From: Paraspadella gotoi
Lineage: Eukaryota; Animalia; Chaetognatha
Assembly (NCBI GenBank): GCA_051294375.1
Contig: JBJCIZ010001666.1
Coordinates: forward strand, 1-64,000
Reading direction: 5' to 3'
DNA: 64,000 bases
Shown here: positions 1 through 64,000 of the stretch, piece by piece
Position numbering within the stretch: position 1 is the stretch's first letter
How the letters are laid out: the number at the start of each line of letters is the position of its first letter
Translations under genes and position numbers: made by a program
The notes under the pieces: generated by a model
Seen by the model: the letters and a program-made list of their open reading frames with translations, nothing else
Told to the model about the DNA's origin: nothing
The model's database searches: none

Positions 1-540
1 ATACGCATGCGATTGTTGAGAGGTCCTGTAAATTCAATAAGAGTTCCATCTCTGTGGTTTGGCGCTAAATAAATTCAGCCAGGAAATCAGCGCCCAGTAT
101 GTTCTGGTGACGTCCCCAGATGATGTCGAACGAAAGACTCTGGTTCCTACACAATTCGGCGTGGATCGACGCCGTAAGACTTAATGGGCGTCCCGTTTGC
201 TCGGAAGTGGCTCGTCGACGACGGCGAGATCCTACCTCAGGAGGACACCGAGAGCCGACAAGGAGAACCGGAAAGCGATCTCCTCCTCCTCTGGCGTCAA
301 CGTCAACGTCACGAGCCGGCTCTCGATCTACGAGGACGAAGAAGACGACGAGAGGAACGGACCGGCGCCAGACTACGAAGAGAGACGAGGAAGACGACGA
401 CCGAAACGCCCTCCTCATAGACGAGCGACGGCGACGAGGAGACCCAATTTTCGACGAGACGAGGAGGAAGCCGAAGCGGACGAGGTCGCCGCGGACATCG
501 AAGTGGCTCTTACACCGACGCCGTCTTAATTCTCGGTACA

Positions 541-613
541 TCTCTCTCTCTCTCTCTCTCTCTCTTCTTTCTTTCAGTGTACTATATAAATAATTTACTA
601 ATAAATTTTGCCC

Positions 614-650
<37 letters not shown>

Positions 651-770
651 TATATATAAATAATTTATAACAAAATTTTTCCCTTCTCGATGTATATATA
701 AATAATTTACTAACAAAATTTGTCTTCTGATGATATATAAATAATTACTAACAAATTTGTCCACCCTTCT

Positions 771-816
<46 letters not shown>

Positions 817-1642
817 AAAATGTTTCTAGAATTTTATATATTGTATTTGTACAGACGCGAAGTTCGCTTCGTTCTCAATAATTTAATACCCTTCTTTTAA
901 CCATTATGTACGGTATTTTCGGATGCTATTTGGAATGTGGGTCGTCTTAATATAGTTTTTTCTTCTTGCTTCGCGCAAGGTTTTCGTTCAGTCTAGTTGA
1001 GAATATTTTTAACGTTGCACGACCCACGTTTTCTAAGTCCATTGTTATATATGTAATGCACTAACCAAAAATTTAAAAAAAATGCCAAAAAAACTTAAAA
1101 AATAAAAAATAAAATAAAATTGTCGTTATTTTCGTCTATTTAACAACAAATTATCTACTAATATTTCTTTGTATCGTATTTGTTAACAAAAAATTGTCTA
1201 CTAATATTTCTTTGTATGATATTTCACATTCGAAAACCCTAAAAAATGTTTCGTGTCTTTTTTGTTAATGATAAATGATGGTTAATTGTATTTCCCTAAC
1301 CCAACATCTTTAAAAAATATGTTTTCTCTATTTTTTCGTTTCTCTGTACATAATAGCTTCCCTCATCATTCGCTGATAATAAAATGTAAAAAATTTAACA
1401 AAATTCTTTTTATTTTTTCTCTGTCGATCAGACATCTTTACGATTCGAATCGTCATAACGGTTACGAATACATCGTGCTAAAGAGAGAAAGGGAGAAAAT
1501 AAGGAGGAAACGTGTCGTAATCGACCGACCCGACCGACTCGACCGAGACACCAACCAACCGGTCTTCGAAAAACGTTTTTTATTTGGTCAAGGAAAAAAA
1601 AATATTAAATTACGAAATGACGAAATGTCGTCGATGGGGAAT

Positions 1643-1674
<32 letters not shown>

Positions 1675-1769
1675 CCGTTCGATCTCGAATTTCGGATCTC
1701 TCTCTCTCTCTCTCTCTTCTCTCTCCTTCTCTCTCTCCTCTCTGAACTTCGAATCTCGAAATTTCGGAA

Positions 1770-1808
<39 letters not shown>

Positions 1809-1832
1809 CATTCGAATCTCGAAACATTTCGG

Positions 1833-1870
<38 letters not shown>
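541..1870. repeat. (CT)n microsatellites interleaved with short tandem units; candidate subterminal/TIR region of the Polinton
   Basis: Four copies of TATATAAATAATTTA(C/T)..ACAAA(A)TTT at ~583-760 and repeated (T)CGAATCTCGAAATTTCGGA-like units between (CT)n runs at ~1645-1870. No matching partner end is visible. Confidence 0.6.
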
Positions 1871-1871
<1 letters not shown>

Positions 1872-2078
1872 AGAAGAAAAACCGCTGCTAACTGACGGTC
1901 GAACGAAAGAACTCTCTATCGTTTTTTTAATAGGTAAAAAAAACAGTAATGATTCATCGTATGTACATATATTTATAAATTATTATTGGCAAACAAATAA
2001 TCATGGTGCGAGAATTATTTATATACATATTTACAAGTATCAAAATTATTCCCCTTCTTTTTTTTTCCTAAAATTTCC

Positions 2079-3987
2079 TTATATTTCTCTTTGAGGGCGG
2101 TGGTATTTCGTTAACATTCTTTTTTCGGTGAATTTGATATGAGGGTGATTAAAGGCAAGTTTGCAACGAAAAAACTTCAAGTCCAAGGATTTTAAACTTT
2201 TTTTTGATAATTCAACAAGATACATAAAATGTCTATGACTACGTAACGAACATGATTTAGTATATTGTACATTTTGAAAAATATAAACTTTTTACGTAGT
2301 CCTTCATAACGATTTTTTCCGCCGCGGCACTATCCATCCTTTCAGTCTAATCTTTTTATCATAACTTTCTTTTTTATAGTCGAAAGTCAACAAACTGTAA
2401 GCTTTGGCCTTCAGACCGGCAAACTGCGCGACTATTTGATTCGGGGGTAAGTCGATCTTAAATTTACCATTAACTTTTTCTTCTTTTTTTGCCATTCGAA
2501 AAGAGTGTCCTTTATATCTTCATTCGGTGAAATAAGGATGATCTTTATCCAGATTGCTACGTCCAGTAGCTTGTGTAATTTAGCCAATGATTTATAAAAA
2601 AAATCCGGACCGTCTGACTTTGAATTGAATAATACTTTCAGCATACCGAATCCGTGTCGAGAGCGAGGACTCTCACGTTATTGTTCCCGGGGAAGGTGCG
2701 GAAACTGGGCAATATGAATTCGTGGAGGCATATCTGGAGGTAATATTTTGAAAGTCAAGAACTCCCATCAGTAAAGATGCAGTCGTCCAACAGTACTTTT
2801 TATTGTAAGATTTCGAGTAAATGCAATTTTCTGAAAGATCATCGCGTCGATGAAGGCGTGGTCGGATATGGTCTTCAGCGCCTCTCTTTTCGCTAGTAAT
2901 AAACTTAAAATTTAATCGATTCGCCCTCCCGCCGACGAGCTTGCCGTAGATTACGTTTGAGAGCAATTTTGCTCTAGAGCATTGTATTTTGCTCTTAGAT
3001 TTTGCCCTTAAATCGATATTTCCTTGCACGAACTCTCGAAACAGCACTTTTTGGTAAAAAAAAATAATATTATTGACTCTGCTTAGTTTTACCCCTTTCG
3101 TCAGCAAATACTTAAGAAAAACAAAATGTATGAGATAATGTTTTTTCTTGTTAAAATCTATGATTAATTTTTGAACTTTAGTGTTTTTCGATCCGGTTTT
3201 GGCCATAAGAATCTTAGTGAGTGGGGACAGTTCGTCTGGGTCGATGAGTCTGTTTTCGGTCAGAGGGGGGAACATCTCGAACAAATGCTTCGCCCTTTCA
3301 GTGTAAACTAAATCCACATTAAGAAAATAACCTATATTACCAAAATTATCTATGTTATTACCTGAATTAATTAAAAATTCTCTTTTAATCTCTTTCAGTT
3401 CCTGACCCCTCAAATATCGTAAACCGGCATAAGGCAATTTGTATTTTAATAAAATACTAGCGTATAAAGAATTGATATCTAAGGGCAAAATTGAGCAGGA
3501 ATCGTAATGAGGGGTGAGGTGATATGTCAGTCCTCGCCAAATCTCTTCACCCCCCCCTTTTTCCTCTCCCTGGGATCGAGGTTCTCCCGATTTAATATGA
3601 TTTTTTAACTCAAAATTAAAGCTTCTTTCCGCTTCCTCTAATAATTTATCGCTTATTTTAGTTATGTCTTCTGGGATGGGTTTGGTAATTAATTCGTCAT
3701 TCGACTGAGCATAGTTCACGAAGATCCCTGACCAACCCCCCCGTATCGATCGACGAATTTCTTTATGAATATCAATGGATCTGACGCATTCTAATTTTAC
3801 ATTAGATTTATATTTACATGCATCAAACGCAAAGGCTGGTAATGACAAATAACGAGTTATGTCTAATTTAAAGATAGAATATAATTCTTTTCTTAAATTA
3901 ACGATGTTGTCTAATAAGAGACTGGTGTCTAATTTCACGTAAATGCTGGCGTATTCCCCCAAATTTTTACATTTTAATTTATTATAA
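2079..3987 (-). pseudogene. polB: Protein-primed DNA polymerase B copy 1: intronless, 5'-truncated at ExoIII, frameshifted
   Basis: ExoIII-like NLGEYASIYVKLDT, SIRGG, motif A LDINSLY, GYFLNVDLVY, motif B KLLSNVIYGK (ORF 2673-3962). Motif C ALDTDS at ~2648-2665 and KVNGKFK/FAGLKAKAYS (ORF 2304-2495) lie in shifted frames. Confidence 0.92.
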
Positions 3988-4461
3988 CCAGAAAATTTAA
4001 AAGATACTCATCATTTACTCCTAATAATTGACGACCTTATAAACGTGGTTCCTAGTTTATGGATCGAAGACTTATATTGTAAAATAGTTCATCATAGAAT
4101 GGTCAGCGCTATAACTACGATTCACAATATTTTCGAAAAATATCCCGTCTCCTTTCGAAAAATTTCTTTAAATACCAACTTCATTTTGATCACAAAGTTT
4201 ATACGCGACCGCTCAACCTATTTTAAATTGTCTCAACAATTTTCTCCTCAGTGTCCTAGCCTAATATACGAAGCTCATCAGAATTCTCAATATATAAACC
4301 CGCCTTACGGATATCTGTTATTAAATTTTCAACTTTCTTGCCCCGAGAAATTAAGAATAACCACTAATATTTTACCGGACGACCCGGGAGATCCGGTAGC
4401 TTACTTGGAGCGGCATGACGTCGAAAAGAGGAAAGGGTCGACGGGAAGGCGTGGATATTGA
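3988..4461 (+). pseudogene. Genome-packaging ATPase (A32/FtsK-like), C-terminal half only
   Basis: The frame upstream of ORF 4045 reads PENLKDTHHLLLIIDDL (Walker B), then VHHRMVSAITTIHNIF, RKISLNTNFILI, PYGYLLLN and LRITTNILP, as in Polinton ATPases. No Walker A; a stop precedes at 3985-3987. Confidence 0.88.
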
Positions 4462-4852
4462 GAGGGACGAGATGGCGAGAAGGCGGTTGGAGTCGAATTT
4501 ACCTGAAATGAAACATTTAAACGGGTTAAAATCCAAACATCAAAAAAATTTCATTCAATCCGCGAAATCTAAAAGCCTAATTTATACTCTGGCCGAAGTG
4601 GCTCATAATTTATTAGCTTCCAACATTAAAATTAATCAAGATTTAATAAATAAATTGAAACCCTATAAAAAGCAAATTCATCTACTATCTCTCAAATCGA
4701 TTTCTCTGAAAAAAAGAAGACATTTACTCAGACGAGGAAAGTTTTTAGGAACGTTACTATCCGTTCTTCTACCTTCTTTAATTACTTTATCCGTTGAATT
4801 GGCTACCAGAAATAAAAATAAAACTTCGACTCGACGACAACAAAAATCATGA
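4415..4852 (+). CDS. Conserved small basic Polinton protein (GasderminX-like candidate membrane-active virion protein)
   Basis: AEVAHNLLASNI...LKPYKKQIHLL...SLKKRRHLL.RGKFLGTLLSVLLP pattern with a C-terminal hydrophobic helix, typical of the ORF next to the ATPase in animal Polintons. Confidence 0.8.
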   Translation: MTSKRGKGRREGVDIERDEMARRRLESNLPEMKHLNGLKSKHQKNFIQSAKSKSLIYTLAEVAHNLLASNIKINQDLINKLKPYKKQIHLLSLKSISLKKRRHLLRRGKFLGTLLSVLLPSLITLSVELATRNKNKTSTRRQQKS

Positions 4853-5766
4853 ACGTTAATTTAAAAAAAAATGAAGACGTTCCACCGCCCATGAAATATC
4901 TAGAAAAACTTTATTTGGTTCCCGCTAATCAATATTTATCTAAATTTAAAGAAAATCGGGATGAAACGAAAAAAAAGGATTCTACCTTATTACCCACTAA
5001 CTTAAACGAATCGGGTCTTCAAGATGTCCCACCCGATGTTAAAATTAGAAAATTTAACGATGAATTTATGAGGAATAAAAAGTTAAGCGAGAATGAAACT
5101 TCTAAAGAATGGTCTCAGTTACATCAGAGAATTCATCCCATTATCCAAGATTTGAGAAAAAACACCGAAGAGCGAATTATAAATAAATATGATAAAATTA
5201 AATTGGATCCATACGAAGAAAAAATTTTAAAAATAATAGATGAAATTCCTCAAGTTCATCGCACCGATTCTGACATATATTTTAGAGGCAACTTGGTTGG
5301 CAAAACGAATGATATAATAGATCAATTAATTAGTTCTGGTTCTACTTCTCCATTCGACATTCACACTCAATTATTTTGGATAATTAATCACGGGAAAATT
5401 GATGCACCGTTATTGTCAACTAACGAAAAACCGGACGCCATCGCTGCCGCACCAACCACCCCGGCTTCAACTAAAAAAAAAACTGTGGTCCCACTTCGAA
5501 AAAATACGCCATCTGTTAAAACGCCTAAAACCTCTGGTGTCTCTAAAATAGAAAAAAAACCTGTCCCGGGTTCTCTCACCAACGCTTCTTCTCCATCACC
5601 TATAAAAAAGAAGAAGAAACCCGTGCCGCTTTCTGCCGTTTTACCCGGGGTAAAAACTAGACAACAACAACAACAACAACAAAAGAAAAAAAAACAGGGT
5701 GATGACGACGACAACGACAACGACGACCTTGCCCTCCCACCCGTCTATAAAGGAGTCTTCGACTGA
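4849..5766 (+). CDS. Uncharacterised Polinton protein with Lys/Pro-rich tail
   Basis: 305-aa ORF with ATGA overlap to the previous gene. The N-terminal KLYLVP...PPDVKIRKF motif resembles the usual pre-integrase Polinton ORF. Confidence 0.7.
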   Translation: MNVNLKKNEDVPPPMKYLEKLYLVPANQYLSKFKENRDETKKKDSTLLPTNLNESGLQDVPPDVKIRKFNDEFMRNKKLSENETSKEWSQLHQRIHPIIQDLRKNTEERIINKYDKIKLDPYEEKILKIIDEIPQVHRTDSDIYFRGNLVGKTNDIIDQLISSGSTSPFDIHTQLFWIINHGKIDAPLLSTNEKPDAIAAAPTTPASTKKKTVVPLRKNTPSVKTPKTSGVSKIEKKPVPGSLTNASSPSPIKKKKKPVPLSAVLPGVKTRQQQQQQQKKKKQGDDDDNDNDDLALPPVYKGVFD

Positions 5767-6911
5767 TGAAATTAAAGATTCAATTTTAAAAAACATATAT
5801 TATAGCCCGGATCACCCGGGTTCATTCGGGGGCATCGATAATTTATACAGATATGCCAAATTAAAAATACCCCGGTTAAAAAAAAAGGATGTTAAGGACT
5901 TTCTCTCAAAACAAAACACTCACACTTTATTTAAAAAATCGCGTGATCAACCTAAACATTATCAATCAACGAATAAATTGTTTTTAAATGAAATTTGGGC
6001 CGCTGACTTGGTAGACGTGGGGACCCTTAAACCATACGGGAAACCTTACACCTTTTTTCTTTCCATCGTTGATCAATTTAGTTTTTGTTACGCTCGCCCG
6101 CTGAAAAACAAAACTGGAGGCGAGGTTGCTGCCGCATTTCGATCGGTGTTTGAGGCAAATAATCACGTAACTTGCATGCGGATGCATCTTGATTCTGGCT
6201 CAGAATTGTTTAACAAAGAAGTTAAAGGGTTAATGGAAGAATATGAAATTGAAATGTATACGACTTCCACGAATAAAAAAAGTTATTTAATCGAAAATTG
6301 CTGTATAAAGTAAAAACTGTATAAAGCTTGTTACGCTTTAAAAAATTACAATTGGCCTAAAATTTTACCCTTGGTAATTATATCTTTAAACTTAAAAAAA
6401 CGAAAAGCTTTGGGATGGTTATCTCCTTTTCAAGCAACCTTACCCAAATTTGAATCGCTTCTCAGACAAAAATTTCAAAAAGATTTGCGTAAACACAAGA
6501 AAAAATTTAAAAATATCAAGTATAACATTGACAAGGGAGATTTGGTCAGAATAAAATTGCCGTCAAAACCCTTTAAAAGGGGTTACCATCAGACCTTTGA
6601 AAATGAGTCTCATTTGGTCAAGGATCATTACGGAACTCCGAGATTGTACATTTTAGAAGGGAAAAAAAAAATACTATTTGTGGCAACTGCAAAAGATAAG
6701 TAAACCACCGGAACAAAAAGAGGATTTTCATTCCGTGATTAAAACTAAAGTAATAAATAAAACTACTTTGAGATCGGGACGAAAAGTGGGGGGAACTAGG
6801 CTTTACTTAACGAAACCGGCCAACGAAGAAAAGGCTTATTGGTTAACCAAAAAGCAATTGGATAATCTTAAACATGTTAGAAACTACGCAAGTCCAGTTA
6901 ATGTCGACTGA
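5699..6911 (+). pseudogene. int: Retroviral-like (rve) integrase, split by frameshifts (~6300 and ~6680)
   Basis: IYYSPDHPGSFGGIDNLY, WAADLVD, VDQFS, MHLDSGSEL, KKSYLIE (DDE triad), followed by GDLVRI...FKRGY and a chromodomain-like tail in ORFs 6371-6703 and 6678-6911. Confidence 0.9.
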
Positions 6912-7845
6912 CTCAAACAAAAGATTTGAAAATACACATTCAGAATTTAGAAACGCCTTACCCGAACCCATAATTTTAAATAAGAATTATGAAGTAGCCT
7001 TGCTACAAATAAGCCTCATCAACTCATCTTTTAACATAGAAGAAGCATCGAGCGAATATCACAAAGTGATTATATTTGATTGGCTGTACGAAACTCAAAA
7101 TCCCATAATTCCACAACTGAAATTATACGGAGAAGTGTATAATTTTATCCTCCCTCCTGGTCATTACGACTCTCCAGAAATACTATGCGACACAATAAAT
7201 CAGGCAATTTGGAAATCTATTCCCAGATTAAAAGATCAACCGATTTTAGAATTTAACAAAATTAGTAGATACATATATTTTAACGTTACCGATAAGTATA
7301 TCACATTTAGATTGTACGGAGCCATGTTGTTTTTGCTCGGAGCCGTCGCGGACTTGGAAGATGACATTTTTTTTACTTTGGGTAAAGACAAAAGCCCCGG
7401 CATCGTGAGCTACGATTATCCCCTGTATGACAAAGACGGCGCCCCGATTTTAGACAAAGACGGTAAAATTCAAATGGAAAAAAGACTATTGCGAGACACC
7501 TTGCAATCGGTGATCTTGAAGAGCGACGCGGTCAAAACCGATCGATTTTTTTTCAATCCAAATATGAATTTTAATTCCGTTTTGGCGATTTATTGCTCCG
7601 AAGTGCAAATGTGGATCACCGGGAGTTCTTATTCTAATTTGTTAAGAACGGTTCAGATAGATGAAAAAAATTTGGGAGGGAGACAAGAATTCACGTTTAA
7701 AGAATTAATTTTTCATCCGGTTTCTAAATCATTTATCGACACGATTTCTATTTCAATTCGCGACATGCGCGGGAAAAATGCTGGGCTAAGGGCGGGGCCC
7801 ACCATCCTCACGCTCGGGTTTCGCCCAATCAGAAATAGTATATAA
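6874..7845 (+). CDS. Minor capsid protein (penton, single jelly roll)
   Basis: S.DS...FENTHSEFRNALPEPIILNKNYEVALLQIS, LPPGHYDSPEIL, IYCSEV...GSSYSNLLRTV, FHPVSKSFIDTISISIRD...LTLGFR. The ATG at 6901 is the likely start. Confidence 0.88.
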   Translation: MLETTQVQLMSTDSNKRFENTHSEFRNALPEPIILNKNYEVALLQISLINSSFNIEEASSEYHKVIIFDWLYETQNPIIPQLKLYGEVYNFILPPGHYDSPEILCDTINQAIWKSIPRLKDQPILEFNKISRYIYFNVTDKYITFRLYGAMLFLLGAVADLEDDIFFTLGKDKSPGIVSYDYPLYDKDGAPILDKDGKIQMEKRLLRDTLQSVILKSDAVKTDRFFFNPNMNFNSVLAIYCSEVQMWITGSSYSNLLRTVQIDEKNLGGRQEFTFKELIFHPVSKSFIDTISISIRDMRGKNAGLRAGPTILTLGFRPIRNSI

Positions 7846-7880
7846 ACAATCGATCAATCGACGATTCATCAATCGGTAAA

Positions 7881-8423
7881 ATGATTCACACGATTAAATT
7901 CCCATTCAAACATTTACCACCTTATCTCAATACCCACTCTACCCGTCCCCCCCCTCAATCTCATTTTTTAAACACGCAAAGGGGACAAGGGGCAATATCG
8001 GGAATATTTTCAAAGTTATTTAGATTTATTCGACCCCTAATCTCTCAAACTACCAAGGGAATCAAACCGGCTTTAAAACTAGCAAAACCCATAGCAAAAA
8101 GGGTTGCCGGGGATTTATTACAAGCTAGTTCATCGGCGGCGGTTGGTGGATTAACGGATCTTATTTCTAAGAAAGGGAAAGAACCTAAGGAATCTTTTAA
8201 GAAAGCGGTTGAGACGGGGAAAACTAACGTTAAGTCCGCTTTAAAAAGGGGGGCGGATAGTTTGATGGAGTCTCTGACTACTACCAAAGATAAACCTATA
8301 AAAGTAAAACGTTTAAAAAAATCTATCAATCAAAAGGGAAAAGGAAAGGGGAAAAAAACAAGGAAAAAAAAAAAGAAGAGAAAGAAAAAAATTAATCCTC
8401 GGTTAAAAATATTTTCAGTTTAA
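7881..8423 (+). CDS. Basic core / membrane-lytic virion protein (pVI/pVII-like analogue)
   Basis: QRGQG followed by the amphipathic AISGIFSKLFRFIRPL; a second QKGKG precedes a poly-Lys tail. Lies between the penton and hexon genes. Confidence 0.8.
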   Translation: MIHTIKFPFKHLPPYLNTHSTRPPPQSHFLNTQRGQGAISGIFSKLFRFIRPLISQTTKGIKPALKLAKPIAKRVAGDLLQASSSAAVGGLTDLISKKGKEPKESFKKAVETGKTNVKSALKRGADSLMESLTTTKDKPIKVKRLKKSINQKGKGKGKKTRKKKKKRKKKINPRLKIFSV

Positions 8424-8449
8424 AAAAAAAAAAAAATCTATCATACAAA

Positions 8450-9823
8450 ATGGCTGAGGACAAAATGGTTCGACCCCCGGGATATCCGGTCAATCAAGAG
8501 TGTATAACGCAAGGATTGGATTTATTTTCTCCTAGTTTGAAACAGTATGGGATAATAGGGACCAGAGTCGAGGCCATTTATTGTTCCACGCCGATCACGG
8601 AAAGTTCTTCGGTGATTTCTTTTGAAGTTTCTCCATCGTCGATGTACACGGATCTTTCTAGTATGGTGTATGAAATAGACTTGACCATAGTTAAGGCAAA
8701 TGGCTCGGATTTGGCGGACTTTGCTCCACCGGGAGCCGATCACTTTGGGAACAGCGTCGGGTTTGAAGATGGAATTGCTTCAACGATTTTTTCCGGATTG
8801 AGTTTTCGGGTTAACGGGGTCAATATTTGCGATTCTTTTAATACCTACGCCTACTTGTGTCATTTCATCAATACCTTGTACTATGGAAAAGATTTAAAAG
8901 ATAATAAACTGCGAATGCAAGGTTTTTTCGGAGACAGAGAATTTGATCAAACCGGGGCTCACGACGCGGCTCCCGCCTCATCGTTTAAAACGCGAGCTTC
9001 TTTAACGAGTGGGAGTAAAGTCATACGTTTGTATTCTAACATTCAAACGGCATTAACCACACAGGGCAAGTTTCTACCTCCAATGTCGACCCTTAATTTA
9101 GACTTCGTTAAGAGCAATTTCAATTTCTGCGTGAGAAGCGACGCAGAAAATGCGGAATCTAAATTTAAAATTTGTATTAAACAAATGAAACTTTTGGTTA
9201 GACGAATCGATGTGATTCCATCGCTGAAGATTTCGTTAGAGCAGGAAATAAATAGCAAAGGAGGAGTGTTATATGGTTCACAAATTATGAGCTGTCGACC
9301 ATACGTCATAAATCAAAATGCCAAGAGTGTGTTTTTTGATGGAATATTTTTTAACAATTTAAAACCCAACACCATAATAATCGCCTTGGTGACCCAAACT
9401 GCATTTTTGGGTTCGGCGAAAAAAAGCCCCTTCGAATTTGGGCATTTCGATCTCCAATCTCTCAAGTTAACCATCGATAACGTGGTTTTACCATTTCCTT
9501 CCGGATTAGAGAATTTAGATTATAAAAACAAAAAATATGAATCCGCTTATTGGACGTTGATCAATCAACATTTTAAGTACAACAGTCCTTGTCCAATTTC
9601 TTACGACGATTTCGCCAATGGATTAGCGATTTACGCCATAGAAACGGGTAGTTATAAAAGTTTCATGGATGATCACGACGAACCGCGTCAAACTTGTACT
9701 TCTAGATTAGAGCTGGGATTCACAAAAGATTCATCGAACCCCGCTCTCGTCCTTTTGCTCATGACCGCCTACAGCGGAAATATTTTCTTAAATTCATCCA
9801 GAGACATCTCCATGGACTATTAA
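8450..9823 (+). CDS. Major capsid protein (double jelly roll, hexon-like)
   Basis: Intact 457-aa ORF: LDLFSP, YTDLSS, QGKFLPP, PNTIIIALVTQTAFLGSAKKSPFEFGHFDL, ISYDDFANGLAIYAIE, ending RDISMDY. Confidence 0.92.
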   Translation: MAEDKMVRPPGYPVNQECITQGLDLFSPSLKQYGIIGTRVEAIYCSTPITESSSVISFEVSPSSMYTDLSSMVYEIDLTIVKANGSDLADFAPPGADHFGNSVGFEDGIASTIFSGLSFRVNGVNICDSFNTYAYLCHFINTLYYGKDLKDNKLRMQGFFGDREFDQTGAHDAAPASSFKTRASLTSGSKVIRLYSNIQTALTTQGKFLPPMSTLNLDFVKSNFNFCVRSDAENAESKFKICIKQMKLLVRRIDVIPSLKISLEQEINSKGGVLYGSQIMSCRPYVINQNAKSVFFDGIFFNNLKPNTIIIALVTQTAFLGSAKKSPFEFGHFDLQSLKLTIDNVVLPFPSGLENLDYKNKKYESAYWTLINQHFKYNSPCPISYDDFANGLAIYAIETGSYKSFMDDHDEPRQTCTSRLELGFTKDSSNPALVLLLMTAYSGNIFLNSSRDISMDY

Positions 9824-9845
9824 TTAATTCCATAATTAATTAATA

Positions 9846-10400
9846 ATGTATTCCTTAGCCATAGATAAAATTTTGGGAAACGATCATTTCGCTGGAAAAA
9901 TATTTTTGGGGAGTCATCCTAGCGACAATTTACCCACCCCCATTAGTCCAGTTTGCGCAATCACCGCCAACCATTCGTCTTCGGAATCCGAAGGGAGTCA
10001 TTGGAGCAGTTTTTACTTCACTCCGGACAAAGTCGTGTACTTTGATCCCGTTGGTTCATCTCCTCTGGTGAATCCCCGATTTGAAAAGTATTTAAAGGAC
10101 AACGTTCCCCCTTCTAAGCCCATTTACTTCAACAATTTTCAATTGCAAAACGATTATTCGGCGACTTGTGGAAATCATAATATTTTATTCGTTCTTTATT
10201 CCGCGCGAAATTATTCGTTAAAAGAAATTTTAGAAGAAGTATATGAAATAAAAGAGAAAAAACATTTAAAAAATCCTTGGTACTTTGACGCCTTAGCTTG
10301 GTCGGTGATCAGCGCCTTCGAAGCCGACCCCACCCCTTTGGTCAACGAAGAAGCCTTTTTTTTCCCCCATTTCATCGAACAACAACAACAAAAAAAATAA
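9846..10400 (+). CDS. Adenain-like cysteine maturation protease
   Basis: Catalytic signature GSHW / YFDPVG / QLQ / TCGNH in a 184-aa ORF directly after the major capsid gene. Confidence 0.92.
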   Translation: MYSLAIDKILGNDHFAGKIFLGSHPSDNLPTPISPVCAITANHSSSESEGSHWSSFYFTPDKVVYFDPVGSSPLVNPRFEKYLKDNVPPSKPIYFNNFQLQNDYSATCGNHNILFVLYSARNYSLKEILEEVYEIKEKKHLKNPWYFDALAWSVISAFEADPTPLVNEEAFFFPHFIEQQQQKK

Positions 10401-10454
10401 ATAAAAAGAAAAAAAAAGAGTATAAAAGAAGGAAGAAGAGAAGAAAAAAATATC

Positions 10455-10972
10455 ATGTCTCAAAGAGAAGCGGAAGAAGGAAGAGAGGAAAAAAAAATTT
10501 TTAATTTAATCGAGAACGAAGACTCGGATCCCGGAAGTAGCCTCCACGACTCCGCCAACGGTTCCAAAGACTCCGGCGTCTACTTATCCGATAGCGATGG
10601 TCAAGAGGAGGAGGCGAAGGAGGAGGAGGCGATCGCACCCAGGTGTTGTTCGTGCCCATGCGCTCGGTGTCAAGGGCAAGGGACGCCGCCGGGGTTGCGG
10701 CGAAAGAAGAATATCGAAATGATTGGTGGAAGTGGGGTAGCAAGTGGCGCCAAGAGACGCGGTCGAAGGAAGACCCGAGGTGCATCCACAATGGCCAAGG
10801 GATTAACGGATCTGATGGCCGCGAGTCCAATGGCTGTCCGTCCAATTTCGAAATTGGAGCTTTATCGGCGCAATTTGCGAACTTGAGCATCAACGACTAC
10901 TCTGACGACGACAACGACGACGATGTCAACGACGAAACCGCCCTTCCCACCATCACACCGGCCGAGAGATAA
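10455..10972 (+). CDS. Small acidic, Cys-containing accessory protein (probably one gene with a frameshift near 10690)
   Basis: Two overlapping ORFs (10455-10886, 10643-10972), each protein-like at one end; contains DSGVYLS and CCSCPCARC. Confidence 0.5.
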
Positions 10973-11187
10973 AGAAACTGGATCTGAAGAAGCGAGGAAG
11001 AGGACGAAGAAAATAAAAAAAATGACAAAACAAAGTGAAATTCCCCCTCTCTCAAAAAAAATAGTATAAAAGTTGGAGAAGATTCGCATCGAACTTATTT
11101 TTTATCTAAAAAAAATAAAATTTCTCTAAAAAAAAACAACAAAAAAAAACCCGAGTGCAAAAAATCATCATCATCATCATCATCATC

Positions 11188-12483
11188 ATGAGTTCCAACG
11201 GATTCTTTCCCTTGAGCCCGAGAACTAGGGTGATCACGACGAGTTCCTTGTACACCTATTTCATCACTTTTTTAAAAGATAATGGAATCGCTACTAAAGA
11301 CAAAGTAACGATAAATGTGGGAGAATGGAAAAACTTTGAATATCAAGCGAACGAAATCGAGCGGGACTTGCGCGAGTTGGAGATAATAATGTGGCAATGG
11401 CCATGCGCGGAGCCCAAAGTCCGATCCCTTTCCAATCGGTTGAAAATTGTGGTTCACGTCAATCATTTTCGAGGCAAGCTGACCCCGGCAATCACGTTCA
11501 GAAGTTGTCTGAACGAAAACATTCACAAAAACAACAACAACAACATTAATGCGAACGAAGGTCCCGCGCACCCGGTCGCCTCTTTGCAACTGGCGGTGAC
11601 CTTGGACGTGGACGAATTCAAGACCTTGAGGTTTTTCTCCAGCGTCATAACTCGTCACATATCCGAAAACGTGACGCAAAGCTTTTGCTGTCGCAAGGAA
11701 GATGTGGATTCGGTGATCGCGCGAGTGAATCAAATGGTTCATTGTTTCGTGAACGGAGGATCGGTTTTTGGGAGTCGACTAACGATCTCTTTGGTGAATC
11801 AAATTTTGCCCGTCCCGAACCTTATAAATTCTTCTTCTACTACTACTACTTGTAGTAATCTATCGCTGCTACCTCTCCCTCAACCCATGGAGACTCAAAT
11901 GCAAGAACAGTCACAGATTCAAGTTCAGCAGCAACAGCAGCAGCAGCAGCAGCAGCAAGAGCAATTTTATCAAAGATATCAAGATGCCTCGGTTAATATT
12001 ATTAATAATAATAATAAATTTGGTATCGATAACATCAACAAAATCGATAAGAAAAAGAAGAAGACCCAACCAACCGCAACGATCCCAACCGTACCTAATA
12101 GTTCTGCCGGCGTCGCTGCGGCTTCCGCATCCGAGGTCGTTGAAGCCGCCGGAAATGGAGGAGTCGTCAGGCGTAGGAAGAATTGTCCTCCGTCTCGGAA
12201 GAAGAAGCGCGTCGAGACTCGGACGAAGGAAGAAGAAGTTGACTTGGTGGGTGCCGCCGCAATAGCCGCCGAAATTGAAGAGGCGATGGAAGGAGTAGTG
12301 GGGAAGGGAGAGGGAGAGGGAGAAGGAGAAGGAGAAGGAGAAAAAGAGGTGGAGATGAAAGAGGATCCAGAAACTCAACCGATGATGGCCGAGTGGGAAG
12401 AGTTGATGGGTTCTTCGGGGATGAGGGAAAGTTTGGAAGCGGACAAGAATTCCACGACTAATAGAAATGGAACTTGCCGTTGA
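11188..12483 (+). CDS. Tandem PC4-like ssDNA-binding/coactivator-domain protein with poly-Q and acidic tail
   Basis: NGIATKDKVTINVGEWKNF...IERDL and VHVNHFRGK...AVTLDVDEFKTL resemble two PC4 (whirly-like) repeats; RKKKR NLS. Confidence 0.6.
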   Translation: MSSNGFFPLSPRTRVITTSSLYTYFITFLKDNGIATKDKVTINVGEWKNFEYQANEIERDLRELEIIMWQWPCAEPKVRSLSNRLKIVVHVNHFRGKLTPAITFRSCLNENIHKNNNNNINANEGPAHPVASLQLAVTLDVDEFKTLRFFSSVITRHISENVTQSFCCRKEDVDSVIARVNQMVHCFVNGGSVFGSRLTISLVNQILPVPNLINSSSTTTTCSNLSLLPLPQPMETQMQEQSQIQVQQQQQQQQQQQEQFYQRYQDASVNIINNNNKFGIDNINKIDKKKKKTQPTATIPTVPNSSAGVAAASASEVVEAAGNGGVVRRRKNCPPSRKKKRVETRTKEEEVDLVGAAAIAAEIEEAMEGVVGKGEGEGEGEGEGEKEVEMKEDPETQPMMAEWEELMGSSGMRESLEADKNSTTNRNGTCR

Positions 12484-12807
12484 AAATCTATTGAAGGACA
12501 TGTGAAAGGAGAGGGAGGGATGGGAAAAAAATTTAGTGAACATTTTGTTAAAAAAAAAATAATTATCGCAAAAAAAGTACTATCTACTATTCTAACTTCG
12601 GTTGGTAGAAGAAGGAATTTGTCTCTTTTTTTTTTTATTTCGCATTGATAATTGATATTAATAATAATAATAATATTGTTGTAAATAATTAAATGAAAAA
12701 TACAAAAAAAATCACAAGATAAATCCGATTTAAACATGTTTTTATTTTTCTTTCTAATAATAATAATAATAATAATAAGACAAAATGAAAAAAAACTAGA
12801 TAGTTAT

Positions 12808-14908
12808 TTAGCGAGCTACATGATGATCATCATCATCATCATCATCATCATTATCATCGTTCGAACGAGAACGAGAACGAGAACGAAAGCGAGAACAAAA
12901 TGGATGGCCGTAAGGTAAAGAATGAAAACGACTAGTCCAAAAACGTTTCACTTCTAAATTGCTCAAAGAAACTTTGGAGAGAGTTTCGAAATAAATCGCG
13001 TGATCGATGGATCTGAATCCTCTATTAACGTTACTGATCGGGAGATCGGTCAACAAAGTCATCTCGTACTGTCCGTGATCGAGTTCGGCCTCTTTCACGC
13101 AACGCTGAACTCCTTTCGCTTTGACCACGTTAGTGATCTTTTTTTTGAGGGGCGGCGAAACCGAAGACGAAAAATCGCCACCGCCGCAACCGCCGCCGCC
13201 GCCGCCGCCCCCCTCCTCCTTGCCGATGCCGTCGCCATCGAAGCCGCCACCGCTGCCGCCGGCGCTACAGCCAGCGCCGCCGCCGCCGCCGCCCGCGCCG
13301 CTCTCCGTTGGCGGACGACGACGATGATGAGAAAGAAGAAGAACCGCATCCTCGCTAGCCGAAGACGGCACGACACTCCTCTTATCCCCTTGCCCCCCGC
13401 CGCGCGCGCGCCCGCCTGCGAAAAAAAAACTTTGTGTGAGTGAGGGGAGAGAGAGAGAGGGCGAGAGAAAGGGAAAGGAGAGTTATGTCGGATATCGGAG
13501 CGCAAGGCTCGGATACGTTATTACGCATCGGACCGGACTGACCGGGTCAGATCGGACCGGAAAAGGCGCGGCGTGTGGGTGCGGGCCTCCGTGCGGGCGT
13601 GCGACCGCGCGTGCGACCGCGGGTGCGACCGCGAGTGCGACCGCGCATGGGCAAACGGATTTCGGCTTGCGTGTTTGCGCACGCACGGATATCGGCACGC
13701 ATGCGCATTTAAAAAAGTTTTTCACTACCATCTTTCTTTCTTACCGATGATTGATTTTGATAGACTCGGACGTTCCCGCGACAGATCCAAGACCCGTTGA
13801 AATTCGGCTTCCCAATCCACGTCTTCCATCGCGGGGATGGGGAGAGGTGATAAGGGGGGAGTGGGTGGACTCGGTAGAACTCTCGGATCGTCCCTTTGCG
13901 CCGGAGGCAATTCGAAGGGCCACCTGAAATGAAATGAAATGATTAGGATGATTGAGTGAACGAACGAACGAACGAACGAACGAATAAACAAATGAATAAA
14001 ATTTTTTCTACATTTACATTTTACCTGCGAGGGGGATTGACTGGCGAATCGATGATTTCCAAAGAGTACAGCTTGGGTTTGAGAGCGATGCAGGAGACCA
14101 TAAAACGATCCTTCATCTCGTCCTGAAAAAAAAAAAAATGGTTAATGTTTAATTATATAAATCATAATAATAATAATAATAAGAAGAAGATTTCTCTCTC
14201 TCTCTCTCTCTTTTTCTTTCTCTATTTTTTTTTTCTCACCTTCATTTTTCCAACTCGATTTTTGTTGTGATCGGCCCACAACTTGAGCATTGGCATGGCG
14301 TCCAAGTTTTCGCTCCAAAAACTGTGAGAGGGCGAGCTGAAAGACGCGATTATTTTGTGTTTTTTTTATTATTATTAATTTTTTTTCAAAACTCAAAATG
14401 AACGCGCCTTACTAGGAAGCGGCAAAGTCCGTGATGGGCGCCAGGAATTTGAGATCTCTGTAGAACGAAGCCCGTGGATCGTTGTATTTCACGTGATACA
14501 CGAAAGAATCTGAATAATTAAATATATAATGATAATTCATTCATTCATTCATTCATTCATTATTTTATCCATTCCCCTCCCTTTTTCCTCACCGGTATCG
14601 TAGAACATGAGAGAGACTTGCACGTCTTTCCTTTCCGGTGGAAACGCTTCGGAAGCCAAAACCACATGTACTCCAAGCCAACCGTTTCGCGTGGTCCAAT
14701 ATTATGGCTCGGTGAGTTCGAGATTAAGGGTTAGGTGGGTAGCGGGGAAAAAGGGGAAGGGAAGGGAAGGGAAGGGAGGGGAGAGAGGGGATAAAAGGAT
14801 GTAAGGATGAGTGTGAGGGAATAAACGGTGGTGGTGCGTAACCTCGCGTTAAAGAAAAATCTCAGTTCTTTCTCTCGAAATATTTATTATTATAATTTTA
14901 ATAATTAA

Positions 14909-14940
<32 letters not shown>

Positions 14941-16262
14941 ACATTCACCTCCTACGTAGTTAGCTTGACGGATGTTAACCTCGTAGTTATGATTTTGAAC
15001 CAAAAAAAGCGTTTCGGAGATCGGTTTGACCGATTTCATTTCCGGTCGCAATACATATCTCTTTAATTGCTTCGTAGTATTAGCTACTCTGGTAAAACAA
15101 TACCTAAACGGCGACTCGATAAATTTTCCATAATTTGAGTTTACTATCAACTTTGGGATTATTTTGCCAAATTCCGTAGTAGCCTGATTGCGCTTTTCCG
15201 TGTGATAATCGACAAAACTCTTAATAAAATCTCTTTGAGCGAACGAATAAACCGAATATATCTTCTCTAATTTTAATCCTAATTTAAGAACGGTAGCCAA
15301 ATTTCTATAGTAAATAAAATAATGATCTTTGTCATTAAGGTCCGCGATAAGTCTAGGGGTAATATTCACTTTTTGTTTGTATTTACGAGAAAGGAAAAGC
15401 TGAAAAGGACTCAATTCCTCATTTTCTATCTTTCTTTTTCCCGTCAAAGGAGGATACTTGTTTAAGAATAATTTTACATTATCCGGAAAAATAATTTTAA
15501 TTTCGAGAATGCATCTGAGATTAACCCAACAACGAGTAAAAATATAACTAAAATTAATAAAAATGATCGAATCTTTTGTTTTTTTTTTTTTCATCGATCT
15601 CTCGCGACACGCCACGTGTCGAAGAAAAACTAAAAAACCCGAATTATATTTTTAAAACAAAAGACTCACCCGCGAGATTCGCGGCCCGTCCAAGTCAAAT
15701 GCACGCCACCCTCCGTGATGTCTCGAAAGAGAGAATCGATTTCCGCTTGAGAATACTCGTAGAATTCTCCGGTGGGTAAATACTCTGATTGACATTTGCC
15801 ATACCTCGAGGACAGTAATAATAATTATATATTAATAACGGAGATAATGTTTAATGATTAAAAAAAAAAAGCCATGTGTCAAAAAATGACTATGATATAT
15901 TAAGAATACTAAGTATTAAAAGTACTCACAAATTTGTAAAGTCCCAGTATGACAAAAATTCCGCAGTGTCCGAGTTTTCCAAGTGCCCCGCTTCCGTCGA
16001 AATAGCGTAATTCAAACGAGATGACACGCCCGCTAGTCCACCCCTGAGCATCGACTAAAAAAAAAAAAAAAAAAAAAAGCGAAAGAGTTGAAACCGTATG
16101 ATGATGAAAAAAAATCGCGAAAAAAGAGAAAAAAAAGAAAAAATTGATTTCACTCACTTTAAAAGCATAATAAATATGACTTTCTTTTTCGCTGAACAAA
16201 TGAAGTTTGCAATTGGTCGTTTTCAACATGACTTGGAAACTGAATGAAAAAGATAAAGATAG

Positions 16263-16300
<38 letters not shown>

Positions 16301-19300
16301 GGAAGCAACGTCATTGGTTCAATCTCGATAACGTGACAGCATCTCAGCAGCAGCAGCAGCCGTATCAATAGGGAAAGGATTGTTCATTCATTCATTCATT
16401 CATTCATTCATTCATTCGATATCTTCTCACCTAAACGATGGTAGAGTCAAGAAGTGGCAAATATCTAATTGATATTGGTCGTAAGAGCATTGGCGAAACA
16501 TCTGAAACCCGCACTCGAGAAACAATGTGTCTAACGCGCAATAGAATAATGTGAAATTTGCAAGGTTCTTTAGTTGAAACTTTTCAAAAATTTCTAAAGC
16601 GTTTGAGTATGCCTCGTCCGAGATTTCTTTATTGGTAATACTATTGAAAAATGCTTCTTTGGGTGGGATTTTAGTTTCGTGGGCATTACTTAAACTGATG
16701 TAATCATAAAAGAACCCCATTTTCCCGGTGTTAATTATATTAAACAGTTTTTTGTCATATCCATTTTCTTCAAAAAAATTAAAAACTGAAGCGAAAACGT
16801 CTCTCGGATCTTTTTTTCCCTCACACTTGGTACAAAACTCGACCGGGTTATCTCCTTCGTATCGACACTCGGTGCACAAATACTCAAACGTATCCTTATT
16901 CGTTAAAGAAATTATGGCGTCCAAGCTGCTTGGAAGAAATTTATAAGTGTCAACGAACTTAGAACGACATATATTTTTGCAGTTGCATTCATCTTTCTCA
17001 ACCTCTCGAACTAATTGCTCCAATAAATCGCCTTCATATTCATCATCATCATCATCATCATCGCTACTCGAGCTGGTGTCATCTCCGTAAATGCTTTCAT
17101 CATCATCATCATCATCATCATCATCTTTCGATCCTCCTCCTTTGTTCTTCTTCTTCTTACTCAAATATTTATCTTGGCAATTGGAACAACGCCAAATAGT
17201 TTCAAAAGTTATCATTTCTTGAGAGCTTTTAGACAGAACGTTTATTAATTTTTTTAAGGCTCCTTGAGCATTATCATCGGCTAATCCTTGAATAATTAAA
17301 TGCTCATCAAATTTATCGAGGTTGTGTAAGTAGATCGGTATGGATTTACTCTCAAAGTATTTTAAATTACAAGACGAACAGCTTTTTCCCCTGTAGTTAG
17401 AAGGGGGGGGTAAGAAATGATCGTGATCTCTACATCCGGGGTCTGACTCGGTAAAAAGTTTATTGCAGATGAAACATCGAGTGGTCATTTGAAAATCTCT
17501 TTCATCCGCATCGGTCATGTGCAGAGGATACGGATTACCGAATAAAACTTGAAAAATTTTTTGCATTTCATCTCTCATCGCGATGCAAAAGTGTGTCGCT
17601 GCGTCTTTACCCCAATAATAACGGACTCTGTTAAATTCGGGATAGGAAAAGTTTGCCGAAACTATGTAAGAATAAGCGATAGGATACAATTCGCACTCTC
17701 GTTGGAGAGAGAGGTGAAGTTTGGAACAGGGCTTCAAAAAACTGCAGATTGTACACTTGGTCACGTGGCGAATATCATTCGAAGATTTGACCCATGGAAA
17801 CCTCGCCTTAATTTCATCGGGCACAGATTCTAAGCCAGGGTCTGGTTGAGGAGAAACAAACGCTTTGGTTCCTCTCTCGGTTTCAAAGTCGGCAAATACG
17901 AGAATTCGTCTATACAGTTTTGCTTCGAAGCGAGTAAAAGACAAAAAAGAGTTTTCGGGTGAAAAACGAATGGCTTGTTTGATCTCGTGTTCTCTACACA
18001 AACGTTTGTGTTTGGTTAGTAACTCTTGCTTCGTAAAACACATTAAGCAATAATAACAAACTGATACTTTTGATTTGTGACCACCGTAGTTAGAAGCAAC
18101 GAGACGAGAGAGATTTGTAATGGCAATTACGTGGCGAACTGTTTCATTATTTTTCAAGGGAAGTAATAAAAGATTAACGATGGTTATTCCATCATTTTCA
18201 ATTTTTGAAGAAATTTTATATGGAAAAAAAATCAATCTGCGACCAATTTTACTTTTTTTCTTCTTCTTTTTTTCATTATTTTCTTTCTTTCTTTTCTTAC
18301 TCTTTTTAGTGTATTGATAAATGTTAATTGCTAGCCAAGAATTTCGTTCCTCAATCTCAATTATGTCATCGATACTCAGTGGTCCGGTCAAATGACCCAC
18401 ATCTAAGGATGGTAAAAAACGAAAATAACTAGTTTTTCTGTTTTTATTAGATGAAACTTTAGTATGAAACAAGGCCGCTAATATCGAATACAAAACGCAG
18501 TTGTCTCTTTCGACAGTTTCAATAACATTAATCGTAGCCTTTTTAGTGGATATAATGGGATCTGTATTTTTAAAACAACCAATCAAGGTGCCTCGATTAG
18601 CTACCTTAATGATGGTCAAATCAGTTCTCAATATGGAGTCAAAAACTAAATTACTTCCCGATTCGACCTTATCTTGCGTCAAAATAGAGACTCGGCTCAA
18701 GGTTTTCTCCAAACTTTCGTTCAAGTCTGATCCTTGATACAACATTCGACTGGGATTATCAAAATAAAAACCCAAGTGAGTTACTTCGCCAGTACTAACA
18801 TTTGTTTTTCGAAAACGAATCAAAAATGTGAGATGGTATTTGATGGTTAGATATTTGTCCAAAAATTCTTTCAATAATATCTTTAACTGATTTCTTAAAT
18901 GATAAAGTTGAAATTCGTAATCTCCTAAAAAGTTAGATTTATCTTCATCTTCATCCTTAAATTTTAACTCAATGGTTTGAATAATATTTTTTTTAAACTT
19001 TTTAGATACGATATCAAAATACTCGGAAAATAATTTATCATCCTCTTTTTTCTCTCTCTCTTTCTCCCATAGTTCTTTCTTCTTCTTCTTTTCTTTTCCT
19101 TTCTCTTTCTCTTTCTCTTTATCTTTCTCTTTCTCCTCATTTTTTTTTTCAACCCTTTTCCCTTATCTTTATTTATCCCACTAACCCCTTTTCCTCGCTG
19201 AACGATCGATTTTTTAAATCCTGGTAAACCCCAAAACTGGGTCGAAGTCCCTTGACTCGCGCAGCTACTAATGCCCCCGCCGCAGCTGCTGCTGCTGTTA

Positions 19301-19527
19301 AAAATGCCGCTGTTCGATCCTTGGAATACGTCTGGTGAGATGTCTGCCGAGCTTTCGCTCGAATCGAATCTAGGAAAATCTTTTTGACTATAATCGAATA
19401 GTATATTTTGTTTTGTCGACAGATCGACCGGTCGATCTTCGTCGCCATTCTCTCCTTCCCCGATAGAGTCATTTTTCATTTTTGTTTTTTTCTTAACGCT
19501 TAAATCTAAAGGTTCATCGCCTTCCAT
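12808..19527 (-). CDS. polB: Full-length protein-primed DNA polymerase B copy 2, with vOTU-like and endonuclease-VII-like domains, interrupted by 10 spliceosomal introns
   Basis: Exons 19527-16431, 16239-16158, 16054-15930, 15804-15670, 15514-14949, 14707-14593, 14509-14413, 14336-14240, 14122-14025, 13923-13745, 13415-12808. Motifs ADFET, HNLDKFD, YCALD, SMLRGG, YWDFTNLYG, KLIVNSNYGK, FYDTDS, VGKMKDE, LKPKLYS, KAKGV, SLPYGH. Two apparent indels (A-run ~19140-19149; ~14670-14680). Confidence 0.93.
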
Positions 19528-19588
19528 GTTTTGTCTGTAATCATTAAAAAATTTCAAAATAATTTTAATGTTTTTTTATTTTTCATAA

Positions 19589-20467
19589 TTAACAATTTAT
19601 CTTGCTCTTTGTTTTAAAAGAAGAAGAAGGAGAAGGATTAAAGGGTGGAAATAAGTTAGTAAATTTTTTAACTTCCGATATACTTAACAATGAAGTAGTA
19701 TAGATTTTCTGCATATCATTTATTTCTTTATCATACATACTATAAATATGATTATTCATAGAAGCAAAACAATTCTCTATATCGATTAAATAATTATAAA
19801 ATTGAAAATATGTATCATCGTAAAAAGATTGAGCCATAAACCTCAAAGATTTGTTAAAAGTATAACTTATCAAAATTCGGTCAAGAATTATCTTAAAATG
19901 CCGCATTCTCGTTTGGTTTAATCGTAATGTTACAAAATTCATTTTCAAGACCTGAACCAAGTGTTTATTTAAATCTACATTATCGAAAGGAGGTTTTTCA
20001 TTTTTAAGCCTTTTAACCATCACCACGAATTGATGTTTCATTTGGTCAAAGTCAAAAAAGGAAGAGTTTTTCAGTTTCTGATATTCCTTTTCCAAGTGCA
20101 GTAGACCCATGATGAATTGGTTCACGTGAGGTAACACATCGCACATTACACAATTCGTTTCCTCGGAAGGAATCATCTTGCACGTGAGAAGGTCCAAGTA
20201 GCACGTTTGCATTATACCAAAAATCAGCATCAAATTTTCGCATAGCTTAAAAGTTGATTGAACCAACTTTTCGCACATTTCCCTTTTCTCAGAATCATCG
20301 TTCATTGATTGATGAAATGCCGTAATGTCCAAATCCATGGGCGTGACATTTTGAAACGAGGTCAACAAATTGGTATCATCATCATCATCATCATTATCAT
20401 CAATGATAGATTCATCAGTTGTTTTTTTTTAATTCTCAATCGTGGGATCGATTTCAATGTCACTCAT
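19589..20467 (-). CDS. Uncharacterised viral accessory protein
   Basis: 259-aa ORF 19589-20368, extendable to an ATG at 20467 across an indel in a homopolymer (~20422-20430). Helical, with a CVMC motif. Confidence 0.6.
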
Positions 20468-20551
20468 TTTATTTTTTTTAAATTTTAACCAAAAAACTAA
20501 ATCAAAATTATATATACAAATATATACATGTAAAAAAGTATCTTTATTTTT

Positions 20552-21370
20552 TTAAACATCGTTAGTAGAATCGATGGGTTCGGTATCGGAATGACCGCTT
20601 TCGCGACGGTGTCTTAAATATAACTCGGTTAAGCTCTCGGGATTAAAAAGAATCTTTTCTTTATTATCTTTAACGGTTAGAATTTGAGCCTTTAATAAAT
20701 CGTAGACCAAATCAAAATAATCTTGTTCATCAAAATCTCCAAGTGCGCAATCGCACAAAATTTCCCTCGTACACGATTTGTATTTAAATTGAGAAGAAAT
20801 ATTAAAATTTCTTTCCATGTCATTCGAAAACTTAATCTTTATTGTACTAAGTTTAATGTAATTTTCAATAGAAAAAAGTGATTGATAATGAGATAGAGAA
20901 AAAGTGTATTCGCTCAAAAAATGAGTGGTGTCTATTGAATAATAAAACGGGGTAGCTATAATATATTTTTGAAAAATATCACAGAGTCTTGATATTTCAC
21001 ACCCTATTTCAAATACGAGAGAAAACAATACTTTCTTTGGTTGAGCTCGATTATTATCATAATTATAAGTCCTAATCGCCTGATTAATAAAATCCATGTC
21101 AACGGTCAAAACGGGTTCGAGCATATCCAAACAACTCTTCAAATGATTAACGTCTAATTCTTCAAAATCAAAAACGGTAAAAAAGTCTTTCTTATAGGTT
21201 TTAATTAGTTTTTTCCTTTCGTAAGCCACTTCCTCCTCATTTCCTGGAATCGTCGTGAGTTCTTTCAGCTCGTCGATTTCGCTATAACGCCTATGCCTTT
21301 GTACAGTGTACTGACGAACTTGCATGTCTGTCACACATCCGCGATTGTTAATCTTTTCATCGTGAACCAA
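20552..21370 (-). CDS. Uncharacterised viral accessory protein
   Basis: 272-aa ORF in AT-rich sequence, same strand as its neighbours. The true start is probably further upstream (~21550) across a frameshift. Confidence 0.6.
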   Translation of the reverse strand: MVHDEKINNRGCVTDMQVRQYTVQRHRRYSEIDELKELTTIPGNEEEVAYERKKLIKTYKKDFFTVFDFEELDVNHLKSCLDMLEPVLTVDMDFINQAIRTYNYDNNRAQPKKVLFSLVFEIGCEISRLCDIFQKYIIATPFYYSIDTTHFLSEYTFSLSHYQSLFSIENYIKLSTIKIKFSNDMERNFNISSQFKYKSCTREILCDCALGDFDEQDYFDLVYDLLKAQILTVKDNKEKILFNPESLTELYLRHRRESGHSDTEPIDSTNDV

Positions 21371-21816
21371 TATGCTCCATTGATTTTGAACGCGTTCCGA
21401 AAGAGTCTCGACATGGGAAGGAAAGTCTTTACGAAATTCGGTTCACGTGTACTAAAAGTTCTAGTACTTGAAACATTTTTATTGATAAAAAGTTTCTTTC
21501 GATCCGTTGGTGACTAACGGAAAATCCACCGTTCGAAATTTCACCATTTTCGGCCATGTTTATGGTTTAATTCTAAAAAATTATAATGAATTTCATTGAT
21601 CAAAAATATAATTCAATTTTAATCAAACTCATAATTTATGATATCAAAGAAGTTAAATAATATTGCTAATGTTTAATTTATAATTAAAAAATTATTAATA
21701 ATCAATATTCCCAATAATCAATATTCCCAATACAAAAAATCAATGTATTTAATAATTAAGCTTTTTGTCTAATCATCATTTTTCCCAAATAACAAAAAGA
21801 TTGCTACAAAGCAATT

Positions 21817-22587
21817 TCATTTAACTCCTTTCACATTCTTTTTACAGTTCGCAACGAAAAAAAATCGAGAAGAGCGATTAACTCTGTCCTTGGTCAGAGA
21901 CAATCCGAAACAGACAGGCGAACAAAAGAACAAAGAGCTAGAATGGGTTTCGTAAACGTATGGTTTTATCTGCATGGTCGCCTTCGCGACGGCCGAGGTT
22001 TGCGGACGAAAGACGCTGATGGCATAAGCCAAATGACTCGAAATCGGGAACTTCATGCCGGATAAACTATCCACGTTATGCGCTAAACTTTCTTTCTTGT
22101 CAAAGTTAGATTTTAAATCCCCTTCGTCCCACATCTCGATCAACTTCCGGGCTTCTTCGTAAGATATGAACAGCTTCAATGGACCAGAAGCCTTCTGCAC
22201 GCGGTCGCTAGACCCCGCCCCGAAAAAGCGTTCCTTAGACACTTTAAAATATCCCTCGCCTCCTTTCTTGTGTTGAACAAAACAGTATTGAGACAAAGGT
22301 TTGATGATCGAACTATAAAAAAAATATAAAACAAAAACCTTACACTATCGTATCGCTAATCTAATTAATATCATTATGAGATACCTGATTCCTTGTACAC
22401 TCGAAATATCAAACGATTCTCCCGCGGTGCTAGGATGGTCATTTCTGTTTATAAATGAATATGCAAAAAACCCATCTTATTTGCATATTCTTTAAGAAAA
22501 ACGCTTGCGCAAAACCCTTCTCTTAAAAAAACCCCTCACCTCATTAATGACACTGGAGTGGAAACGCTTCTTTGACGAAGCATCTGA

Positions 22588-22618
<31 letters not shown>

Positions 22619-22885
22619 GATTCTGCTGTCCTCCCTCCGATTGAATTGACTCCATCCTCACGATCTCAAATTCCTCTTCCTCCACTTCTTCGGCCCTTCT
22701 TTTTTTTATGAAGAAAAACATTTTGTTTTAATCACAAATATTACTTATATTATTATTATTATTATTAATATTATATAATTAATTAATTGTATATAATTAT
22801 TTAGATTAATAAAAAAATTTAAAAATAAAGCTTTATCGAATCATTTTTTTTCTCACCTTTTGTTGCCATTTGGGGTTGCCATCAT
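21817..22885 (-). CDS. Spliced 4-exon gene (poly-Q N-terminus, possible PC4-like C-terminal domain)
   Basis: Exons 22885-22857 (MMATPNGNK), ~22699-22540, 22444-22385, 22312-21817 join in frame via phase-2 GT-AG introns. The PC4-like call is weak. Confidence 0.65.
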
Positions 22886-23414
22886 GTTTGATTGTATTCC
22901 GATTTTACTGAGTGCTTTTTAAACGCTGCTCCTTTCTTTCTTTTTGTCGTTGAATTATTTTATGTAACTTTTCCCTTAATTTAAAATTATATTGAAAGAC
23001 ATTTTAAAAATAAAAAACTATTTAACCTATCAATTATTTTTTTTAATTTTACAATACCTTAGTATTTTATTTTCCTCTTTCAAATTCCCGATAAGTTCGG
23101 AGCAATCCTCAACTTCGTGGTTAAGTATATAAAATTTATATATGTAAGTCCCACAATTCTCACAAAGTTTTTCAAAAGGAGACTTGCAAAGCGGGCAAAC
23201 TGGATAACTCTCAGAATATTTTTTTATTTGAATTACGCACTGATGACAATATAAATGACCTAAAATTAAATATAATTTTAATTCAACTTATTAATTTAAA
23301 AATATCATTTTTTGTAAGAATAAACTAACCTAAAACACAACCAATGCAACGTCTATCAGTCTTATTAAATTTATTTTTGCATACGTTACATATCCCAATA
23401 TAATCGGCGTTCAT
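22882..23414 (-). CDS. Spliced RING-finger protein, SIAH/Sina-like RING plus a second Zn finger (putative E3 ligase)
   Basis: MNADYIGICNVC...GCVL[intron 23329-23260]GHLYCHQC...CPLCK...CENCG...NHEVEDC, then intron 23057-22975. The stop TGA overlaps the next gene's ATG. Confidence 0.75.
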
Positions 23415-23465
23415 TATGCGAAACAAATTTCTCTTTTGTGGTCGCGCGTGAGAAATTCCATTCGG

Positions 23466-23472
23466 TTTTATA
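23466..23472 (-). promoter_or_regulatory. TATA box upstream of the RING gene
   Basis: TATAAAA on the minus strand ~50 bp upstream of the ATG at 23414, after a C-rich stretch. Confidence 0.45.
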
Positions 23473-24214
23473 CCCAAGGGATCCTAGGGGTCCGTTGAGG
23501 GGGGTGGGGGAGTAGAGGGGGGAAGAGGGAAATCTAATGTACTCAGGGTCGGTAAAAATAATCTCCAATTGTCAATCAAATAAATCAATCCTTTCAATGT
23601 CAAGTACATTAACAACAACAACAACAACGAAACAAAATATTTTTTCTGGGTGAAGATTACGATTTTTCTTAAAATCATAAAAAGATAAGAAGTCTCCAAG
23701 TTTTTTATATTATAATTTTAAATTTTCTTAACTTCAAGCAAATCTTTGTATCTCGTTTCATTATTCTCCTTTTGCTCTCTCTCTTTCGCGTCTCTCTTCA
23801 TTTTTTTTTCTACTTAAAGTTAGCCTTCGCCTTCGTTCCTTTACCTTACCTTTCTCTTTCTTCCTCTCTCTATCTTTCTTTCAAAAATGTATTTCTTTTT
23901 CTTTATTTCTCTCTTTTTCTCTTTCATTATAAATACTAAATCCCAATTAAACCCGAGTCGCGTTCATCACTGGACAACGCCCTTGAGAAGTAAGTTCGCA
24001 ACAGATTGTTATTCTCATACAGTATTACTCTTTTATGATTTTTCCGCAAATGTACGAGAAATACCAAAATTGTTTTTTTTCTTTTTCTTATCGTTAAAAA
24101 TAACAAGATGAAAGTCTATTCCATTGTTTTTACTTTCTCTTTTTTCCTCTTCCTCTTCCTCATCTACTCTTTCTTGATAACTAAAGTAAAACGAAAATTC
24201 ATAACCGGGTAAAA

Positions 24215-24550
24215 ATGGATTCCTCATCCGATAGCGATTATGGTTCTGACGACAATAACCAAAATAACTTCAACCCTAACCTTATTAACCCTAACCTTAT
24301 TAACCCTAACCCAACCCGCGCCCTTGTAGTATATAACCATTCGTGGTATATCAATAGAATCAATAATACCGCCTATTACCACGATCTATTTACCCCCACC
24401 ATTTTACCTATAACCTTCCCCGCCCATTTAGTCCAAATTAATTCCCATTTACTCCCATTTAACATCGCCCAGCAAATAATTTTCCCAACTTTCATAAACC
24501 CTCAACCCCACCACCATATCGCTATCAACCCATTCGAACCTATGGTTTAA
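24215..24550 (+). CDS. Small Asn/Pro-rich hypothetical protein
   Basis: 111-aa ORF with a good ATG context (aaaaATGG) and NPNLI repeats. Confidence 0.4.
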   Translation: MDSSSDSDYGSDDNNQNNFNPNLINPNLINPNPTRALVVYNHSWYINRINNTAYYHDLFTPTILPITFPAHLVQINSHLLPFNIAQQIIFPTFINPQPHHHIAINPFEPMV

Positions 24551-24554
24551 TTAG

Positions 24555-25609
24555 CGAAATGGGCGACGACGACGACGGCGGCAACGTGGACAAAGACGAA
24601 TGAAGTATCGAAGAATACGCCGGTGACGTCACAAACCACCTTCCATCGAACAACGTCACCGGCTAAATTCTCATTTTCGTCCACGGGGTCGGTGACGTCA
24701 GAGACCATTTTTATGTCATCACTGGCAACGACGTCACCGACCACCCCAAACAACATCCCGTCCTCCGTCTCGTCGTCCGTAATAGTCCGCCCATCCACGA
24801 ACGCGGTCTCAACCTCCTCCATCACGCCGGTGACGTCACAGACCTTTTCTCAATGGGCAACGACGTCACCGGTAAGCCCTTCCGTCTCATCCTCCGTGCC
24901 CTCCTCCGTCCCATCCTCAATGCCCTCCGTTCCATCCTCCGGTCCGTCATCCTCAATGCCCTCCGTTCCATCCTCCGGTCCGTCATCCTCAATGCCCTCT
25001 GTTCCATCCTCCGGTCCGTCATCCGTCCCGTCGTCTACAAATTCCCTCTCCTCCTCCTCCTCCATCGCGTCGGTGACGTCACGGACCTTATTCCCATGGG
25101 CGACGACGTCACCGGCGACCCTCATCTCCTCCCCTAAAAATTCTTCGGCGAGGTCATCATCATCATCGTCATCAACGTTTGAGACGTCGCCGATGTCAAT
25201 ACCATCTACATCGGCGACGTCACCGGGATCAAAGACGACGCCGTCCATGCCGATGACGTCACCAAAGGCGCCAACAACTGCGGTGACGTCAACGGCGTTG
25301 GCGGATCCAAGATCAAGTGATCAAAACAAGTAAAAAAAATTAATGTGAATATTTTATATTGTTAAATGTTATCATCATATTTCCGTTTTTCTAATTCAGT
25401 TTTTTTATTCTTTTTCATAGTTCAAATTGGATTTTGATGACAATTGGACTGGGAAATTTGTTAATTTTAGTTTTATTTTAATTTTCGTTATCGTTATTTT
25501 TAAAAAAGTTAAAAGTGTAAATTCAAATTCAAATGAGAGAAAAAAACTAAAGTCAACAAACATCACGAAGGAAGAAAGAAGAAAGATGCCGAAGCTCCCC
25601 CCCGTGTAA
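24555..25609 (+). CDS. Mucin-like Ser/Thr/Pro-rich type I membrane protein, spliced (5' end unresolved)
   Basis: TTSP/SSVPSSGP repeats (ORF 24623-25333), intron 25330-25420, then WILMTIGLGNLLILVL...IFVIVIFKK transmembrane segment (1-nt indel) and a basic tail. Confidence 0.6.
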
Positions 25610-26288
25610 ATATGTTCTCCCCATTTTTCCCCCAACCCAAAAAATTGGCCACGGTAAAAAACCCTGGATTAAGCCAAATCAATTTGTTCAACCAGAGAAA
25701 ATATTGAATTTTCAAATCTTTCCCAAGAATTAAATGAAAATGAAGATGACGATATGTACTTTTTGAATCACAACATTTTATATCAAAGTACATTATGTCA
25801 TCTTCTTTTTCATTTAATTCTTGGATATATTGAAAATTTATTTATTTTCCCTTTGTTGAACCAAATTTTAAGTTAATCTATGTTTTTTACGGTGGTCAAT
25901 TTTTTGGGTAATTGTATGTTCTCGTTCTGTTTTTTTTTATGTTCACTGCTATAAATGTTAATAATTATATTATTTCTCGTAGTCATAACAAAGGTGTTTA
26001 ATTCATTGTAAACAGTATCTACTGTAAATGTTAATCGAAATCCTCTGTTCATCATATGGAAAAATTCTCAGGGTAAAAATTCGTATTTGTACTTAAGTAT
26101 TATCAATGATTCGAATTCAAAAACGGTTACGTATTTTCAAAAAAAGATCAAAGTCCAATCTTTGTAATCTCAGATCGACCACTCGAGTTTGCCGAGTTTG
26201 AAATCAGAGAGGAGATAGCGACGGAGAATTAAAAGAGAGATAGAGATAGCGATAGAAATTAAGGGAATTAAAAAGGAAAGTGATCTAG

Positions 26289-27406
26289 TCCCCGTGTCGG
26301 TTTTGGATCAAGCTGCCAGTCCCCGTTCGAGGTTCTATGACAAACTGCAGACCCCGTTTTTTATTATCTCTTACCGGTAAGGAAAAGGAGAGATGCAATG
26401 TTTAAAAATAAATTATATTTAATGCATTAAAAAATAATGTTTCATTTCTTTTTCAGAGCAATTACCTTTGACGAAGAAGCCAAAGAAGGGAAAGAAGGGG
26501 AAGAAGGAGAAGGAAGCGGAGGCCCGGGCGGAGACGACAACAACAACGAGGACGGTGACGACGAAAGAAGCAGCAGCTGTCTTTCGACCTGCAGTTGCAG
26601 AGCGGTCAAAGTAAGTTTTCAAATGATATGAATTCAATGCAAAAACAAAAAACAAAAAAACAAAACAAAACAAAAACTCGAACATTTCTTGCTCCTTTCC
26701 TAGTTCAACACTTATTATGAGTGTTGCTATTGCAACGACCGAAACTTCCTTCTTTTCGCCCTCACCTTCCTCTTCATCGGCGTCGTACTCGCCGTCTCCA
26801 TCTGTCTCGAGCAGTGTCGAGACTTCGGTTGCCAGTAGTTTCAAGTAAGATTTAAAATTGATTAATTGATTGATTGATTGATTGGTTAATTTAAAAATTG
26901 ATGAAAAATTATTTTTTCTCTTTCTCGTCCATTTCAGCATTGGCATTGGTATTGGCATTGCGGCAGCGGTCGGCCTCCTCTTCGTCCTCGTCCTCGGCGT
27001 CGTTCGGTGCTGCGCCAAGCGTCGACGTCGTCAAACGCGGTGCCACAACTCGGACGAGGAAACGGGGATGGAGGATTTGACCTGCAGCCCCAACGCCATT
27101 CCATTGCAGGGGTTGAGGAGAGGGCGCGGAGGAGAGGAAGAGGAAGCGGAACCGGCAACGGCGGAAACGATGCTGTCGCGCCCGCCAACCAGGAGGAGAA
27201 GGGCGAGGTTGGGATCCTCATCGAATCTCGATCCCGCCAGCGTCGTGGGGATTTTGGAGGAGAGGCTGGAGGGGATGAGGATGTCGGAGTTGGTGAGGAG
27301 AGAGGAGGAGGAAGATGAGTGGGAGACGATGGAAGGGAGGAGAAGCGGGACGGCGGCGGAAGCGGCTGCAGAGGCAAGGGAGTGGGCGGCTGAGGCAGAG
27401 ACGGTG
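26289..27406 (+). CDS. Second spliced type I membrane protein with S/T-rich stalk; both ends unresolved
   Basis: Introns 26377-26456, 26611-26703 and 26845-26937 join in frame to the TM IGIGIGIAAAVGLLFVLVLGVV-RCCAKRRRR and an acidic cytoplasmic tail running into the gap. Confidence 0.7.
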
Positions 27407-28366
27407 NNNNNNNNNNNNNNNNNNNNNNNNNNNNNNNNNNNNNNNNNNNNNNNNNNNNNNNNNNNNNNNNNNNNNNNNNNNNNNNNNNNNNNNNNNNNNN
27501 NNNNNNNNNNNNNNNNNNNNNNNNNNNNNNNNNNNNNNNNNNNNNNNNNNNNNNNNNNNNNNNNNNNNNNNNNNNNNNNNNNNNNNNNNNNNNNNNNNNN
27601 NNNNNNNNNNNNNNNNNNNNNNNNNNNNNNNNNNNNNNNNNNNNNNNNNNNNNNNNNNNNNNNNNNNNNNNNNNNNNNNNNNNNNNNNNNNNNNNNNNNN
27701 NNNNNNNNNNNNNNNNNNNNNNNNNNNNNNNNNNNNNNNNNNNNNNNNNNNNNNNNNNNNNNNNNNNNNNNNNNNNNNNNNNNNNNNNNNNNNNNNNNNN
27801 NNNNNNNNNNNNNNNNNNNNNNNNNNNNNNNNNNNNNNNNNNNNNNNNNNNNNNNNNNNNNNNNNNNNNNNNNNNNNNNNNNNNNNNNNNNNNNNNNNNN
27901 NNNNNNNNNNNNNNNNNNNNNNNNNNNNNNNNNNNNNNNNNNNNNNNNNNNNNNNNNNNNNNNNNNNNNNNNNNNNNNNNNNNNNNNNNNNNNNNNNNNN
28001 NNNNNNNNNNNNNNNNNNNNNNNNNNNNNNNNNNNNNNNNNNNNNNNNNNNNNNNNNNNNNNNNNNNNNNNNNNNNNNNNNNNNNNNNNNNNNNNNNNNN
28101 NNNNNNNNNNNNNNNNNNNNNNNNNNNNNNNNNNNNNNNNNNNNNNNNNNNNNNNNNNNNNNNNNNNNNNNNNNNNNNNNNNNNNNNNNNNNNNNNNNNN
28201 NNNNNNNNNNNNNNNNNNNNNNNNNNNNNNNNNNNNNNNNNNNNNNNNNNNNNNNNNNNNNNNNNNNNNNNNNNNNNNNNNNNNNNNNNNNNNNNNNNNN
28301 NNNNNNNNNNNNNNNNNNNNNNNNNNNNNNNNNNNNNNNNNNNNNNNNNNNNNNNNNNNNNNNNNC

Positions 28367-29612
28367 CAAATGTGGTGCATTCTCCCGCGTCTGGAGGATT
28401 TGGTCACGGGAAGTTAGTTCAGCTGAACCAAGTTGGAGCCGGCCGCTTACCGAACTATAGCGGCGGCGGCAGCTATAACCCGGACTTTCGCATTCCTCAC
28501 GATCAATGGAATGCGCAAGGCGCTCGGCCTAAGATTCGGACGACGCTGACGACCGGAAGAGCAAAATGGGAGACGAGATTGGCGAAAGCCAAAAAAGATC
28601 CTCGTCTTAAGCATAGGATGATCAACCTCAAGGACTCGAAAAAGAAAGCAAAAACTGGTACGTTACCGGCGGGAGGGTTCATCCAAGTTACTCCTCGGAA
28701 TTTTTCTGGGAAAAAGGCGGAGGCCGCATCTGGGGAATTTGGGTTAAGCAGATCTAATATGGAATTTTCGTGCGGGGATAACGTGACTATTAAAGTCCGT
28801 AATTCTGGCCTTTTATTTGAAAAAAAGGTCATGTCACACCAAGAAGTAGACAAGGTTCTTTTTAAACAAAACATCGGNNNNNNNNNNNNNNNNNNNNNNN
28901 NNNNNNNNNNNNNNNNNNNNNNNNNNNNNNNNNNNNNNNNNNNNNNNNNNNNNNNNNNNNNNNNNNNNNNNNNNNNNNNNNNNNNNNNNNNNNNNNNNNN
29001 NNNNNNNNNNNNNNNNNNNNNNNNNNNNNNNNNNNNNNNNNNNNNNNNNNNNNNNNNNNNNNNNNNNNNNNNNNNNNNNNNNNNNNNNNNNNNNNNNNNN
29101 NNNNNNNNNNNNNNNNNNNNNNNNNNNNNNNNNNNNCTCAAAGCATGACCGATTTGCCCGTCGACGCCACTCAGGCAGAAATCAGTTATGCCAACGAGCT
29201 CTATTTAAAAGAAGGAAGTTTTTATCCTTTATCGGCGAACAGAGGGGTTTTTGTTACTGTGGAATATGGGAAAAACGATCCTTCGCGAAGAGNNNNNNNN
29301 NNNNNNNNNNNNNNNNNNNNNNNNNNNNNNNNNNNNNNNNNNNNNNNNNNNNNNNNNNNNNNNNNNNNNNNNNNNNNNNNNNNNNNNNNNNNNNNNNNNN
29401 NNNNNNNNNNNNNNNNNNNNNNNNNNNNNNNNNNNNNNNNNNNNNNNNNNNNNNNNNNNNNNNNNNNNNNNNNNNNNNNNNNNNNNNNNNNNNNNNNNNN
29501 NNNNNTGCCTGGGGGCGAAGATGAATTCGGAAATGGCAATGATTTTTATGTTAAGTCAAAATCTCCTTCTTTTTTCATCAAAGGTTTTGAATTAAAAAAA
29601 AGAGAGAGATGA
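28367..29612 (+). CDS. Gapped fragment of a Polinton-type accessory gene (QVGAG motif, possible PC4-like repeats); copy 1 of 3
   Basis: ORF pieces 28372-28877 and 29145-29292 are nearly identical to minus-strand copies at 38193-39232 and 41590-42660. Confidence 0.5.
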
Positions 29613-29759
29613 ATTATGTAAATTCGATATTTGAAAAACCGAGAAAAACGCCGATTTTTTTTTAACCTCCGAATTTAACTTATATTGACGATGACAGAAA
29701 AAATCGCCTAAGGAAAAATACGAATTCAAATTATAGAAAATATGAATCTGAAATCGTAC

Positions 29760-32700
29760 GAACTGATATCGAATTAGGCTCGACGAACCGGCGGATAAAA
29801 AATTTACTTCATAAGTAGATAACTTGAGCGTCGACTTAACATAATGAAAGGACCCGCATCATCTTCGAAGCCATACCAGAAGAAGAACATCTCCGGCGTC
29901 GTCTCTGTAGCGTGGCCCGCGATCCAGAGATAAAATCTCGAATGGAAAGTAAAATTCACATCGATCTCAGTCTACCTGGCCCGTTCAATCGAGTAGTCGT
30001 CGACCGGAGATCGCTTCCACAAGCGAAGCCACCTGCACAGTTGAAAGACACGCTTCCGCTGGATGGCGCCGGATAACATCGGGTCCGAAATGTCGCCCGA
30101 AATTCACGGGCTGAGCTGCACGTTGTCGACATCGATAACAAAGTCAGGTGTCAGATGAATTTCCGCGGAAGCTCGACGACCCCTTGGCGATCAGATCCGT
30201 GGCGACGGTCCCCGCATCATCTTGGTAGAGAAGGAAACTTCAATACCGCGGCAAATTCGATTCTCGGTCCCAGAGATTGAAATAACAAAGAGAGAAAATC
30301 TTTCTTCGCGTGGCGAAGTCGTCATCACCAAACGCAAGGAAGTCGACGGCGAGGGACAATCCTCCAAATCCAGATGGAAACGCGTCGTCAACCGAAGAAA
30401 TCTTCAATTTTTCACCTTTGGCCTAGGGAGTGTAGACTCAGAGCCGAAGAAAATAAAATATTTTAACGAGACTAAGCTTGCAGTTTTCAATCACTTTGTA
30501 AGAAGGATATTTTATAAAAACGCAAATATCTCCCATTAATTCCCAACAATTACAAAGCTGAAATACGTCGTCGCTCGAAACCGACGTCACGATCGCGCCG
30601 CGGGGCGGAAACGCGCCCCCGCTCCCGCGGCGGCTGTAACAAGCAAAAGTCACGTAAGCCCTTTCACACCGGCGCCGGTCCTGACTAATTCCGGCGGCGG
30701 CGTCAGACTAAATTCTTCCGATTGCTCGTCGATGTCGAATTGCGTGAAAGATACTTTTTGAAAATCCCGCATCCTTGACGGGGCTCAATCCGTCTATGGA
30801 GGAGCGGATGATGATTTTTGTCAGCAAAAGCAGCGCTCCTTTGAGGGCATTTTTCGACAACGATGACCGCTTTCCCAAGCAGTTTGAAGCAGCGGCTGAG
30901 AGACGCAACAGTTTTTCGACGATCTGCGGGCCCACAAACGTTGAAACTTTTCGCAACTGTGCAAAGAATGGCGTCTCTCGCAAAGTGGAGCATGGCAAGT
31001 AAAGTCCCCTCGATCCCGGCGCTTGGTGGCACGACGCCCGATTTTGAAGTCGGCGCTCCCGTTGTGTGCAGGAAACGGTGAGGGCGGCCACCGAAGCCTT
31101 CTTCCTTCCTCGAAATGGATTGTCCCGCTTGATCCCGACGCCTGAACTTTNNNNNNNNNNNNNNNNNNNNNNNNNTCGCCGCCGTCTTCGCTCTGCTCGT
31201 CGCCGCTGGATGTTTTCCACTTTTCGCTGGCGGTCTAAAATCGAGAATCTCTTGGTTTATGGCAAGAAAAGACAAGAAATCACAGAAAGAAGGATCGTAA
31301 TTCCATTCATGATTCTGTCTAAAAATAACCACTTTTTTCGCCCACTTATCTGAAAGGTGTGGCATCCGTTTGGCGAGCAGATCCGCCATTACGGCCGCAC
31401 GGTCGAGGTCCGCAAGTTGGTCCGTCTCCTTCGCGAGGTCGTACACCTGCTGCAAAGTGATCAAAAGACCATGATGACCCGCTGAGTCCTTTCGATCGAG
31501 CTTCTGGCCGGTGAGGATCTGTTCAATCATTTCGTCCGCCGTCGTCCGCTTCATTCCCCACTTTCTCTTGAGAACGCCAAGGGCGTCATTAAGAGCCGCG
31601 GTAGCGTCATATCGAGATAGAAATCGTTCGATGGAACGCTTGGGAAGACCGTCGAACCAGTGAGGAAGCTCCTTCAACTTCATTGGATCCGTAGCGCCCT
31701 CCAACGCGCAGACGCTGACGTTGAAATCACGAAGTTGACGCTCAAAGTCTAAACGCGATGAAGTCTCGTCGACCTTGATCTTTGGGCGCTGCTGCTGAAG
31801 CATTTGGTAGGCGAGCGTTTGAGCTTGTATTTCCAAGAAGCCCGTCGCCATCGCAGCGGAGCGGACGAAGGCTGCCTCGAACGGCGCCGCATCAGAGGAT
31901 GACGCCGTTTGATGCCTTGAGGTGACGGAGACGTTTGAAGCCGCAAAATTTGGCGCAACGTCTCGTTGAATTGAAGCCGGCGCTTCGGCGGTCATTGCCG
32001 CAGTGGCAGGAACGCCGGCAGGCAAAGCAGGCGTGGAACTGGGGGGAGGATTCACTCCCCTCATCCTCGACGCCTCACGACGCAATCCTTCATTGAAAAG
32101 GTCCCTTATCGCGTCGCGCAAAAACTCCAAAGTGACGAACTGCAGACTTGGCGGATCAGCGGCAGGCGGAACGTCATCGGTTTCCGTTCCAACGCCCGCC
32201 GCCTCCTCGCATCCAGGTTCCGGTTCCGGCGGATGATGATCACGAATCGTCGACGAATTGACGCCGACTTTGTTGAGACGCGATGGCGATTCATGGCAGT
32301 GAATCGTCAAATCATTCGACAGAGGTGGAGTTTGAAGACGGTTGACGAGCTGTTGGAGAGAGGGCTCAAGACGGGGGGAGAGAGACTGAGCCTCGACCCA
32401 CTCAGCCGTACGCAATGTTGAAGGCACATGACGTTGATGCAGGTCACTCTCGACTTCGCCAAAAACTCGTGTTACCGGCCTCTGCAAATCACTTCTTCTC
32501 TCAATTCTTTCCATTCTCGTCCTACTTGGGTTTTCGGCGGTAGCGGCGATACGTATGTCGTTCTCCGCCGATTCATGCAACTCTCTCAATCTATCCGATT
32601 CTCCAAGAAGAGTCGAAGTTGTTGAAAAACCCAGCGCACTCCCATCGACGCCGACGAGAGACGCTTCATCGATCATCGAACCACCTGTTAAAATCTCGTT

Positions 32701-32820
32701 GATGGCGAGATCGATGTCGGATTGAAGACTTTGTGCTCTTGTCGATCCAGATATAAATGACGACGTCGGCCCTGGGGCGACCTCGACGGTCCCTACTGCG
32801 ACGCCAAGCACCGCAGCAGA
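29760..32820 (-). mobile_element. Degenerate BEL/Pao LTR retrotransposon gag (plus protease/pol remnants)
   Basis: 702-aa ORF 30703-32811 with a DUF1759-like DPMKLKELPHWFDG...LKRKWG region and a decayed BEL zinc knuckle CFKLLG...C...HHPLLH. Confidence 0.75.
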
Positions 32821-33799
32821 NNNNNNNNNNNNNNNNNNNNNNNNNNNNNNNNNNNNNNNNNNNNNNNNNNNNNNNNNNNNNNNNNNNNNNNNNNNNNNNN
32901 NNNNNNNNNNNNNNNNNNNNNNNNNNNNNNNNNNNNNNNNNNNNNNNNNNNNNNNNNNNNNNNNNNNNNNNNNNNNNNNNNNNNNNNNNNNNNNNNNNNN
33001 NNNNNNNNNNNNNNNNNNNNNNNNNNNNNNNNNNNNNNNNNNNNNNNNNNNNNNNNNNNNNNNNNNNNNNNNNNNNNNNNNNNNNNNNNNNNNNNNNNNN
33101 NNNNNNNNNNNNNNNNNNNNNNNNNNNNNNNNNNNNNNNNNNNNNNNNNNNNNNNNNNNNNNNNNNNNNNNNNNNNNNNNNNNNNNNNNNNNNNNNNNNN
33201 NNNNNNNNNNNNNNNNNNNNNNNNNNNNNNNNNNNNNNNNNNNNNNNNNNNNNNNNNNNNNNNNNNNNNNNNNNNNNNNNNNNNNNNNNNNNNNNNNNNN
33301 NNNNNNNNNNNNNNNNNNNNNNNNNNNNNNNNNNNNNNNNNNNNNNNNNNNNNNNNNNNNNNNNNNNNNNNNNNNNNNNNNNNNNNNNNNNNNNNNNNNN
33401 NNNNNNNNNNNNNNNNNNNNNNNNNNNNNNNNNNNNNNNNNNNNNNNNNNNNNNNNNNNNNNNNNNNNNNNNNNNNNNNNNNNNNNNNNNNNNNNNNNNN
33501 NNNNNNNNNNNNNNNNNNNNNNNNNNNNNNNNNNNNNNNNNNNNNNNNNNNNNNNNNNNNNNNNNNNNNNNNNNNNNNNNNNNNNNNNNNNNNNNNNNNN
33601 NNNNNNNNNNNNNNNNNNNNNNNNNNNNNNNNNNNNNNNNNNNNNNNNNNNNNNNNNNNNNNNNNNNNNNNNNNNNNNNNNNNNNNNNNNNNNNNNNNNN
33701 NNNNNNNNNNNNNNNNNNNNNNNNNNNNNNNNNNNNNNNNNNNNNNNNNNNNNNNNNNNNNNNNNNNNNNNNNNNNNNNNNNNNNNNNNNNNNNNNNNG

Positions 33800-35405
33800 G
33801 ACTTTCTATGAAGAGAAGCATCTCTTTTTGTATATTATTGGCTTCAGAAACAAGTAAGAAAGACACTTTAAATTTATATATATTGCTGAGTTTGTACTAA
33901 ATGTTTTGTTATTCTTGCCCAGGACTTCTAACTACTAAGACTACATCAACTACGACTTCAACGACTTTACAACTACTTCTACAACATTTGTCAAGTCCTG
34001 GGCTTCGTAGATCGTCGTCCCTTCGGCCTTAGCCGACGTCATCTACCGAGACTTGTCGTCGTCATCTCCAGGGCGTTTGACCGGCGCCATCGTCTCTTCT
34101 GCGCCATTTTATACCCGATTCCATCTGGTTTTCAATGCGCAGAATTAGTCCAGTCAGTTAGAATTCAAAGACAGCCACTTCTCCGAACTTAGTTCAAACA
34201 TTAGAAGTCTTCGTTTGCGGAACACCCTGCTCAAGTGCTTCGTCGAAGGCTCTCTAAATCCTCAACGGTTTCTTCGGGGCTGTTGGGAAGAAGTCTACCT
34301 GCGTCGGTCTCTAGGTGCCGAATGAATTGACGTATCCAACATCGAAGGTCCTTGCAACACCTTCGACGGACGTAAGGATCCGGTGGCGCCTTCGGGACTG
34401 CTTTCATTGCGATTAGGGATCCCGAACTAGCGACGACGCCGTCATCGTCTGTAGATACTTTGCGGCAACACGTCGCCCTCCTTCTCGAATTGCGGTGAGA
34501 TTGAAGTTCGGATTCGATTCATTTTATTTCTTCAATCTTCGCGTCTTCGGCCGCAACCGACTTCGTGAAGCTTTCCTGCGACTTCAACGCCGCCTTTATG
34601 CCATCAGCGGCGCGAATAGGATCGCGGAGAAATAAGCGCGCCAGCAATCAAAACTGCGTCGAGAAGCTCGAGTGCCGAAAGCCTCAAGGAACTCCCCTTT
34701 CGGCGTCTTTTGTTGACATCGCCGTTCGTTTGTAAGACGAGATTCTCGCTCTAGTGCGGCGAAAGAGAAGGATATCGACTGCTTCAAGACGACCGGCTGA
34801 AACCCTCTCCCAAACTTAGCCATCCGAGATATCCAACCTTCTTCACGGCGGAAATGACTCTATCCCGACGAGTCAGACCCTTCAGGAATGCAACGTCTTC
34901 CTACGGAACCTCAACGTCGACGAGGTGGTGGAGGCTCAAGCGATTTCGTACGATCGCGCCAAAGCCGCCCCGACGGAAGAAAACATCGCGGAAGCCAACA
35001 CGGATAGATTCGCATTGAAGGCAATTTGTGAAGTCATCCGTTCCACGATAAAAAGAGGTAGATGGAATGACGAGGCGTTGGAGTTTTTGTCGGAGCTCCT
35101 GATCGCCTCAGCAACATCCTTGGACATTGCCGCCAGCTCGATTCGCGGGCCAATTCTATGTCGACACGTGTTTCATCGGTTGAAAGCATCTCGTCGACAG
35201 GACGCTCCGTATCCGCCGCAGCACGGATGACGACGACGCGAAGGAATCGGGACTTAACGCCCAACCGTCCTTCAGCTGCAAACCATCCCGACGACGACTA
35301 CGTTGCGTCCAACCCGACCATTATCGTCCCCTCCACCGACTCTAGAAGAAGACGTCGAATCATCAAGTCCGTCATTTTTCCGTTTGACGCCGTTCGGCGT
35401 TGACG
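33800..35405 (+). mobile_element. 5' leader and first ORF remnant of the same BEL/Pao-like family
   Basis: Diverged direct repeat of 53065-54620, which there continues into BEL gag/pol remnants. Confidence 0.6.
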
Positions 35406-35789
35406 GATAATCAGCGCACTGAGAGAAATAACAACTATTCTCACCAAACAATCGGCACGAAGATGTGGATGCGTCGCCCAGGAGGTGCCGGCTGAGTTTG
35501 GGACACGCCCACTATTGATGAAAACCCTTTTTTGAAATTGTTTTGTCTAAGTACTAAATAATTGTACCAATTGCAGGATAAGTAAAAAACAACTGCCTAA
35601 CTTTTCATTTGTAGTAAAAAGAAAAATTCCATATTGTAGTCCACGCCAACTTCCGGTAAATTGTGCGTAGGTCTAATGCAAAATCTGAATGACGGCACCT
35701 TGTTAATCGTTTTAAGCACTTAAAATTATACTAGAAACTGTACAGAATTGTGAAAATTTTCGACTGCATGGTTAAAAAAAAACAGTGTA

Positions 35790-37100
35790 GTGCCCGTCAA
35801 TATTGAGGGGGAGGACCGACAAAGTGAATTATAGAGTCGGGATCTGCTCATCCGACTAAAAACACTATGATTGAAATGAATGGTTGAGTAAATCAGTAAA
35901 ACAATTTTGTCTGTTACCTTTGCTAACCACACTTTTAAGATACAGCTCATTTTTCAAAATATAGAATCATTCTTAGAAAGAAACCAGTTTGAGCCAACAA
36001 TGTCGGATCTGCCTACGATAATTTTATTTTTTGTCAACTTGCAACATTTTTTCAACTTGCACCATTCAAGATAGAGGGGCGTTTACGGCCACAGCTCTTC
36101 CCCCTCTTCGTCATCCCCTCCTCCTCTTCCTCTCGTCGTCCCCTCCTCCTCATCCCTCCGGCAACCCTCGGGCCGCGACCAAGGGATTTACTCGCAACTT
36201 AGCTCTCCTGCAGTTGGGCAGAGTCGCGCTCAACCCACAAGTCGGGGTACAAGACACCTCCCTCCCATTTTGTACATAACCGTCTTTACTATACTTTAGA
36301 CTTATTAGACTCCATATCATTGCATACCTCTTTTACCTGATGAGAGACAAGTTAGAACCTTTATCTAGATACCCATCTTCCCAGTGACGCCCAATCAGGC
36401 CTCTCCCCTAGGTTTAACCTACCCAAGGATTAAGATCCTTTGCTTCCGACTTTAACTGGCACCTAACCCACTCTACTCACCAGGGGGCGACCAAACTTCA
36501 TCTCTTTTCTTTTTTTAACCACACCTCTTCTGTCCTTGCACCATGTTTTTAACTCACACCATTTTTCCACTTGCACCATTTTTTAACTTGCACCATTTTT
36601 TTAACTTGCACCATTTTTTCAACTTGCACCATTTTTTCAACTAGCATCATTTTTTCAATTTAATTAATTAATCTATTAATTAACTAATTAAAAAATTTAG
36701 GATTAGGCATAAATAATAAAATTTCAAGTCAACTTGATTTTGTTTTAATTCATGCAAACTCATTTCTACTCCTCGATTCCATCTAAACTTTATATTCTGC
36801 TCAATCACACACTTTCCTACCCACACACAAAATTTTATCTCAATCTATCCATCCAATTATTATTAATTAGTGTAATTAAGGGTTAAAATTAGTAAAAAGA
36901 TTCAAGTAAAAGTGACTTATATTTTTTCATATAAACTCATTTCCACCCTCACGATTCCATCAAAACTTTATATCCAGCTCAATCACACACTTTCCTACCT
37001 CCACACAAAATTTCATTCCAATAATATATCATAATTTGATGCCCGACAAGATTGAGGAGGCGGACCGACAAAGTAAATTATAGAGTCGGAACCTGCCGAT
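35790..37100. repeat. Helentron/HINE-like dispersed repeat family (with internal 18-bp tandem TTTTTTAACTTGCACCA units and a GC-rich insert)
   Basis: Blocks shared with 62310-63012; terminal ATAGAGTCGG...CCGACTAAAA hairpin at ~35831-35862. Confidence 0.5.
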
Positions 37101-38192
37101 AATCTGCTGATAATCATAATAAATTGTGAAAGTAACAATAAACTACATTAAAGAGAAGAGAGTTAGTAAAAAATAAGAGAAGAAAAAGCTGGCCTCCCGC
37201 TTCTGGACAAAGGCAGTGACGATGTGACCGGGACATTGGCATGTCATAGTCAACATGGTACGTACTTAATCCAATGGGCAGTCCAAATTCGAGTTATTTT
37301 TGTATTTTTAAATTTTTTGTTCCCGACGGGCTTCATGCCATCGGGAAGACGAGCCCGTGTCGATGATTCGATTGTCGAGTATAAATACCTGACCATTTTG
37401 TATTGAATCCATCTGTCTCAAGTTCTGGACACCGTCTTTGCTTGTGCCTTTCTGAGAATAAAATCCACTTTCGGTTTCATGTTGAAATCCCTGTCTACTT
37501 ACTTAAATGCTACATACACAAAATCTTTAAAAAACAGGAATTATTTCAAAAAATAAATATTATAGTTTGCATGGTTACTTTTTGTTGATATTGCTTTCTG
37601 AAAAAAATATTTCTGAAAATGAAAACAATTAAGTTTGCTTCCATTTTGTTAATATTATTGCTCCTTCATGAAAAGAGGTTGAAAGGTAACAATTTGAATT
37701 ATACAATATGTAATAAATAATTTTAATTAATATTATTCATGGTGTATTTCTTTCTTTCGTTGTTTTGGAGAGATTAGTAAAGTTTTTAATTGTGTACAAC
37801 GATTTTATTTAATAAGATGCAGACATGTTTTGGCTCACAAAATTTGAGCCTTCAAAAAAATTACTTCATAATATATATGGAATAATAATCATTTTTTTAA
37901 TTTATTCAATTTAAAGAGGTTTTCTTTGGCCATTTTAACATTTGAGATGGAGCAGAAGATAAAAAAAGACAGAAAAAAAAATGAATGAAATTAAGTTGCT
38001 TAATATCATTTGCATATTATAATTTGGATAAGGTAAAAAATACCTAATATGCGTAATAGGCCTTAGCAAATTTTATAAAGTTTTTTACAGAANNNNNNNN
38101 NNNNNNNNNNNNNNNNNNNNNNNNNNNNNNNNNNNNNNNNNNNNNNNNNNNNNNNNNNNNNNNNNNNNNNNNNNNNNNNNNNNNNNNNNNNN

Positions 38193-39232
38193 TTGAGATT
38201 CCCCATTTTCGTTTAATTCGTTTAATTCCGAAACTTGTTTAGTTTTTTCAGCGAAGCCTGCCCCGATGAGCCCAAAATTACTAACAAAAACGCACCATTC
38301 TTTAAAGTTAATCCCGATGTTTTGTTNNNNNNNNNNNNNNNNNNNNNNNNNNNNNNNNNNNNNNNNNNNNNNNNNNNNNNNNNNNNNNNNNNNNNNNNNN
38401 NNNNNNNNNNNNNNNNNNNNNNNNNNNNNNNNNNNNNNNNNNNNNNNNNNNNNNNNNNNNNNNNNNNNNNNNNNNNNNNNNNNNNNNNNNNNNNNNNNNN
38501 NNNNNNNNNNNNNNNNNNNNNNNNNNNNNNNNNNNNNNNNNNNNATAAAAGGCCAGAATTACGGACTTTAATAGTCACGTTATCTCCGCAGGAAAATTCC
38601 ATATTAGATCTGCTTAACCCAAATTCCCCAGACGCGGCCTCCGCCTTTTTCCCAGAAAAATTCCGAGGAGTAACTTGGATGAACCCTCCCGCCGGTAACG
38701 TACCAGTTTTTGCTTTCTTTTTCGAGTCCTTGAGGTTGANNNNNNNNNNNNNNNNNNNNNNNNNNNNNNNNNNNNNNNNNNNNNNNNNNNNNNNNNNNNN
38801 NNNNNNNNNNNNNNNNNNNNNNNNNNNNNNNNNNNNNNNNNNNNNNNNNNNNNNNNNNNNNNNNNNNNNNNNNNNNNNNNNNNNNNNNNNNNNNNNNNNN
38901 NNNNNNNNNNNNNNGTCCGAATCTTAGGCCGAGCGCCTTGCGCATTCCATCGATCGTGAGGGGTGCGAAAGTCCGGGTTATAGCCGCCGCCGCCGCCGCT
39001 ATAGTTCGGTAAGCGGCCGGCTCCAACTTGGTTCAGCCGAACCAACTTCCCGCGACCAAATCCTCCAGACGCGGGAGAATGCACCACATTTGGCGGTGGC
39101 AATAGCAGTGGTGGCAATAGTGCCGGTAGCGGCGGAGCGGTAGGGATTAATGGTGGTGTTGGAGAAACGAGGTTTAGTCCATTATTAATGTCGTCGGCGA
39201 CACCGATGATCATATCGTCGTAAATGGCCTTA
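38193..39232 (-). repeat. Copy 2 of the 28.4-29.3 kb accessory gene (gapped)
   Basis: VVHSPASGGFGRGKLVRLNQVGAGRLPNY and MEFSCGDNVTIKVRNSGLL are shared with 28372-28877. Confidence 0.8.
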
Positions 39233-39718
39233 GNNNNNNNNNNNNNNNNNNNNNNNNNNNNNNNNNNNNNNNNNNNNNNNNNNNNNNNNNNNNNNNNNNN
39301 NNNNNNNNNNNNNNNNNNNNNNNNNNNNNNNNNTACATTTTTAAATATACAGAGTATACACACTAAAAAAAAAAAATGTTAAAAAAGGAAGAATGCTAGT
39401 TAAAAAAAATCTAATGNNNNNNNNNNNNNNNNNNNNNNNNNNNNNNNNNNNNNNNNNNNNNNNNNNNNNNNNNNNNNNNNNNNNNNNNNNNNNNNNNNNN
39501 NNNNNNNNNNNNNNNNNNNNNNNNNNNNNNNNNNNNNNNNNNNNNNNNNNNNNNNNNNNNNNNNNNNNNNNNNNNNNNNNNNNNNNNNNNNNNNNNNNNN
39601 NNNNNNNNNNNNNNNNNNNNNNNNNNNNNNNNNNNNNNNNNNNNNNNNNNNNNNNNNNNNNNNNNNNNNNNNNNNAATTAATTAATTAATTAAATAAATT
39701 ATTTAAGAGACAAAGTTA

Positions 39719-41040
39719 TTAACGTCGGCCTTGTTGTTTACTATCCAAAGAAGCCACTTCAGAGTCTAGTTCATCATCATCATCATCGTCGTCGTCGTCG
39801 GACACCATAAACAAATCTCCTTCGTCGTCAAACCCATCGTCGGATGAAACCGATCGACCTACAGGTATCGCCGCTAAAGGTGCTCTGGCCGCTCCGGCGT
39901 TCGGGTCCACGTTTTCTTTATTCTCGTCGTCGTCGTCGTCCAAGATCTCGCCGTCTTCNNNNNNNNNNNNNNNNNNNNNNNNNAACGAGCCATTTTTCGG
40001 GTTTTTTTTGTTTTTTTCCAGCGGCGGGGCTGGCGGAGGGCGTTTTAACAGGGGTTGTTGTTGGTTGTTGTTGTTGATGATGAGGTCTCTCGCTTTTTCC
40101 CATCGGGACAAAAATTCGGGCATTTGTAGTTCTCCGTCTCATCCCCTCCTTCTCCCTAACGATCCATCACCTCCTCTTCATCCTCATCCTCTCCAGAAGA
40201 TTTCGCGTAAGGGATCGTGCTGCCCGTCGTCGTCGTTGTTGTCGTCGTCGTCGTCGTCCACTTCTCCCTTCGTCGTTAAAATGGTATCGACGAGGGAAAG
40301 CGGATTTTGGTCGACGGCATTCCCACGAATAACCGTTAACGAAGAAGAGTCGCTCGGTCGAGAGGCAAGTGAGACGGTCTTTTTTTTACCGGCGATTGCC
40401 GGTAACTGGAAGCGCTGTTAACCTCTGAGCGGTTCTTGGTCCTAGCTTCGGTTCGAATCACGACAGCTTCGACGGCCGATAGTTGCTTTGTATTTTTTTC
40501 GCCAAATTTCGTTGAAAACGTCTGCCGTTTCCTCGCGCTCTTTTTGCTTTTGGCAACACTGGAGCGCCTCTGCGACTCTAATTCGAGTTTTCTATTTTCG
40601 GAGTTGTTGGGGGGGCGGGGGAGTGGGGGCGCTTTTGGGGGAACGGGGGTTACGATGCTGGCATGGCAAAACCAGCGTTCGATTCGTAAGAGGTCCTTAA
40701 CGACGGCAAGTTTTTCTGGCGGTTGAGACAAGCCCGCGAGCGGGCGAGAGTTATATTAGAAAAGGGCGTCGCGGCATTTTTTCCGTTTCTTGAACGAGGT
40801 TGGTCAGATGTAATCCTGGTTTCGGCGCTGCCCTCGGCGGCCGGTGCCGGTGGCGGCGGTGCCAGCAGCAGCATCGACGCCTCTTTTAGACTCGGCGACA
40901 TTGTTCTCGTCTTTCTCGCCGTGCTCGAAGGCCATCCTTTTGGCTCCAGGGTCCGGGATGAAGATCTGGGTTGAGAAAGAAACTTCGTCATCTCTAGTCG
41001 TCGTCGTCGTCGTCGGCCAACGTCGTCGTGGGCGCGAAAT
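39719..41040 (-). CDS. Low-complexity acidic/Pro-rich accessory ORF(s) of the second Polinton, frameshifted
   Basis: Overlapping minus-strand ORFs 40650-40991, 40336-40731 and 39719-40123 with poly-D, poly-N/Q and KEN motif; composition matches the other viral accessory genes. Confidence 0.4.
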
Positions 41041-41589
41041 TCTTTAGTGTGGAGAGTCGTTTTTAAGGAGGAGGACGACAGAAGAGTCGATGCAATTTCT
41101 TTTTACCGGGAGAGGAATGCGGTTTAAGGGGCTGGGGGATAGGGAGGGAGAGGAGGAATAGTTGGGGGGAGATTGTTGAGGGGCTTCGTAGTACGGCCTT
41201 TAGTGGTGGTAAGTAGTAGTACCAGGAACGATCGAAATCATCTCTTCCGGCCCCACGATCTGCAGAATTCATATCGCCCAGAAAGTCCTCGCTTGGCGTA
41301 GGTGAGCATATCATGCTGGGTGGATCGAAGGGTCATTTGAGGGGCCGCGCATGAGAGAAAGCAGCCCTCTCTTTTCGTTAAGCGTCTATGACTTTGCGCC
41401 TAACTCAGACGGGTCCTTCGGCTCCGCTGTCATACTGGTGTGCAGATGTCACACAGAGCTTAGTCCTGTCGGTCCTTCGTGACGATGTATTGGTTGGCTT
41501 CATATCGCATTAGCTGGTCAATTCTTACAGGCCTTCGTCCTCCCCTTGCAGATGTTTTTAATCAAACCTTGAATGACAAAGAAGGAGGA

Positions 41590-42660
41590 TTTTGCTTAAA
41601 CATAGAAATCATTTTGGCCATTTCCGAATTCATCTTTCGCCCGAGGTTCTTTGTTCGGTTGTCACAAAATATCCCTTCGGAGTTCCCCGCCCTTCGGTTC
41701 TAGTTAATGAGCTAATTTTAAGAGGCGGAAACCTCTTTCGCGAAGGATCGTTTTTCCGCATATTCCACAGTAACGAAAACCCTCTGTTTCGCCGGATAAA
41801 GGGAATAAAAACGTCTTTCTTTTAAATAGAGCTTCATTGGCATAACTGATTTCGCCTGGAGTGGCGTCGACGGGCAAATCGGTCATGCTTTTGAGATTCC
41901 CCATTTTCGTTTAATTCGTTTTAATTCCGCCGAAACTTGTTTAAGTTTTTCAGGCGCAGCCTGCCCCGATGAGCCCAAAATTACTAACAAAACGCAACCA
42001 TTCTTTAAAGGTTAATCCCGATGGTTTTGTTTAAAAAGAACCTTGTCTACTCTTGGTATGACATGACCTTTTTTTTTCGAATTAAAAGGCCAGAATTAAC
42101 GACTTTAATAGTCACGTTATTCCCGCAGGAAATTCAATATTAGAATCTGCTTAACCCAAATTCCCCAGACGCGGCCTCCGCCTTTTCCAGAAAAATTCGC
42201 GAGGGAGTAACTTGGATGAACCCTCCCCGCCGGGTAATGTACCAGTTTTTTGCTTTTCTTTTTTCGAGTCTTTGGAGGTTGATCATCCTTGCTTAAGACG
42301 AGGATTTTTTTTGGCTTTCGCCAATTCTCGTCTCCCATTTTGCTTCCCGGTCGTCAGCGGTCGTCCGACATCTTAGGCCGAGCTTTTCCTTGCGCATTCC
42401 ATCGATTGTGAGGGGTGCGAAAGTTCCGGGGTTATTAGCCTGCCCGCCGTAATAGTTCGGTAAGCGGCCGGCTCCAAACTTGGTTCAGCTGAAACGCAAC
42501 TTCCCGCGACAAATCCTCCTAGACGGGCGGGAGAATGCACCACAATTTGGCGGTGGCAATAGCGGTAGGGATTAATGGTGGTGCTGGAGGAAAACAAGGT
42601 TTAGTCGCATTATTAATGTCGTCGGCGACAGGCGTGATCATATCGTCGTAAAATGGCCTT
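41590..42660 (-). repeat. Copy 3 of the accessory gene, with very dense indels
   Basis: Collinear with 38193-39232 but with single-base indels every few tens of bases. Confidence 0.8.
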
Positions 42661-43382
42661 AGGCATGGTTGTTTGTTGTTGTTTGTTGTTGATGCATGGA
42701 TGAAAAAGAGTTAATTCGAGAATAAAAACTTATAAAATTGTGAATCTCGTTATAATCGTCGCGTGAAAAGAAAGAGAAAGATGAGAGATGAGCCGATGAA
42801 GTGTTATGAGAAAGATGAGAGAAAAAAATTGAATGAAAAGAACTCAACGACTGATTTTCTCACCTCCGCTGCGGTCCGAATTTAAAGGAAGAGGCTTCGT
42901 GCCATGACCTAAGGGCAAACGAGGAACGCACGCGCTGCTGCACATCAATGTTAAACGCTGTCGAGACCTCTTCACTTCCCACCTCCTAAAGGCCCACGCA
43001 TGGTCGAGACACCGCGCCGCCTATTAATTCTTAATTTTGATAAAGTTTGTGTTAAATCGCGAGCATGAGCTCTTCCCCGCCTCCACCATATTAAAAAATT
43101 ACCATTTAGAGGGCGCGCGGTTCGCGTCGCATTCGCGTCGCGTCGACGTCAGCCAGACATAGGGGAATGCCCGATGAGGGGGGGCACCATGTTAGGGGGA
43201 GAGGGGGTAGTTGAGAGGCGGAGTGACGGAATCTTCGGAATGCGGGGTACCCCCATTTCTCAAGATACAACGAAAAGACGCCTGGAGAGTTTTAAGGAGT
43301 TGAATAGAAATTAACCAGAATATTCTCGCCCCAATACGCGCGTTCATATCGTCGAGTTTTTCGACGAATCTTTCGAATGAAA

Positions 43383-43817
43383 TTAAAGACGGGAAAGATA
43401 TGTACCCAACTTGCTCATCTTGGTCAGACCGATCTTTGAGCCAAGGTGTTTGGTAAGGGAACGCTGAGATACCTCCAAGAGGTTGGAGGATCTCGCTAAA
43501 AGATCTACCCCCGCCACTCTTTTTTTTTCTTTTCTCGCTCCTTTGCCACTTTTTTTTAGCTTTTCCTCGGCCTCCCGCACCGCGGCGACGGATTTCTTTC
43601 TGTTCAAGCAACGCTTTCGCCCCTTTCCGGCCCTTCCCTTTCTGAGTTCGAGACCGACCTCGACGGCCTCGCGACGGAAGAGGTTCCCCACAATCTGATG
43701 GCCAGCAATTTTTTTCCCGGCGTTGACGGCGGGTTGTTTTCCTGTTCTTTGCCATGGTCTGAGATACGGGTTTTTGAAATTCGTAGTTTTGATCCGCAGC
43801 ACCAGCTTTTCCTTCAT
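43383..43817 (-). pseudogene. Basic core protein of the second Polinton (left arm copy)
   Basis: FKNPYLR-MAKNRK...RTQKGKGRKG across shifted frames; mirrors 47731-48173. Confidence 0.55.
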
Positions 43818-43974
43818 TCATAATGTTTTTAAAAAGTAACTATAACGTGATTTTAATCAACCACTTTTTCTTAATATAGATTAAAGAGAGGAGAGAGAGA
43901 GGAGAGAAAGTAGTTCTCAAAAAAAATTTAATCAATAAAAGAAAGTTATTTTTGCTATCGGTTGTCGGTCGGTC

Positions 43975-44452
43975 CAATTTAAAAAAATGGAAGAAATAAA
44001 ATTTGCCCACAAAAATATCGTTTATATAAGGATCCGGAAGTATAGATTTATTTTTATATTTCTTGGCGGAGAAATCTCTAGAAAACAATAAAACGCAAAA
44101 AAGACAGTGTATCCACGAAAAAAATTTGATCCCTTCTTTGTAACAGTTTTAATCGTTATAAAGGACGTTTACGCGGCTGATGGTCGATAAAATGGCGTCC
44201 AGATGCTGCGGAGGATTCGCCCAAAGGATCCATAAATCTCTAAATACTTCTGGCGCTTTTTTAACATAGGAAAAGAGCGATCCAATGTGGAATCCTTTTT
44301 GAGAACTTCGGTTTGTACATTAATAAATTAATACGATTGAGGTTTAATGATTCTGGAAGTCTTGATCAATGCCAAAAGTCCCGATGTAATATTGTTTTTA
44401 ATTCAATTTCATCCGAAAAAGCAGCCTTGATCAGCGATCCTAGTAATCCATG
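43975..44452 (-). pseudogene. Adenain-like protease of the second Polinton (left arm copy), frameshifted
   Basis: Across frames: QYYIGTFGIDQ, HWIALF, MDPLG, LLQ, CG.HCLFF, DPYINDIFV. Confidence 0.65.
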
Positions 44453-44659
44453 TTTACTCCGGGGTCAGCGCAGCCGGCAGCGTCGTTTTTGTCAATCGAA
44501 AATCGAAAATCCGTAACTCGTTTTCGAAAAAAAGATACAGTTAAAATTTTTTTACAAAAAAACCAGTCTGCCTTCTCTAAAAGGTGCCAGCAAATTTTCA
44601 TGGGTTTTTTTCGACGATTTAAATTATAATTTAATAAAACTTGGTCTCTGAGAATTAAT

Positions 44660-45265
44660 GAATATTTTGCGGATTAAAAATAGAATATCACGATGAGTTT
44701 CGCGTTGTTTGGGAGGTCATGGCCGGAACTCCAACGTAATTTAGCGGGAGCGAATTTTGGGTAACGCGGTGGATATCGGGAAGAACGTGCTGGTGAGTAA
44801 ACTCGTGCTAATCAATGAATATCCTGTTTTATAATCTTCATAAATCTATACTGAAGAGAGTCGTTAAGATAAAGTCCGCATCAAAATTGTACAAGATAAA
44901 AATCCTTCTGTCCATCAGGCGCCGTTGTGGACGTAAAATTCAAGTTCACTCCGTTAGGACTCGGGAAGATCTTGCAGCAATCTGATAATTGCATAAGTCT
45001 CAAATCATAATTCCTGAAAATAACAAAGGAGATTTGTGAAGCTGCCTTCGAAACACCTTGCGTCAGCAATCGACGGCAAAGACCACTACGCTCCTTGAGG
45101 AAATTAGTTTTTTGCGAAGACATCCGTCGATGATAAGTTCTACTCTCCTGCCTGAAGGTAAACTGTATTCAAAGCATCTACAGTATTTAACTCCATATCT
45201 AGCATTTTTTATTGCTAAAGCCGCCTCCAAATCTTAGGTTATAACTCGGATTGCAAACACGCTGT
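44660..45265 (-). pseudogene. Major capsid protein C-terminal part, second Polinton (left arm copy)
   Basis: RNYDLR...KIFPSPNGVNLNF; reverse complement of 46250-46880. Confidence 0.65.
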
Positions 45266-45296
<31 letters not shown>

Positions 45297-46026
45297 CGCC
45301 GCCTTCGTTCGATACTTTAAGAATCTTTTGCCTCGGCGGCTCAGGATTTCGAAAAAAATGTGGGTCTTTCTCGTCTGCACTCGTATCGGGGCGAAGCTTT
45401 CTTTTTTTCAAAGGGAGCACCGCTTCGAGATTAAAGTCTTCTTTCGCGGTAGAAGCCGCTGGCGGCGCCGATAAAGACTTGAAAGCGGAACGATCTGGTT
45501 GTTGTTGTTGTTGTTGTTGTTNNNNNNNNNNNNNNNNNNNNNNNNNNNNNNNNNNNNNNNNNNNNNNNNNNNNNNNNNNNNNNNNNNNNNNNNNNNNNNN
45601 NNNNNNNNNNNNNNNNNNNNNCTCAAGTAGTATCTTACATTTGCCCCATCCTTCATCCATTTGCGCTGTCTTGCACGCGCTTGATGTTGTCAATGATGGA
45701 CGTAAGCATTATCTTTGAGAGGCAGAATAATTTATTTNNNNNNNNNNNNNNNNNNNNNNNNNNNNNNNNNNNNNNNNNNNNNNNNNNNNNNNNNNNNNNN
45801 NNNNNNNNNNNNNNNNNNNNNNNNNNNNNNNNNNNNNNNNNNNNNNNNNNNNNNNNNNNNNNNNNNNNNNNNNNNNNNNNNNNNNNNNNNNNNNNNNNNN
45901 NNNNNNNNNNNNNNNNNNNNNNNNNNNNNNNNNNNNNNNNNNNNNNNNNNNNNNNNNNNNNNNNNNNNNNNNNNNNNNNNNNNNNNNNNNNNNNNNNNNN
46001 NNNNNNNNNNNNNNNNNNNNNNNNNN

Positions 46027-46880
46027 TATGAGTTTAAATACTGTAGATGCTTTGAATACAGTTTACTTTCAGGCAGGAGAACTTATTCATTTGATGATGT
46101 CTTCGCAAAAAACGACATTCCTCAGGTAGCTGTAGTGGGTCTCGTCGATGCTGACGCGTTCGAAGGCAGCTNNNNNNNNNNNNNNNNNNNNNNNNNGCGG
46201 ATGGGGACTTCAAGTATGCATCGTCGACAGGATGTCATGTGATGCTTAAAACAGGTTGTTGTATCCGAGTTATATACCTAAGATTGGATGGCAGGCTTTA
46301 GCAAAAAAAAAATGCTAGATATGAGTTTAAATACTGTAGGATGTTTGAATACAGTTTACCTTCAGGCAGGAGAACTTATTCATATCGACGATGTGCTTCG
46401 CAAAAAAAACGAGATTCCTCAGGTAGCGGTAGTGGGGTCTCGTTATGCTGAACGCGTTCGAAGGCAGATTCACAAAGTCTCCTTCTATTTTCAGAATTAT
46501 GATTTGAGACGTTTGCATTATCAGATTGCTGGCAAAGATTTCCTCCCGAGTCTAACGAGTGAACTTGAATTTAGCGTCCAACAGGCGCCTGATTGGGACA
46601 GAAGGATTTTTTATCTTTGTATCATTGATTGGACTTTTATTCTAACGACTCTCTGCAGTATAGATTTGGAAGATATAAAACAGATATTCATTGATTGCAC
46701 GAGTTTTTGACTCACCCAGCACGTCTCCGATATTCCACCGGCGTTACAAAACGTTCGCTTTTCCCCGCTAAATTACACGTTGGAGTTCGGTGCTGACGCT
46801 CCCAAACTAACCGCGAAACTCATCGTCGTGTATATCTATTTTTAATACGACTGAACATAATTTCCATTAAATCTCTTCAG
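46027..46880 (+). pseudogene. Major capsid protein C-terminal part, second Polinton (right arm; 46027-46171 duplicated at ~46320-46460)
   Basis: FDDVFAKNDIPQVAVVGLVDADAFEGS...(K)SPFYFQNYDL, homologous to PNTIIIALVTQTAFLGSAKKSPFEF of the 8450-9823 capsid. Confidence 0.75.
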
Positions 46881-47077
46881 GAAGAAACCGTTTTTTATTA
46901 AATTATAATTTATAATCGTCCGTTTAAAAAAAAAACCCACGAAAATTGCTGGCAGCCCTCTTTAGAGAGACAGCCTGGTTTTTAAAAAATTACTGTATTT
47001 TTTTCGAAAACGAGGCACGGATTGTCGATTTTCGATTGATCCGATCGCTCCGCTGGCTGCGCTGCGTTGCCGAGTAA

Positions 47078-47570
47078 CATGGAATACGTAGATCTCGCTG
47101 TGATTCTAGACTGGCTTTTTTCGGGATGAAGTTGATTAAAACAATAATTAGCATCGGGACTGTTGTCATTCTGATCGATTCCAGGATCATTAAACCTCAA
47201 TCTTATTAATTTTATAATGTTACAACCGAGTTCTCAAAAAAGGATTACATTGGATCGCTCTTTCTAATGTTAAAAGCGCCAGAAAAAGTATTAGAGATTA
47301 TCGGATCTTTGGGCGAGTCCTCCGCAGCAATCCTGGACGGCCATTTTTATGCGACATCGAGCGCGTAACGTCCTTTATAAACGATAAGCTGTTACAAAGA
47401 GAGGATGGCAAATTTTTTGTGGATTACACTGTCTTTTTTGCGTTTTATTGTTTTGCGCAGAGATTTCTCCGCCCAATGAAATATTAAATAAATTCGTATA
47501 CTTCCGATCCCTTATATAAAACGATATTTTTGTGGCAAATTTTATTTCTTCGCATTTTTTAAATTTGACA
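47078..47570 (+). pseudogene. Adenain-like protease of the second Polinton (right arm copy), frameshifted
   Basis: CATTGGATCGCTCTT (HWIAL), GATCTTTGGGC, CTGTTACAA (LLQ), TTTTGTGGA..CACTGT (FCG.HC). Confidence 0.65.
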
Positions 47571-47730
47571 GACGACAACGATAGCAAAAAATACCTTTCT
47601 TTTATTGATTAAAATTTTTTTGAGAACTACTTTCTCTCTCTCTCTCGTTCTCTCTCTCTTCCTTCTAATATAACTTAAGAAAAAGTGGTTGATTAAAATC
47701 ACGTTATAGTTACTCTTTAAACTATTATGA

Positions 47731-48173
47731 ATGAAAAAGCCTGGGTGCGCGGATCAATACTACAAATTCAAAAACCCGTATCTCAGAGCTATGGCAAAGA
47801 ACAGGAAACACCGCCGTCAACGCCGGAAAAAAATTGCTGGCCATCAGACTGGTGGAACCTCTCGTCGCGCCCGCGGGCGGCCTCGAGGTCGTCCTCGAAC
47901 TCAGAAAGGGAAGGGTCGTCAGAATCAGGGTGGAAAGGGGCGAAAGGCGTCGAACAGAAAGAATCTCGTCGGCCACGGTGCGGGAGGCGGAGGAAAAGTA
48001 AAAAAAGTGGCAAAGGAGGAAGAAAGAAAAAAAAAGCAGTGGCGGGGGTAGAACTTTTAGCGAATCCTCAAGCTCTCGGGAGGGATCTCAGCGTTCCCTT
48101 ACCAACAACCTTGGCTCAAAGATCGGGTCTGACCAAGATGAGCAAGTTGGGTACATATCTTTCCCGTCTTTAA
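47731..48173 (+). pseudogene. Basic core protein of the second Polinton (right arm copy)
   Basis: MKKPGCADQYYKFKNPYLRAMAKNRKHRRQRRKK...TQKGKGRQNQGGKG. Confidence 0.6.
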
Positions 48174-48909
48174 TTCATCGCAAGATTTGTCGAAAAACTC
48201 GACGAATGAACGCGCGTATGGGCCTAGAATATCTGGTTAATTTTTCTATTCAACTCCCTAAAACTCTCCAGGCGTCTTTTCGTTGTATCTTGAGAAATTG
48301 GGGTACCCCGCATCGAGGATCCGTCACTCCGCCTCTCACTACCCCCCCTCCCCCTAACTTGGATGCCTCCCCCTCATCGGGCATCCCCTATTGTCCGGCT
48401 GGCGGGACGCGACGCACGTCTCTATAATGGTAATTTTTAATGGGAGGGGGGGGGGGGGGGGGGGAACGGGGGCGGGGAGACTCACGCTCCGCGCATTAAC
48501 ACAACTTATCAAAATAAGAATGAATAGGCGGCGCGTGTCGGTCGACCGATGGTGGGCCTTTAGGAGGTGGAAGGGTGAAGAGGTCCGGACAGCGTTTAAA
48601 CATTGATGAGAGCGGCGCGTGCGCTTCCTCGTGCCCTTAGGTCATGGCATCGAGCTCCCTTTAAAATTCGACCGAGCGGAGGTGAGAAATCAAGTCGTTG
48701 AGTTCTTTTGCATCAATTTTTTTTCTTCTCATCTTTCTCCATCACTTCATCGGCTCATCTCTCATCTCACATCTCTCATCATTCATCTTTTCTTTTTCTT
48801 CACGCGCGATTATAACGAGATCAAAATTTTTATAAATTTTTATTCTCGAATTAACTCTTTTTGTCATCATCAGAGATACAGTTTTTCCGATTTAAAAGCA
48901 TGTTTTCTA

Positions 48910-49150
48910 TGGAACCGGCATGTTTTAGAAGCGGCATTGCTATACTGGAGCAGATATAGAAGCGGCATGAGTTTTATAGTGATTTAGAAGCGGCATTGCG
49001 GTACTGGAGCAGATATAGAAACGGCATTGCGGTACTGGAGCAGATATAGAAACGGCATGAGTTTTATAGTGATATAAAATCGGCATTGCGATACTAGGAC
49101 GGATATAGAAGTGGCGTAAGTTTTAAAACAAATACGGAATTGGCATTGCG
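48910..49150. repeat. ~28-29 bp minisatellite
   Basis: Alternating AGAAGCGGCATTGCGGTACTGGAGCAGATAT and AGAAACGGCATGAGTTTTATAGTGATAT units. Confidence 0.8.
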
Positions 49151-49310
49151 TTCTCGCAGCTGTAGATGACCCTCGACCCGCGGTCCTCGACCCTCGAACC
49201 TCAACAGGGCNNNNNNNNNNNNNNNNNNNNNNNNNNNNNNNNNNNNNNNNNNNNNNNNNNNNNNNNNNNNNNNNNNNNNNNNNNNNNNNNNNNNNNNNNN
49301 NNNNNNNNNN

Positions 49311-51330
49311 TTGTTTGTTTTGATAAACGTACTAAAAAGGATATTTAATAACTGTCCTCAACCAATTTTAACAACCTCGATGATGTTATTTGCAGAAGTT
49401 TTTAACGTTTTTATTTCTTTTCCTTTGAAATTATTGTTTTTCCGGTGTTTTCTACGTTTTATCTCTTTTACATTGGAAAAAGCGTTTTTTTGTTTTTAAA
49501 GTTTTTTTCTCCTTATTGAAGAAGTTGTTTTCTGGTATTCTCAACCTTTTTATCTTTTTTACAATGGAAAAACGTTTTCGGTGTTTTAACGTTTCATCTT
49601 ATTTCACATTGGAAAAGTTGTTTTCTGGTGTTTGTAACGTTTTTAGCTCTTTTTTACATTGGAAAAGGAAAAGGAAAAAGTCGTTTTCCGTGTTTTTAAC
49701 GTTTTCTTCTCTTTTTACAAAGGAAAAGTCGTTTTTTGATGTTTTAACGTTTTTTAGCTTTTTTTACATAGGAATAGGTCGTTTTGACGGATTTTTCAAC
49801 GGTTTTATTTATTTTTTTATTGGAAAAGTCGTTTGCCAAAGTTTTCAACGTTTTTATCTCTTTTTACATTGGAAAAAGCGTTTTTCTTGTTTTTTAAAGT
49901 TTTTATCTCTTTGGAAAGAATCGTTTGCTGGTGTTTTTAACGTTATTATCTCTTTTTACATTAGAAAAAGTCGTTTATCGGTTTTTTTTCTCTTTTTACA
50001 TTGGAAAAATCGTTTGCCGGTTTTTTTAAAGTTTTAATTTCTTTTATATTGGAAAAGAAGTTTGCTAGTGTTTTTAACGTTATTTATTTCTTTTTACATT
50101 GGAAATGTCGTCTGCCGGTGTATTTAACGTTTTTATCACTTTTACATTAGAAAAGTCGTTTATCGGTGTTTTTAACTCTTTTTACATTGGAAAAATCGTT
50201 TGCCGGTTTTTTTAAAGTTTTTATTTCTTTTTACATTGGAAAAAATCGTTTTCTGTTATTTTTAAAGTTTTCATATCTTTTTACAGAGAAGAAGTCGTTT
50301 TCTGGTGAATTTAACGTTTTTATCTATTGAGAGTGAGAGAAAGCTACATAAAATTAAAGATAAAAGAGAGAGAGAAGGAGACATAAAATAGAAAAGAGGA
50401 AATTTGTTTGTTTTGATAAAATGTATTAAAAAGATATTTAATAACTGTCCTCACCCAATTTTAACAACCTCTATGATGTTATTTGCAGAAGTTTTTAACG
50501 TTTTTATTTATTTTTCTTTGAAATTATCGTTTTCCGGTGTTTTCTAGTTTTATCTCTTTTTACATTGGAAAAAGCGTGTTTCTTTGTTTTAAAGTTTTTA
50601 TCTCCTTATTGAAGAAGTTGTTTTCTGGTGTTTTCAACCTTTTTATCCTTTTTTACAATGGAAAAGACGTTTTTCGGTGTTTTTAAACGTTTTCATTTCT
50701 TTTCACATTGGAAAAGTCGTTTTCTGGTGTTTTTAACGTTTTTAGCTCTTTTTACATTGGAAAAGGAAAAGGAAAAGTCGTTTTTCCGTGTTTTTAACGT
50801 TTTCTTCTCTTTTTACAAAAGGGAAAGTCGTTTTTTGATGTTTTAACTTTTTAGCTTTTTTTACACAGAAATAGTCGTTTGACGGGTTTTTCAACGGTTT
50901 TATTTCTTTTTTTATTGGAAAAGTCGTTTGCCAAAGTTTTTAACGTTTTTATCTCTTTTTACATTGGAAAAAGCGTTTTTCTTTGTTTTTAATTTTTATC
51001 TCTTTGGAAAAATCGTTTGCTGGTGTATTTAACGTTGGTATCACTTTTTACATTAGAAAAATCGTTTATCGGTGTTTTTTTAACTCTTTTTACATTGGAA
51101 AAATCGTTTGCCGGTTTTTATTAAGTTTTTATTTCTTTTTACATTGGAAAAAGCGTTTTTCTTTGTTTTTAAAGTTTTTATCTCTTTGAAATGTCGTCTG
51201 CCGGTGTATTTAACGTTTTTATCACTTTTTACATTAGAAAAGTCGTTTATTGGTGTTTTTTAACTCTTCTTACATTGGAAAAAAATCGTTTTCTGTTATT
51301 TTAAAGTTTTCGTATCTTTTTACAGAGAAA
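49311..51330. repeat. ~42-bp T-rich satellite array with a ~1.09-kb higher-order duplication
   Basis: Unit TTTTTACATTGGAAAAGTCGTTTTCCGGTGTTTTTAACGTTTTTATCTC. The header TTGTTTGTTTTGATAAA...CTGTCCTCA recurs at 49311 and ~50403. Confidence 0.9.
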
Positions 51331-53064
51331 AATATGGTAATTATTGAAGTTTCATATTTCGTTGTCTAAAAGACACTGATTGTATGCGAAACCTATAATA
51401 AATATTCATAGTACGATGTTGTTTATTCTTTACTACTTTTAGAATTTTTATTAAAGTTAAATTTAGAATTTTTATTATTTTTTTTAAGGACAGAAGAGAT
51501 TAAGAGTGAATAAAAAGAAATGAAATATAAGAATAAATCTTGTCCTTATTCTCAGCTGTCCTTATTCTCAATAATATTCTTTTCCTAAGTATTTTTTTAA
51601 AGCTTTATCCTTTTCTCTCTCTATTTTTTTTTCTCTTTCATTCTATCTTTTTCTCTTTCTCTCTCTCTCTCTCTCTCCCTCTCTCTTTCTCTCAAAATGT
51701 TTTGCAAAAATTGTTTAAAATATATTTTTTGTTAAACAGATTTAAAAAAAGTTAAAACATTTACATTTAAAAATAAAACTTATCTATTTATTTATCAATT
51801 ATAAACATAACAAATTGAAAGTTTTTTATGATCCATTGATCTGAATTAAAAAAAAATAATATAAAAATAAATAAATTTTTTAACAAAAAGCCGGAGGCGT
51901 TAAATAGGCGAACGCGGAGGCGATCCGGGCTAAAAAAATGAGAGGCGAACGCAAAACCGGAGGCGAGGGGGGTCTCGGGAGGCGGGGAGTGGAGGCGGGC
52001 GAAATTTAGCGCCTCCAGCATCCCTGGTTTATTTACCTTTTAACCGAAATTTTATTGTTTATTTGGATTGTTTACAAACAATTTGGAAATACTTTTATAA
52101 GTTATAAACTTATAATTGGGGATGAGCATCGTTTCTAAACAACTCATTGTTTTATATCAAATTTGGTAGCGTTCGATAGACAATTGCAAACATTATCTAC
52201 ATGCATAATTTCATCATAATCCGACAATCCGTTCAAAAGTAATCGCCAAAAAGCAATCGCAAAAATCGCTCTTCAAACCGATCAACTTTCCTTTAAAATC
52301 GAGCTCGTTTTGATCCAACAAAGTCAAAGTTTAGTACTACGCGTAGTACTAAGCTTTAGAACCGGCGCACAATGAGATCCTGGGCCTGAATTTTTCAGAA
52401 AAATCTCGTTCAATTAAAAATATTTTTTTAATTATAATTTAATTATAAATTATTTTTTAAAAATTTATTTAAATATTAATATAATCAAAACATAATTTTT
52501 ATAATTTTAAATAAATAAAATAAAATTATTTTATAATAAAATATATATTATTATCAGATTTTATAATAATAATAAAATAATTATAATAATAATAATAATA
52601 ATAAAAATAATAATTATAATTAAAAAAATAAAATTAAAAAATAAAATATTTATATTTTATTTATTATTATTATTTTATTATTATTATTAATATTATTAAT
52701 ATTATTATGATTATTATATTTTATTAAAATTAAAATTTTATTTTAATCTTATATTTTTTAATTATATACTATGATAAAAAAAACTTGTAGTTTAAAAAAA
52801 TTAGTTAATTTTATTGTAAAATATATTTTTTATGCATATATACTTTTTAATATATAATACTACTTTTTTCAGATTGAATAAAAAAGTTTATTCTTAACAC
52901 TATAATTATTTTTATATAAATATTTTTATATATTATATAATAATATAAAAAATTTAAAATTTTTTTTTCTAGCATTTGGGACTCACAAGCAACACTGTGC
53001 GACGATTTTTATTTTAATGAGTTTTTATTGGACTTTTTTTAAATTTTGCATTATATTGAGAATT

Positions 53065-56000
53065 TTGGCTTCAGAAACAAGTAAGAAAGATTCTTTAAAC
53101 TTTATATATATATATATTTGCTGAGTTTGTATTAAATGTTTTGTTATCCTTTGCCCAGGACTTCTAACTTCACTTTAACTTCAACCTTCTCTTAACTACA
53201 CTTACAACTATTTGTCAAGTCCTGGGCTTCGCCTTTGTGGCCGAGACTTTGTCGTCCTCATCTATTGAGCGTCATGATCGCGGCCATCGTCTCCTCTGCG
53301 CCATTACGCCACAAATACCAACGCTTTATTTGGCGTAGAGTTAGCCCGGAAAAGTTAGCAAGTCAATGAAACCACTCTCCGAACTTAGTTCAAAACATTA
53401 GAAGTCTTCGTTTGCGGAACACCCTGCTCAAGTGCTTCGTCGAAGGCTCTCTAAGCCTCAACGGTTTCTTCGGGATCGTTGGGAAGAAGATCCACCAGCG
53501 TCGATCTCTAGGTGTCGAGCGAGTTGACGATTCCATTATGACGGAAGATTTGATCAATCAACCATCGGACGTAAGGATCCGGCGGCGCCTTCAGGACTGC
53601 TTTCATTGCGATTAGGGATCCTCGGACTAGCGACGACGCCGTCGAACGTATTTTGGAAACGTTGATGGATTGTGCGTTATCGCTCCTTCTCGAATATTGG
53701 CAGTGAGATTGAAGTCCGGTTTCAACTCGTTTTACTTCTTCGTCTTTGCGTTTTTTGGCTGCCACCGAACTTCGCGAAGCCTTCCTTCGATTTCAACGCC
53801 GTTTTTTGCGCCATCGGCGGCGACGAATAGGAACGGGAAGACGTAAGCGCGCCAGCAATATTGTCGCCGAGAAACTCGAGCGCCCGAAAGCCGTCTTCAG
53901 CGGGACTCCCCTTTCGGCGTCTTTTGTTGACTTCGTCGTTCGTTTGTAAGTCGAATTTTGATTTGCGCTAGTGCGGCGGACGAGAAAGATATCGACAACT
54001 TCACGGCGATCCGACACTATACCCTCTCCAAAATGTCACCGAGATGTTTAGAGACACTCTTCTTCAAGCGGACATGGCTTTATTCCCGACGAGCCATCCT
54101 TAGTGGACTGTAGCAATTTCCTCATCATCCTCAACGTCGACGGCAGTTCTGGCTCATTTGGCGTCTTTGACAGAGCCAGTAGCGCTTCGACGCAAGAGTA
54201 TACCAGCGGATACCAACGCGGAAAGTTGCGTAGCTAACGAGTTCTACGGACGATTCGATCTGCAATCTCCGCAGGAAGATGAAGGATGAGGCGTTGGAAA
54301 GTTCTGTCGGATTTCCTCTATCGACTCAACAGCGCCCATGGGAAGCGCCGCTATCTCGATTTGCGAGTTGATCTTATCAAGTCGACGCGTGCATCATCGG
54401 TTGAAAGCATTGCATCGACAGGACGTTCTGGATTCGTCGCAACAAGGATGACGACAACGCCGGAGTCTTGAGTGACCCCGAAGTACCGGGCGCCTATTCT
54501 TCGGCTGCAAACCATCCCGACGGCGGATTCCGGGCGTCCAGCTCGGCCGTTCTCACCGCCTCCACCGACTCTTGAAGATTAAAGTTTCGCCGTCCGTCTT
54601 ATTTCCATCTGACGTCGTCACGGCGTCGACGGATACTCTTCGCGGATTCAAGGATTCAAGGATTCAACAACATTCCTCTCTCGTATTTTGCCACGGTCTA
54701 CGCGGCCACGCCGTCTCCGAAGATCGTCCCGAAGCGCCGCTCATTGCTCATGCGGATGCCCGCGATAGCGAGCGTTTGTCGCCGAAACCGGAACGACGAG
54801 GATGCGTCTATCAGATCTCGAGCGTGCCGTCAACAAGAGCCACGTGACGGCCCCGGACTGGAAGCGGCGTCGAGGGAAGCGCGACAGATTTTTTTCTGCA
54901 AATTTCAAATCTTCAATGATCATCGGTTTTAGAGAGAGTTGCGTGAAGCGACGGAGATGGAAATACGCTTCGTCTCTGCATTCGATCGCGCATTTCGGTT
55001 AAGAACGGAAAGGATTGAGAGAAGAAGAGAAAAGACTTTTCAAAGGTCAGCACATCGAGCTTTGGCTATGCCGAGGGAGATCTGTTTATTCATCTTACGC
55101 CGGCGTCGTCTGCGTGTAAAGCGAAATGGATCGTGACTCAACGGAATTTCCCCCGTTTTGAGTTCTCTCTCCAACAGCTCGTCGACTACCTTCATGCTTC
55201 AGAAACGCCTCCACCGGCCTACGAAGTTCGCCGGAACCGGAAAACCAAATGCGTGGAGGCGGCGGACGTGGGAGTGGCGACCGATGACGCTCCGCCTGTC
55301 GCCGATCTGCCAAATTTCTCCGGTCAAATATGGAGTTTCTGCGCGACGCGATAAGGGACCTTTTTCAAAAAGAGATTGCGTCGTGACTTCCGGCGTTCTT
55401 ACCGCTGCGGCGTTAGACGCCGAAACGCCGGCATTTGACGTCTCATGGCATCATGCGGCGCCATCCTCCAAAGCGGCGCCGTTTGAGACAGCCTTCGACC
55501 GCTCAGCTGCAAGGGCGCCGGGCTTTTTGATATTTACGCTCGGACTTTCGCCTTTCAATGCTTCAGCAGCAACGCCCAAATCGTCGTGTTTTGACTTTGA
55601 GCGTCAACTTCTTGATCAAGTGGACGTCTTTGCGTTGGAGGACGCCATGGATCCAAAGAAGTTGAAGGAGCATCCCCATTGGTTTGACGAACTTCCCAAG
55701 CGTTTCGTTGATCGATTTTTGTCTCAACTGGACGCAACCGCAGCCCTTGACGACGCCATATCGTCTTCAAGAAAGATGGGGAAAAGAGCGGACGACGGCG
55801 GATGATCGAGCAGTTCCTGAGCGGCCTAGCAGACCTCGTTCTGACGGTCGTGATGACGGATCTTCTCGTGAAAAGGATACCACGTTTTTCAGATAAGTGG
55901 GCATAAAAAATGGTTTTCTTTACACAGTATCACAATTTGAATGAAAATTTATCATTCAGTGATTTTCTGTCATTTTTTCTTTGTATAAACCATGAAGTTC

Positions 56001-58200
56001 TCGACTTCAGGCTACCGGCGACATCAAGGATGCCTGCGGCGTCAACAGCGACAATGGTTAACGTCTCGCCTGAGCAGCCGCCCTCCTCAACAAATCTGGG
56101 CCAGAATTCGAACTTTATTTGCCCAAGTTGCGAGGGTCGACGCATTTCGACGATTGGAGCCCGCCGATCGCCGCTAATTCATCGCCTCGCTTTTTCCGTT
56201 GCTTCAACTGATTGGGAAGCGGTCTTTGTTTCGACAAACGCCCTACGAAGTTGCGTTATTTCTGCAGTAAAATAATCATCCTCTCCTTCATGTCGACGGG
56301 TCGACCACCGCCAGAAGAATGGATGCTGCGAAAACGACGCCGGGATTGCCGATTCGACGAGCAACGGAAAAATAAATCGTCGGACGCCGCCGCCAATAAG
56401 TCAGGATCGGCGTCGTGCGGGAAGACGTCGTGACTTTGCTGTTTAGCCGCCGAGCGGAGGCACGTTCACCGCCCTGCGGCGCTTATCGTGATCGTCGTTG
56501 GTCGACGATGATGCAGCTTTAGTTAATATGGACATTGGGAGAAATATTGCGTTTTAAACGTCCATCTCACAAAGTGATTAAAACTTCAGCTTAGTCTCGT
56601 TTTTATCTTCTCGGATCTGAGTCTACACTCCCTAGGCCAAAGGTGAAAAGAATAAAGTTCTCTTCAGTTGACGACGCGTTCCAACTGGACATGGAGGATG
56701 TCCACGCCGTCAATCTTCTTTCGTCTAATGACGACGCTTCATCGGCGCGAGAAAAGATTTCTTATTCTGCTCATCTAGTGGATGCCGAGATTCGAAATTC
56801 ATCGCGGAAGTTAGGATTCTCTCTTTGCGTTTAAAAACGATTGGGAATGGACCGTCGGCGGCCCTCTGCGGCCAAAGGATCGCCGAGCTCCGCGAGATTT
56901 CATCAAACAACCTGTCAACGTGTCAAGGTCGACAACGAGCAGCTCTGCCGCGAGATTCGGCGACTTTTCGACGCCAATTTTTCTTCTCCGGCGCCATCGA
57001 CGAGGCCTCTTTCAACGTGCGAGATGACTTTGTTTGGGAGCAAATTCTGTCGACGATACGTTTGATCAACGGGCATAGAGCGGCAAAAGATTGTGAAGCT
57101 TACTTCCATCGAGATTCTCTCTGGATCGCGACCAGTTCCATTACAAAAGTGACGCCGGGGATGCGCTTCTTTATCGATGCCTCCAATTTGAGCAACGGCG
57201 TCAATTTGAATCGTCGCGTCGATGTTATCAACTTCGAGTAGGTGTTCTCATCATCGCCGCCAATTTCGTCTCACCGTTTGGTTCATGGACTTTTTTCGAG
57301 TTGTTTCTGTTAGACGATTTTGCTAACCGTCTTCAAGAAAATTCGGGTCAAAAAGTCGCGTTTTTTCCCGTTTTTCAAACATCGAATCGCTCGATCTCAT
57401 GGTATTTCCTTGGTGGACGAATAGAGATGCGTCCCGATATTGCTAATTGGGTCCTCTCTCTCACGGACAAATGGTGATATGGATTTGGTTCCATGATGCG
57501 GACTGATTTCTTCTTTGGATGCCGGGATCAACGTGGCCAATTACAAGCGTCTGGTCTCCATGGAAACCAAAGATCTTCCGGGTTTGATCGCCGAGACGTC
57601 AGCGGGCGTCGCCGCTCTCGTCGTTCTCCCGTTTTCTCCGCCCATTTCTCCGTTGATTCGTGGATGCTAAGAATAAACTGCTTTCGCTTTGCGCGTGTTG
57701 AAGTCTACTTCGACGTGATTTGCGGTTCATTGCTTTCCTCGAATCTACAACGTCGATATTTGATCGACAGCGAAACGCCTCTTTCGCTAATTGTATTTAA
57801 AACTTTTCGGTTCTGGAATTTGCTTTGGAAAAGATTCGCCTCTTCGTTGGTCGTCTCCTTCGTCGACTGCGGGGGGTTGATGCGCGTCGACGGCCCTCTT
57901 GGCCTTCTCGGCTCCCCTCCGAGACGAAACGTGAACAATTCCATCGTCTTGGCAGTGATGCCTTTAACGCCAGCTGACTTCTCATTTCCCCATCCGGATC
58001 TCGAGGTCGTCCAGCTCGTCCTCCTTGACGACGAGACCAAGTTGACGAGCGTGTGGAGGCCTGGCGTTTGTTTAAAGGGTGCATAGCGACGACAAGCACG
58101 TGCGGCGCGCGTTCATGCTGACCGTATGGAAAGATCTTCCAACGTGATCGTTCAAAACTTTTCCGTTTGGAACTAGACGAGAGAAAGTTAAAATAAATAC
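53065..58200 (+). mobile_element. Degenerate, internally deleted BEL/Pao LTR retrotransposon
   Basis: MDPKKLKEHPHWFDELPKRFVDRFL matches the 30.7-32.8 kb gag; GLMRVDG (pol) and VVQLVLLDDE...VWRPGV...RDRSKLFRLEL (DUF5641-like integrase tail) near 57870-58180. Confidence 0.75.
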
Positions 58201-60974
58201 AAATACCTCGTCCCTCAAAGATCTTAAACTCTTTGTGTTGCCATTCCATACTATAGGGCTATANNNNNNNNNNTAAAGTGGACTGGTTTCACGGTTTTTT
58301 TACTTTCTCATCTTAGACTTGATCGTTCTACTAATCTATGTTGATTATTTTTTTGACCTTACACATTCTGATAGATTGGCGTCTTGGCTAAGACAGGGTA
58401 TCTTAATTTGTTTATATTTTTGCAAGCTTGCTTGTTTAATTTAACAATCAAATGAACTGCTTTTTCGGCCATTAATTCGAACGTAACGCCGATAGTATTT
58501 TTTACTTTTTATTTTCCCTTCGGCGAGACGAGGGTTTTATCTTCTGTTTCTGGGTGGAGCGCACGAAAAATTCAAGCGTTTTTTTTTTAAATCCTAAGAA
58601 AACAAAGGGCTTTTGTTTCGATTAACATTTTATATTGGACCCGACCGAGCATAATGACTCTACCGCGAAATCCAAATCCGAAAGCCATGGCCTTGCGACG
58701 AGCAACCGCGGTTTCCGAAAGAGAGAATTTTGGTGGCTCGTTTGTTTTGAAACATATCTCCCGCCTTCCCGCTGTATTTTTTTAAATTAGATTTTTTTGA
58801 AATATAATATAATTAGGGGTATTTATCAAGTATTTATTAGATTTTTAAAATGTTATCTTTTCATCTTTTATCTTCTTTCTCTTCGTTTTCCCATCGACGA
58901 TATATGTCGCTCCGCGATTAGAAAAAAATCCGAAAGAACGAAGCGGTTTCTGATAATTTTGGTTCCTCGCCATTTTTGCACCAATAGCGCAGTAAATATT
59001 ACAAAACCATGGATGATTTCTGATACGGCAGTATTTGGGCTATCCAACGCAGCCGGAACAAAGAAAATCCATAAAGGTTTTAACTAAAAAATACTTAAAA
59101 TAAACACGGTGTTTAGACTGATTTCCTTTTGAATTTTTTTTATTTTGCGGTACTTACTGTATAAGTCAAATAAATATACAGCGATAATGCACTGATTCCG
59201 ATTCTGTTGGGTTTAGCCTATATTTCAAGCACATAACGAAAAAAATAAATTCACATTATAGTAAGAAATTGGAGCAATTAATTCATTTTTTTTCCAAAAT
59301 TTATTATCATTTTTATTTCTTACTGTTTTTTGCCAAACATGCCCTTTAAAATTATAAAAATAACGATTAGCTAATGAAACTACAAAGTCTTAGGTACATT
59401 TCGTTGCCCGAACGAAGAAAATTCATTGATATCATAGTCTCAATATGGAGCTTCGAAATATCTCATTTTCTTCGTAATTTACCCCTTTATTGATAAAGGC
59501 CTTGTATTATAATAAAAAATAAAAACAACAATTTAACCATACAGTTACATGCATTAGCGAGTTATTAAAAGATTGTAGTTGTTTTTTTTAAAAATGATCA
59601 TTTTTTGTAGATTATTTCTCAACGCGTGAATCGATTGATTTGAAATATTACATCAACAATGTTGACATCATTTTCTCTCAGTAAATGTAAAAATATTTAA
59701 AATAATATTATAAACGACCAGGTAACTTGCCTATAGACATAAACCTCTCGAGCGTATTCAAATCCAGTATCGCCAAATTTATTATTTGCATACAAATAAG
59801 TTACTTGGAATTTTTCAATTTATTTTCGTTTCTGTTGCTAACAATTATCTCCCTGTTATATCTTTTTAGTTATAATTTTTTTTCACCTTCGCCGTGCGGA
59901 CATCACTCTTGGCGACTAAACTCAGCGACATCACTCGGCGACTAAACTCTCAGCGACATCACTCTCGGCGACACGGGTCTCTGAGAATTGGCTCTCGGCG
60001 ACTCCATGAAAAGACCCCCTCCTCGACCTAGCGGTCATTAGGCCTTTACATCCACTCTCGGCAAATCAGTTAATAAATTTTGTTGAAGGTGAGTTGACTT
60101 ACGATCTGTGTACATTGATGAATGTTGAATTTTTAAAAATGATTGTGAAATTAACGAGTTTAAATTTGATGGTAAAAATTTAAATATGTGAGATTAAAAA
60201 CTGGCAACACTGTTAAAAGCATTTATGTCCACGGGTTGTTGAGAGGTACTCCCGAGACGTTCAAACAAAAATGATCCCGATTTTTTCGGATTCGATCAAT
60301 TCTCTTTGCGGAGCAACGGGCTCGGAATGACTCGGATATTTCCCGTCATCGTATCCGACGGCCATGATCTGTCCAGTCATGACCAGACACATTTATATTT
60401 TTTACTATCATTAATTATAATCAACATACATAGTGTTCCAATGGTACTGACAGTTAACTTTTACATATTTAACGGAACTGTTCTTAAATCTTACTTCTGA
60501 GATAACAATGTCAAAGATAAGTTCTTACCATTTATAATACTATATTTCGAATTCAATTTTTATCAGTTTTTCTTTGCAAAACAATCAATTTAAATGCGTC
60601 CTAGTTTTCACTTTTTTAATTTTTAAATTGTTTTATTTATATAAAAAAATTTATTTAAAAAATTATGTAGAGAAATATTTTGAATTAATATAAATTGTTT
60701 AAATTTAGGAAAAAAGTTTTTATTGGCAAAGACGATTTATTTAATACATCAATAAAATAATTTGTTTCCTAAATCTTAAAATGCAATGAAAAAGAAGGAT
60801 TAAACATAATTTTAATTTAGCAGTATGATTTTTCTCGTTTGTAACATTTCGTGACATTATATCTATGCAACTGTAGGATTGATATAATAATCCTTCCTTT
60901 TTTCATTGTTAGTTTGTTAGCAGAGAAAAGCAAAGTGTGAAGAGACAGTAATTATTGTTATGTGTTAGTGACAG

Positions 60975-61140
60975 AACCGTTCAATATAAGCAGTCCCTGA
61001 GCTTCGGATCAGGCTGTAACACCATGTTACAGGCGGGTTAAGCGCCCCGTCCCTCTTAACTGCTTGGCGATCACCGGGCTAGAACCCCGGACCTTTGGGT
61101 TGGGAGGCGAATGACTTGCCTCTGGCACCAATGGCCGCTG
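60975..61140 (-). mobile_element. tRNA-derived SINE
   Basis: Minus strand TGGTGCCAGAGGCAAG (A box)...CTCCCAACCCAAAGG...GGTTCTAGCCC (B box); the head is shared with the element at 61730. Confidence 0.55.
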
Positions 61141-61727
61141 ATGAACGGTTGGTGGATTTTAGTCCACCATAAGTGTTTAGAATTTTTTACAACGAACTTA
61201 TTTTAATAGATACGGACATGTTTCGGCTTGTTATTTCAAGCCTTCATCAGCGTTTAACAATTTGAAATAAATTTGTGCATAAGAAGAGAGAGAGATAGAG
61301 TAAAAGTTTTCCAACAAAGTGGTGAGACAGGATAGTGGTCAGATGTGAGGACAGGTTGAAGGTGAGGTCAGACTGAGTGAGTTGTGAAAAGAAGTGAAAC
61401 TTGTTAGAGTGAGAGAGGGAGAGAGACAACATAGATAAGTAAATAATAAAGGAAAAGGACACATTTTTGCAATGTATAACAAAGACATAACAGTTTGAAA
61501 CACTAAATGTTGGTGAAATTTAACAATTAACTAGTAAATAAATAGGTAATTAGCTGAGGAATAGTTAAGTAAAATTTGAAATTTGAAAGAAAGTTGTAGT
61601 TTATAATTTTATAAGTGATAGTCGGTTTTGAAGGTCTCGGTTTGGCATTTTATATGATATATAATTCAATATATTTTCATTATTATAATATTGTAGTATT
61701 TTATACCGCGTTACTCGTCAGAATCAG

Positions 61728-62075
61728 TAGCACCTATGGCGCCGGAGGTAGCACGAGCTCCTCCCAACCCAAAGGACTCGGGTTCGCGCCCTGTTAATTC
61801 ACACAAGGCGCGACGGCCGACGGGGCATTCAATAAAGTAAATATTTATGATCACCAAGTGTTTGCCAGAGAGTTACCTTTTCTTAAACCTCCTTCTCCAG
61901 GACAGTGGGCGTGGACAGATCCGTCAACTCCTTTGGTCTCCTTGGGAATCTCTGCTACAAGATTAGGACGTTGAGCCCAAACCTTCAAACCCTGGTGGCT
62001 GATCCCAGACAAGACGACGAAAGGGCTTGGTGGCAATCTTTAACTACAAATACCGCTGACCTTATTTTACCTTCA
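61728..62075 (+). mobile_element. tRNA-derived SINE
   Basis: TGGCGCCGGAGGTAGC (A box)...CTCCCAACCCAAAGG...GGTTCGCGCCC (B box), followed by a non-tRNA body. Confidence 0.55.
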
Positions 62076-62309
62076 CTGTCAATAATTGTCAGTTTATAAT
62101 ATTGTTATTTAATATCATTGTTAATTTTTTTTCCTGAGTTTCCTTTAAATTACATTGATTATAAAAATATATTTAAAGATTAAAATGATAGTCATTAGTC
62201 AGCTGTTACACAGTTACAGATATATTAGATACAGATTTTAATTAATAAACTTTTTTAACCAGACGACCAGTATCAGTAGGTGAAGAAAAATAAGTATACT
62301 TTATAACAA

Positions 62310-63012
62310 CTTTGAGCAAACAATGTTGGATCTGCCCACAATCATTATCGGTAATTAATTAATTAATTAATTCAAGTTAAATTAATTAATTTGATCCAAA
62401 ATGTTTGTTTTGATTGATTGACTGCTTGATTACCTGCTTGATTAATTAATTGACTAATTGATTAACTGATTAATTTTTTGATTAATTAGTACATCTTGCA
62501 TTTACATTTAATATAAAAAAGAGGCATAATCAATTAGTGAAACAGGTTTTTTGTTTTTTTCCATTTAAACTTATTTCCACTCAAATGATTCCATCGAAAA
62601 GAGATTTCCAGCTTAATCATGCACCTTTCTACTCGCATACAAAATTTCAAATCAATCGCCCCATCCACTATGAGTATTTGAGTATTGAGTAATTGGTGTT
62701 CAAATAGTAAAATATTTTTTGATTTTTTTTATTTAAACTCATTTCCACTTGGACGATTCTATCGAAACTTCATATCCAGCTCAATCACACACTTCCCTAC
62801 CCACACACAAAATTTCATTCCAATCCATCCATCCAATCACAAGTAATTGGTGTTTTTTGCTAAGTTGGGACGGACAAACAGATGGACAGATAGACTTTAT
62901 TTTTTTGCATAATTAATCATAATTTGATGTTCTGACATATAAGTGAATGCCCGACAAGATTGAGGGGGCGGACCGATGGACCGACAAAGTGAATTATAGA
63001 GATTATAGACTA
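62310..63012. repeat. Helentron/HINE-like dispersed repeat, same family as 35790-37100
   Basis: Shared TTTGAGC.AACAATGT.GGATCTGCC, AAACTCATTTCCAC...CACACACAAAATTT and GCCCGACAAGATTGAGG...ATTATAGAG blocks; GGAC/AGAC microsatellite. Confidence 0.55.
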
Positions 63013-63348
63013 AAAACAAGAACGGAGATTTTAATGTGTGTTGTGCCGCAGTGACTTTCTTATTACGTGTATTTCCATGTTTGAAAAGCACAGCATTGAG
63101 TTTATTTTCTAATTTATATTGTTTGTCAAGACAAGTAAATAATTCCCATGAGTATAATATAATTCCGTAGCGAGATTTCTATACAGTAGCATCTGTCAAG
63201 AACTTCGGAGAGGGCAAGCTCTGTAACTCCAGTACAAATGATAATTTGAAAGCGAGTTTTCGTCTTGATATTGAGTACTCAATACTCATACTCAATACAA
63301 TACTCATATGGCTACTCCCCCTTTGGTTAGGTATTGAATAGATTTGAA

Positions 63349-63685
63349 CCTGAAACCTTTTCGTAACGAAGTCCGACGCGCTAACGGCAAGGGTATATCT
63401 CAAGCCGCGACTCTGAATTTCGAGTTTTTCAGAAGTCGGCGTCGCATGCCAAGTGGCGGGCAGAGGCTGCATGGGGGCAATGTCGGCTCGAAGGTCAAGG
63501 ATCGGTACGCGGGAGGTGGCTTCGAAGTCGGTCGCTGGAATCGGAAGTAACTCATGAAGCAGAGTCAACGTCTTGCCCAGTGTCAGTTCGGCGGGTGAGG
63601 CGTCGGAATCTTCACGTGGCGTTGCGCGAAGTCTAAACTGAAACCATGGAAGTTGGACCAGCCAGTTTTCTCCGGCGGCGGATAC
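63349..63685 (-). CDS. Possible host-gene exon, product unknown
   Basis: GC-rich island with an open minus frame (SAAGENWLVQLPWFQFRL...FVTKRFQ) bounded by AG and GT. Confidence 0.3.
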
Positions 63686-64000
63686 TGTTTTACGCAGAAT
63701 ATAAGTGAAAATTTTTTTTTACTTAATAATTACACGTATACGTCGCTCATAAGAAGCGAAAAACAAATAACGAACTGCAAAATCGCGGTAAAAATAAGCT
63801 ATTATTATTTCCTCATCTCTTATATCCCTTTTTTTTCCGTGTTCACTGTTCAGCTCCGTAGTTTTTCGTTTTCTATTTGGCCCGGAACGAGGATTTCGGC
63901 TTTACCGTCGATTCCGGCGGACTAATGATTAGTACTACGTAGTTCAAATCTTATGTGGCTCACTTTTTCGATCGTTTAGCAGCGAAAGTTGATCCCTCGG

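Follow-up and report, generated by a model that had tools for sequence, protein, structure and literature searches.

A broken Polinton composite in the chaetognath Paraspadella gotoi containing two distantly related protein-primed DNA polymerase genes, one of them with predicted introns

The closest described relatives of the locus reported here are the Alpha-class adintoviruses and animal Polintons-Mavericks, which possess a PF03175-type protein-primed polymerase (pPolB), an rve integrase, a polymerase lying beside the ATPase, and the gene order integrase-minor capsid-core-like protein-major capsid-protease (PMC8097293, PMC8502044). In vertebrate Mavericks, ppolb and atp adjoin in one module, followed by int-mcp-pw-Mcp-pro, the same order as at the present locus (PMC8097293 section 7), and intact vertebrate Mavericks are reported to be intronless. 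Multiple replicases in one locus have been described for the polisuviruses, as multi-replicase or tandem elements with degraded endogenous copies and a proposed route to module exchange by accretion and deletion; in the part of that account drawn on here, one contig holds two transpoviron-like units, and the replicases are mainly of different classes and often repeat-bracketed, with pPolB paired with a DDE integrase (10.64898/2026.10.13.758929 section 13). Nematode Polintons carry distantly related polymerases, pPolB1 and pPolB2, with similar virion modules, for which replacement by recombination has been proposed. As far as the relevant part of that source goes, the two classes are separate elements with one polymerase each, and neither an element carrying both nor spliceosomal introns are described (10.1101/2023.08.22.554363). 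Finally, introner-containing eupolintoviral elements of dinoflagellates harbour spliceosomal-type introns; those introners are recent, transposon-made and derived from host introner families (PMC12166617).

We analysed a stretch of 64,000 nucleotides from Paraspadella gotoi (contig JBJCIZ010001666.1; hereafter the window). Within it lies a broken, virus-like composite Polinton locus whose two protein-primed DNA polymerase genes are only distantly related. This locus shares with animal Polintons-Mavericks the polymerase type and the integrase, and probably the polymerase-ATPase neighbourhood and the virion gene order, but differs from them in having two pPolBs and a broken ATPase-like ORF and integrase, and in that no terminal inverted repeats (TIRs) or end motifs were found. 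Unlike the intronless vertebrate elements, its right block has 14 predicted spliceosomal introns. It resembles the polisuviruses in having more than one replicase and in its degraded state, whereas both of its replicases are pPolBs and its second block is spliced, with neither an integrase match nor bracketing repeats. Its introns, of 83-329 nt, also differ from introners in that no long repeat among them is seen across the window and in that spliced-looking relatives occur in other assemblies. A single polymerase and core ORFs free of introns, as expected of an intact Polinton, are found in 2079-12483 taken alone; the locus as a whole has two pPolBs and ten predicted introns in the second of them. 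Our best reading of the sequence, to which we give slightly less than an even chance, would be that an intronless Polinton, having undergone a deletion, was joined tail to tail with a spliced replication block from a different lineage.

The original prediction of two divergent pPolB genes on the same strand was borne out. Both match PF03175 above its cut-off on the minus strand, pPolB-1 at 2673-4007 (E 4.7e-16) and pPolB-2 in its exon-5 frame at 14908-15651 (E 2.4e-6); the motifs quoted for them (LDINSLY/WDFTNLY, KLLSNVIYGK/KLIVNSNYGK) are present and their cores are identical in 90 of 336 columns (27%). Each gene maps in motif order onto a profile made from 33 long relatives. Placement was unsettled in a quick search of the polymerase core (45 rows, leaving out 16 short relatives), in which both genes lie on long branches (3.09 and 2.81). 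In a fast tree of 57 of 59 rows, pPolB-2 groups with the relatives P0003/P0238 and P0004 (SH-aLRT 99.6), and these share with it a Cys-rich stretch downstream of ExoI that spans 66-68 residues; in the 20 other measurable rows the stretch spans 11-29. P0238 reads through an apparent intron and P0004 stops abruptly. pPolB-2 belongs to a separate clade, and its nearest relatives also look spliced. Elsewhere, the polymerase scan of viral contigs returned one distant element (L003, 23%), capsid scans of viral contigs found no capsid relative with context, and a metagenome scan gave two short loci lacking a polymerase. No relative with a capsid gene and a polymerase together was found.

Profile mapping with splice-site and phase checks resolved pPolB-2 (12808..19527, minus strand) into 11 predicted exons: 19527-16431, 16239-16158, 16054-15930, 15804-15670, 15514-14949, 14707-14593, 14509-14413, 14321-14240, 14122-14025, 13923-13745 and 13415-12808. 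All ten predicted introns (83-329 nt) have GT-AG ends and contain stops in at least two frames, and one of them splits the catalytic YDT/DS motif. Nine of the ten joins are in phase; the chance of this would be 0.0004 had the sites been fixed beforehand, yet some were chosen with the protein in view. With their GT-AG ends, phase and interruption of conserved coding sequence, they are predicted to be U2-type spliceosomal introns. The gene had been described as intron-rich and full length, which holds for its introns and its span but not for its integrity: the frame from ATG 19527 shifts in an A-run near 19150, and exon 6 loses phase unless it uses a weak acceptor, at the cost of a conserved motif. 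The gene retains ExoI-III and polymerase motifs A-C, together with the N-terminal regions on the terminal-protein and protease sides of viral pPolB. In the vOTU protease region, which gave no family match and is deleted in pPolB-1, Cys and His positions of pPolB-2 align by eye with those of relatives.

Viral-type DNA runs on to about 25.4 kb and includes further spliced genes. Beyond pPolB-2, ORF listing and scans revealed two orphan ORFs on the minus strand (19589-20467, with an early in-frame stop, and 20552-21557, with a provisional 5' end). An orphan gene without a family match in searches (21817..22885, minus strand; exons 22885-22857, 22698-22540, 22444-22385 and 22312-21817) has three predicted GT-AG introns, all in phase. 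A RING-finger gene (23030..23414, minus strand) matches RING families at E 2e-4 to 0.05, below their cut-offs, and has one predicted in-phase intron that completes the finger. A small ORF and a repeat-rich ORF (24185..25333), S/T-rich on the plus strand and acidic with an internal stop on the minus strand, are likely the last viral-type coding DNA. The second block has its own polymerase; no rve match or bracketing repeats were found in 12.8-25.4 kb, only a palindrome, and no capsid-like match among the scanned listed ORFs of 19.6-25.3 kb.

The virion-module genes occupy 3988-12483 on the plus strand. The first, a probable packaging ATPase without its 5' part (3988..4461), is so labelled by inference from a Walker B-like stretch seen by eye; no Walker A pattern occurs in any frame of 3600-4500, and the ORF gave no significant family match in searches. 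Two open ORFs at the place of the Maverick accessory core genes (4472-4852 and 4849-5766; ORF list) were left unassigned by family searches. The rve integrase (5702..6911) is identified by PF00665 (E 6.9e-7, slightly under cut-off) and a tblastn match to L003. A stop at 6311-6313 and a change of frame near 6680-6700 interrupt it; contigs with zero differences include the stop in runs X1 and X2, and in X2 they also span the second break. Downstream lie an open ORF that is probably the minor capsid (penton) gene, judging by its position (6874..7845; 30% identity over 324 aa to the ORF at the same place in the relative L001), and an open gene for a basic core-like protein (7881..8423; tblastn to L001, E 7e-6). 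The gene order from integrase to capsid is the same in L001. The ORF at the place of the major capsid gene (8450..9823) has 2851 relatives at E<=0.001, the best at 34% identity; one of 14 aligned family members matches DJR-like_dom (E 0.0016) and the other 13 do not, and its product had no PDB sequence match and no phage match for a capsid. Next come an open gene for an adenain-like cysteine protease (9846..10400; Peptidase_C5 E 0.018, below the curated cut-off) and a low-complexity ORF with an apparent frame break in a three-frame reading (10455..11100). The last intronless ORF in the list (11188..12483) had been called PC4-like, a label that no search confirmed: Foldseek, PDB, Pfam, PHROGs and Atlas gave no match, NCBIfam gave chance matches only, and its single-sequence fold was of low confidence (pLDDT 39.5). 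A second fold made to check the PC4 label was similarly weak (pLDDT 34.9), and the two candidate genes are not detectably alike.

pPolB-1 (2079..3986, minus strand) was, as originally stated, found to be intronless and broken. Only its 3' half remains, from palm to C-terminus (profile positions 651-1179); positions 1-650 of 1187 are missing and have no match elsewhere in the window. The gene reads openly from 3986 to about 2790 and is then split by frame breaks or stops into at least four pieces. It belongs to a multi-copy family, and the 12 best-supported of 93 indel rows all lie within 2050-2834, at its 3' end, where other copies differ from the window; at several of these indels no contig of run X6 has the window's version. 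These apparent dense frame breaks may reflect real decay or local assembly error.

At 3986/3987, a point that the original prediction does not mention, the half pPolB-1 meets the ATPase-like ORF without its 5' part, a deletion or fusion seam marked by loose ends, crossing contigs and a depth step. Loose ends at 3986 occur in all four runs, where other copies run on past the seam on both sides. The seam itself is present in two studies, crossed by zero-difference contigs with 30 letters on the left in X2 and 23 letters in X6; neither reaches the 31-letter bar for a crossing. A sister copy of the ATPase-like ORF continues 5' of 3986, and in X1 the sister virion module runs at least 755 letters past it. 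Only one such sister module was found, with about 86-88% identity and 2-3 times the depth of the exact copy. Reads were compared over 1900-8300 in four runs at an 85% likeness cut-off, which may hide more diverged capsid genes; on this measure, pPolB-1 is covered 9-42 times more deeply than the virion genes, with the step down at 3986. The step fits an origin of pPolB-1 in a different, abundant family, or diverged capsid genes hidden by the cut-off.

The spacer between the convergent 3' ends of the 11188-12483 ORF and pPolB-2 (12484..12807) is the possible fusion point. As the original prediction had it, roughly 320 bp of AT-rich DNA lacks a visible TIR here: the spacer measures 324 bp at 21% GC, has none of six known end motifs and matches no repeat elsewhere in the window beyond low-complexity words. 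Neither the TIR with 6-bp target site duplication named in advance as refuting the prediction, nor a relic end motif or host DNA marking a fusion, is present in its sequence. It has poly(A)-type signals on both strands, and together with the clean gene ends these look co-adapted, which counts against fusion at this point.

Of the three explanations first proposed, the fusion of a spliced replicon with a Polinton is the best fit, in that pPolB-2 lies in a block with two more spliced genes, without an integrase or capsid match, and belongs to a separate, spliced-looking clade. pPolB-1 also adjoins the ATPase-like ORF directly, which agrees with the vertebrate Maverick layout (PMC8097293). No introns were predicted in the 11 genes of 2079-12483, against 14 in three genes of 12808-23414. 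Synonymous codon use of pPolB-1 is indistinguishable from that of the virion genes (p 0.48), while pPolB-2 differs from the virion genes (p 0.01) and matches its own neighbours (p 0.47), a weak signal from 15 uncorrected tests; against the fusion, the pPolB-1 value of 40.7 falls within the 32-84 of same-size pPolB-2 blocks. Break load is similar and light in the virion genes and the second block but dense in pPolB-1, which also counts against it. Under this fusion reading, the 3986/3987 seam would be an internal deletion within one element. The second block would have integrated at the first block's right end, either next to it or within it, with loss of the ends between them, by the accretion and deletion proposed for replicase exchange. 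While active, pPolB-2 would have relied on host nuclear splicing, as a feature of its lineage. With its integrase broken as well as pPolB-1, the locus is a fossil. The composite would now be unable to integrate, package or copy itself and, as a unit, probably never spread; nothing shows that it ever multiplied, because the exact copy of the virion module has the lowest depth in all four runs.

The main rival, possible but on the whole unlikely, locates the fusion at 3986. Here the virion genes and pPolB-2 would form one native single-polymerase Polinton with convergent modules, as is the rule in vertebrate Mavericks (PMC8097293), and the pPolB-1 half would be the end of an abundant other family, fused on when a rearrangement removed the left arm. 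The only read-supported seam is at 3986, with the depth step exactly there, and no boundary is seen at 12484-12807. Additionally, 0.86-0.89 of the words of 11000-20000 are retained in three runs, a measure of presence and not of linkage, as for the exact-copy virion genes, and some window letters in pPolB-1 are missing from all four runs. However, this arrangement requires a foreign polymerase to have landed next to the ATPase, the gene that normally adjoins pPolB; the introns end sharply at 12.8 kb, codon use leans the opposite way, and the depth step may reflect either the 85% cut-off or polymerase-end derivatives within the same family.

Two related scenarios assume a period with both polymerases. 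In the first, which we consider improbable, an animal Polinton took up a mobile replication module, lacking capsid genes, that came from an intron-rich viral lineage; it then replicated for a time as one element with both polymerases before dropping its own, so that the locus would be a missing intermediate and the virus would have been made spliceosome-dependent. Marginally less probable still is replacement caught in the act, whereby an active Polinton took in the spliced pPolB-2 block, replicated with two polymerases, lost pPolB-1 and later died. The convergent junction is clean and carries poly(A)-type signals on either strand, which is consistent with this, as are the retention of ExoI-III and motifs A-C by pPolB-2 and the heavier damage to pPolB-1. 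Precedents are documented in the portions of the literature cited, both for pPolB swaps between Polinton classes (10.1101/2023.08.22.554363) and for elements with a second replicase (10.64898/2026.10.13.758929). Against it, the deletion of half of pPolB-1 also took the 5' part of the ATPase-like ORF, and so did not cleanly remove one redundant gene; no TIR pair was seen around the composite, and the exact copy is at the lowest depth. The originally suggested replacement by recombination may have been a past event. The suggested genuine two-polymerase virus is not supported, because pPolB-1 is half deleted, the ATPase-like ORF lacks Walker A, the integrase breaks recur in identical contigs and pPolB-2 has frame breaks.

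An assembly misjoin of unlinked loci at 12.4-12.9 kb is quite unlikely. The spacer is of low complexity and 16 N gaps lie further right on the scaffold, but 1-27406 contains no gap or N, both flanking genes end intact, and the same runs contain words from either side, at shares of up to 0.89, again as presence and not linkage. Least probable is that pPolB-2 is a domesticated host gene merely beside a Polinton, with introns gained under host selection: its ten introns, 150-residue low-complexity insert and low apparent copy number would suit this, but the gene shows two frame breaks and sits among orphan and RING genes, some of which contain stops; it also retains viral pPolB N-terminal regions, and relatives from other assemblies share its inserts but have their interruptions elsewhere.

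Polymerase exchange among Polintons has so far been inferred from trees, with accretion and later deletion proposed as the route, and a locus holding the old pPolB together with a new one is an intermediate of the type expected under the accretion model. This locus is dead, multi-replicase loci have already been described, and the join of its two halves rests on assembled sequence. It also points to a Polinton polymerase lineage rich in spliceosomal introns, which ORF screens with a long minimum ORF would miss.

At the ends of the element, no significant inverted match for TIRs with (AG)3 or (AGT)2 ends was found between the left and right flanks. One TIR candidate, 1688-1745 against 26204-26260, was rejected: its score of 56 was below the 66 and 64 of unrelated TC-rich tiles among 444, and it was gone after masking. 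At the right edge of the second block lies an imperfect palindrome of 275 bp (25635..25909; 77% arm identity), which may be a terminal structure or a host MITE. Its folding energy is -75.4 kcal/mol (z -13.5), a value reached by 0 of 100 shuffles.

Two protein-primed DNA polymerase genes lie within the leftmost 27.4 kb of the window, a part free of N letters. The first, pPolB-1, comprises a polymerase 3' half on the minus strand (2079-3986). Rightward of this on the plus strand lie a truncated ATPase-like ORF (3988-4461), two orphans, an rve integrase, a probable penton, a basic protein, a probable major capsid protein, a protease and two more ORFs, the last of which ends at 12483. A spacer of 324 bp follows, then the second polymerase, pPolB-2 (12808-19527, minus strand), with more minus-strand genes out to approximately 25.4 kb. 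The ATPase, penton and major capsid labels are based on position, motifs judged by eye and unnamed relatives; a jelly-roll family was matched by only one of 14 capsid relatives. The integrase-to-capsid gene order is the same in a marine relative locus (L001) and in vertebrate Mavericks, as described in section 7 of PMC8097293. Read against PMC8502044, the gene set suggests an animal host. TC-rich runs with short repeated units are present to the left of pPolB-1 (530-850 and 1630-1870).

Both polymerases matched PF03175 above the cut-off and 90 of 336 columns in their shared core were identical (27%), bearing out the original prediction of two divergent pPolB genes on one strand. On a profile of 33 long relatives (1187 positions), pPolB-2 covers positions 9 to 1181, collinear along the DNA. 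pPolB-1 is covered from position 651 onward only and no introns occur across the left part of the locus, in agreement with its earlier description as intronless and broken; its apparent frame breaks are clustered at the 3' end. No further polymerase pieces were found in the window. A quick tree of 45 rows, built without 16 short relatives, places both genes on long unresolved branches; the two thus did not arise by recent copying of one from the other.

The pPolB-2 reading contains ten gaps of 83 to 329 nt, each starting with GT and ending with AG, that are predicted to be introns; every one contains stops in two or more frames. Phase is kept at nine of the ten joins; the chance probability of 0.0004 assumes sites fixed beforehand, but some splice sites were picked with the protein in view. 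The joins regain motifs around RGG, DFTNLY, GCILE, YDT/DS and KMK/DE. Exon 6 is out of phase with the acceptor that retains the conserved ILD motif; this motif is skipped by all in-phase acceptors, whose pyrimidine tracts are mostly poor. When read from the ATG at 19527, the frame also shifts in an A-run near 19150. Both breaks represent either mutations or assembly errors. The proposal that pPolB-2 is full length and intron-rich is upheld by its profile coverage and ten predicted introns, but the frame breaks mean that the gene, spliced by prediction, is not intact. One predicted intron (14510-14592) interrupts the catalytic YDT/DS motif, and two acceptors are the unusual CGAG. A low-complexity insert of approximately 150 residues, encoded by exon 10 together with the beginning of exon 11 (13137-14025), lies inside the polymerase C-terminal region and has two predicted introns of its own. 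A neighbouring orphan gene has three predicted introns, all in phase, and a neighbouring RING gene has one.

In a fast-search tree of 57 of 59 rows, the N-terminal half of pPolB-2 falls with two sets of relatives, P0003/P0238 and P0004 (SH-aLRT 99.6). A Cys-rich stretch of 66 to 68 residues after ExoI is common to these proteins, the same region spanning 11 to 29 residues in 20 other measurable rows, with 35 rows beyond the reach of the measuring pattern. Judged by eye, the P0238 reading passes through an intron-like stretch and P0004 ends mid-domain; pPolB-2 has no intron at either position. Because of these interruptions, splicing looks like a trait of the pPolB-2 lineage rather than an event of the window copy. 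P0238, P0003 and P0004 all derive from public assemblies, share the Cys-rich inserts of pPolB-2 and are apparently cut or read through at introns.

Read contigs from four DNA runs of two studies (four of the eight runs listed) were compared with positions 1900-8300. In all four runs, two contigs track pPolB-1 up to 3986, the seam with the ATPase-like ORF, and then diverge from the window; by eye, the diverging letters appear to continue the polymerase gene. Median summed depth was 9- to 42-fold greater left of the seam than right, and the lowest polymerase depth bin was 8- to 18-fold the depth of exact-copy contigs (those without differences from the window), although summed contig depth does not equal copy number and the assembly itself may derive from one of the runs. 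The multi-copy pPolB-1 family extends left to at least 1900. Zero-difference contigs span the seam in two runs; their left side comprises 30 letters in X2 and 23 in X6, just below the bridging bar of 31 letters. The integrase stop lies within zero-difference contigs of X1 and X2, and a second integrase break within one of X2. The contig, depth and integrase-break data therefore show that pPolB-1 belongs, in truncated form, to an abundant family, that the ATPase-like gene has been cut and that the integrase is dead. These defects speak against the suggestion of a genuine two-polymerase virus, and a working virus of this kind is supported by none of the readings considered below. A sister virion module, approximately 86-88% identical, reaches 755 (X1) or 225 (X6) letters upstream of 3986. 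It occurs in all four runs over 3986-8265 at two to three times exact-copy depth, untruncated at 3986.

With two polymerases, predicted introns and no TIRs, the locus failed as a member of the intact Polintons; it works like a decayed Polinton composite. Our tentatively preferred reading is that an ordinary intron-free Polinton, contributing pPolB-1 and the virion genes, would have undergone internal deletion and then been joined to a spliced replication block from another lineage, contributing pPolB-2. This is favoured because pPolB-1 adjoins the ATPase-like ORF, the left part is intronless and the codon use of pPolB-1 agrees with that of the virion genes (p 0.48, versus p 0.01 for pPolB-2; the whole comparison is weak and uncorrected). 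The spliced replicon fused to a Polinton, one of the origins first proposed, hence emerges as the best reading but with a competitor: the virion genes could instead belong with pPolB-2, pPolB-1 having been fused on at 3986. The depth step and the clean 12.5-kb junction speak for this arrangement and are the strongest point against a fused Polinton; the ATPase adjacency, missing introns and codons nevertheless tie pPolB-1 to the virion genes, and we regard the competitor as rather unlikely.

The spacer at 12.5 kb has a GC content of 21%, similar to other spacers, and contains AATAAA (minus strand) and ATTAAA (plus strand). It gave no match to the rest of the window, none of six end motifs sought in it was present, and no TIR pair was found around the whole locus, consistent with the original prediction that no terminal repeat lies between the genes. 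Both sides of the junction are present in the same runs, their word share being 0.80-0.89 in one study (four runs) and 0.33-0.64 in another (three runs); such co-occurrence indicates presence, not linkage. That the hybrid replicated as one unit is doubtful, an assembly misjoin is improbable, and a domesticated pPolB-2 is the least credible explanation.

Intact vertebrate Mavericks are intronless as published (PMC8097293). Precedents described elsewhere include pPolB replacement in nematodes (10.1101/2023.08.22.554363), adintovirus hybrids of polymerase and virion classes (PMC8502044), and multi-replicase genomes, tandem integration and accretion with deletion in a 2026 preprint (10.64898/2026.10.13.758929), whose Figure 6 or supplements may contain a two-pPolB case. 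Introns in dinoflagellate Polinton-like elements are reported as introners (PMC12166617) and those in cryptophyte elements as group I introns (PMC12220804); the study in PMC12721341 detected no splice sites in the elements it examined. Terminal-protein and vOTU domains are taken from 10.1101/2024.03.18.585575. In literature searched mostly outside subscription journals, we found no account of spliceosomal introns in an animal Polinton polymerase, and none of a single locus that pairs an intronless pPolB with a spliced one.

Towards the right edge, a repeat-rich ORF (24600-25300) holds a cluster of six TGACGTCA sites together with 11 of the 24 GACGTC sites present in the window; its reading is S/T-rich on the plus strand and acidic on the minus strand. 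An imperfect palindrome of 275 bp (25635-25909; z -13.5) lies at the right edge of viral-type DNA and may be either an element end or a host MITE. A spliced, host-like gene in which a membrane segment is predicted (26440-27406) starts right of the viral-type DNA and enters an N gap. Elsewhere, a long ORF is present in two diverged, inverted copies (31177-32820 and 54900-56000) that by eye look like a retrotransposon gag, with no Pfam match. Long nested inverted repeats, foldback-like, surround N gaps (28366-39093 and 42703-48862), and a tandem array with a unit of approximately 49 bp (49311-51332) is partly duplicated at a spacing of 1093 bp.

Follow-up and report, generated by a model that had tools for sequence, protein, structure and literature searches.

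Genes and boundaries of the element

The stretch of DNA analysed here, referred to as the window, comprises positions 1 to 64,000 of contig JBJCIZ010001666.1 from the chaetognath Paraspadella gotoi. The genes on its left side likely belong to one integrated Polinton/Maverick provirus. They include a pPolB, an RVE integrase, an ATPase and a cysteine protease, together with the major and minor capsid sequence families, all of them features of Polintons/Mavericks (adintoviruses). The gene order, ATPase-GasderminX-ORF-integrase-penton-core-hexon-protease, is the same as in locus L001. This side of the element, and the polymerase fragment that abuts it, contains the following features.

2140..3986, minus strand: pPolB-1, 5′-truncated intronless polymerase fragment with frame breaks; PF03175 E 4.7e-16
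3986..3988, no strand: junction between pPolB-1 and the truncated ATPase, a breakpoint that stands in place of the element's left end; loose ends in 4/4 runs
3988..4461, plus strand: packaging ATPase, 5′-truncated, C-terminal part only, no intron; blastp to the L001 ATPase E 9e-21, profile E 1e-9
4415..4852, plus strand: GasderminX-like ORF, no intron; 36% to the same-position L001 ORF, profile E 1e-14
4849..5766, plus strand: 305-codon single ORF, no intron; matches the L001 PW-type gene by position alone
5766..6900, plus strand: RVE integrase, no intron, reading frame broken near 6313 and again near 6670; profile E 6e-36 and 2e-12
6874..7845, plus strand: minor capsid protein (penton), single ORF that includes a variable loop; locus-derived profile E 1e-10
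7881..8423, plus strand: basic core-like single ORF, no intron; position as in L001
8450..9823, plus strand: hexon (major capsid protein), no intron; a single ORF covers profile positions 8-435 of 437, E 2e-74
9846..10400, plus strand: cysteine protease, no intron; profile E 4e-23, PF00770 weak (E 0.018)
10455..10886, plus strand: small acidic Cys-cluster ORF, no intron, presumably non-virion; no Pfam match
11188..12483, plus strand: 431-codon single ORF, no intron; convergent with pPolB-2, 325 nt between

The GasderminX-like label is that of the preliminary description and of PMC8502044, and the likeness to gasdermin is putative. Similarity between the 305-codon ORF and the L001 PW-type gene is below significance. 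The capsid profile has 14,215 relatives, and a comparison of the major capsid protein with PDB sequences at E 1 found no match. A likeness of the 431-codon ORF to PC4 was seen by eye only and found no support in Pfam or profile searches; the predicted folds of this ORF and of an exon of the 21.8-kb gene were uninformative (pLDDT 34-35).

This copy of the element is damaged: its left end has been replaced and its integrase is broken. The integrase, whose PF00665 match (E 7e-7) falls below the cut-off, is disrupted by frame breaks rather than introns, and identical DNA contigs span the break near 6313. When contigs were compared with the window over 1900-8300, identical ones extended just 30 and 23 letters over position 3986, where the bridging rule is 31 letters, and contig depth over pPolB-1 far exceeded that of the virion side (summed contig depth is not copy number). 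pPolB-1 gives an uninterrupted tblastn match across the catalytic half and is 23% identical to pPolB-2. Judged by its sequence, it is a member of a separate, more abundant Polinton family joined at 3986; coming from a separate family, it does not explain away the intron pattern described below. The break and the depth step also disfavour assigning the virion module to pPolB-1. Terminal repeats and a target-site duplication are not visible, the left end being replaced at 3986 and the right end lying inside an N gap, and a 58-nt inverted match (1688-1745 versus 26204-26260) was too weak to be accepted as a terminal repeat. The ten flanking ORFs tested gave no informative Pfam match; donor style and homologues point to an animal host.

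Introns of the polymerase and accessory genes

The remainder of the element consists of pPolB-2, accessory genes and a palindrome.

12808..19526, minus strand: pPolB-2, ten GT-AG introns; first exon of about 3.1 kb, its frame broken near 19160
16430-16240, 16157-16055, 15929-15805, 15669-15515, 14948-14708, minus strand: pPolB-2 introns 1-5
14592-14510, 14412-14337, 14239-14123, 14024-13924, 13744-13416, minus strand: pPolB-2 introns 6-10
19589..20466, minus strand: accessory ORF, 279 codons, frame break near start, no intron found; no significant Pfam match
20552..21556, minus strand: accessory ORF, 296 codons, frame break near start, no intron found; no significant Pfam match
21817..22885, minus strand: unknown gene, introns 22856-22699, 22539-22445 and 22384-22313; in-frame chain
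22904..23414, minus strand: RING-finger gene, introns 23329-23260 and 23057-22975; in-frame chain
23887..25483, plus strand: mucin-like protein, introns 23990-24554 and 25330-25420; in-frame chain
25635..25909, no strand: imperfect palindrome of 275 nt, flanked by the two membrane-protein genes; 77% over 284 columns in self-blastn
26337..27406, plus strand: mucin-like membrane protein, introns 26377-26456, 26611-26703 and 26845-26937; in-frame chain

We predict 20 host-type introns. pPolB-2 has ten of them, all within its catalytic half, and four accessory genes share the other ten; the eight virion and integration genes have none. The preliminary description had listed about 19 GT-AG in-frame introns; these were recovered, and the total becomes 20 because the first membrane-protein gene requires two introns, not one. 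Its ten pPolB-2 introns were confirmed, and the chains of the 21.8-22.9 kb gene (three introns), the RING gene (two) and the second membrane-protein gene (three) are stop-free. It was equally right that the GasderminX-like, integrase, penton, core, hexon and protease genes lack introns and that the first ~3 kb of pPolB-2 is free of them. All of these genes are single ORFs except the integrase, which is interrupted by frame breaks, and no intron could be modelled in exon 1 of pPolB-2.

By their sequence features the introns look real. Their median length is 98 nt, 14 of 20 donors read GTRAG, and two acceptors read CGAG. Introns 1-8 of pPolB-2 occupy profile columns 655-1017 of 1127. When their flanking exons are aligned with seven homologues that lack introns, the junctions show no gap of intron size; introns 2, 7 and 8 have junction offsets of 0-3 residues, and a variable loop adjoins intron 4. 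Introns 9 and 10 sit in a non-conserved insert, where the support is frame continuity only. Polymerase motifs are preserved across the splice junctions, PF03175 matches exon 5, and the exon chain (with X at junctions) matches the profile at E 3e-184; exon 6 contains two frame breaks, and the protein lies on a very long tree branch. The twelve introns other than pPolB-2 1-8 preserve the reading frame, and the ten in accessory genes are AT-rich, with a GC content of 0.11-0.33 against 0.44-0.45 for exons in the gene at 21817..22885. GC3 is 0.49-0.64 in short exons (95-260 codons) and 0.35-0.36 in long ones, a host-like contrast based on small numbers. Among the accessory proteins, exon 2 of the RING-finger gene gave weak RING matches, below the cut-off, and the product of 23887..25483 was judged by eye to have a predicted signal peptide and a hydrophobic tail. 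The gene at 26337..27406 has three GTAAG donors and an uncertain start, and extends into the N gap that hides the right end.

The division had been described as sharp by functional class. This holds for the virion module, which has no introns, but four non-virion ORFs (10455-10886, 11188-12483, 19589-20466 and 20552-21556; 3.6 kb) and exon 1 of pPolB-2 also lack them. If placement were uniform over 17,955 coding nt, all 20 introns would miss the 6,316-nt virion module with a probability of 1.7e-4; the corresponding value for the 6,696 intron-free non-virion nt, a region picked post hoc, is 3.6e-8. The introns thus cluster in two blocks, with 5 kb of non-virion sequence free of introns between them, and a uniform null does not apply. 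A gene-level Fisher test (intron-bearing: virion 0/8, other 5/9) gave P 0.029. Within pPolB-2, ten introns lie within 2.1 kb and none in the first 3.1 kb (P 1e-4, uniform placement). The boundary is best read as following transcription blocks, not strictly functional class.

Within the virion genes, one in-frame 72-nt GT..AG stretch was found by eye in the variable loop of the penton (7382-7453). It is GC-rich and has neither a pyrimidine tract nor a stop, and it could conceivably be an intron. A second virion-module copy, roughly 85-90% alike, has no intron-size insertion over 3986-7046 (X5) or 7477-8265 (X6). Donor motifs are not depleted in the virion ORFs (2 observed versus 2.9 expected), and an apparent avoidance of splice sites, strong by base composition, was gone against 1000 synonymous shuffles. 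The 20 introns share only short AT-rich or microsatellite matches of at most 54 nt, so that, being unrelated to one another, they do not represent an introner burst.

Introns in other Polintons

GT-AG introns in pPolB are present in 9/80 metagenome loci (13 introns at 11 sites), dispersed over the tree. This count leaves out L070 (ambiguous), one gap each in L012 and L063, and the gaps in L019, L037, L043, L052, L054, L064, L069, L071, L074 and L087, all these gaps lacking GT-AG ends; a long gap in L038 is a chaining artefact. Nine of the 11 sites lie in the catalytic half (P 0.011) and two in the N-terminal half, with widely varying positions. The diverged sister elements P0021 and L024 (63% identical) have an intron site in common, as do L012 and L053 (83%), and L028 lacks exactly the intron present in the latter pair.

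Introns in capsid genes of homologues would speak against the proposed partition. Among 90 other core genes, none is frame-broken by an intron (3.3 expected; P 0.035, or 0.059 on 11 sites), a count restricted to frame-breaking introns in a sample that also has 20 insertions of at least 13 residues that are in frame and open. The intron-bearing loci contribute six such genes in three loci, none of them capsid or penton, and several loci are duplicates. Pointing the other way, the P0161 protein tail ends as expected for intron read-through, which hints at a capsid intron in a homologue. A search for exon-sized relatives of pPolB-2 exon 5 yielded none among 36 candidates, and alignment A2 showed no pattern. 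The probable link of pPolB-2 to this virion module is drawn from layout and from one assembly.

Published accounts offer several points of reference. PMC8502044 and PMC8097293 describe animal Polintons/Mavericks with the same pPolB, integrase, ATPase, protease and capsid genes, accessory genes upstream of PolB and convergent modules. Intronless core ORFs are a property, not a taxonomic criterion, in PMC8097293, where intact vertebrate elements are reported without introns; the property fails for pPolB-2 and holds for the remaining core genes here. The ten introns of this polymerase are thus unusual, as Polintons are described as intron-free. According to 10.1101/2022.07.12.499685, nematode Mavericks likewise have intronless virion and integrase genes, and GC-richer intron-bearing genes occupy a few kb at their terminus, but their polymerase is also intronless and their cargo consists of proteases or kinases rather than RING and mucin-like membrane proteins. 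Introns also occur within integrated Polinton-type elements of dinoflagellates, the introner-invaded eupolintoviruses; according to PMC12166617, those introns are repeated, mostly post-integration and mostly non-coding, unlike the 20 introns here.

Origin of the intron pattern

We consider it about an even chance (probability roughly 0.5) that introns were gained and kept in those genes whose integrated copy is transcribed by host RNA polymerase II, which would explain the split. The ancestral state would have been intron-free, and introns would have been acquired singly while the lineage was still under selection. Polymerase and cargo messages might be spliced in a normal host nucleus, in a latent or early phase, while a virion module expressed late or seldom would neither gain nor need introns. 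The pattern may best be read as working like the latency module of punuivirus, a giant endogenous virus of Chlamydomonas in which, according to 10.64898/2026.10.09.758095, intron-rich latency genes stand beside the virion programme. A shared feature would be the enrichment of spliceosomal introns in one module with virion genes elsewhere, an enrichment that is partial there also (9/61 intron genes in the early cluster). That virus is a nucleocytovirus of 617 kb for which there are RNA, 6mA and promoter data, whereas the window contains a 23-kb Polinton known from sequence alone.

The preliminary description had argued against random gain after integration and proposed an early-spliced/late-unspliced programme. 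Random gain is indeed disfavoured, since the introns are precise and share no common sequence, the polymerase motifs are kept, and sites are common to diverged sisters. The programme is possible but was not borne out: a rule that early genes receive introns does not predict their absence from four non-virion ORFs and from 3.1 kb of pPolB-2. It is also possible, though doubtful, that two unrelated effects coincide with no expression programme, the terminal genes being host cargo captured with introns and the polymerase having gained its own for local reasons, as a long gene with conserved Lys/Gly codons that offer AG|G sites. The intron-bearing cargo beside intronless core genes in nematode Mavericks (10.1101/2022.07.12.499685) would suit such an origin, as would the 5 kb that part the two intron blocks; left unexplained are the crowding of ten introns into 2.1 kb of pPolB-2 (P 1e-4) and the bias of 9/11 sites to the same polymerase half elsewhere (P 0.011), and the host link of the cargo consists of weak RING matches only.

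Since all pPolB-2 introns lie downstream of the putative terminal-protein, vOTU and exonuclease region, splicing might act as a switch, with an unspliced message stopping in intron 1 to give a primer protein without the catalytic domain and full splicing giving the polymerase. The exon-1 frame (ORF 16427-19162) does run into a stop codon right at the first donor, intron 1 lies at profile column 655, ahead of the polymerase motifs, in a domain order TP-vOTU-EXO-PALM (PMC11161782), and the catalytic-half bias recurs in other loci. We regard the switch as very unlikely, because one intron would be enough and ten unnecessary, the donor and pyrimidine tract of intron 1 are ordinary, and sites in other elements vary widely, two being N-terminal. 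A broader version also seems unlikely; in it, a replication gate controlled by host splicing would have evolved many times over in animal Polintons, with introns only behind the terminal-protein/exonuclease region and a splicing-independent virion module. If it held, the host spliceosome would choose between primer protein and full polymerase, an adenovirus-like early/late logic would have arisen many times in a hidden intron-bearing Polinton diversity, and ORF-based surveys would be discarding such elements as dead.

Another way to obtain the partition would be a chimera of two elements, one supplying the virion module without introns and the other an older polymerase arm rich in introns, joined at 12.5-12.8 kb. 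Several Polinton families do occur in the window, with one proven join at 3986, no visible terminal repeats or target-site duplication and a very long branch for pPolB-2. Yet only a tight convergent spacer of 325 nt, without repeat or remnant, lies where the two sides meet, the GC3 of pPolB-2 exon 1 (0.35) is inside the virion range (0.31-0.43), and 78-89% of words of 8400-17000 are present in four runs, so that both sides occur near-identically. The facing layout is also common: pPolB is opposite in orientation to the integrase in 19/34 cases, the capsid in 3/9 and the protease in 4/11, and PMC8097293 gives it as the rule in vertebrate elements. Two halves from separate elements, which would have overturned the partition, are therefore disfavoured, pPolB-1 being a separate family, and retain a small probability.

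The Polinton type itself is already known; what is new is a Polinton with an intron-rich polymerase beside an intronless virion block. Polintons have been judged intact or dead by intronless ORFs (PMC8097293), and viral genes have been treated as lacking introns (PMC9356565). With real-looking introns in about one in ten sampled pPolB loci and ten here, such lineages would be overlooked or wrongly classified in surveys that rely on ORFs. Because both parts occur in one element, separate latent and virion programmes become testable, as does the idea that introns are gained where the integrated copy is transcribed. L028, compared with L012 and L053, provides a compact natural series for intron gain.

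Introns of the provirus

By gene content, window 3988-27406 is a Polinton/Maverick-type provirus, and the features discussed here are these:

2140-3986, - strand: pPolB-1, a polymerase fragment
3988 onward, + strand: virion module, eight particle-building and integration genes
12808-19526, - strand: pPolB-2, the intron-rich polymerase gene
19250-19526, - strand: two PxDLS motifs in the N-terminal frame of pPolB-2
24185-24550, + strand: 121-codon open frame within the 565-nt intron 1 of the first mucin-like gene
25635-25909: imperfect palindrome of 275 nt in the spacer separating the mucin-like genes

The + strand reads, in the same virion-module order as viral contig L001, truncated packaging ATPase, GasderminX-like ORF, 305-codon ORF, integrase, penton, core, major capsid and protease, followed 3′ by a small ORF and a 431-codon ORF without assigned function. 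pPolB-2 and four accessory genes lie opposite them on the - strand; a polymerase that faces the other core genes is common among the fetched loci and likewise described for vertebrate Mavericks (PMC8097293). Two mucin-like membrane-protein genes come next on the + strand and end in an N gap; no terminal repeats of the element are visible within the window. The host is probably an animal. The palindrome is possibly a MITE or a hairpin, and the 121-codon frame could represent a nested gene or an alternative exon. PxDLS is the CtBP-binding motif of adenovirus E1A; an LxCxE motif was absent from the nine ORFs scanned.

pPolB-2 is split by ten GT-AG stretches of 76-329 nt. Its exons were translated separately, with an X at each junction, and aligned to homologues (seven of twenty displayed), which run through introns 1-8 without an intron-size gap; one of these introns lies in the flank of polymerase motif A and one within the DTD motif. 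Introns 9-10 fall inside an insert missing from the homologues and are placed by reading frame only, and exon 6 contains two frame breaks, which may be either mutations or errors of the assembly. Gap-free alignment requires CGAG acceptors at two introns (15805 and 14708, -), and a third candidate was seen by eye near 42.75 kb (-). Most eukaryotes seldom use GAG acceptors, and these may be a host trait. The four accessory genes are chained in frame by ten further introns, each with GC below that of the adjoining larger exons. The preliminary description had correctly counted ten introns in pPolB-2; its total of about 19 becomes 20, since the first membrane-protein gene has two rather than one. 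Of the 20 introns, 14 have GTRAG donors, and comparison of all 20 sequences gave only short low-complexity matches.

None of the eight virion-module genes contains an intron, compared with five of the nine other genes that do (P 0.029). The integrase is interrupted by frame breaks, not introns, and one break is spanned by identical contigs in sequencing runs X1 and X2. Avoidance of the donor motif in virion ORFs was not found (2 observed versus 2.9 expected). The proposal of intronless virion genes against spliced replication and accessory genes, perhaps an early-spliced/late-unspliced programme, is partly supported: it holds for the virion module, but four non-virion ORFs and the initial 3.1 kb of pPolB-2 are also intron-free, and the introns form two blocks (13.4-16.4 and 22.3-26.9 kb).

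Introns in related elements

A metagenome contig scan with an exonuclease-region motif gave at least 599 pattern matches, with 352 confirmed among the matches listed; from the best 80 of these, 20 loci with larger pPolB gaps were inspected. GT-AG introns occur in pPolB of nine of the best 80 loci (L012, L024, L038, L039, L051, L053, L063, L084 and L088; 13 introns, 11 sites) and in none of nine viral-collection loci. Of the 11 sites among the best 80, nine fall beyond profile column 658, in a part that holds 43% of covered positions (P 0.011); all ten pPolB-2 introns fall there too. In a midpoint-rooted polymerase tree (73 sufficiently covered loci and 18 other sequences), intron-bearing polymerases are dispersed, and sites are common to the sister elements P0021/L024 (from the protein tail), L012/L053 and L038/L051. 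One intron shows clean presence or absence, L012:2776-2820 and L053:5011-5065 being exactly missing at L028:2990 in elements 83-86% identical; those of L012 and L053 share the site and differ in sequence.

Across 90 other core genes in the 89 loci (34 integrase, 21 ATPase, 11 protease, 11 penton, 4 GasderminX-like and 9 capsid; 20,548 profile positions), no frame-breaking intron was found versus 3.3 expected (P 0.035, or 0.059 on distinct sites), a count over partly duplicated loci that leaves aside 20 insertions with an open frame. Only six of the 90, none a capsid gene, sit in intron-bearing loci, and the contrast is weak evidence that introns favour the polymerase. Introns in capsid homologues, which would speak against the partition, were absent as frame-breaking insertions from the nine capsid genes; among 152 capsid proteins, a sample biased to full-length proteins, ten are partial and one (P0161) ends as intron read-through would. 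One Polinton locus carries two tandem major-capsid-like genes (L017:9827-12435).

Origin of the pattern

pPolB-1 is intronless across the catalytic region that carries introns in pPolB-2. Its head-to-head placement with the ATPase makes it a candidate for the true partner of the virion module. DNA contigs of four sequencing runs (two studies), compared with 1900-8300, oppose this. Loose ends occur at 3986 in all four; beyond it, pPolB-1 contigs continue with different sequence, polymerase-like by eye, and one diverged virion-module contig continues for 225 different letters. Summed contig depth (not copy number) steps at the same place in every run, from pPolB-1 to virion side: 335-1516 vs 13-80 (X1), 3037-23593 vs 69-746 (X2), 105-320 vs 9-30 (X5) and 78-347 vs 1-32 (X6). 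The two polymerases are 23% identical, and the diverged virion-module copy has no intron-size insertion. As to the two separate elements named earlier as a refuting case, the contigs set pPolB-1 apart; a chimera joined at 12.5-12.8 kb is possible but unlikely.

We give a probability of about 0.5 to the reading that introns were gained singly in genes that host polymerase II transcribes, the virion module remaining unchanged. With an intron-free state taken as ancestral, introns would have been gained one at a time in the window lineage, likely while under selection, in genes transcribed from the integrated copy; the virion module, whose expression is likely late or infrequent, would have kept its intron-free state. 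The same logic is demonstrated by RNA for punuivirus (10.64898/2026.10.09.758095). Transcription from the integrated copy does not on its own account for the bias to the catalytic half of pPolB. A splicing switch, predicted to yield a terminal-protein product versus full polymerase, would explain that confinement, yet we consider it improbable. Cargo capture with local intron gain is a more serious, still tentative, alternative to single gains in host-transcribed genes. Full-text searches on polintons, mavericks and adintoviruses turned up no description of spliceosomal introns in the polymerase of an animal Polinton; the PMC8502044 supplement maps, Repbase and the original 2006-2007 papers may hold spliced polymerase annotations.

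Rest of the window

28366-29600, 38200-39400 and 41500-42660: three copies of an ORF region without assigned identity, the 42-kb copy with many small indels resembling noisy gap-fill sequence
29880-33800 and 55100-58200: a pair of decayed elements, related to each other and inverted, BEL/Pao retrotransposon-like by eye and without Pfam support for that likeness
44800-46710: capsid gene from a different Polinton family, now degraded (profile E 3e-4 and 0.05), within a large inverted duplication (~42.7-45.2 vs 46.0-48.9 kb)
49300-51350: ~49-nt AT-rich repeat array with a 1093-nt higher-order duplication

Follow-up and report, generated by a model that had tools for sequence, protein, structure and literature searches.

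Introns and protein-primed polymerases

Adenovirus, a DNA virus of the nucleus, replicates with a protein-primed polymerase, and its early mRNAs need host splicing. The body of the adenovirus polymerase gene is one long exon preceded by short leaders, and its catalytic motifs are not known to be cut by introns. Among the animal Polintons, or Mavericks, intact vertebrate elements have no introns (PMC8097293), and the core genes of nematode Mavericks are intronless as well (10.1101/2022.07.12.499685). The adintovirus definition of Starrett and Buck includes an OTU-like domain on PolB and a chromodomain on the integrase. Dinoflagellate eupolintoviral proviruses contain introners, repeated transposon families that arrived mostly after integration and of which about 25% lie in coding regions (PMC12166617).

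Surveys of these elements presume unbroken genes: one demands pPolB (protein-primed DNA polymerase) ORFs of at least 900 aa (10.1101/2023.08.22.554363), another used a prokaryotic gene caller since endogenous viruses 'do not contain introns' (PMC10120064), and a third scores only intronless elements as intact (PMC8097293). Intron-split polymerases would be missed by such surveys, being either dropped or scored as fossils, which would bias copy numbers, host ranges, and trees.

Here we describe a pPolB gene with ten GT-AG introns in a 64,000-nucleotide stretch of Paraspadella gotoi DNA (GCA_051294375.1 JBJCIZ010001666.1:1-64000; hereafter the window). No literature report of such a spliced Polinton polymerase was found, although exons of some Polinton polymerases may be annotated already in Repbase or in supplements of papers. 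The gene is probably the protein-primed DNA polymerase of an integrated, adintovirus-like Polinton, and its introns (eight firmly placed, two likely) likely predate the insertion and are likely removed by the host major spliceosome. We read the locus, most probably, as the spliced replication module of a Polinton lineage that bears introns rather than as a gene domesticated by its host.

The intron-split polymerase gene

The features of the gene are as follows; L008 and L084 are contigs carrying other intron-split Polinton polymerases, and X8 is a sequencing run.

12808..19162, minus strand: intron-split Polinton-type pPolB gene; with the junctions bridged by X, the product matches the pPolB profile (E 3.5e-181)
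18964..19575, minus strand: candidate upstream frame of 203 codons, ATG at 19527, two PxDLS-like motifs; overlaps the pPolB 5' end in another frame
16431..19162, minus strand: exon 1, about 910 codons, encoding the N-terminal region, the exonuclease domain, and the Cys-rich inserts characteristic of the subfamily
16240..16430, minus strand: intron 1, 191 nt, phase 2, GTGAGA..CAG; recovered blind with both profiles
16055..16157, minus strand: intron 2, 103 nt, phase 0, GTGAGT..TAG; recovered blind with both profiles
15805..15929, minus strand: intron 3, 125 nt, phase 2, in motif A, GAG acceptor; recovered blind with both profiles
15515..15669, minus strand: intron 4, 155 nt, phase 2; recovered blind in 3 of 4 settings, with the 82-protein profile only
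14708..14948, minus strand: intron 5, 241 nt, phase 1, GAG acceptor; recovered blind; an L084 intron lies one codon away
14593..14707, minus strand: exon 6, frame broken, probably by an assembly error
14510..14592, minus strand: intron 6, 83 nt, phase 1, in motif C, where it cuts the codon of the second Asp; L008 and L084 share its site and phase
14337..14412, minus strand: intron 7, 76 nt, phase 2; exactly missing from one X8 contig
14123..14239, minus strand: intron 8, 117 nt, phase 0; recovered blind; the match of the X8 contig ends at 14240
13924..14024, minus strand: likely intron 9, 101 nt, phase 2; splice signals and phase only, no homology anchor
13416..13744, minus strand: likely intron 10, GC-rich, 329 nt, phase 1; placed by splice signals and phase only, no homology anchor

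An earlier note on this DNA had proposed the ten introns, and each of its intervals does begin with GT and end with AG on the minus strand, with all ends and lengths (76-329 nt) correct. The donors, described there as mostly GTGAG or GTAAG, are GTRAG in eight introns and GTGAAT and GTAAAA in the remaining two; the background frequency of GTRAG is 11 of 283 GTs (3.9%) in 12808-19162, giving a p of about 2e-10. By their GT-AG ends and GTRAG-like donors, these resemble U2-type introns. The acceptors are YAG in eight cases and the rarer GAG in introns 3 and 5. The pyrimidine share of the intron tracts is 0.55-1.0, and a YTRAY branch-point-like motif occurs in seven of the ten introns, a count that has no chance control. 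The GC content of introns 2-9 is 0.21-0.30, except for intron 5 (0.37), that of intron 1 is 0.40, and that of intron 10 is 0.58, while most internal exons have values of 0.47-0.57. From the first intron to the tenth, the phases are 2, 0, 2, 2, 1, 1, 2, 0, 2, and 1 (phase 2 five times, phase 1 three times, phase 0 twice).

Spliced alignment was performed de novo, without supplied coordinates, using a pPolB profile of 26 proteins or one of 82 uninterrupted pPolBs. The 26-protein profile returned introns 1, 2, 3, 5, and 8 exactly. With the 82-protein profile, introns 1-6 and 8 were exact and the donor of intron 7 was found in two of four penalty settings; six introns were exact in the other two. 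Thus, known pPolBs recover seven introns in full together with one further donor, and the true orientation scores 375-446 versus 19 for the opposite-strand and reversed controls. The same aligner also places false gaps within open frames. Three gaps that it placed inside exon 1 were rejected as introns: the frame there is open, and relatives also have Cys-rich or acidic inserts.

The claim that intron removal joins the pPolB motifs in frame holds for junctions 1-8, which fall on consecutive columns of the 26-protein profile when an X is placed at each junction. Introns 9 and 10 are placed by splice signals and phase, because the roughly 185 low-complexity codons that they flank are unmatched by the profile. 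Every catalytic motif checked is retained in the predicted spliced product. Exo I-III, motifs A and B, and KxY are all intact; as the earlier note had it, two introns lie within catalytic motifs, intron 3 in motif A and intron 6 in the motif C Asp codon, so that motif C is interrupted in the DNA. An ORF finder does miss most of the polymerase domain: the 911-codon exon 1 has no Pfam match, and exon 5 alone narrowly passes DNA_pol_B_2 (PF03175; 27.1 bits versus a cut-off of 25.8). Used as a query, exon 5 found no match in viral contigs and none among exon-sized proteins.

The earlier note named a single indel near 14675 as the sole disturbance of this stretch, a picture that needs amending. In the window, no one frame stays open across exon 6 (14707-14593), and two other samples have contigs whose length departs from that of the window at two or more points in and beside this exon; to speak of one indel is therefore an oversimplification, and the break is likely an assembly error. 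At the 5' end, the earliest in-frame ATG of exon 1 is codon 140, and a weak candidate for an eleventh intron lies at 19185-19022.

Among the points against the explanation favoured here are the unusual insert of about 185 codons implied by introns 9 and 10, the two GAG acceptors, the broken exon 6, and the ambiguous start codon.

Sister copies and a contig that skips intron 7

One contig from run X8 covers 14240-14335 and 14413-14522 with a single letter between them, at about 92% identity. Intron 7 is precisely removed in this contig, which also sets the acceptor of that intron. The spliced form is a single contig of depth 4 that spans one intron of a sister copy, from a run guessed to be RNA. 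At the other nine introns no joint was found, and in the DNA runs X1, X2, and X5 there is no joint at any of the ten. Run X2 contains the variant letters of the X8 contig with the joint absent, and an X1 contig crosses intron 3 without differences. No run listed as RNA contains the window copy, a result that is uninformative on its expression.

Matches of sister-copy contigs end at exon edges, 14949 and 14240. Within exons, 30 of the 39 differences between copies listed among 40 of 177 rows fall at codon position 3 (p 3e-8), a bias which argues that the introns likely predate the insertion. The copies have been under constraint, and intron 7 is absent from one contig of a sister copy; splicing of the window copy itself is likely.

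Relatives of the intron-split polymerase

Intron-split pPolBs were found in 4 of 104 fetched contigs: L008, an IMG/VR contig (four introns), L084 (two), and L003 and L058 (one each, at the same site). The feature is therefore less singular than the earlier note implied. Further gaps in the fetched loci were rejected as introns by eye, because they lack pyrimidine tracts or are in-frame inserts; some were judged from their end hexamers only. The comparison of intron positions reveals that L008 and L084 have an intron that matches intron 6 exactly, both in its position within motif C and in its phase. Like the window, both carry Polinton pPolBs with short, AT-rich GT-AG introns; unlike it, they have fewer introns, the other sites differ, and their proteins are 26-27% identical to that of the window. 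A single clade of the window protein with L008 and L084 is rejected (p-AU 4e-7), and the pPolBs that share the motif C site are only 26-32% identical. L008 is an apparently complete Polinton.

The window protein instead groups with 13 Cys-insert relatives and one uninterrupted row (SH-aLRT 98). The uninterrupted protein, P0168, falls within the Cys-insert group, and support for the exact 14-row clade is only 6. As recorded, all 13 of the closest relatives fall short of full protein length: the polymerase C-terminus is reached by 0 of 13, versus 63 of 137 other proteins. P0188 and P0193 contain stretches resembling introns read through in frame. The early ends of these 13 could in part be contig ends or lesions. 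Used as a query, the Cys-insert alignment found no DNA match among viral contigs or among those from metagenomes.

The neighbouring genes

Around the intron-split polymerase lie the following features.

2040..4007, minus strand: second pPolB, C-terminal half only, intronless, with frame breaks (Pfam DNA_pol_B_2, E 4.7e-16)
3988..4461, plus strand: likely packaging ATPase, C-terminal piece, N-terminus missing (tblastn matches in 3 of 89 Polinton loci, the best at 8e-13)
5654..6703, plus strand: rve integrase with an in-frame stop, intronless (PF00665 at E 6.9e-7, slightly below the curated cut-off; 21 of 89 loci match)
6847..7845, plus strand: likely minor capsid protein, intronless (weak tblastn, 2 of 89 loci)
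8396..9823, plus strand: likely major capsid protein, intronless (tblastn to L067 5e-23, to L008 1e-16)
9840..10400, plus strand: intronless, likely a cysteine protease of the adenain type (Peptidase_C5 at E 0.018, short of the curated cut-off; 1 of 89 loci)
21817..22885, minus strand: small gene with three GT-AG introns, no family found
22912..23414, minus strand: gene for a RING-finger protein; two GT-AG introns, of which the first interrupts the RING motif (Pfam zf-C3HC4_3, E 5e-4, exon 2)

The piece at 3988..4461 is presumably a packaging ATPase, and from gene order we take the products of 6847..7845 and 8396..9823 to be the minor and major capsid proteins. The capsid candidates match similarly placed ORFs of L067, L008, and L077; the major capsid candidate has no match in Pfam or among PDB sequences. 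A PC4-like label for the small gene at 21817..22885 was considered and found no support. General Pfam matches of the window include neither an OTU-like domain on PolB nor a chromodomain on the integrase.

Introns split the replication-side genes (the polymerase, the RING-finger gene, and the gene at 21817..22885), and the integrase, capsid, and protease block is intronless. Since the second pPolB and the structural genes alongside are intronless, the locus has not been intronized wholesale. A comparison of 1-3000 with 12001-64000 gave no terminal inverted repeats, and neither did one from 23401-27406; assembly gaps begin at 27407, and the left end of the element may fall outside the window. 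Given the integrase stop, the missing N-termini of both the ATPase and the second pPolB, and the failure to find terminal inverted repeats, the window copy may be dead.

Alternative explanations

A reading that we regard as possible, though doubtful, is that the spliced polymerase and its spliced neighbours form a separate replication module or a tandem second element, joined to a Polinton whose own intronless polymerase is crippled by deletion. This would be compatible with real splicing. The two pPolBs are just 23% identical and have no DNA similarity (a midpoint FastTree pairing of the two, with support of 0.22, was disregarded as a long-branch effect), the truncated intronless pPolB abuts the truncated ATPase piece, and intron density contrasts sharply between the two halves. 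Moreover, tandem or multi-replicase elements (bioRxiv 10.64898/2026.10.13.758929) and pPolB exchange (10.1101/2023.08.22.554363) have been described. However, the gap between the end of the plus-strand block (12483) and the polymerase stop (12808) contains neither a terminal repeat nor host-like DNA. On the favoured reading, both modules would belong to one element, and its host would be an animal.

It is unlikely that the polymerase was domesticated by the host, gaining its introns as a host gene and being retained while the element decayed, and this branch of the earlier note's inference found little support. Near-identical pieces of the window copy are present in three samples, and the polymerase keeps its motifs next to a broken integrase, ATPase, and second pPolB, as domestication would have it. 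Yet a domesticated gene would be single copy, with a syntenic orthologue, and free of mobile context; here there is at least one diverged sister copy with identical exon edges, the gene is surrounded by viral genes, the apparently complete L008 also has an intron-split pPolB, and relatives from other sources look interrupted too. The other branch, a spliceosome-dependent, intron-rich Polinton lineage, is favoured by the sister-copy exon edges, the third-position bias, the spliced contig, the spliced neighbours, and the interrupted-looking relatives.

Insertion of the introns after integration by an introner, for which the dinoflagellate eupolintoviruses provide a precedent (PMC12166617), is very improbable. 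Recurrent gain at new sites does require some source, but the ten introns resemble one another and the window only at the level of microsatellites, no repeated intron family with shared ends occurs within the window, the adjoining intronless genes received no introns, and one site is common to distant Polintons. Least probable of all is that the gaps, in a dead copy, only resemble introns and are really unspliced insertions or microsatellite expansions: simple repeats do abound in the introns, GeneWise-type 'introns' of decayed Mavericks are often plain insertions (PMC8097293), and the aligner does call false gaps in open frames, but eight of ten GTRAG donors, phase-correct junctions, blind recovery, the exact skipping of intron 7, and the third-position bias all argue against it.

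How the proposed spliced polymerase might work

On the favoured reading, host Pol II would transcribe the element in the nucleus, and the host major spliceosome would likely remove the ten introns. Because intron 6 cuts the catalytic Asp codon and seven introns lie upstream of or in the motif C coding region, an active enzyme would arise only from correctly spliced mRNA. Host splicing is therefore a possible control point of Polinton activity. The introns would be a heritable trait of a distinct Cys-insert pPolB subfamily, gained at different sites in each lineage, and the motif C site may have been used in at least three distant lineages. A shared intron site in pPolBs of such low identity makes it possible to test whether an intron of a virus gene was retained from ancient times or gained in parallel.

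More speculatively still, animal Polintons might include whole intron-rich lineages hidden from ORF-based censuses, such as the Cys-insert pPolB clade. The motif C Asp codon would then be an ancient or repeatedly chosen intron site that makes virus replication switchable by host splicing, and at this locus a spliced module would be replacing an intronless one within a single element.

Comparison with known systems

The window resembles the animal Polintons (adintoviruses; Eupolintoviridae) in its pPolB with exonuclease and A, B, and C motifs, its rve integrase, its likely ATPase, adenain-type protease, and capsid genes, and its block of about 25 kb; the named matches of its proteins come from insects (Leptopilina, Uroleucon). 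It differs from them in the 10-intron polymerase, the Cys-rich inserts, the second pPolB alongside, and the terminal inverted repeats, none of which were found. Measured against the rule of Barreat and Katzourakis that core ORFs are intronless, the polymerase departs ten times over, though the structural block conforms. Spliceosomal-type introns in Polinton-like proviruses are shared with the dinoflagellate elements (PMC12166617); unlike those introners, the introns here are unique in sequence within the window and common to diverged copies, with one site recurring in distant Polintons. Nematode Mavericks also contain spliced genes (wasp proteases; 10.1101/2022.07.12.499685), but these are host-derived cargo, whereas in the window the core replicase itself is split. 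A functional parallel may lie in the early transcription units of adenovirus, whose mRNAs likewise need host splicing; unlike the adenovirus polymerase, the one described here would have its catalytic motifs themselves joined by the host.

Splice signals and reading frame

The Polinton protein-primed DNA polymerase (pPolB) gene of the window (12808..19162, minus strand) was described in the earlier note as split by ten GT-AG introns, two of them inside catalytic motifs, with its frame disturbed by a single indel. The first two claims hold. All ten intervals begin with GT and end with AG on the minus strand, and every exon except one, exon 6 (14593..14707), carries on the open frame in phase from the preceding exon, the intron phases being 2, 0, 2, 2, 1, 1, 2, 0, 2, and 1 from the 5' end of the gene. 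GTRAG donors are present in 8 of the 10 introns versus 11 of 283 GTs across the gene region (p ~2e-10), and acceptors are YAG in eight introns and GAG in two. A branch-point-like motif is found in 7 of the 10, a count that may include chance matches. Intron 3 lies inside motif A, and intron 6 cuts the codon of the second Asp in motif C; Exo I-III, motifs A and B, and KxY are all intact in the window polymerase. Phase agreement alone is circular because the boundaries were originally picked to fit; hence, three independent tests were used. The placement of introns 1 to 8 is firm, and introns 9 and 10 are likely.

No ATG precedes codon 140 in the polymerase frame. The 5' end is overlapped by a further reading frame:

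18964-19575, ORF in another frame, with two PxDLS-like motifs

These motifs are presumably of the CtBP-binding type. A weak in-phase GT-AG pair (19185-19022) could link this upstream ORF to the polymerase.

Alignment to related polymerases and constraint between copies

A query consisting of the window gene with X at every junction and the broken exon masked was compared with a profile of 26 of the 27 proteins retrieved with exon 1 (a 671-aa protein was excluded). It matched with an E value of 3.5e-181, with junctions 1 to 8 landing on consecutive columns of the profile; nothing in this profile matched exon 10 or the opening part of exon 11. The spliced alignment of known pPolBs that the earlier note proposed was made with our own GeneWise-like program, supplied without coordinates. 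With the 26-protein profile, introns 1, 2, 3, 5, and 8 were recovered exactly, and with the GT-AG rule off, gaps began no more than 8 nt away from donors 1, 2, 3, and 5. With 82 full-length proteins, four penalty settings were compared: two gave introns 1 to 6 and 8 exactly, along with the donor of intron 7, and the other two gave six introns exactly. Opposite-strand and reversed-DNA controls score 19 versus 375-446 for the true gene. Because the aligner also places false gaps within open frames, each gap was additionally judged by its splice signals.

Sister-copy contigs (~85-92% identity) match the exons, and their matches end at exon edges 14949 and 14240. Of 40 listed differences (177 in total), 39 are in exons, and 30 of these 39 fall at third codon positions (p 3e-8).

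Public sequencing runs

The stretch is contained in seven DNA runs from one organism, none recorded as RNA, and in an eighth, X8, taken to be RNA by guess; four runs were aligned. In a 233-nt X8 contig, a single letter separates exon 8 from exon 7, so that intron 7 (14337..14412) is removed precisely; the match of this contig ends at the intron 8 donor. Since it is only ~92% alike to the window, it comes from a sister copy. X1, X2, and X5, all DNA runs, contain no joint at any of the ten introns, and X2 has the variant letters of the X8 contig without the joint. A joint of the kind sought by the earlier note was seen for one intron, in one contig at depth 4 from a putative RNA run. The contig fits a spliced transcript, and an intron-less DNA copy is a conceivable alternative source.

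The frame of exon 6 is broken, as claimed, but a single indel is too simple an account: contigs of two other samples differ from the window in length at two or more positions within and next to this exon. These differences, together with noisy stretches elsewhere in the assembly, indicate that the break is probably an assembly error. X1 coverage is absent over exon 6. Elsewhere in the window, a unit of ~1 kb is repeated:

28366-29290, 38545-39231, 41560-42700, copies of the unit, one full of single-base indels

The indels suggest noisy gap-filled sequence in a gappy assembly.

Neighbouring genes

Left of the spliced polymerase lies an intronless block consisting of an ATPase piece, an integrase interrupted by a stop, genes for likely minor and major capsid proteins, and a likely protease; the capsid and ATPase names come from gene order, matches to like-placed ORFs of other Polinton loci, and recall. 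Left of this block, a second pPolB is represented by its C-terminal half, which has no introns and is 23% identical to the spliced one. To the right follow, in order, two intronless ORFs, a three-intron gene, a RING gene with two introns, and a spliced-looking membrane protein gene.

2040-4461, second pPolB and adjoining ATPase piece, N-termini absent in both
21817-23414, two small spliced-looking genes, one encoding a RING finger, with an intron inside the RING motif, the other with three introns and no named function
24551-27406, plus strand, gene that looks spliced (GTAAG donors at 26377, 26611, and 26845) and encodes a Ser/Thr-rich protein that includes a membrane-spanning stretch

The second pPolB and the ATPase piece look as if one deletion took out what lay between them. 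Being intronless, the second polymerase serves as an internal control that speaks against intron gain across the whole locus. No terminal inverted repeats were found at the locus. By polymerase and integrase it fits the Polintons, but it fails their "intronless" description, and the element ends are putative. The two halves of the locus may belong to one element or to more than one; tandem and multi-replicase elements are on record in 10.64898/2026.10.13.758929.

Elsewhere in the window, 49300-51350 is a degenerate tandem array with units of ~49 nt.

Introns in other Polinton polymerases

Cys-rich inserts of exon 1 (16431..19162) are common to 13 of the best 150 relatives among 4657 matches. 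A 46-row tree places these 13 proteins together with the window protein and a single uninterrupted protein (SH-aLRT 98); a tree test neither supports nor rejects the exact clade of 14 rows. The polymerase C-terminus is reached by none of the 13 versus 63 of the other 137 among the best 150, and several Cys-insert relatives stop at one identical residue on many contigs. Two related proteins, P0188 and P0193, contain stretches reading like introns translated through. Early ends occur in 87 of the 150 relatives, 16 of them without a testable tail; of the remaining 71, 20 terminate with two residues that read like a donor (background 7.8%, p 3e-7). Ends that resemble a run-through donor are concentrated immediately ahead of the RGG motif (5 proteins) and near motif A (8). 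Judged from the proteins, such relatives may contain introns; their Cys-insert members were not found as DNA in viral or metagenome contigs.

At the DNA level, 104 distinct contigs were aligned (9 + 80 + 15), the 80 being the best of 472, a selection that favours unbroken genes. Clear introns are present in 4 of the 104: four in L008, two in L084, and one each in L003 and L058. Introns of L008 and L084 match window intron 6 (14510..14592) exactly in site and phase, and the other L084 intron is one codon off window intron 5. Identity among the window, L008, and L084 proteins is 26-32%, and a single clade of the three is rejected (p-AU 4e-7) in a test whose grouping was set by the shared intron rather than taken from the tree. 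Given the shared site and the rejected clade, the motif C intron either is ancient and has been lost many times, or has been gained on several occasions.

L003 3076-3159 and L058 1999-2102, one shared intron, same site and phase, in pPolBs 78% identical
L008 3717-4369, first polymerase intron, 653 nt, containing a 150-codon antisense ORF

From its appearance, this ORF may encode a dUTPase, and it would then be a gene nested within a viral intron.

Proposed mechanism and alternatives

The window gene would work like a replication gene of a nuclear DNA virus that needs host splicing, and the feature is real. In the reading that we think probable, the gene would be transcribed by host Pol II, its introns would be removed by the major spliceosome, active polymerase would arise only from the fully spliced transcript, and the introns would belong to the lineage of the element rather than to this insertion. 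We infer that the window copy is spliced, that its enzyme is active, and that the host is an animal.

Alternatively, the gene may belong to a separate replication module that has joined a crippled element, a possible but less likely account and one compatible with splicing. Domestication of the polymerase appears improbable. Still less credence is given to introners, since the window introns have only simple repeats in common. Least plausible of all is that the interruptions are unspliced lesions.

Comparison with known systems

Full-text searches of the literature turned up no animal Polinton polymerase described as having spliceosomal introns; Repbase entries or supplements may nonetheless record them, and absence from print is thus unproven. 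The accessible parts of PMC8502044, 10.1101/2024.03.25.586562, PMC12220804, PMC11296320, and PMC6431247 contain nothing relevant to such introns. As far as the available text of each goes, intact vertebrate Mavericks have no introns (PMC8097293), endogenous viruses are stated to be without them (PMC10120064), core genes of nematode Mavericks are intronless and their cargo genes intron-bearing (10.1101/2022.07.12.499685), and pPolB ORFs of at least 900 aa served as a filter (10.1101/2023.08.22.554363). The closest precedent for the window introns is provided by dinoflagellate eupolintoviruses, in which introners are described in the accessible portion of PMC12166617.
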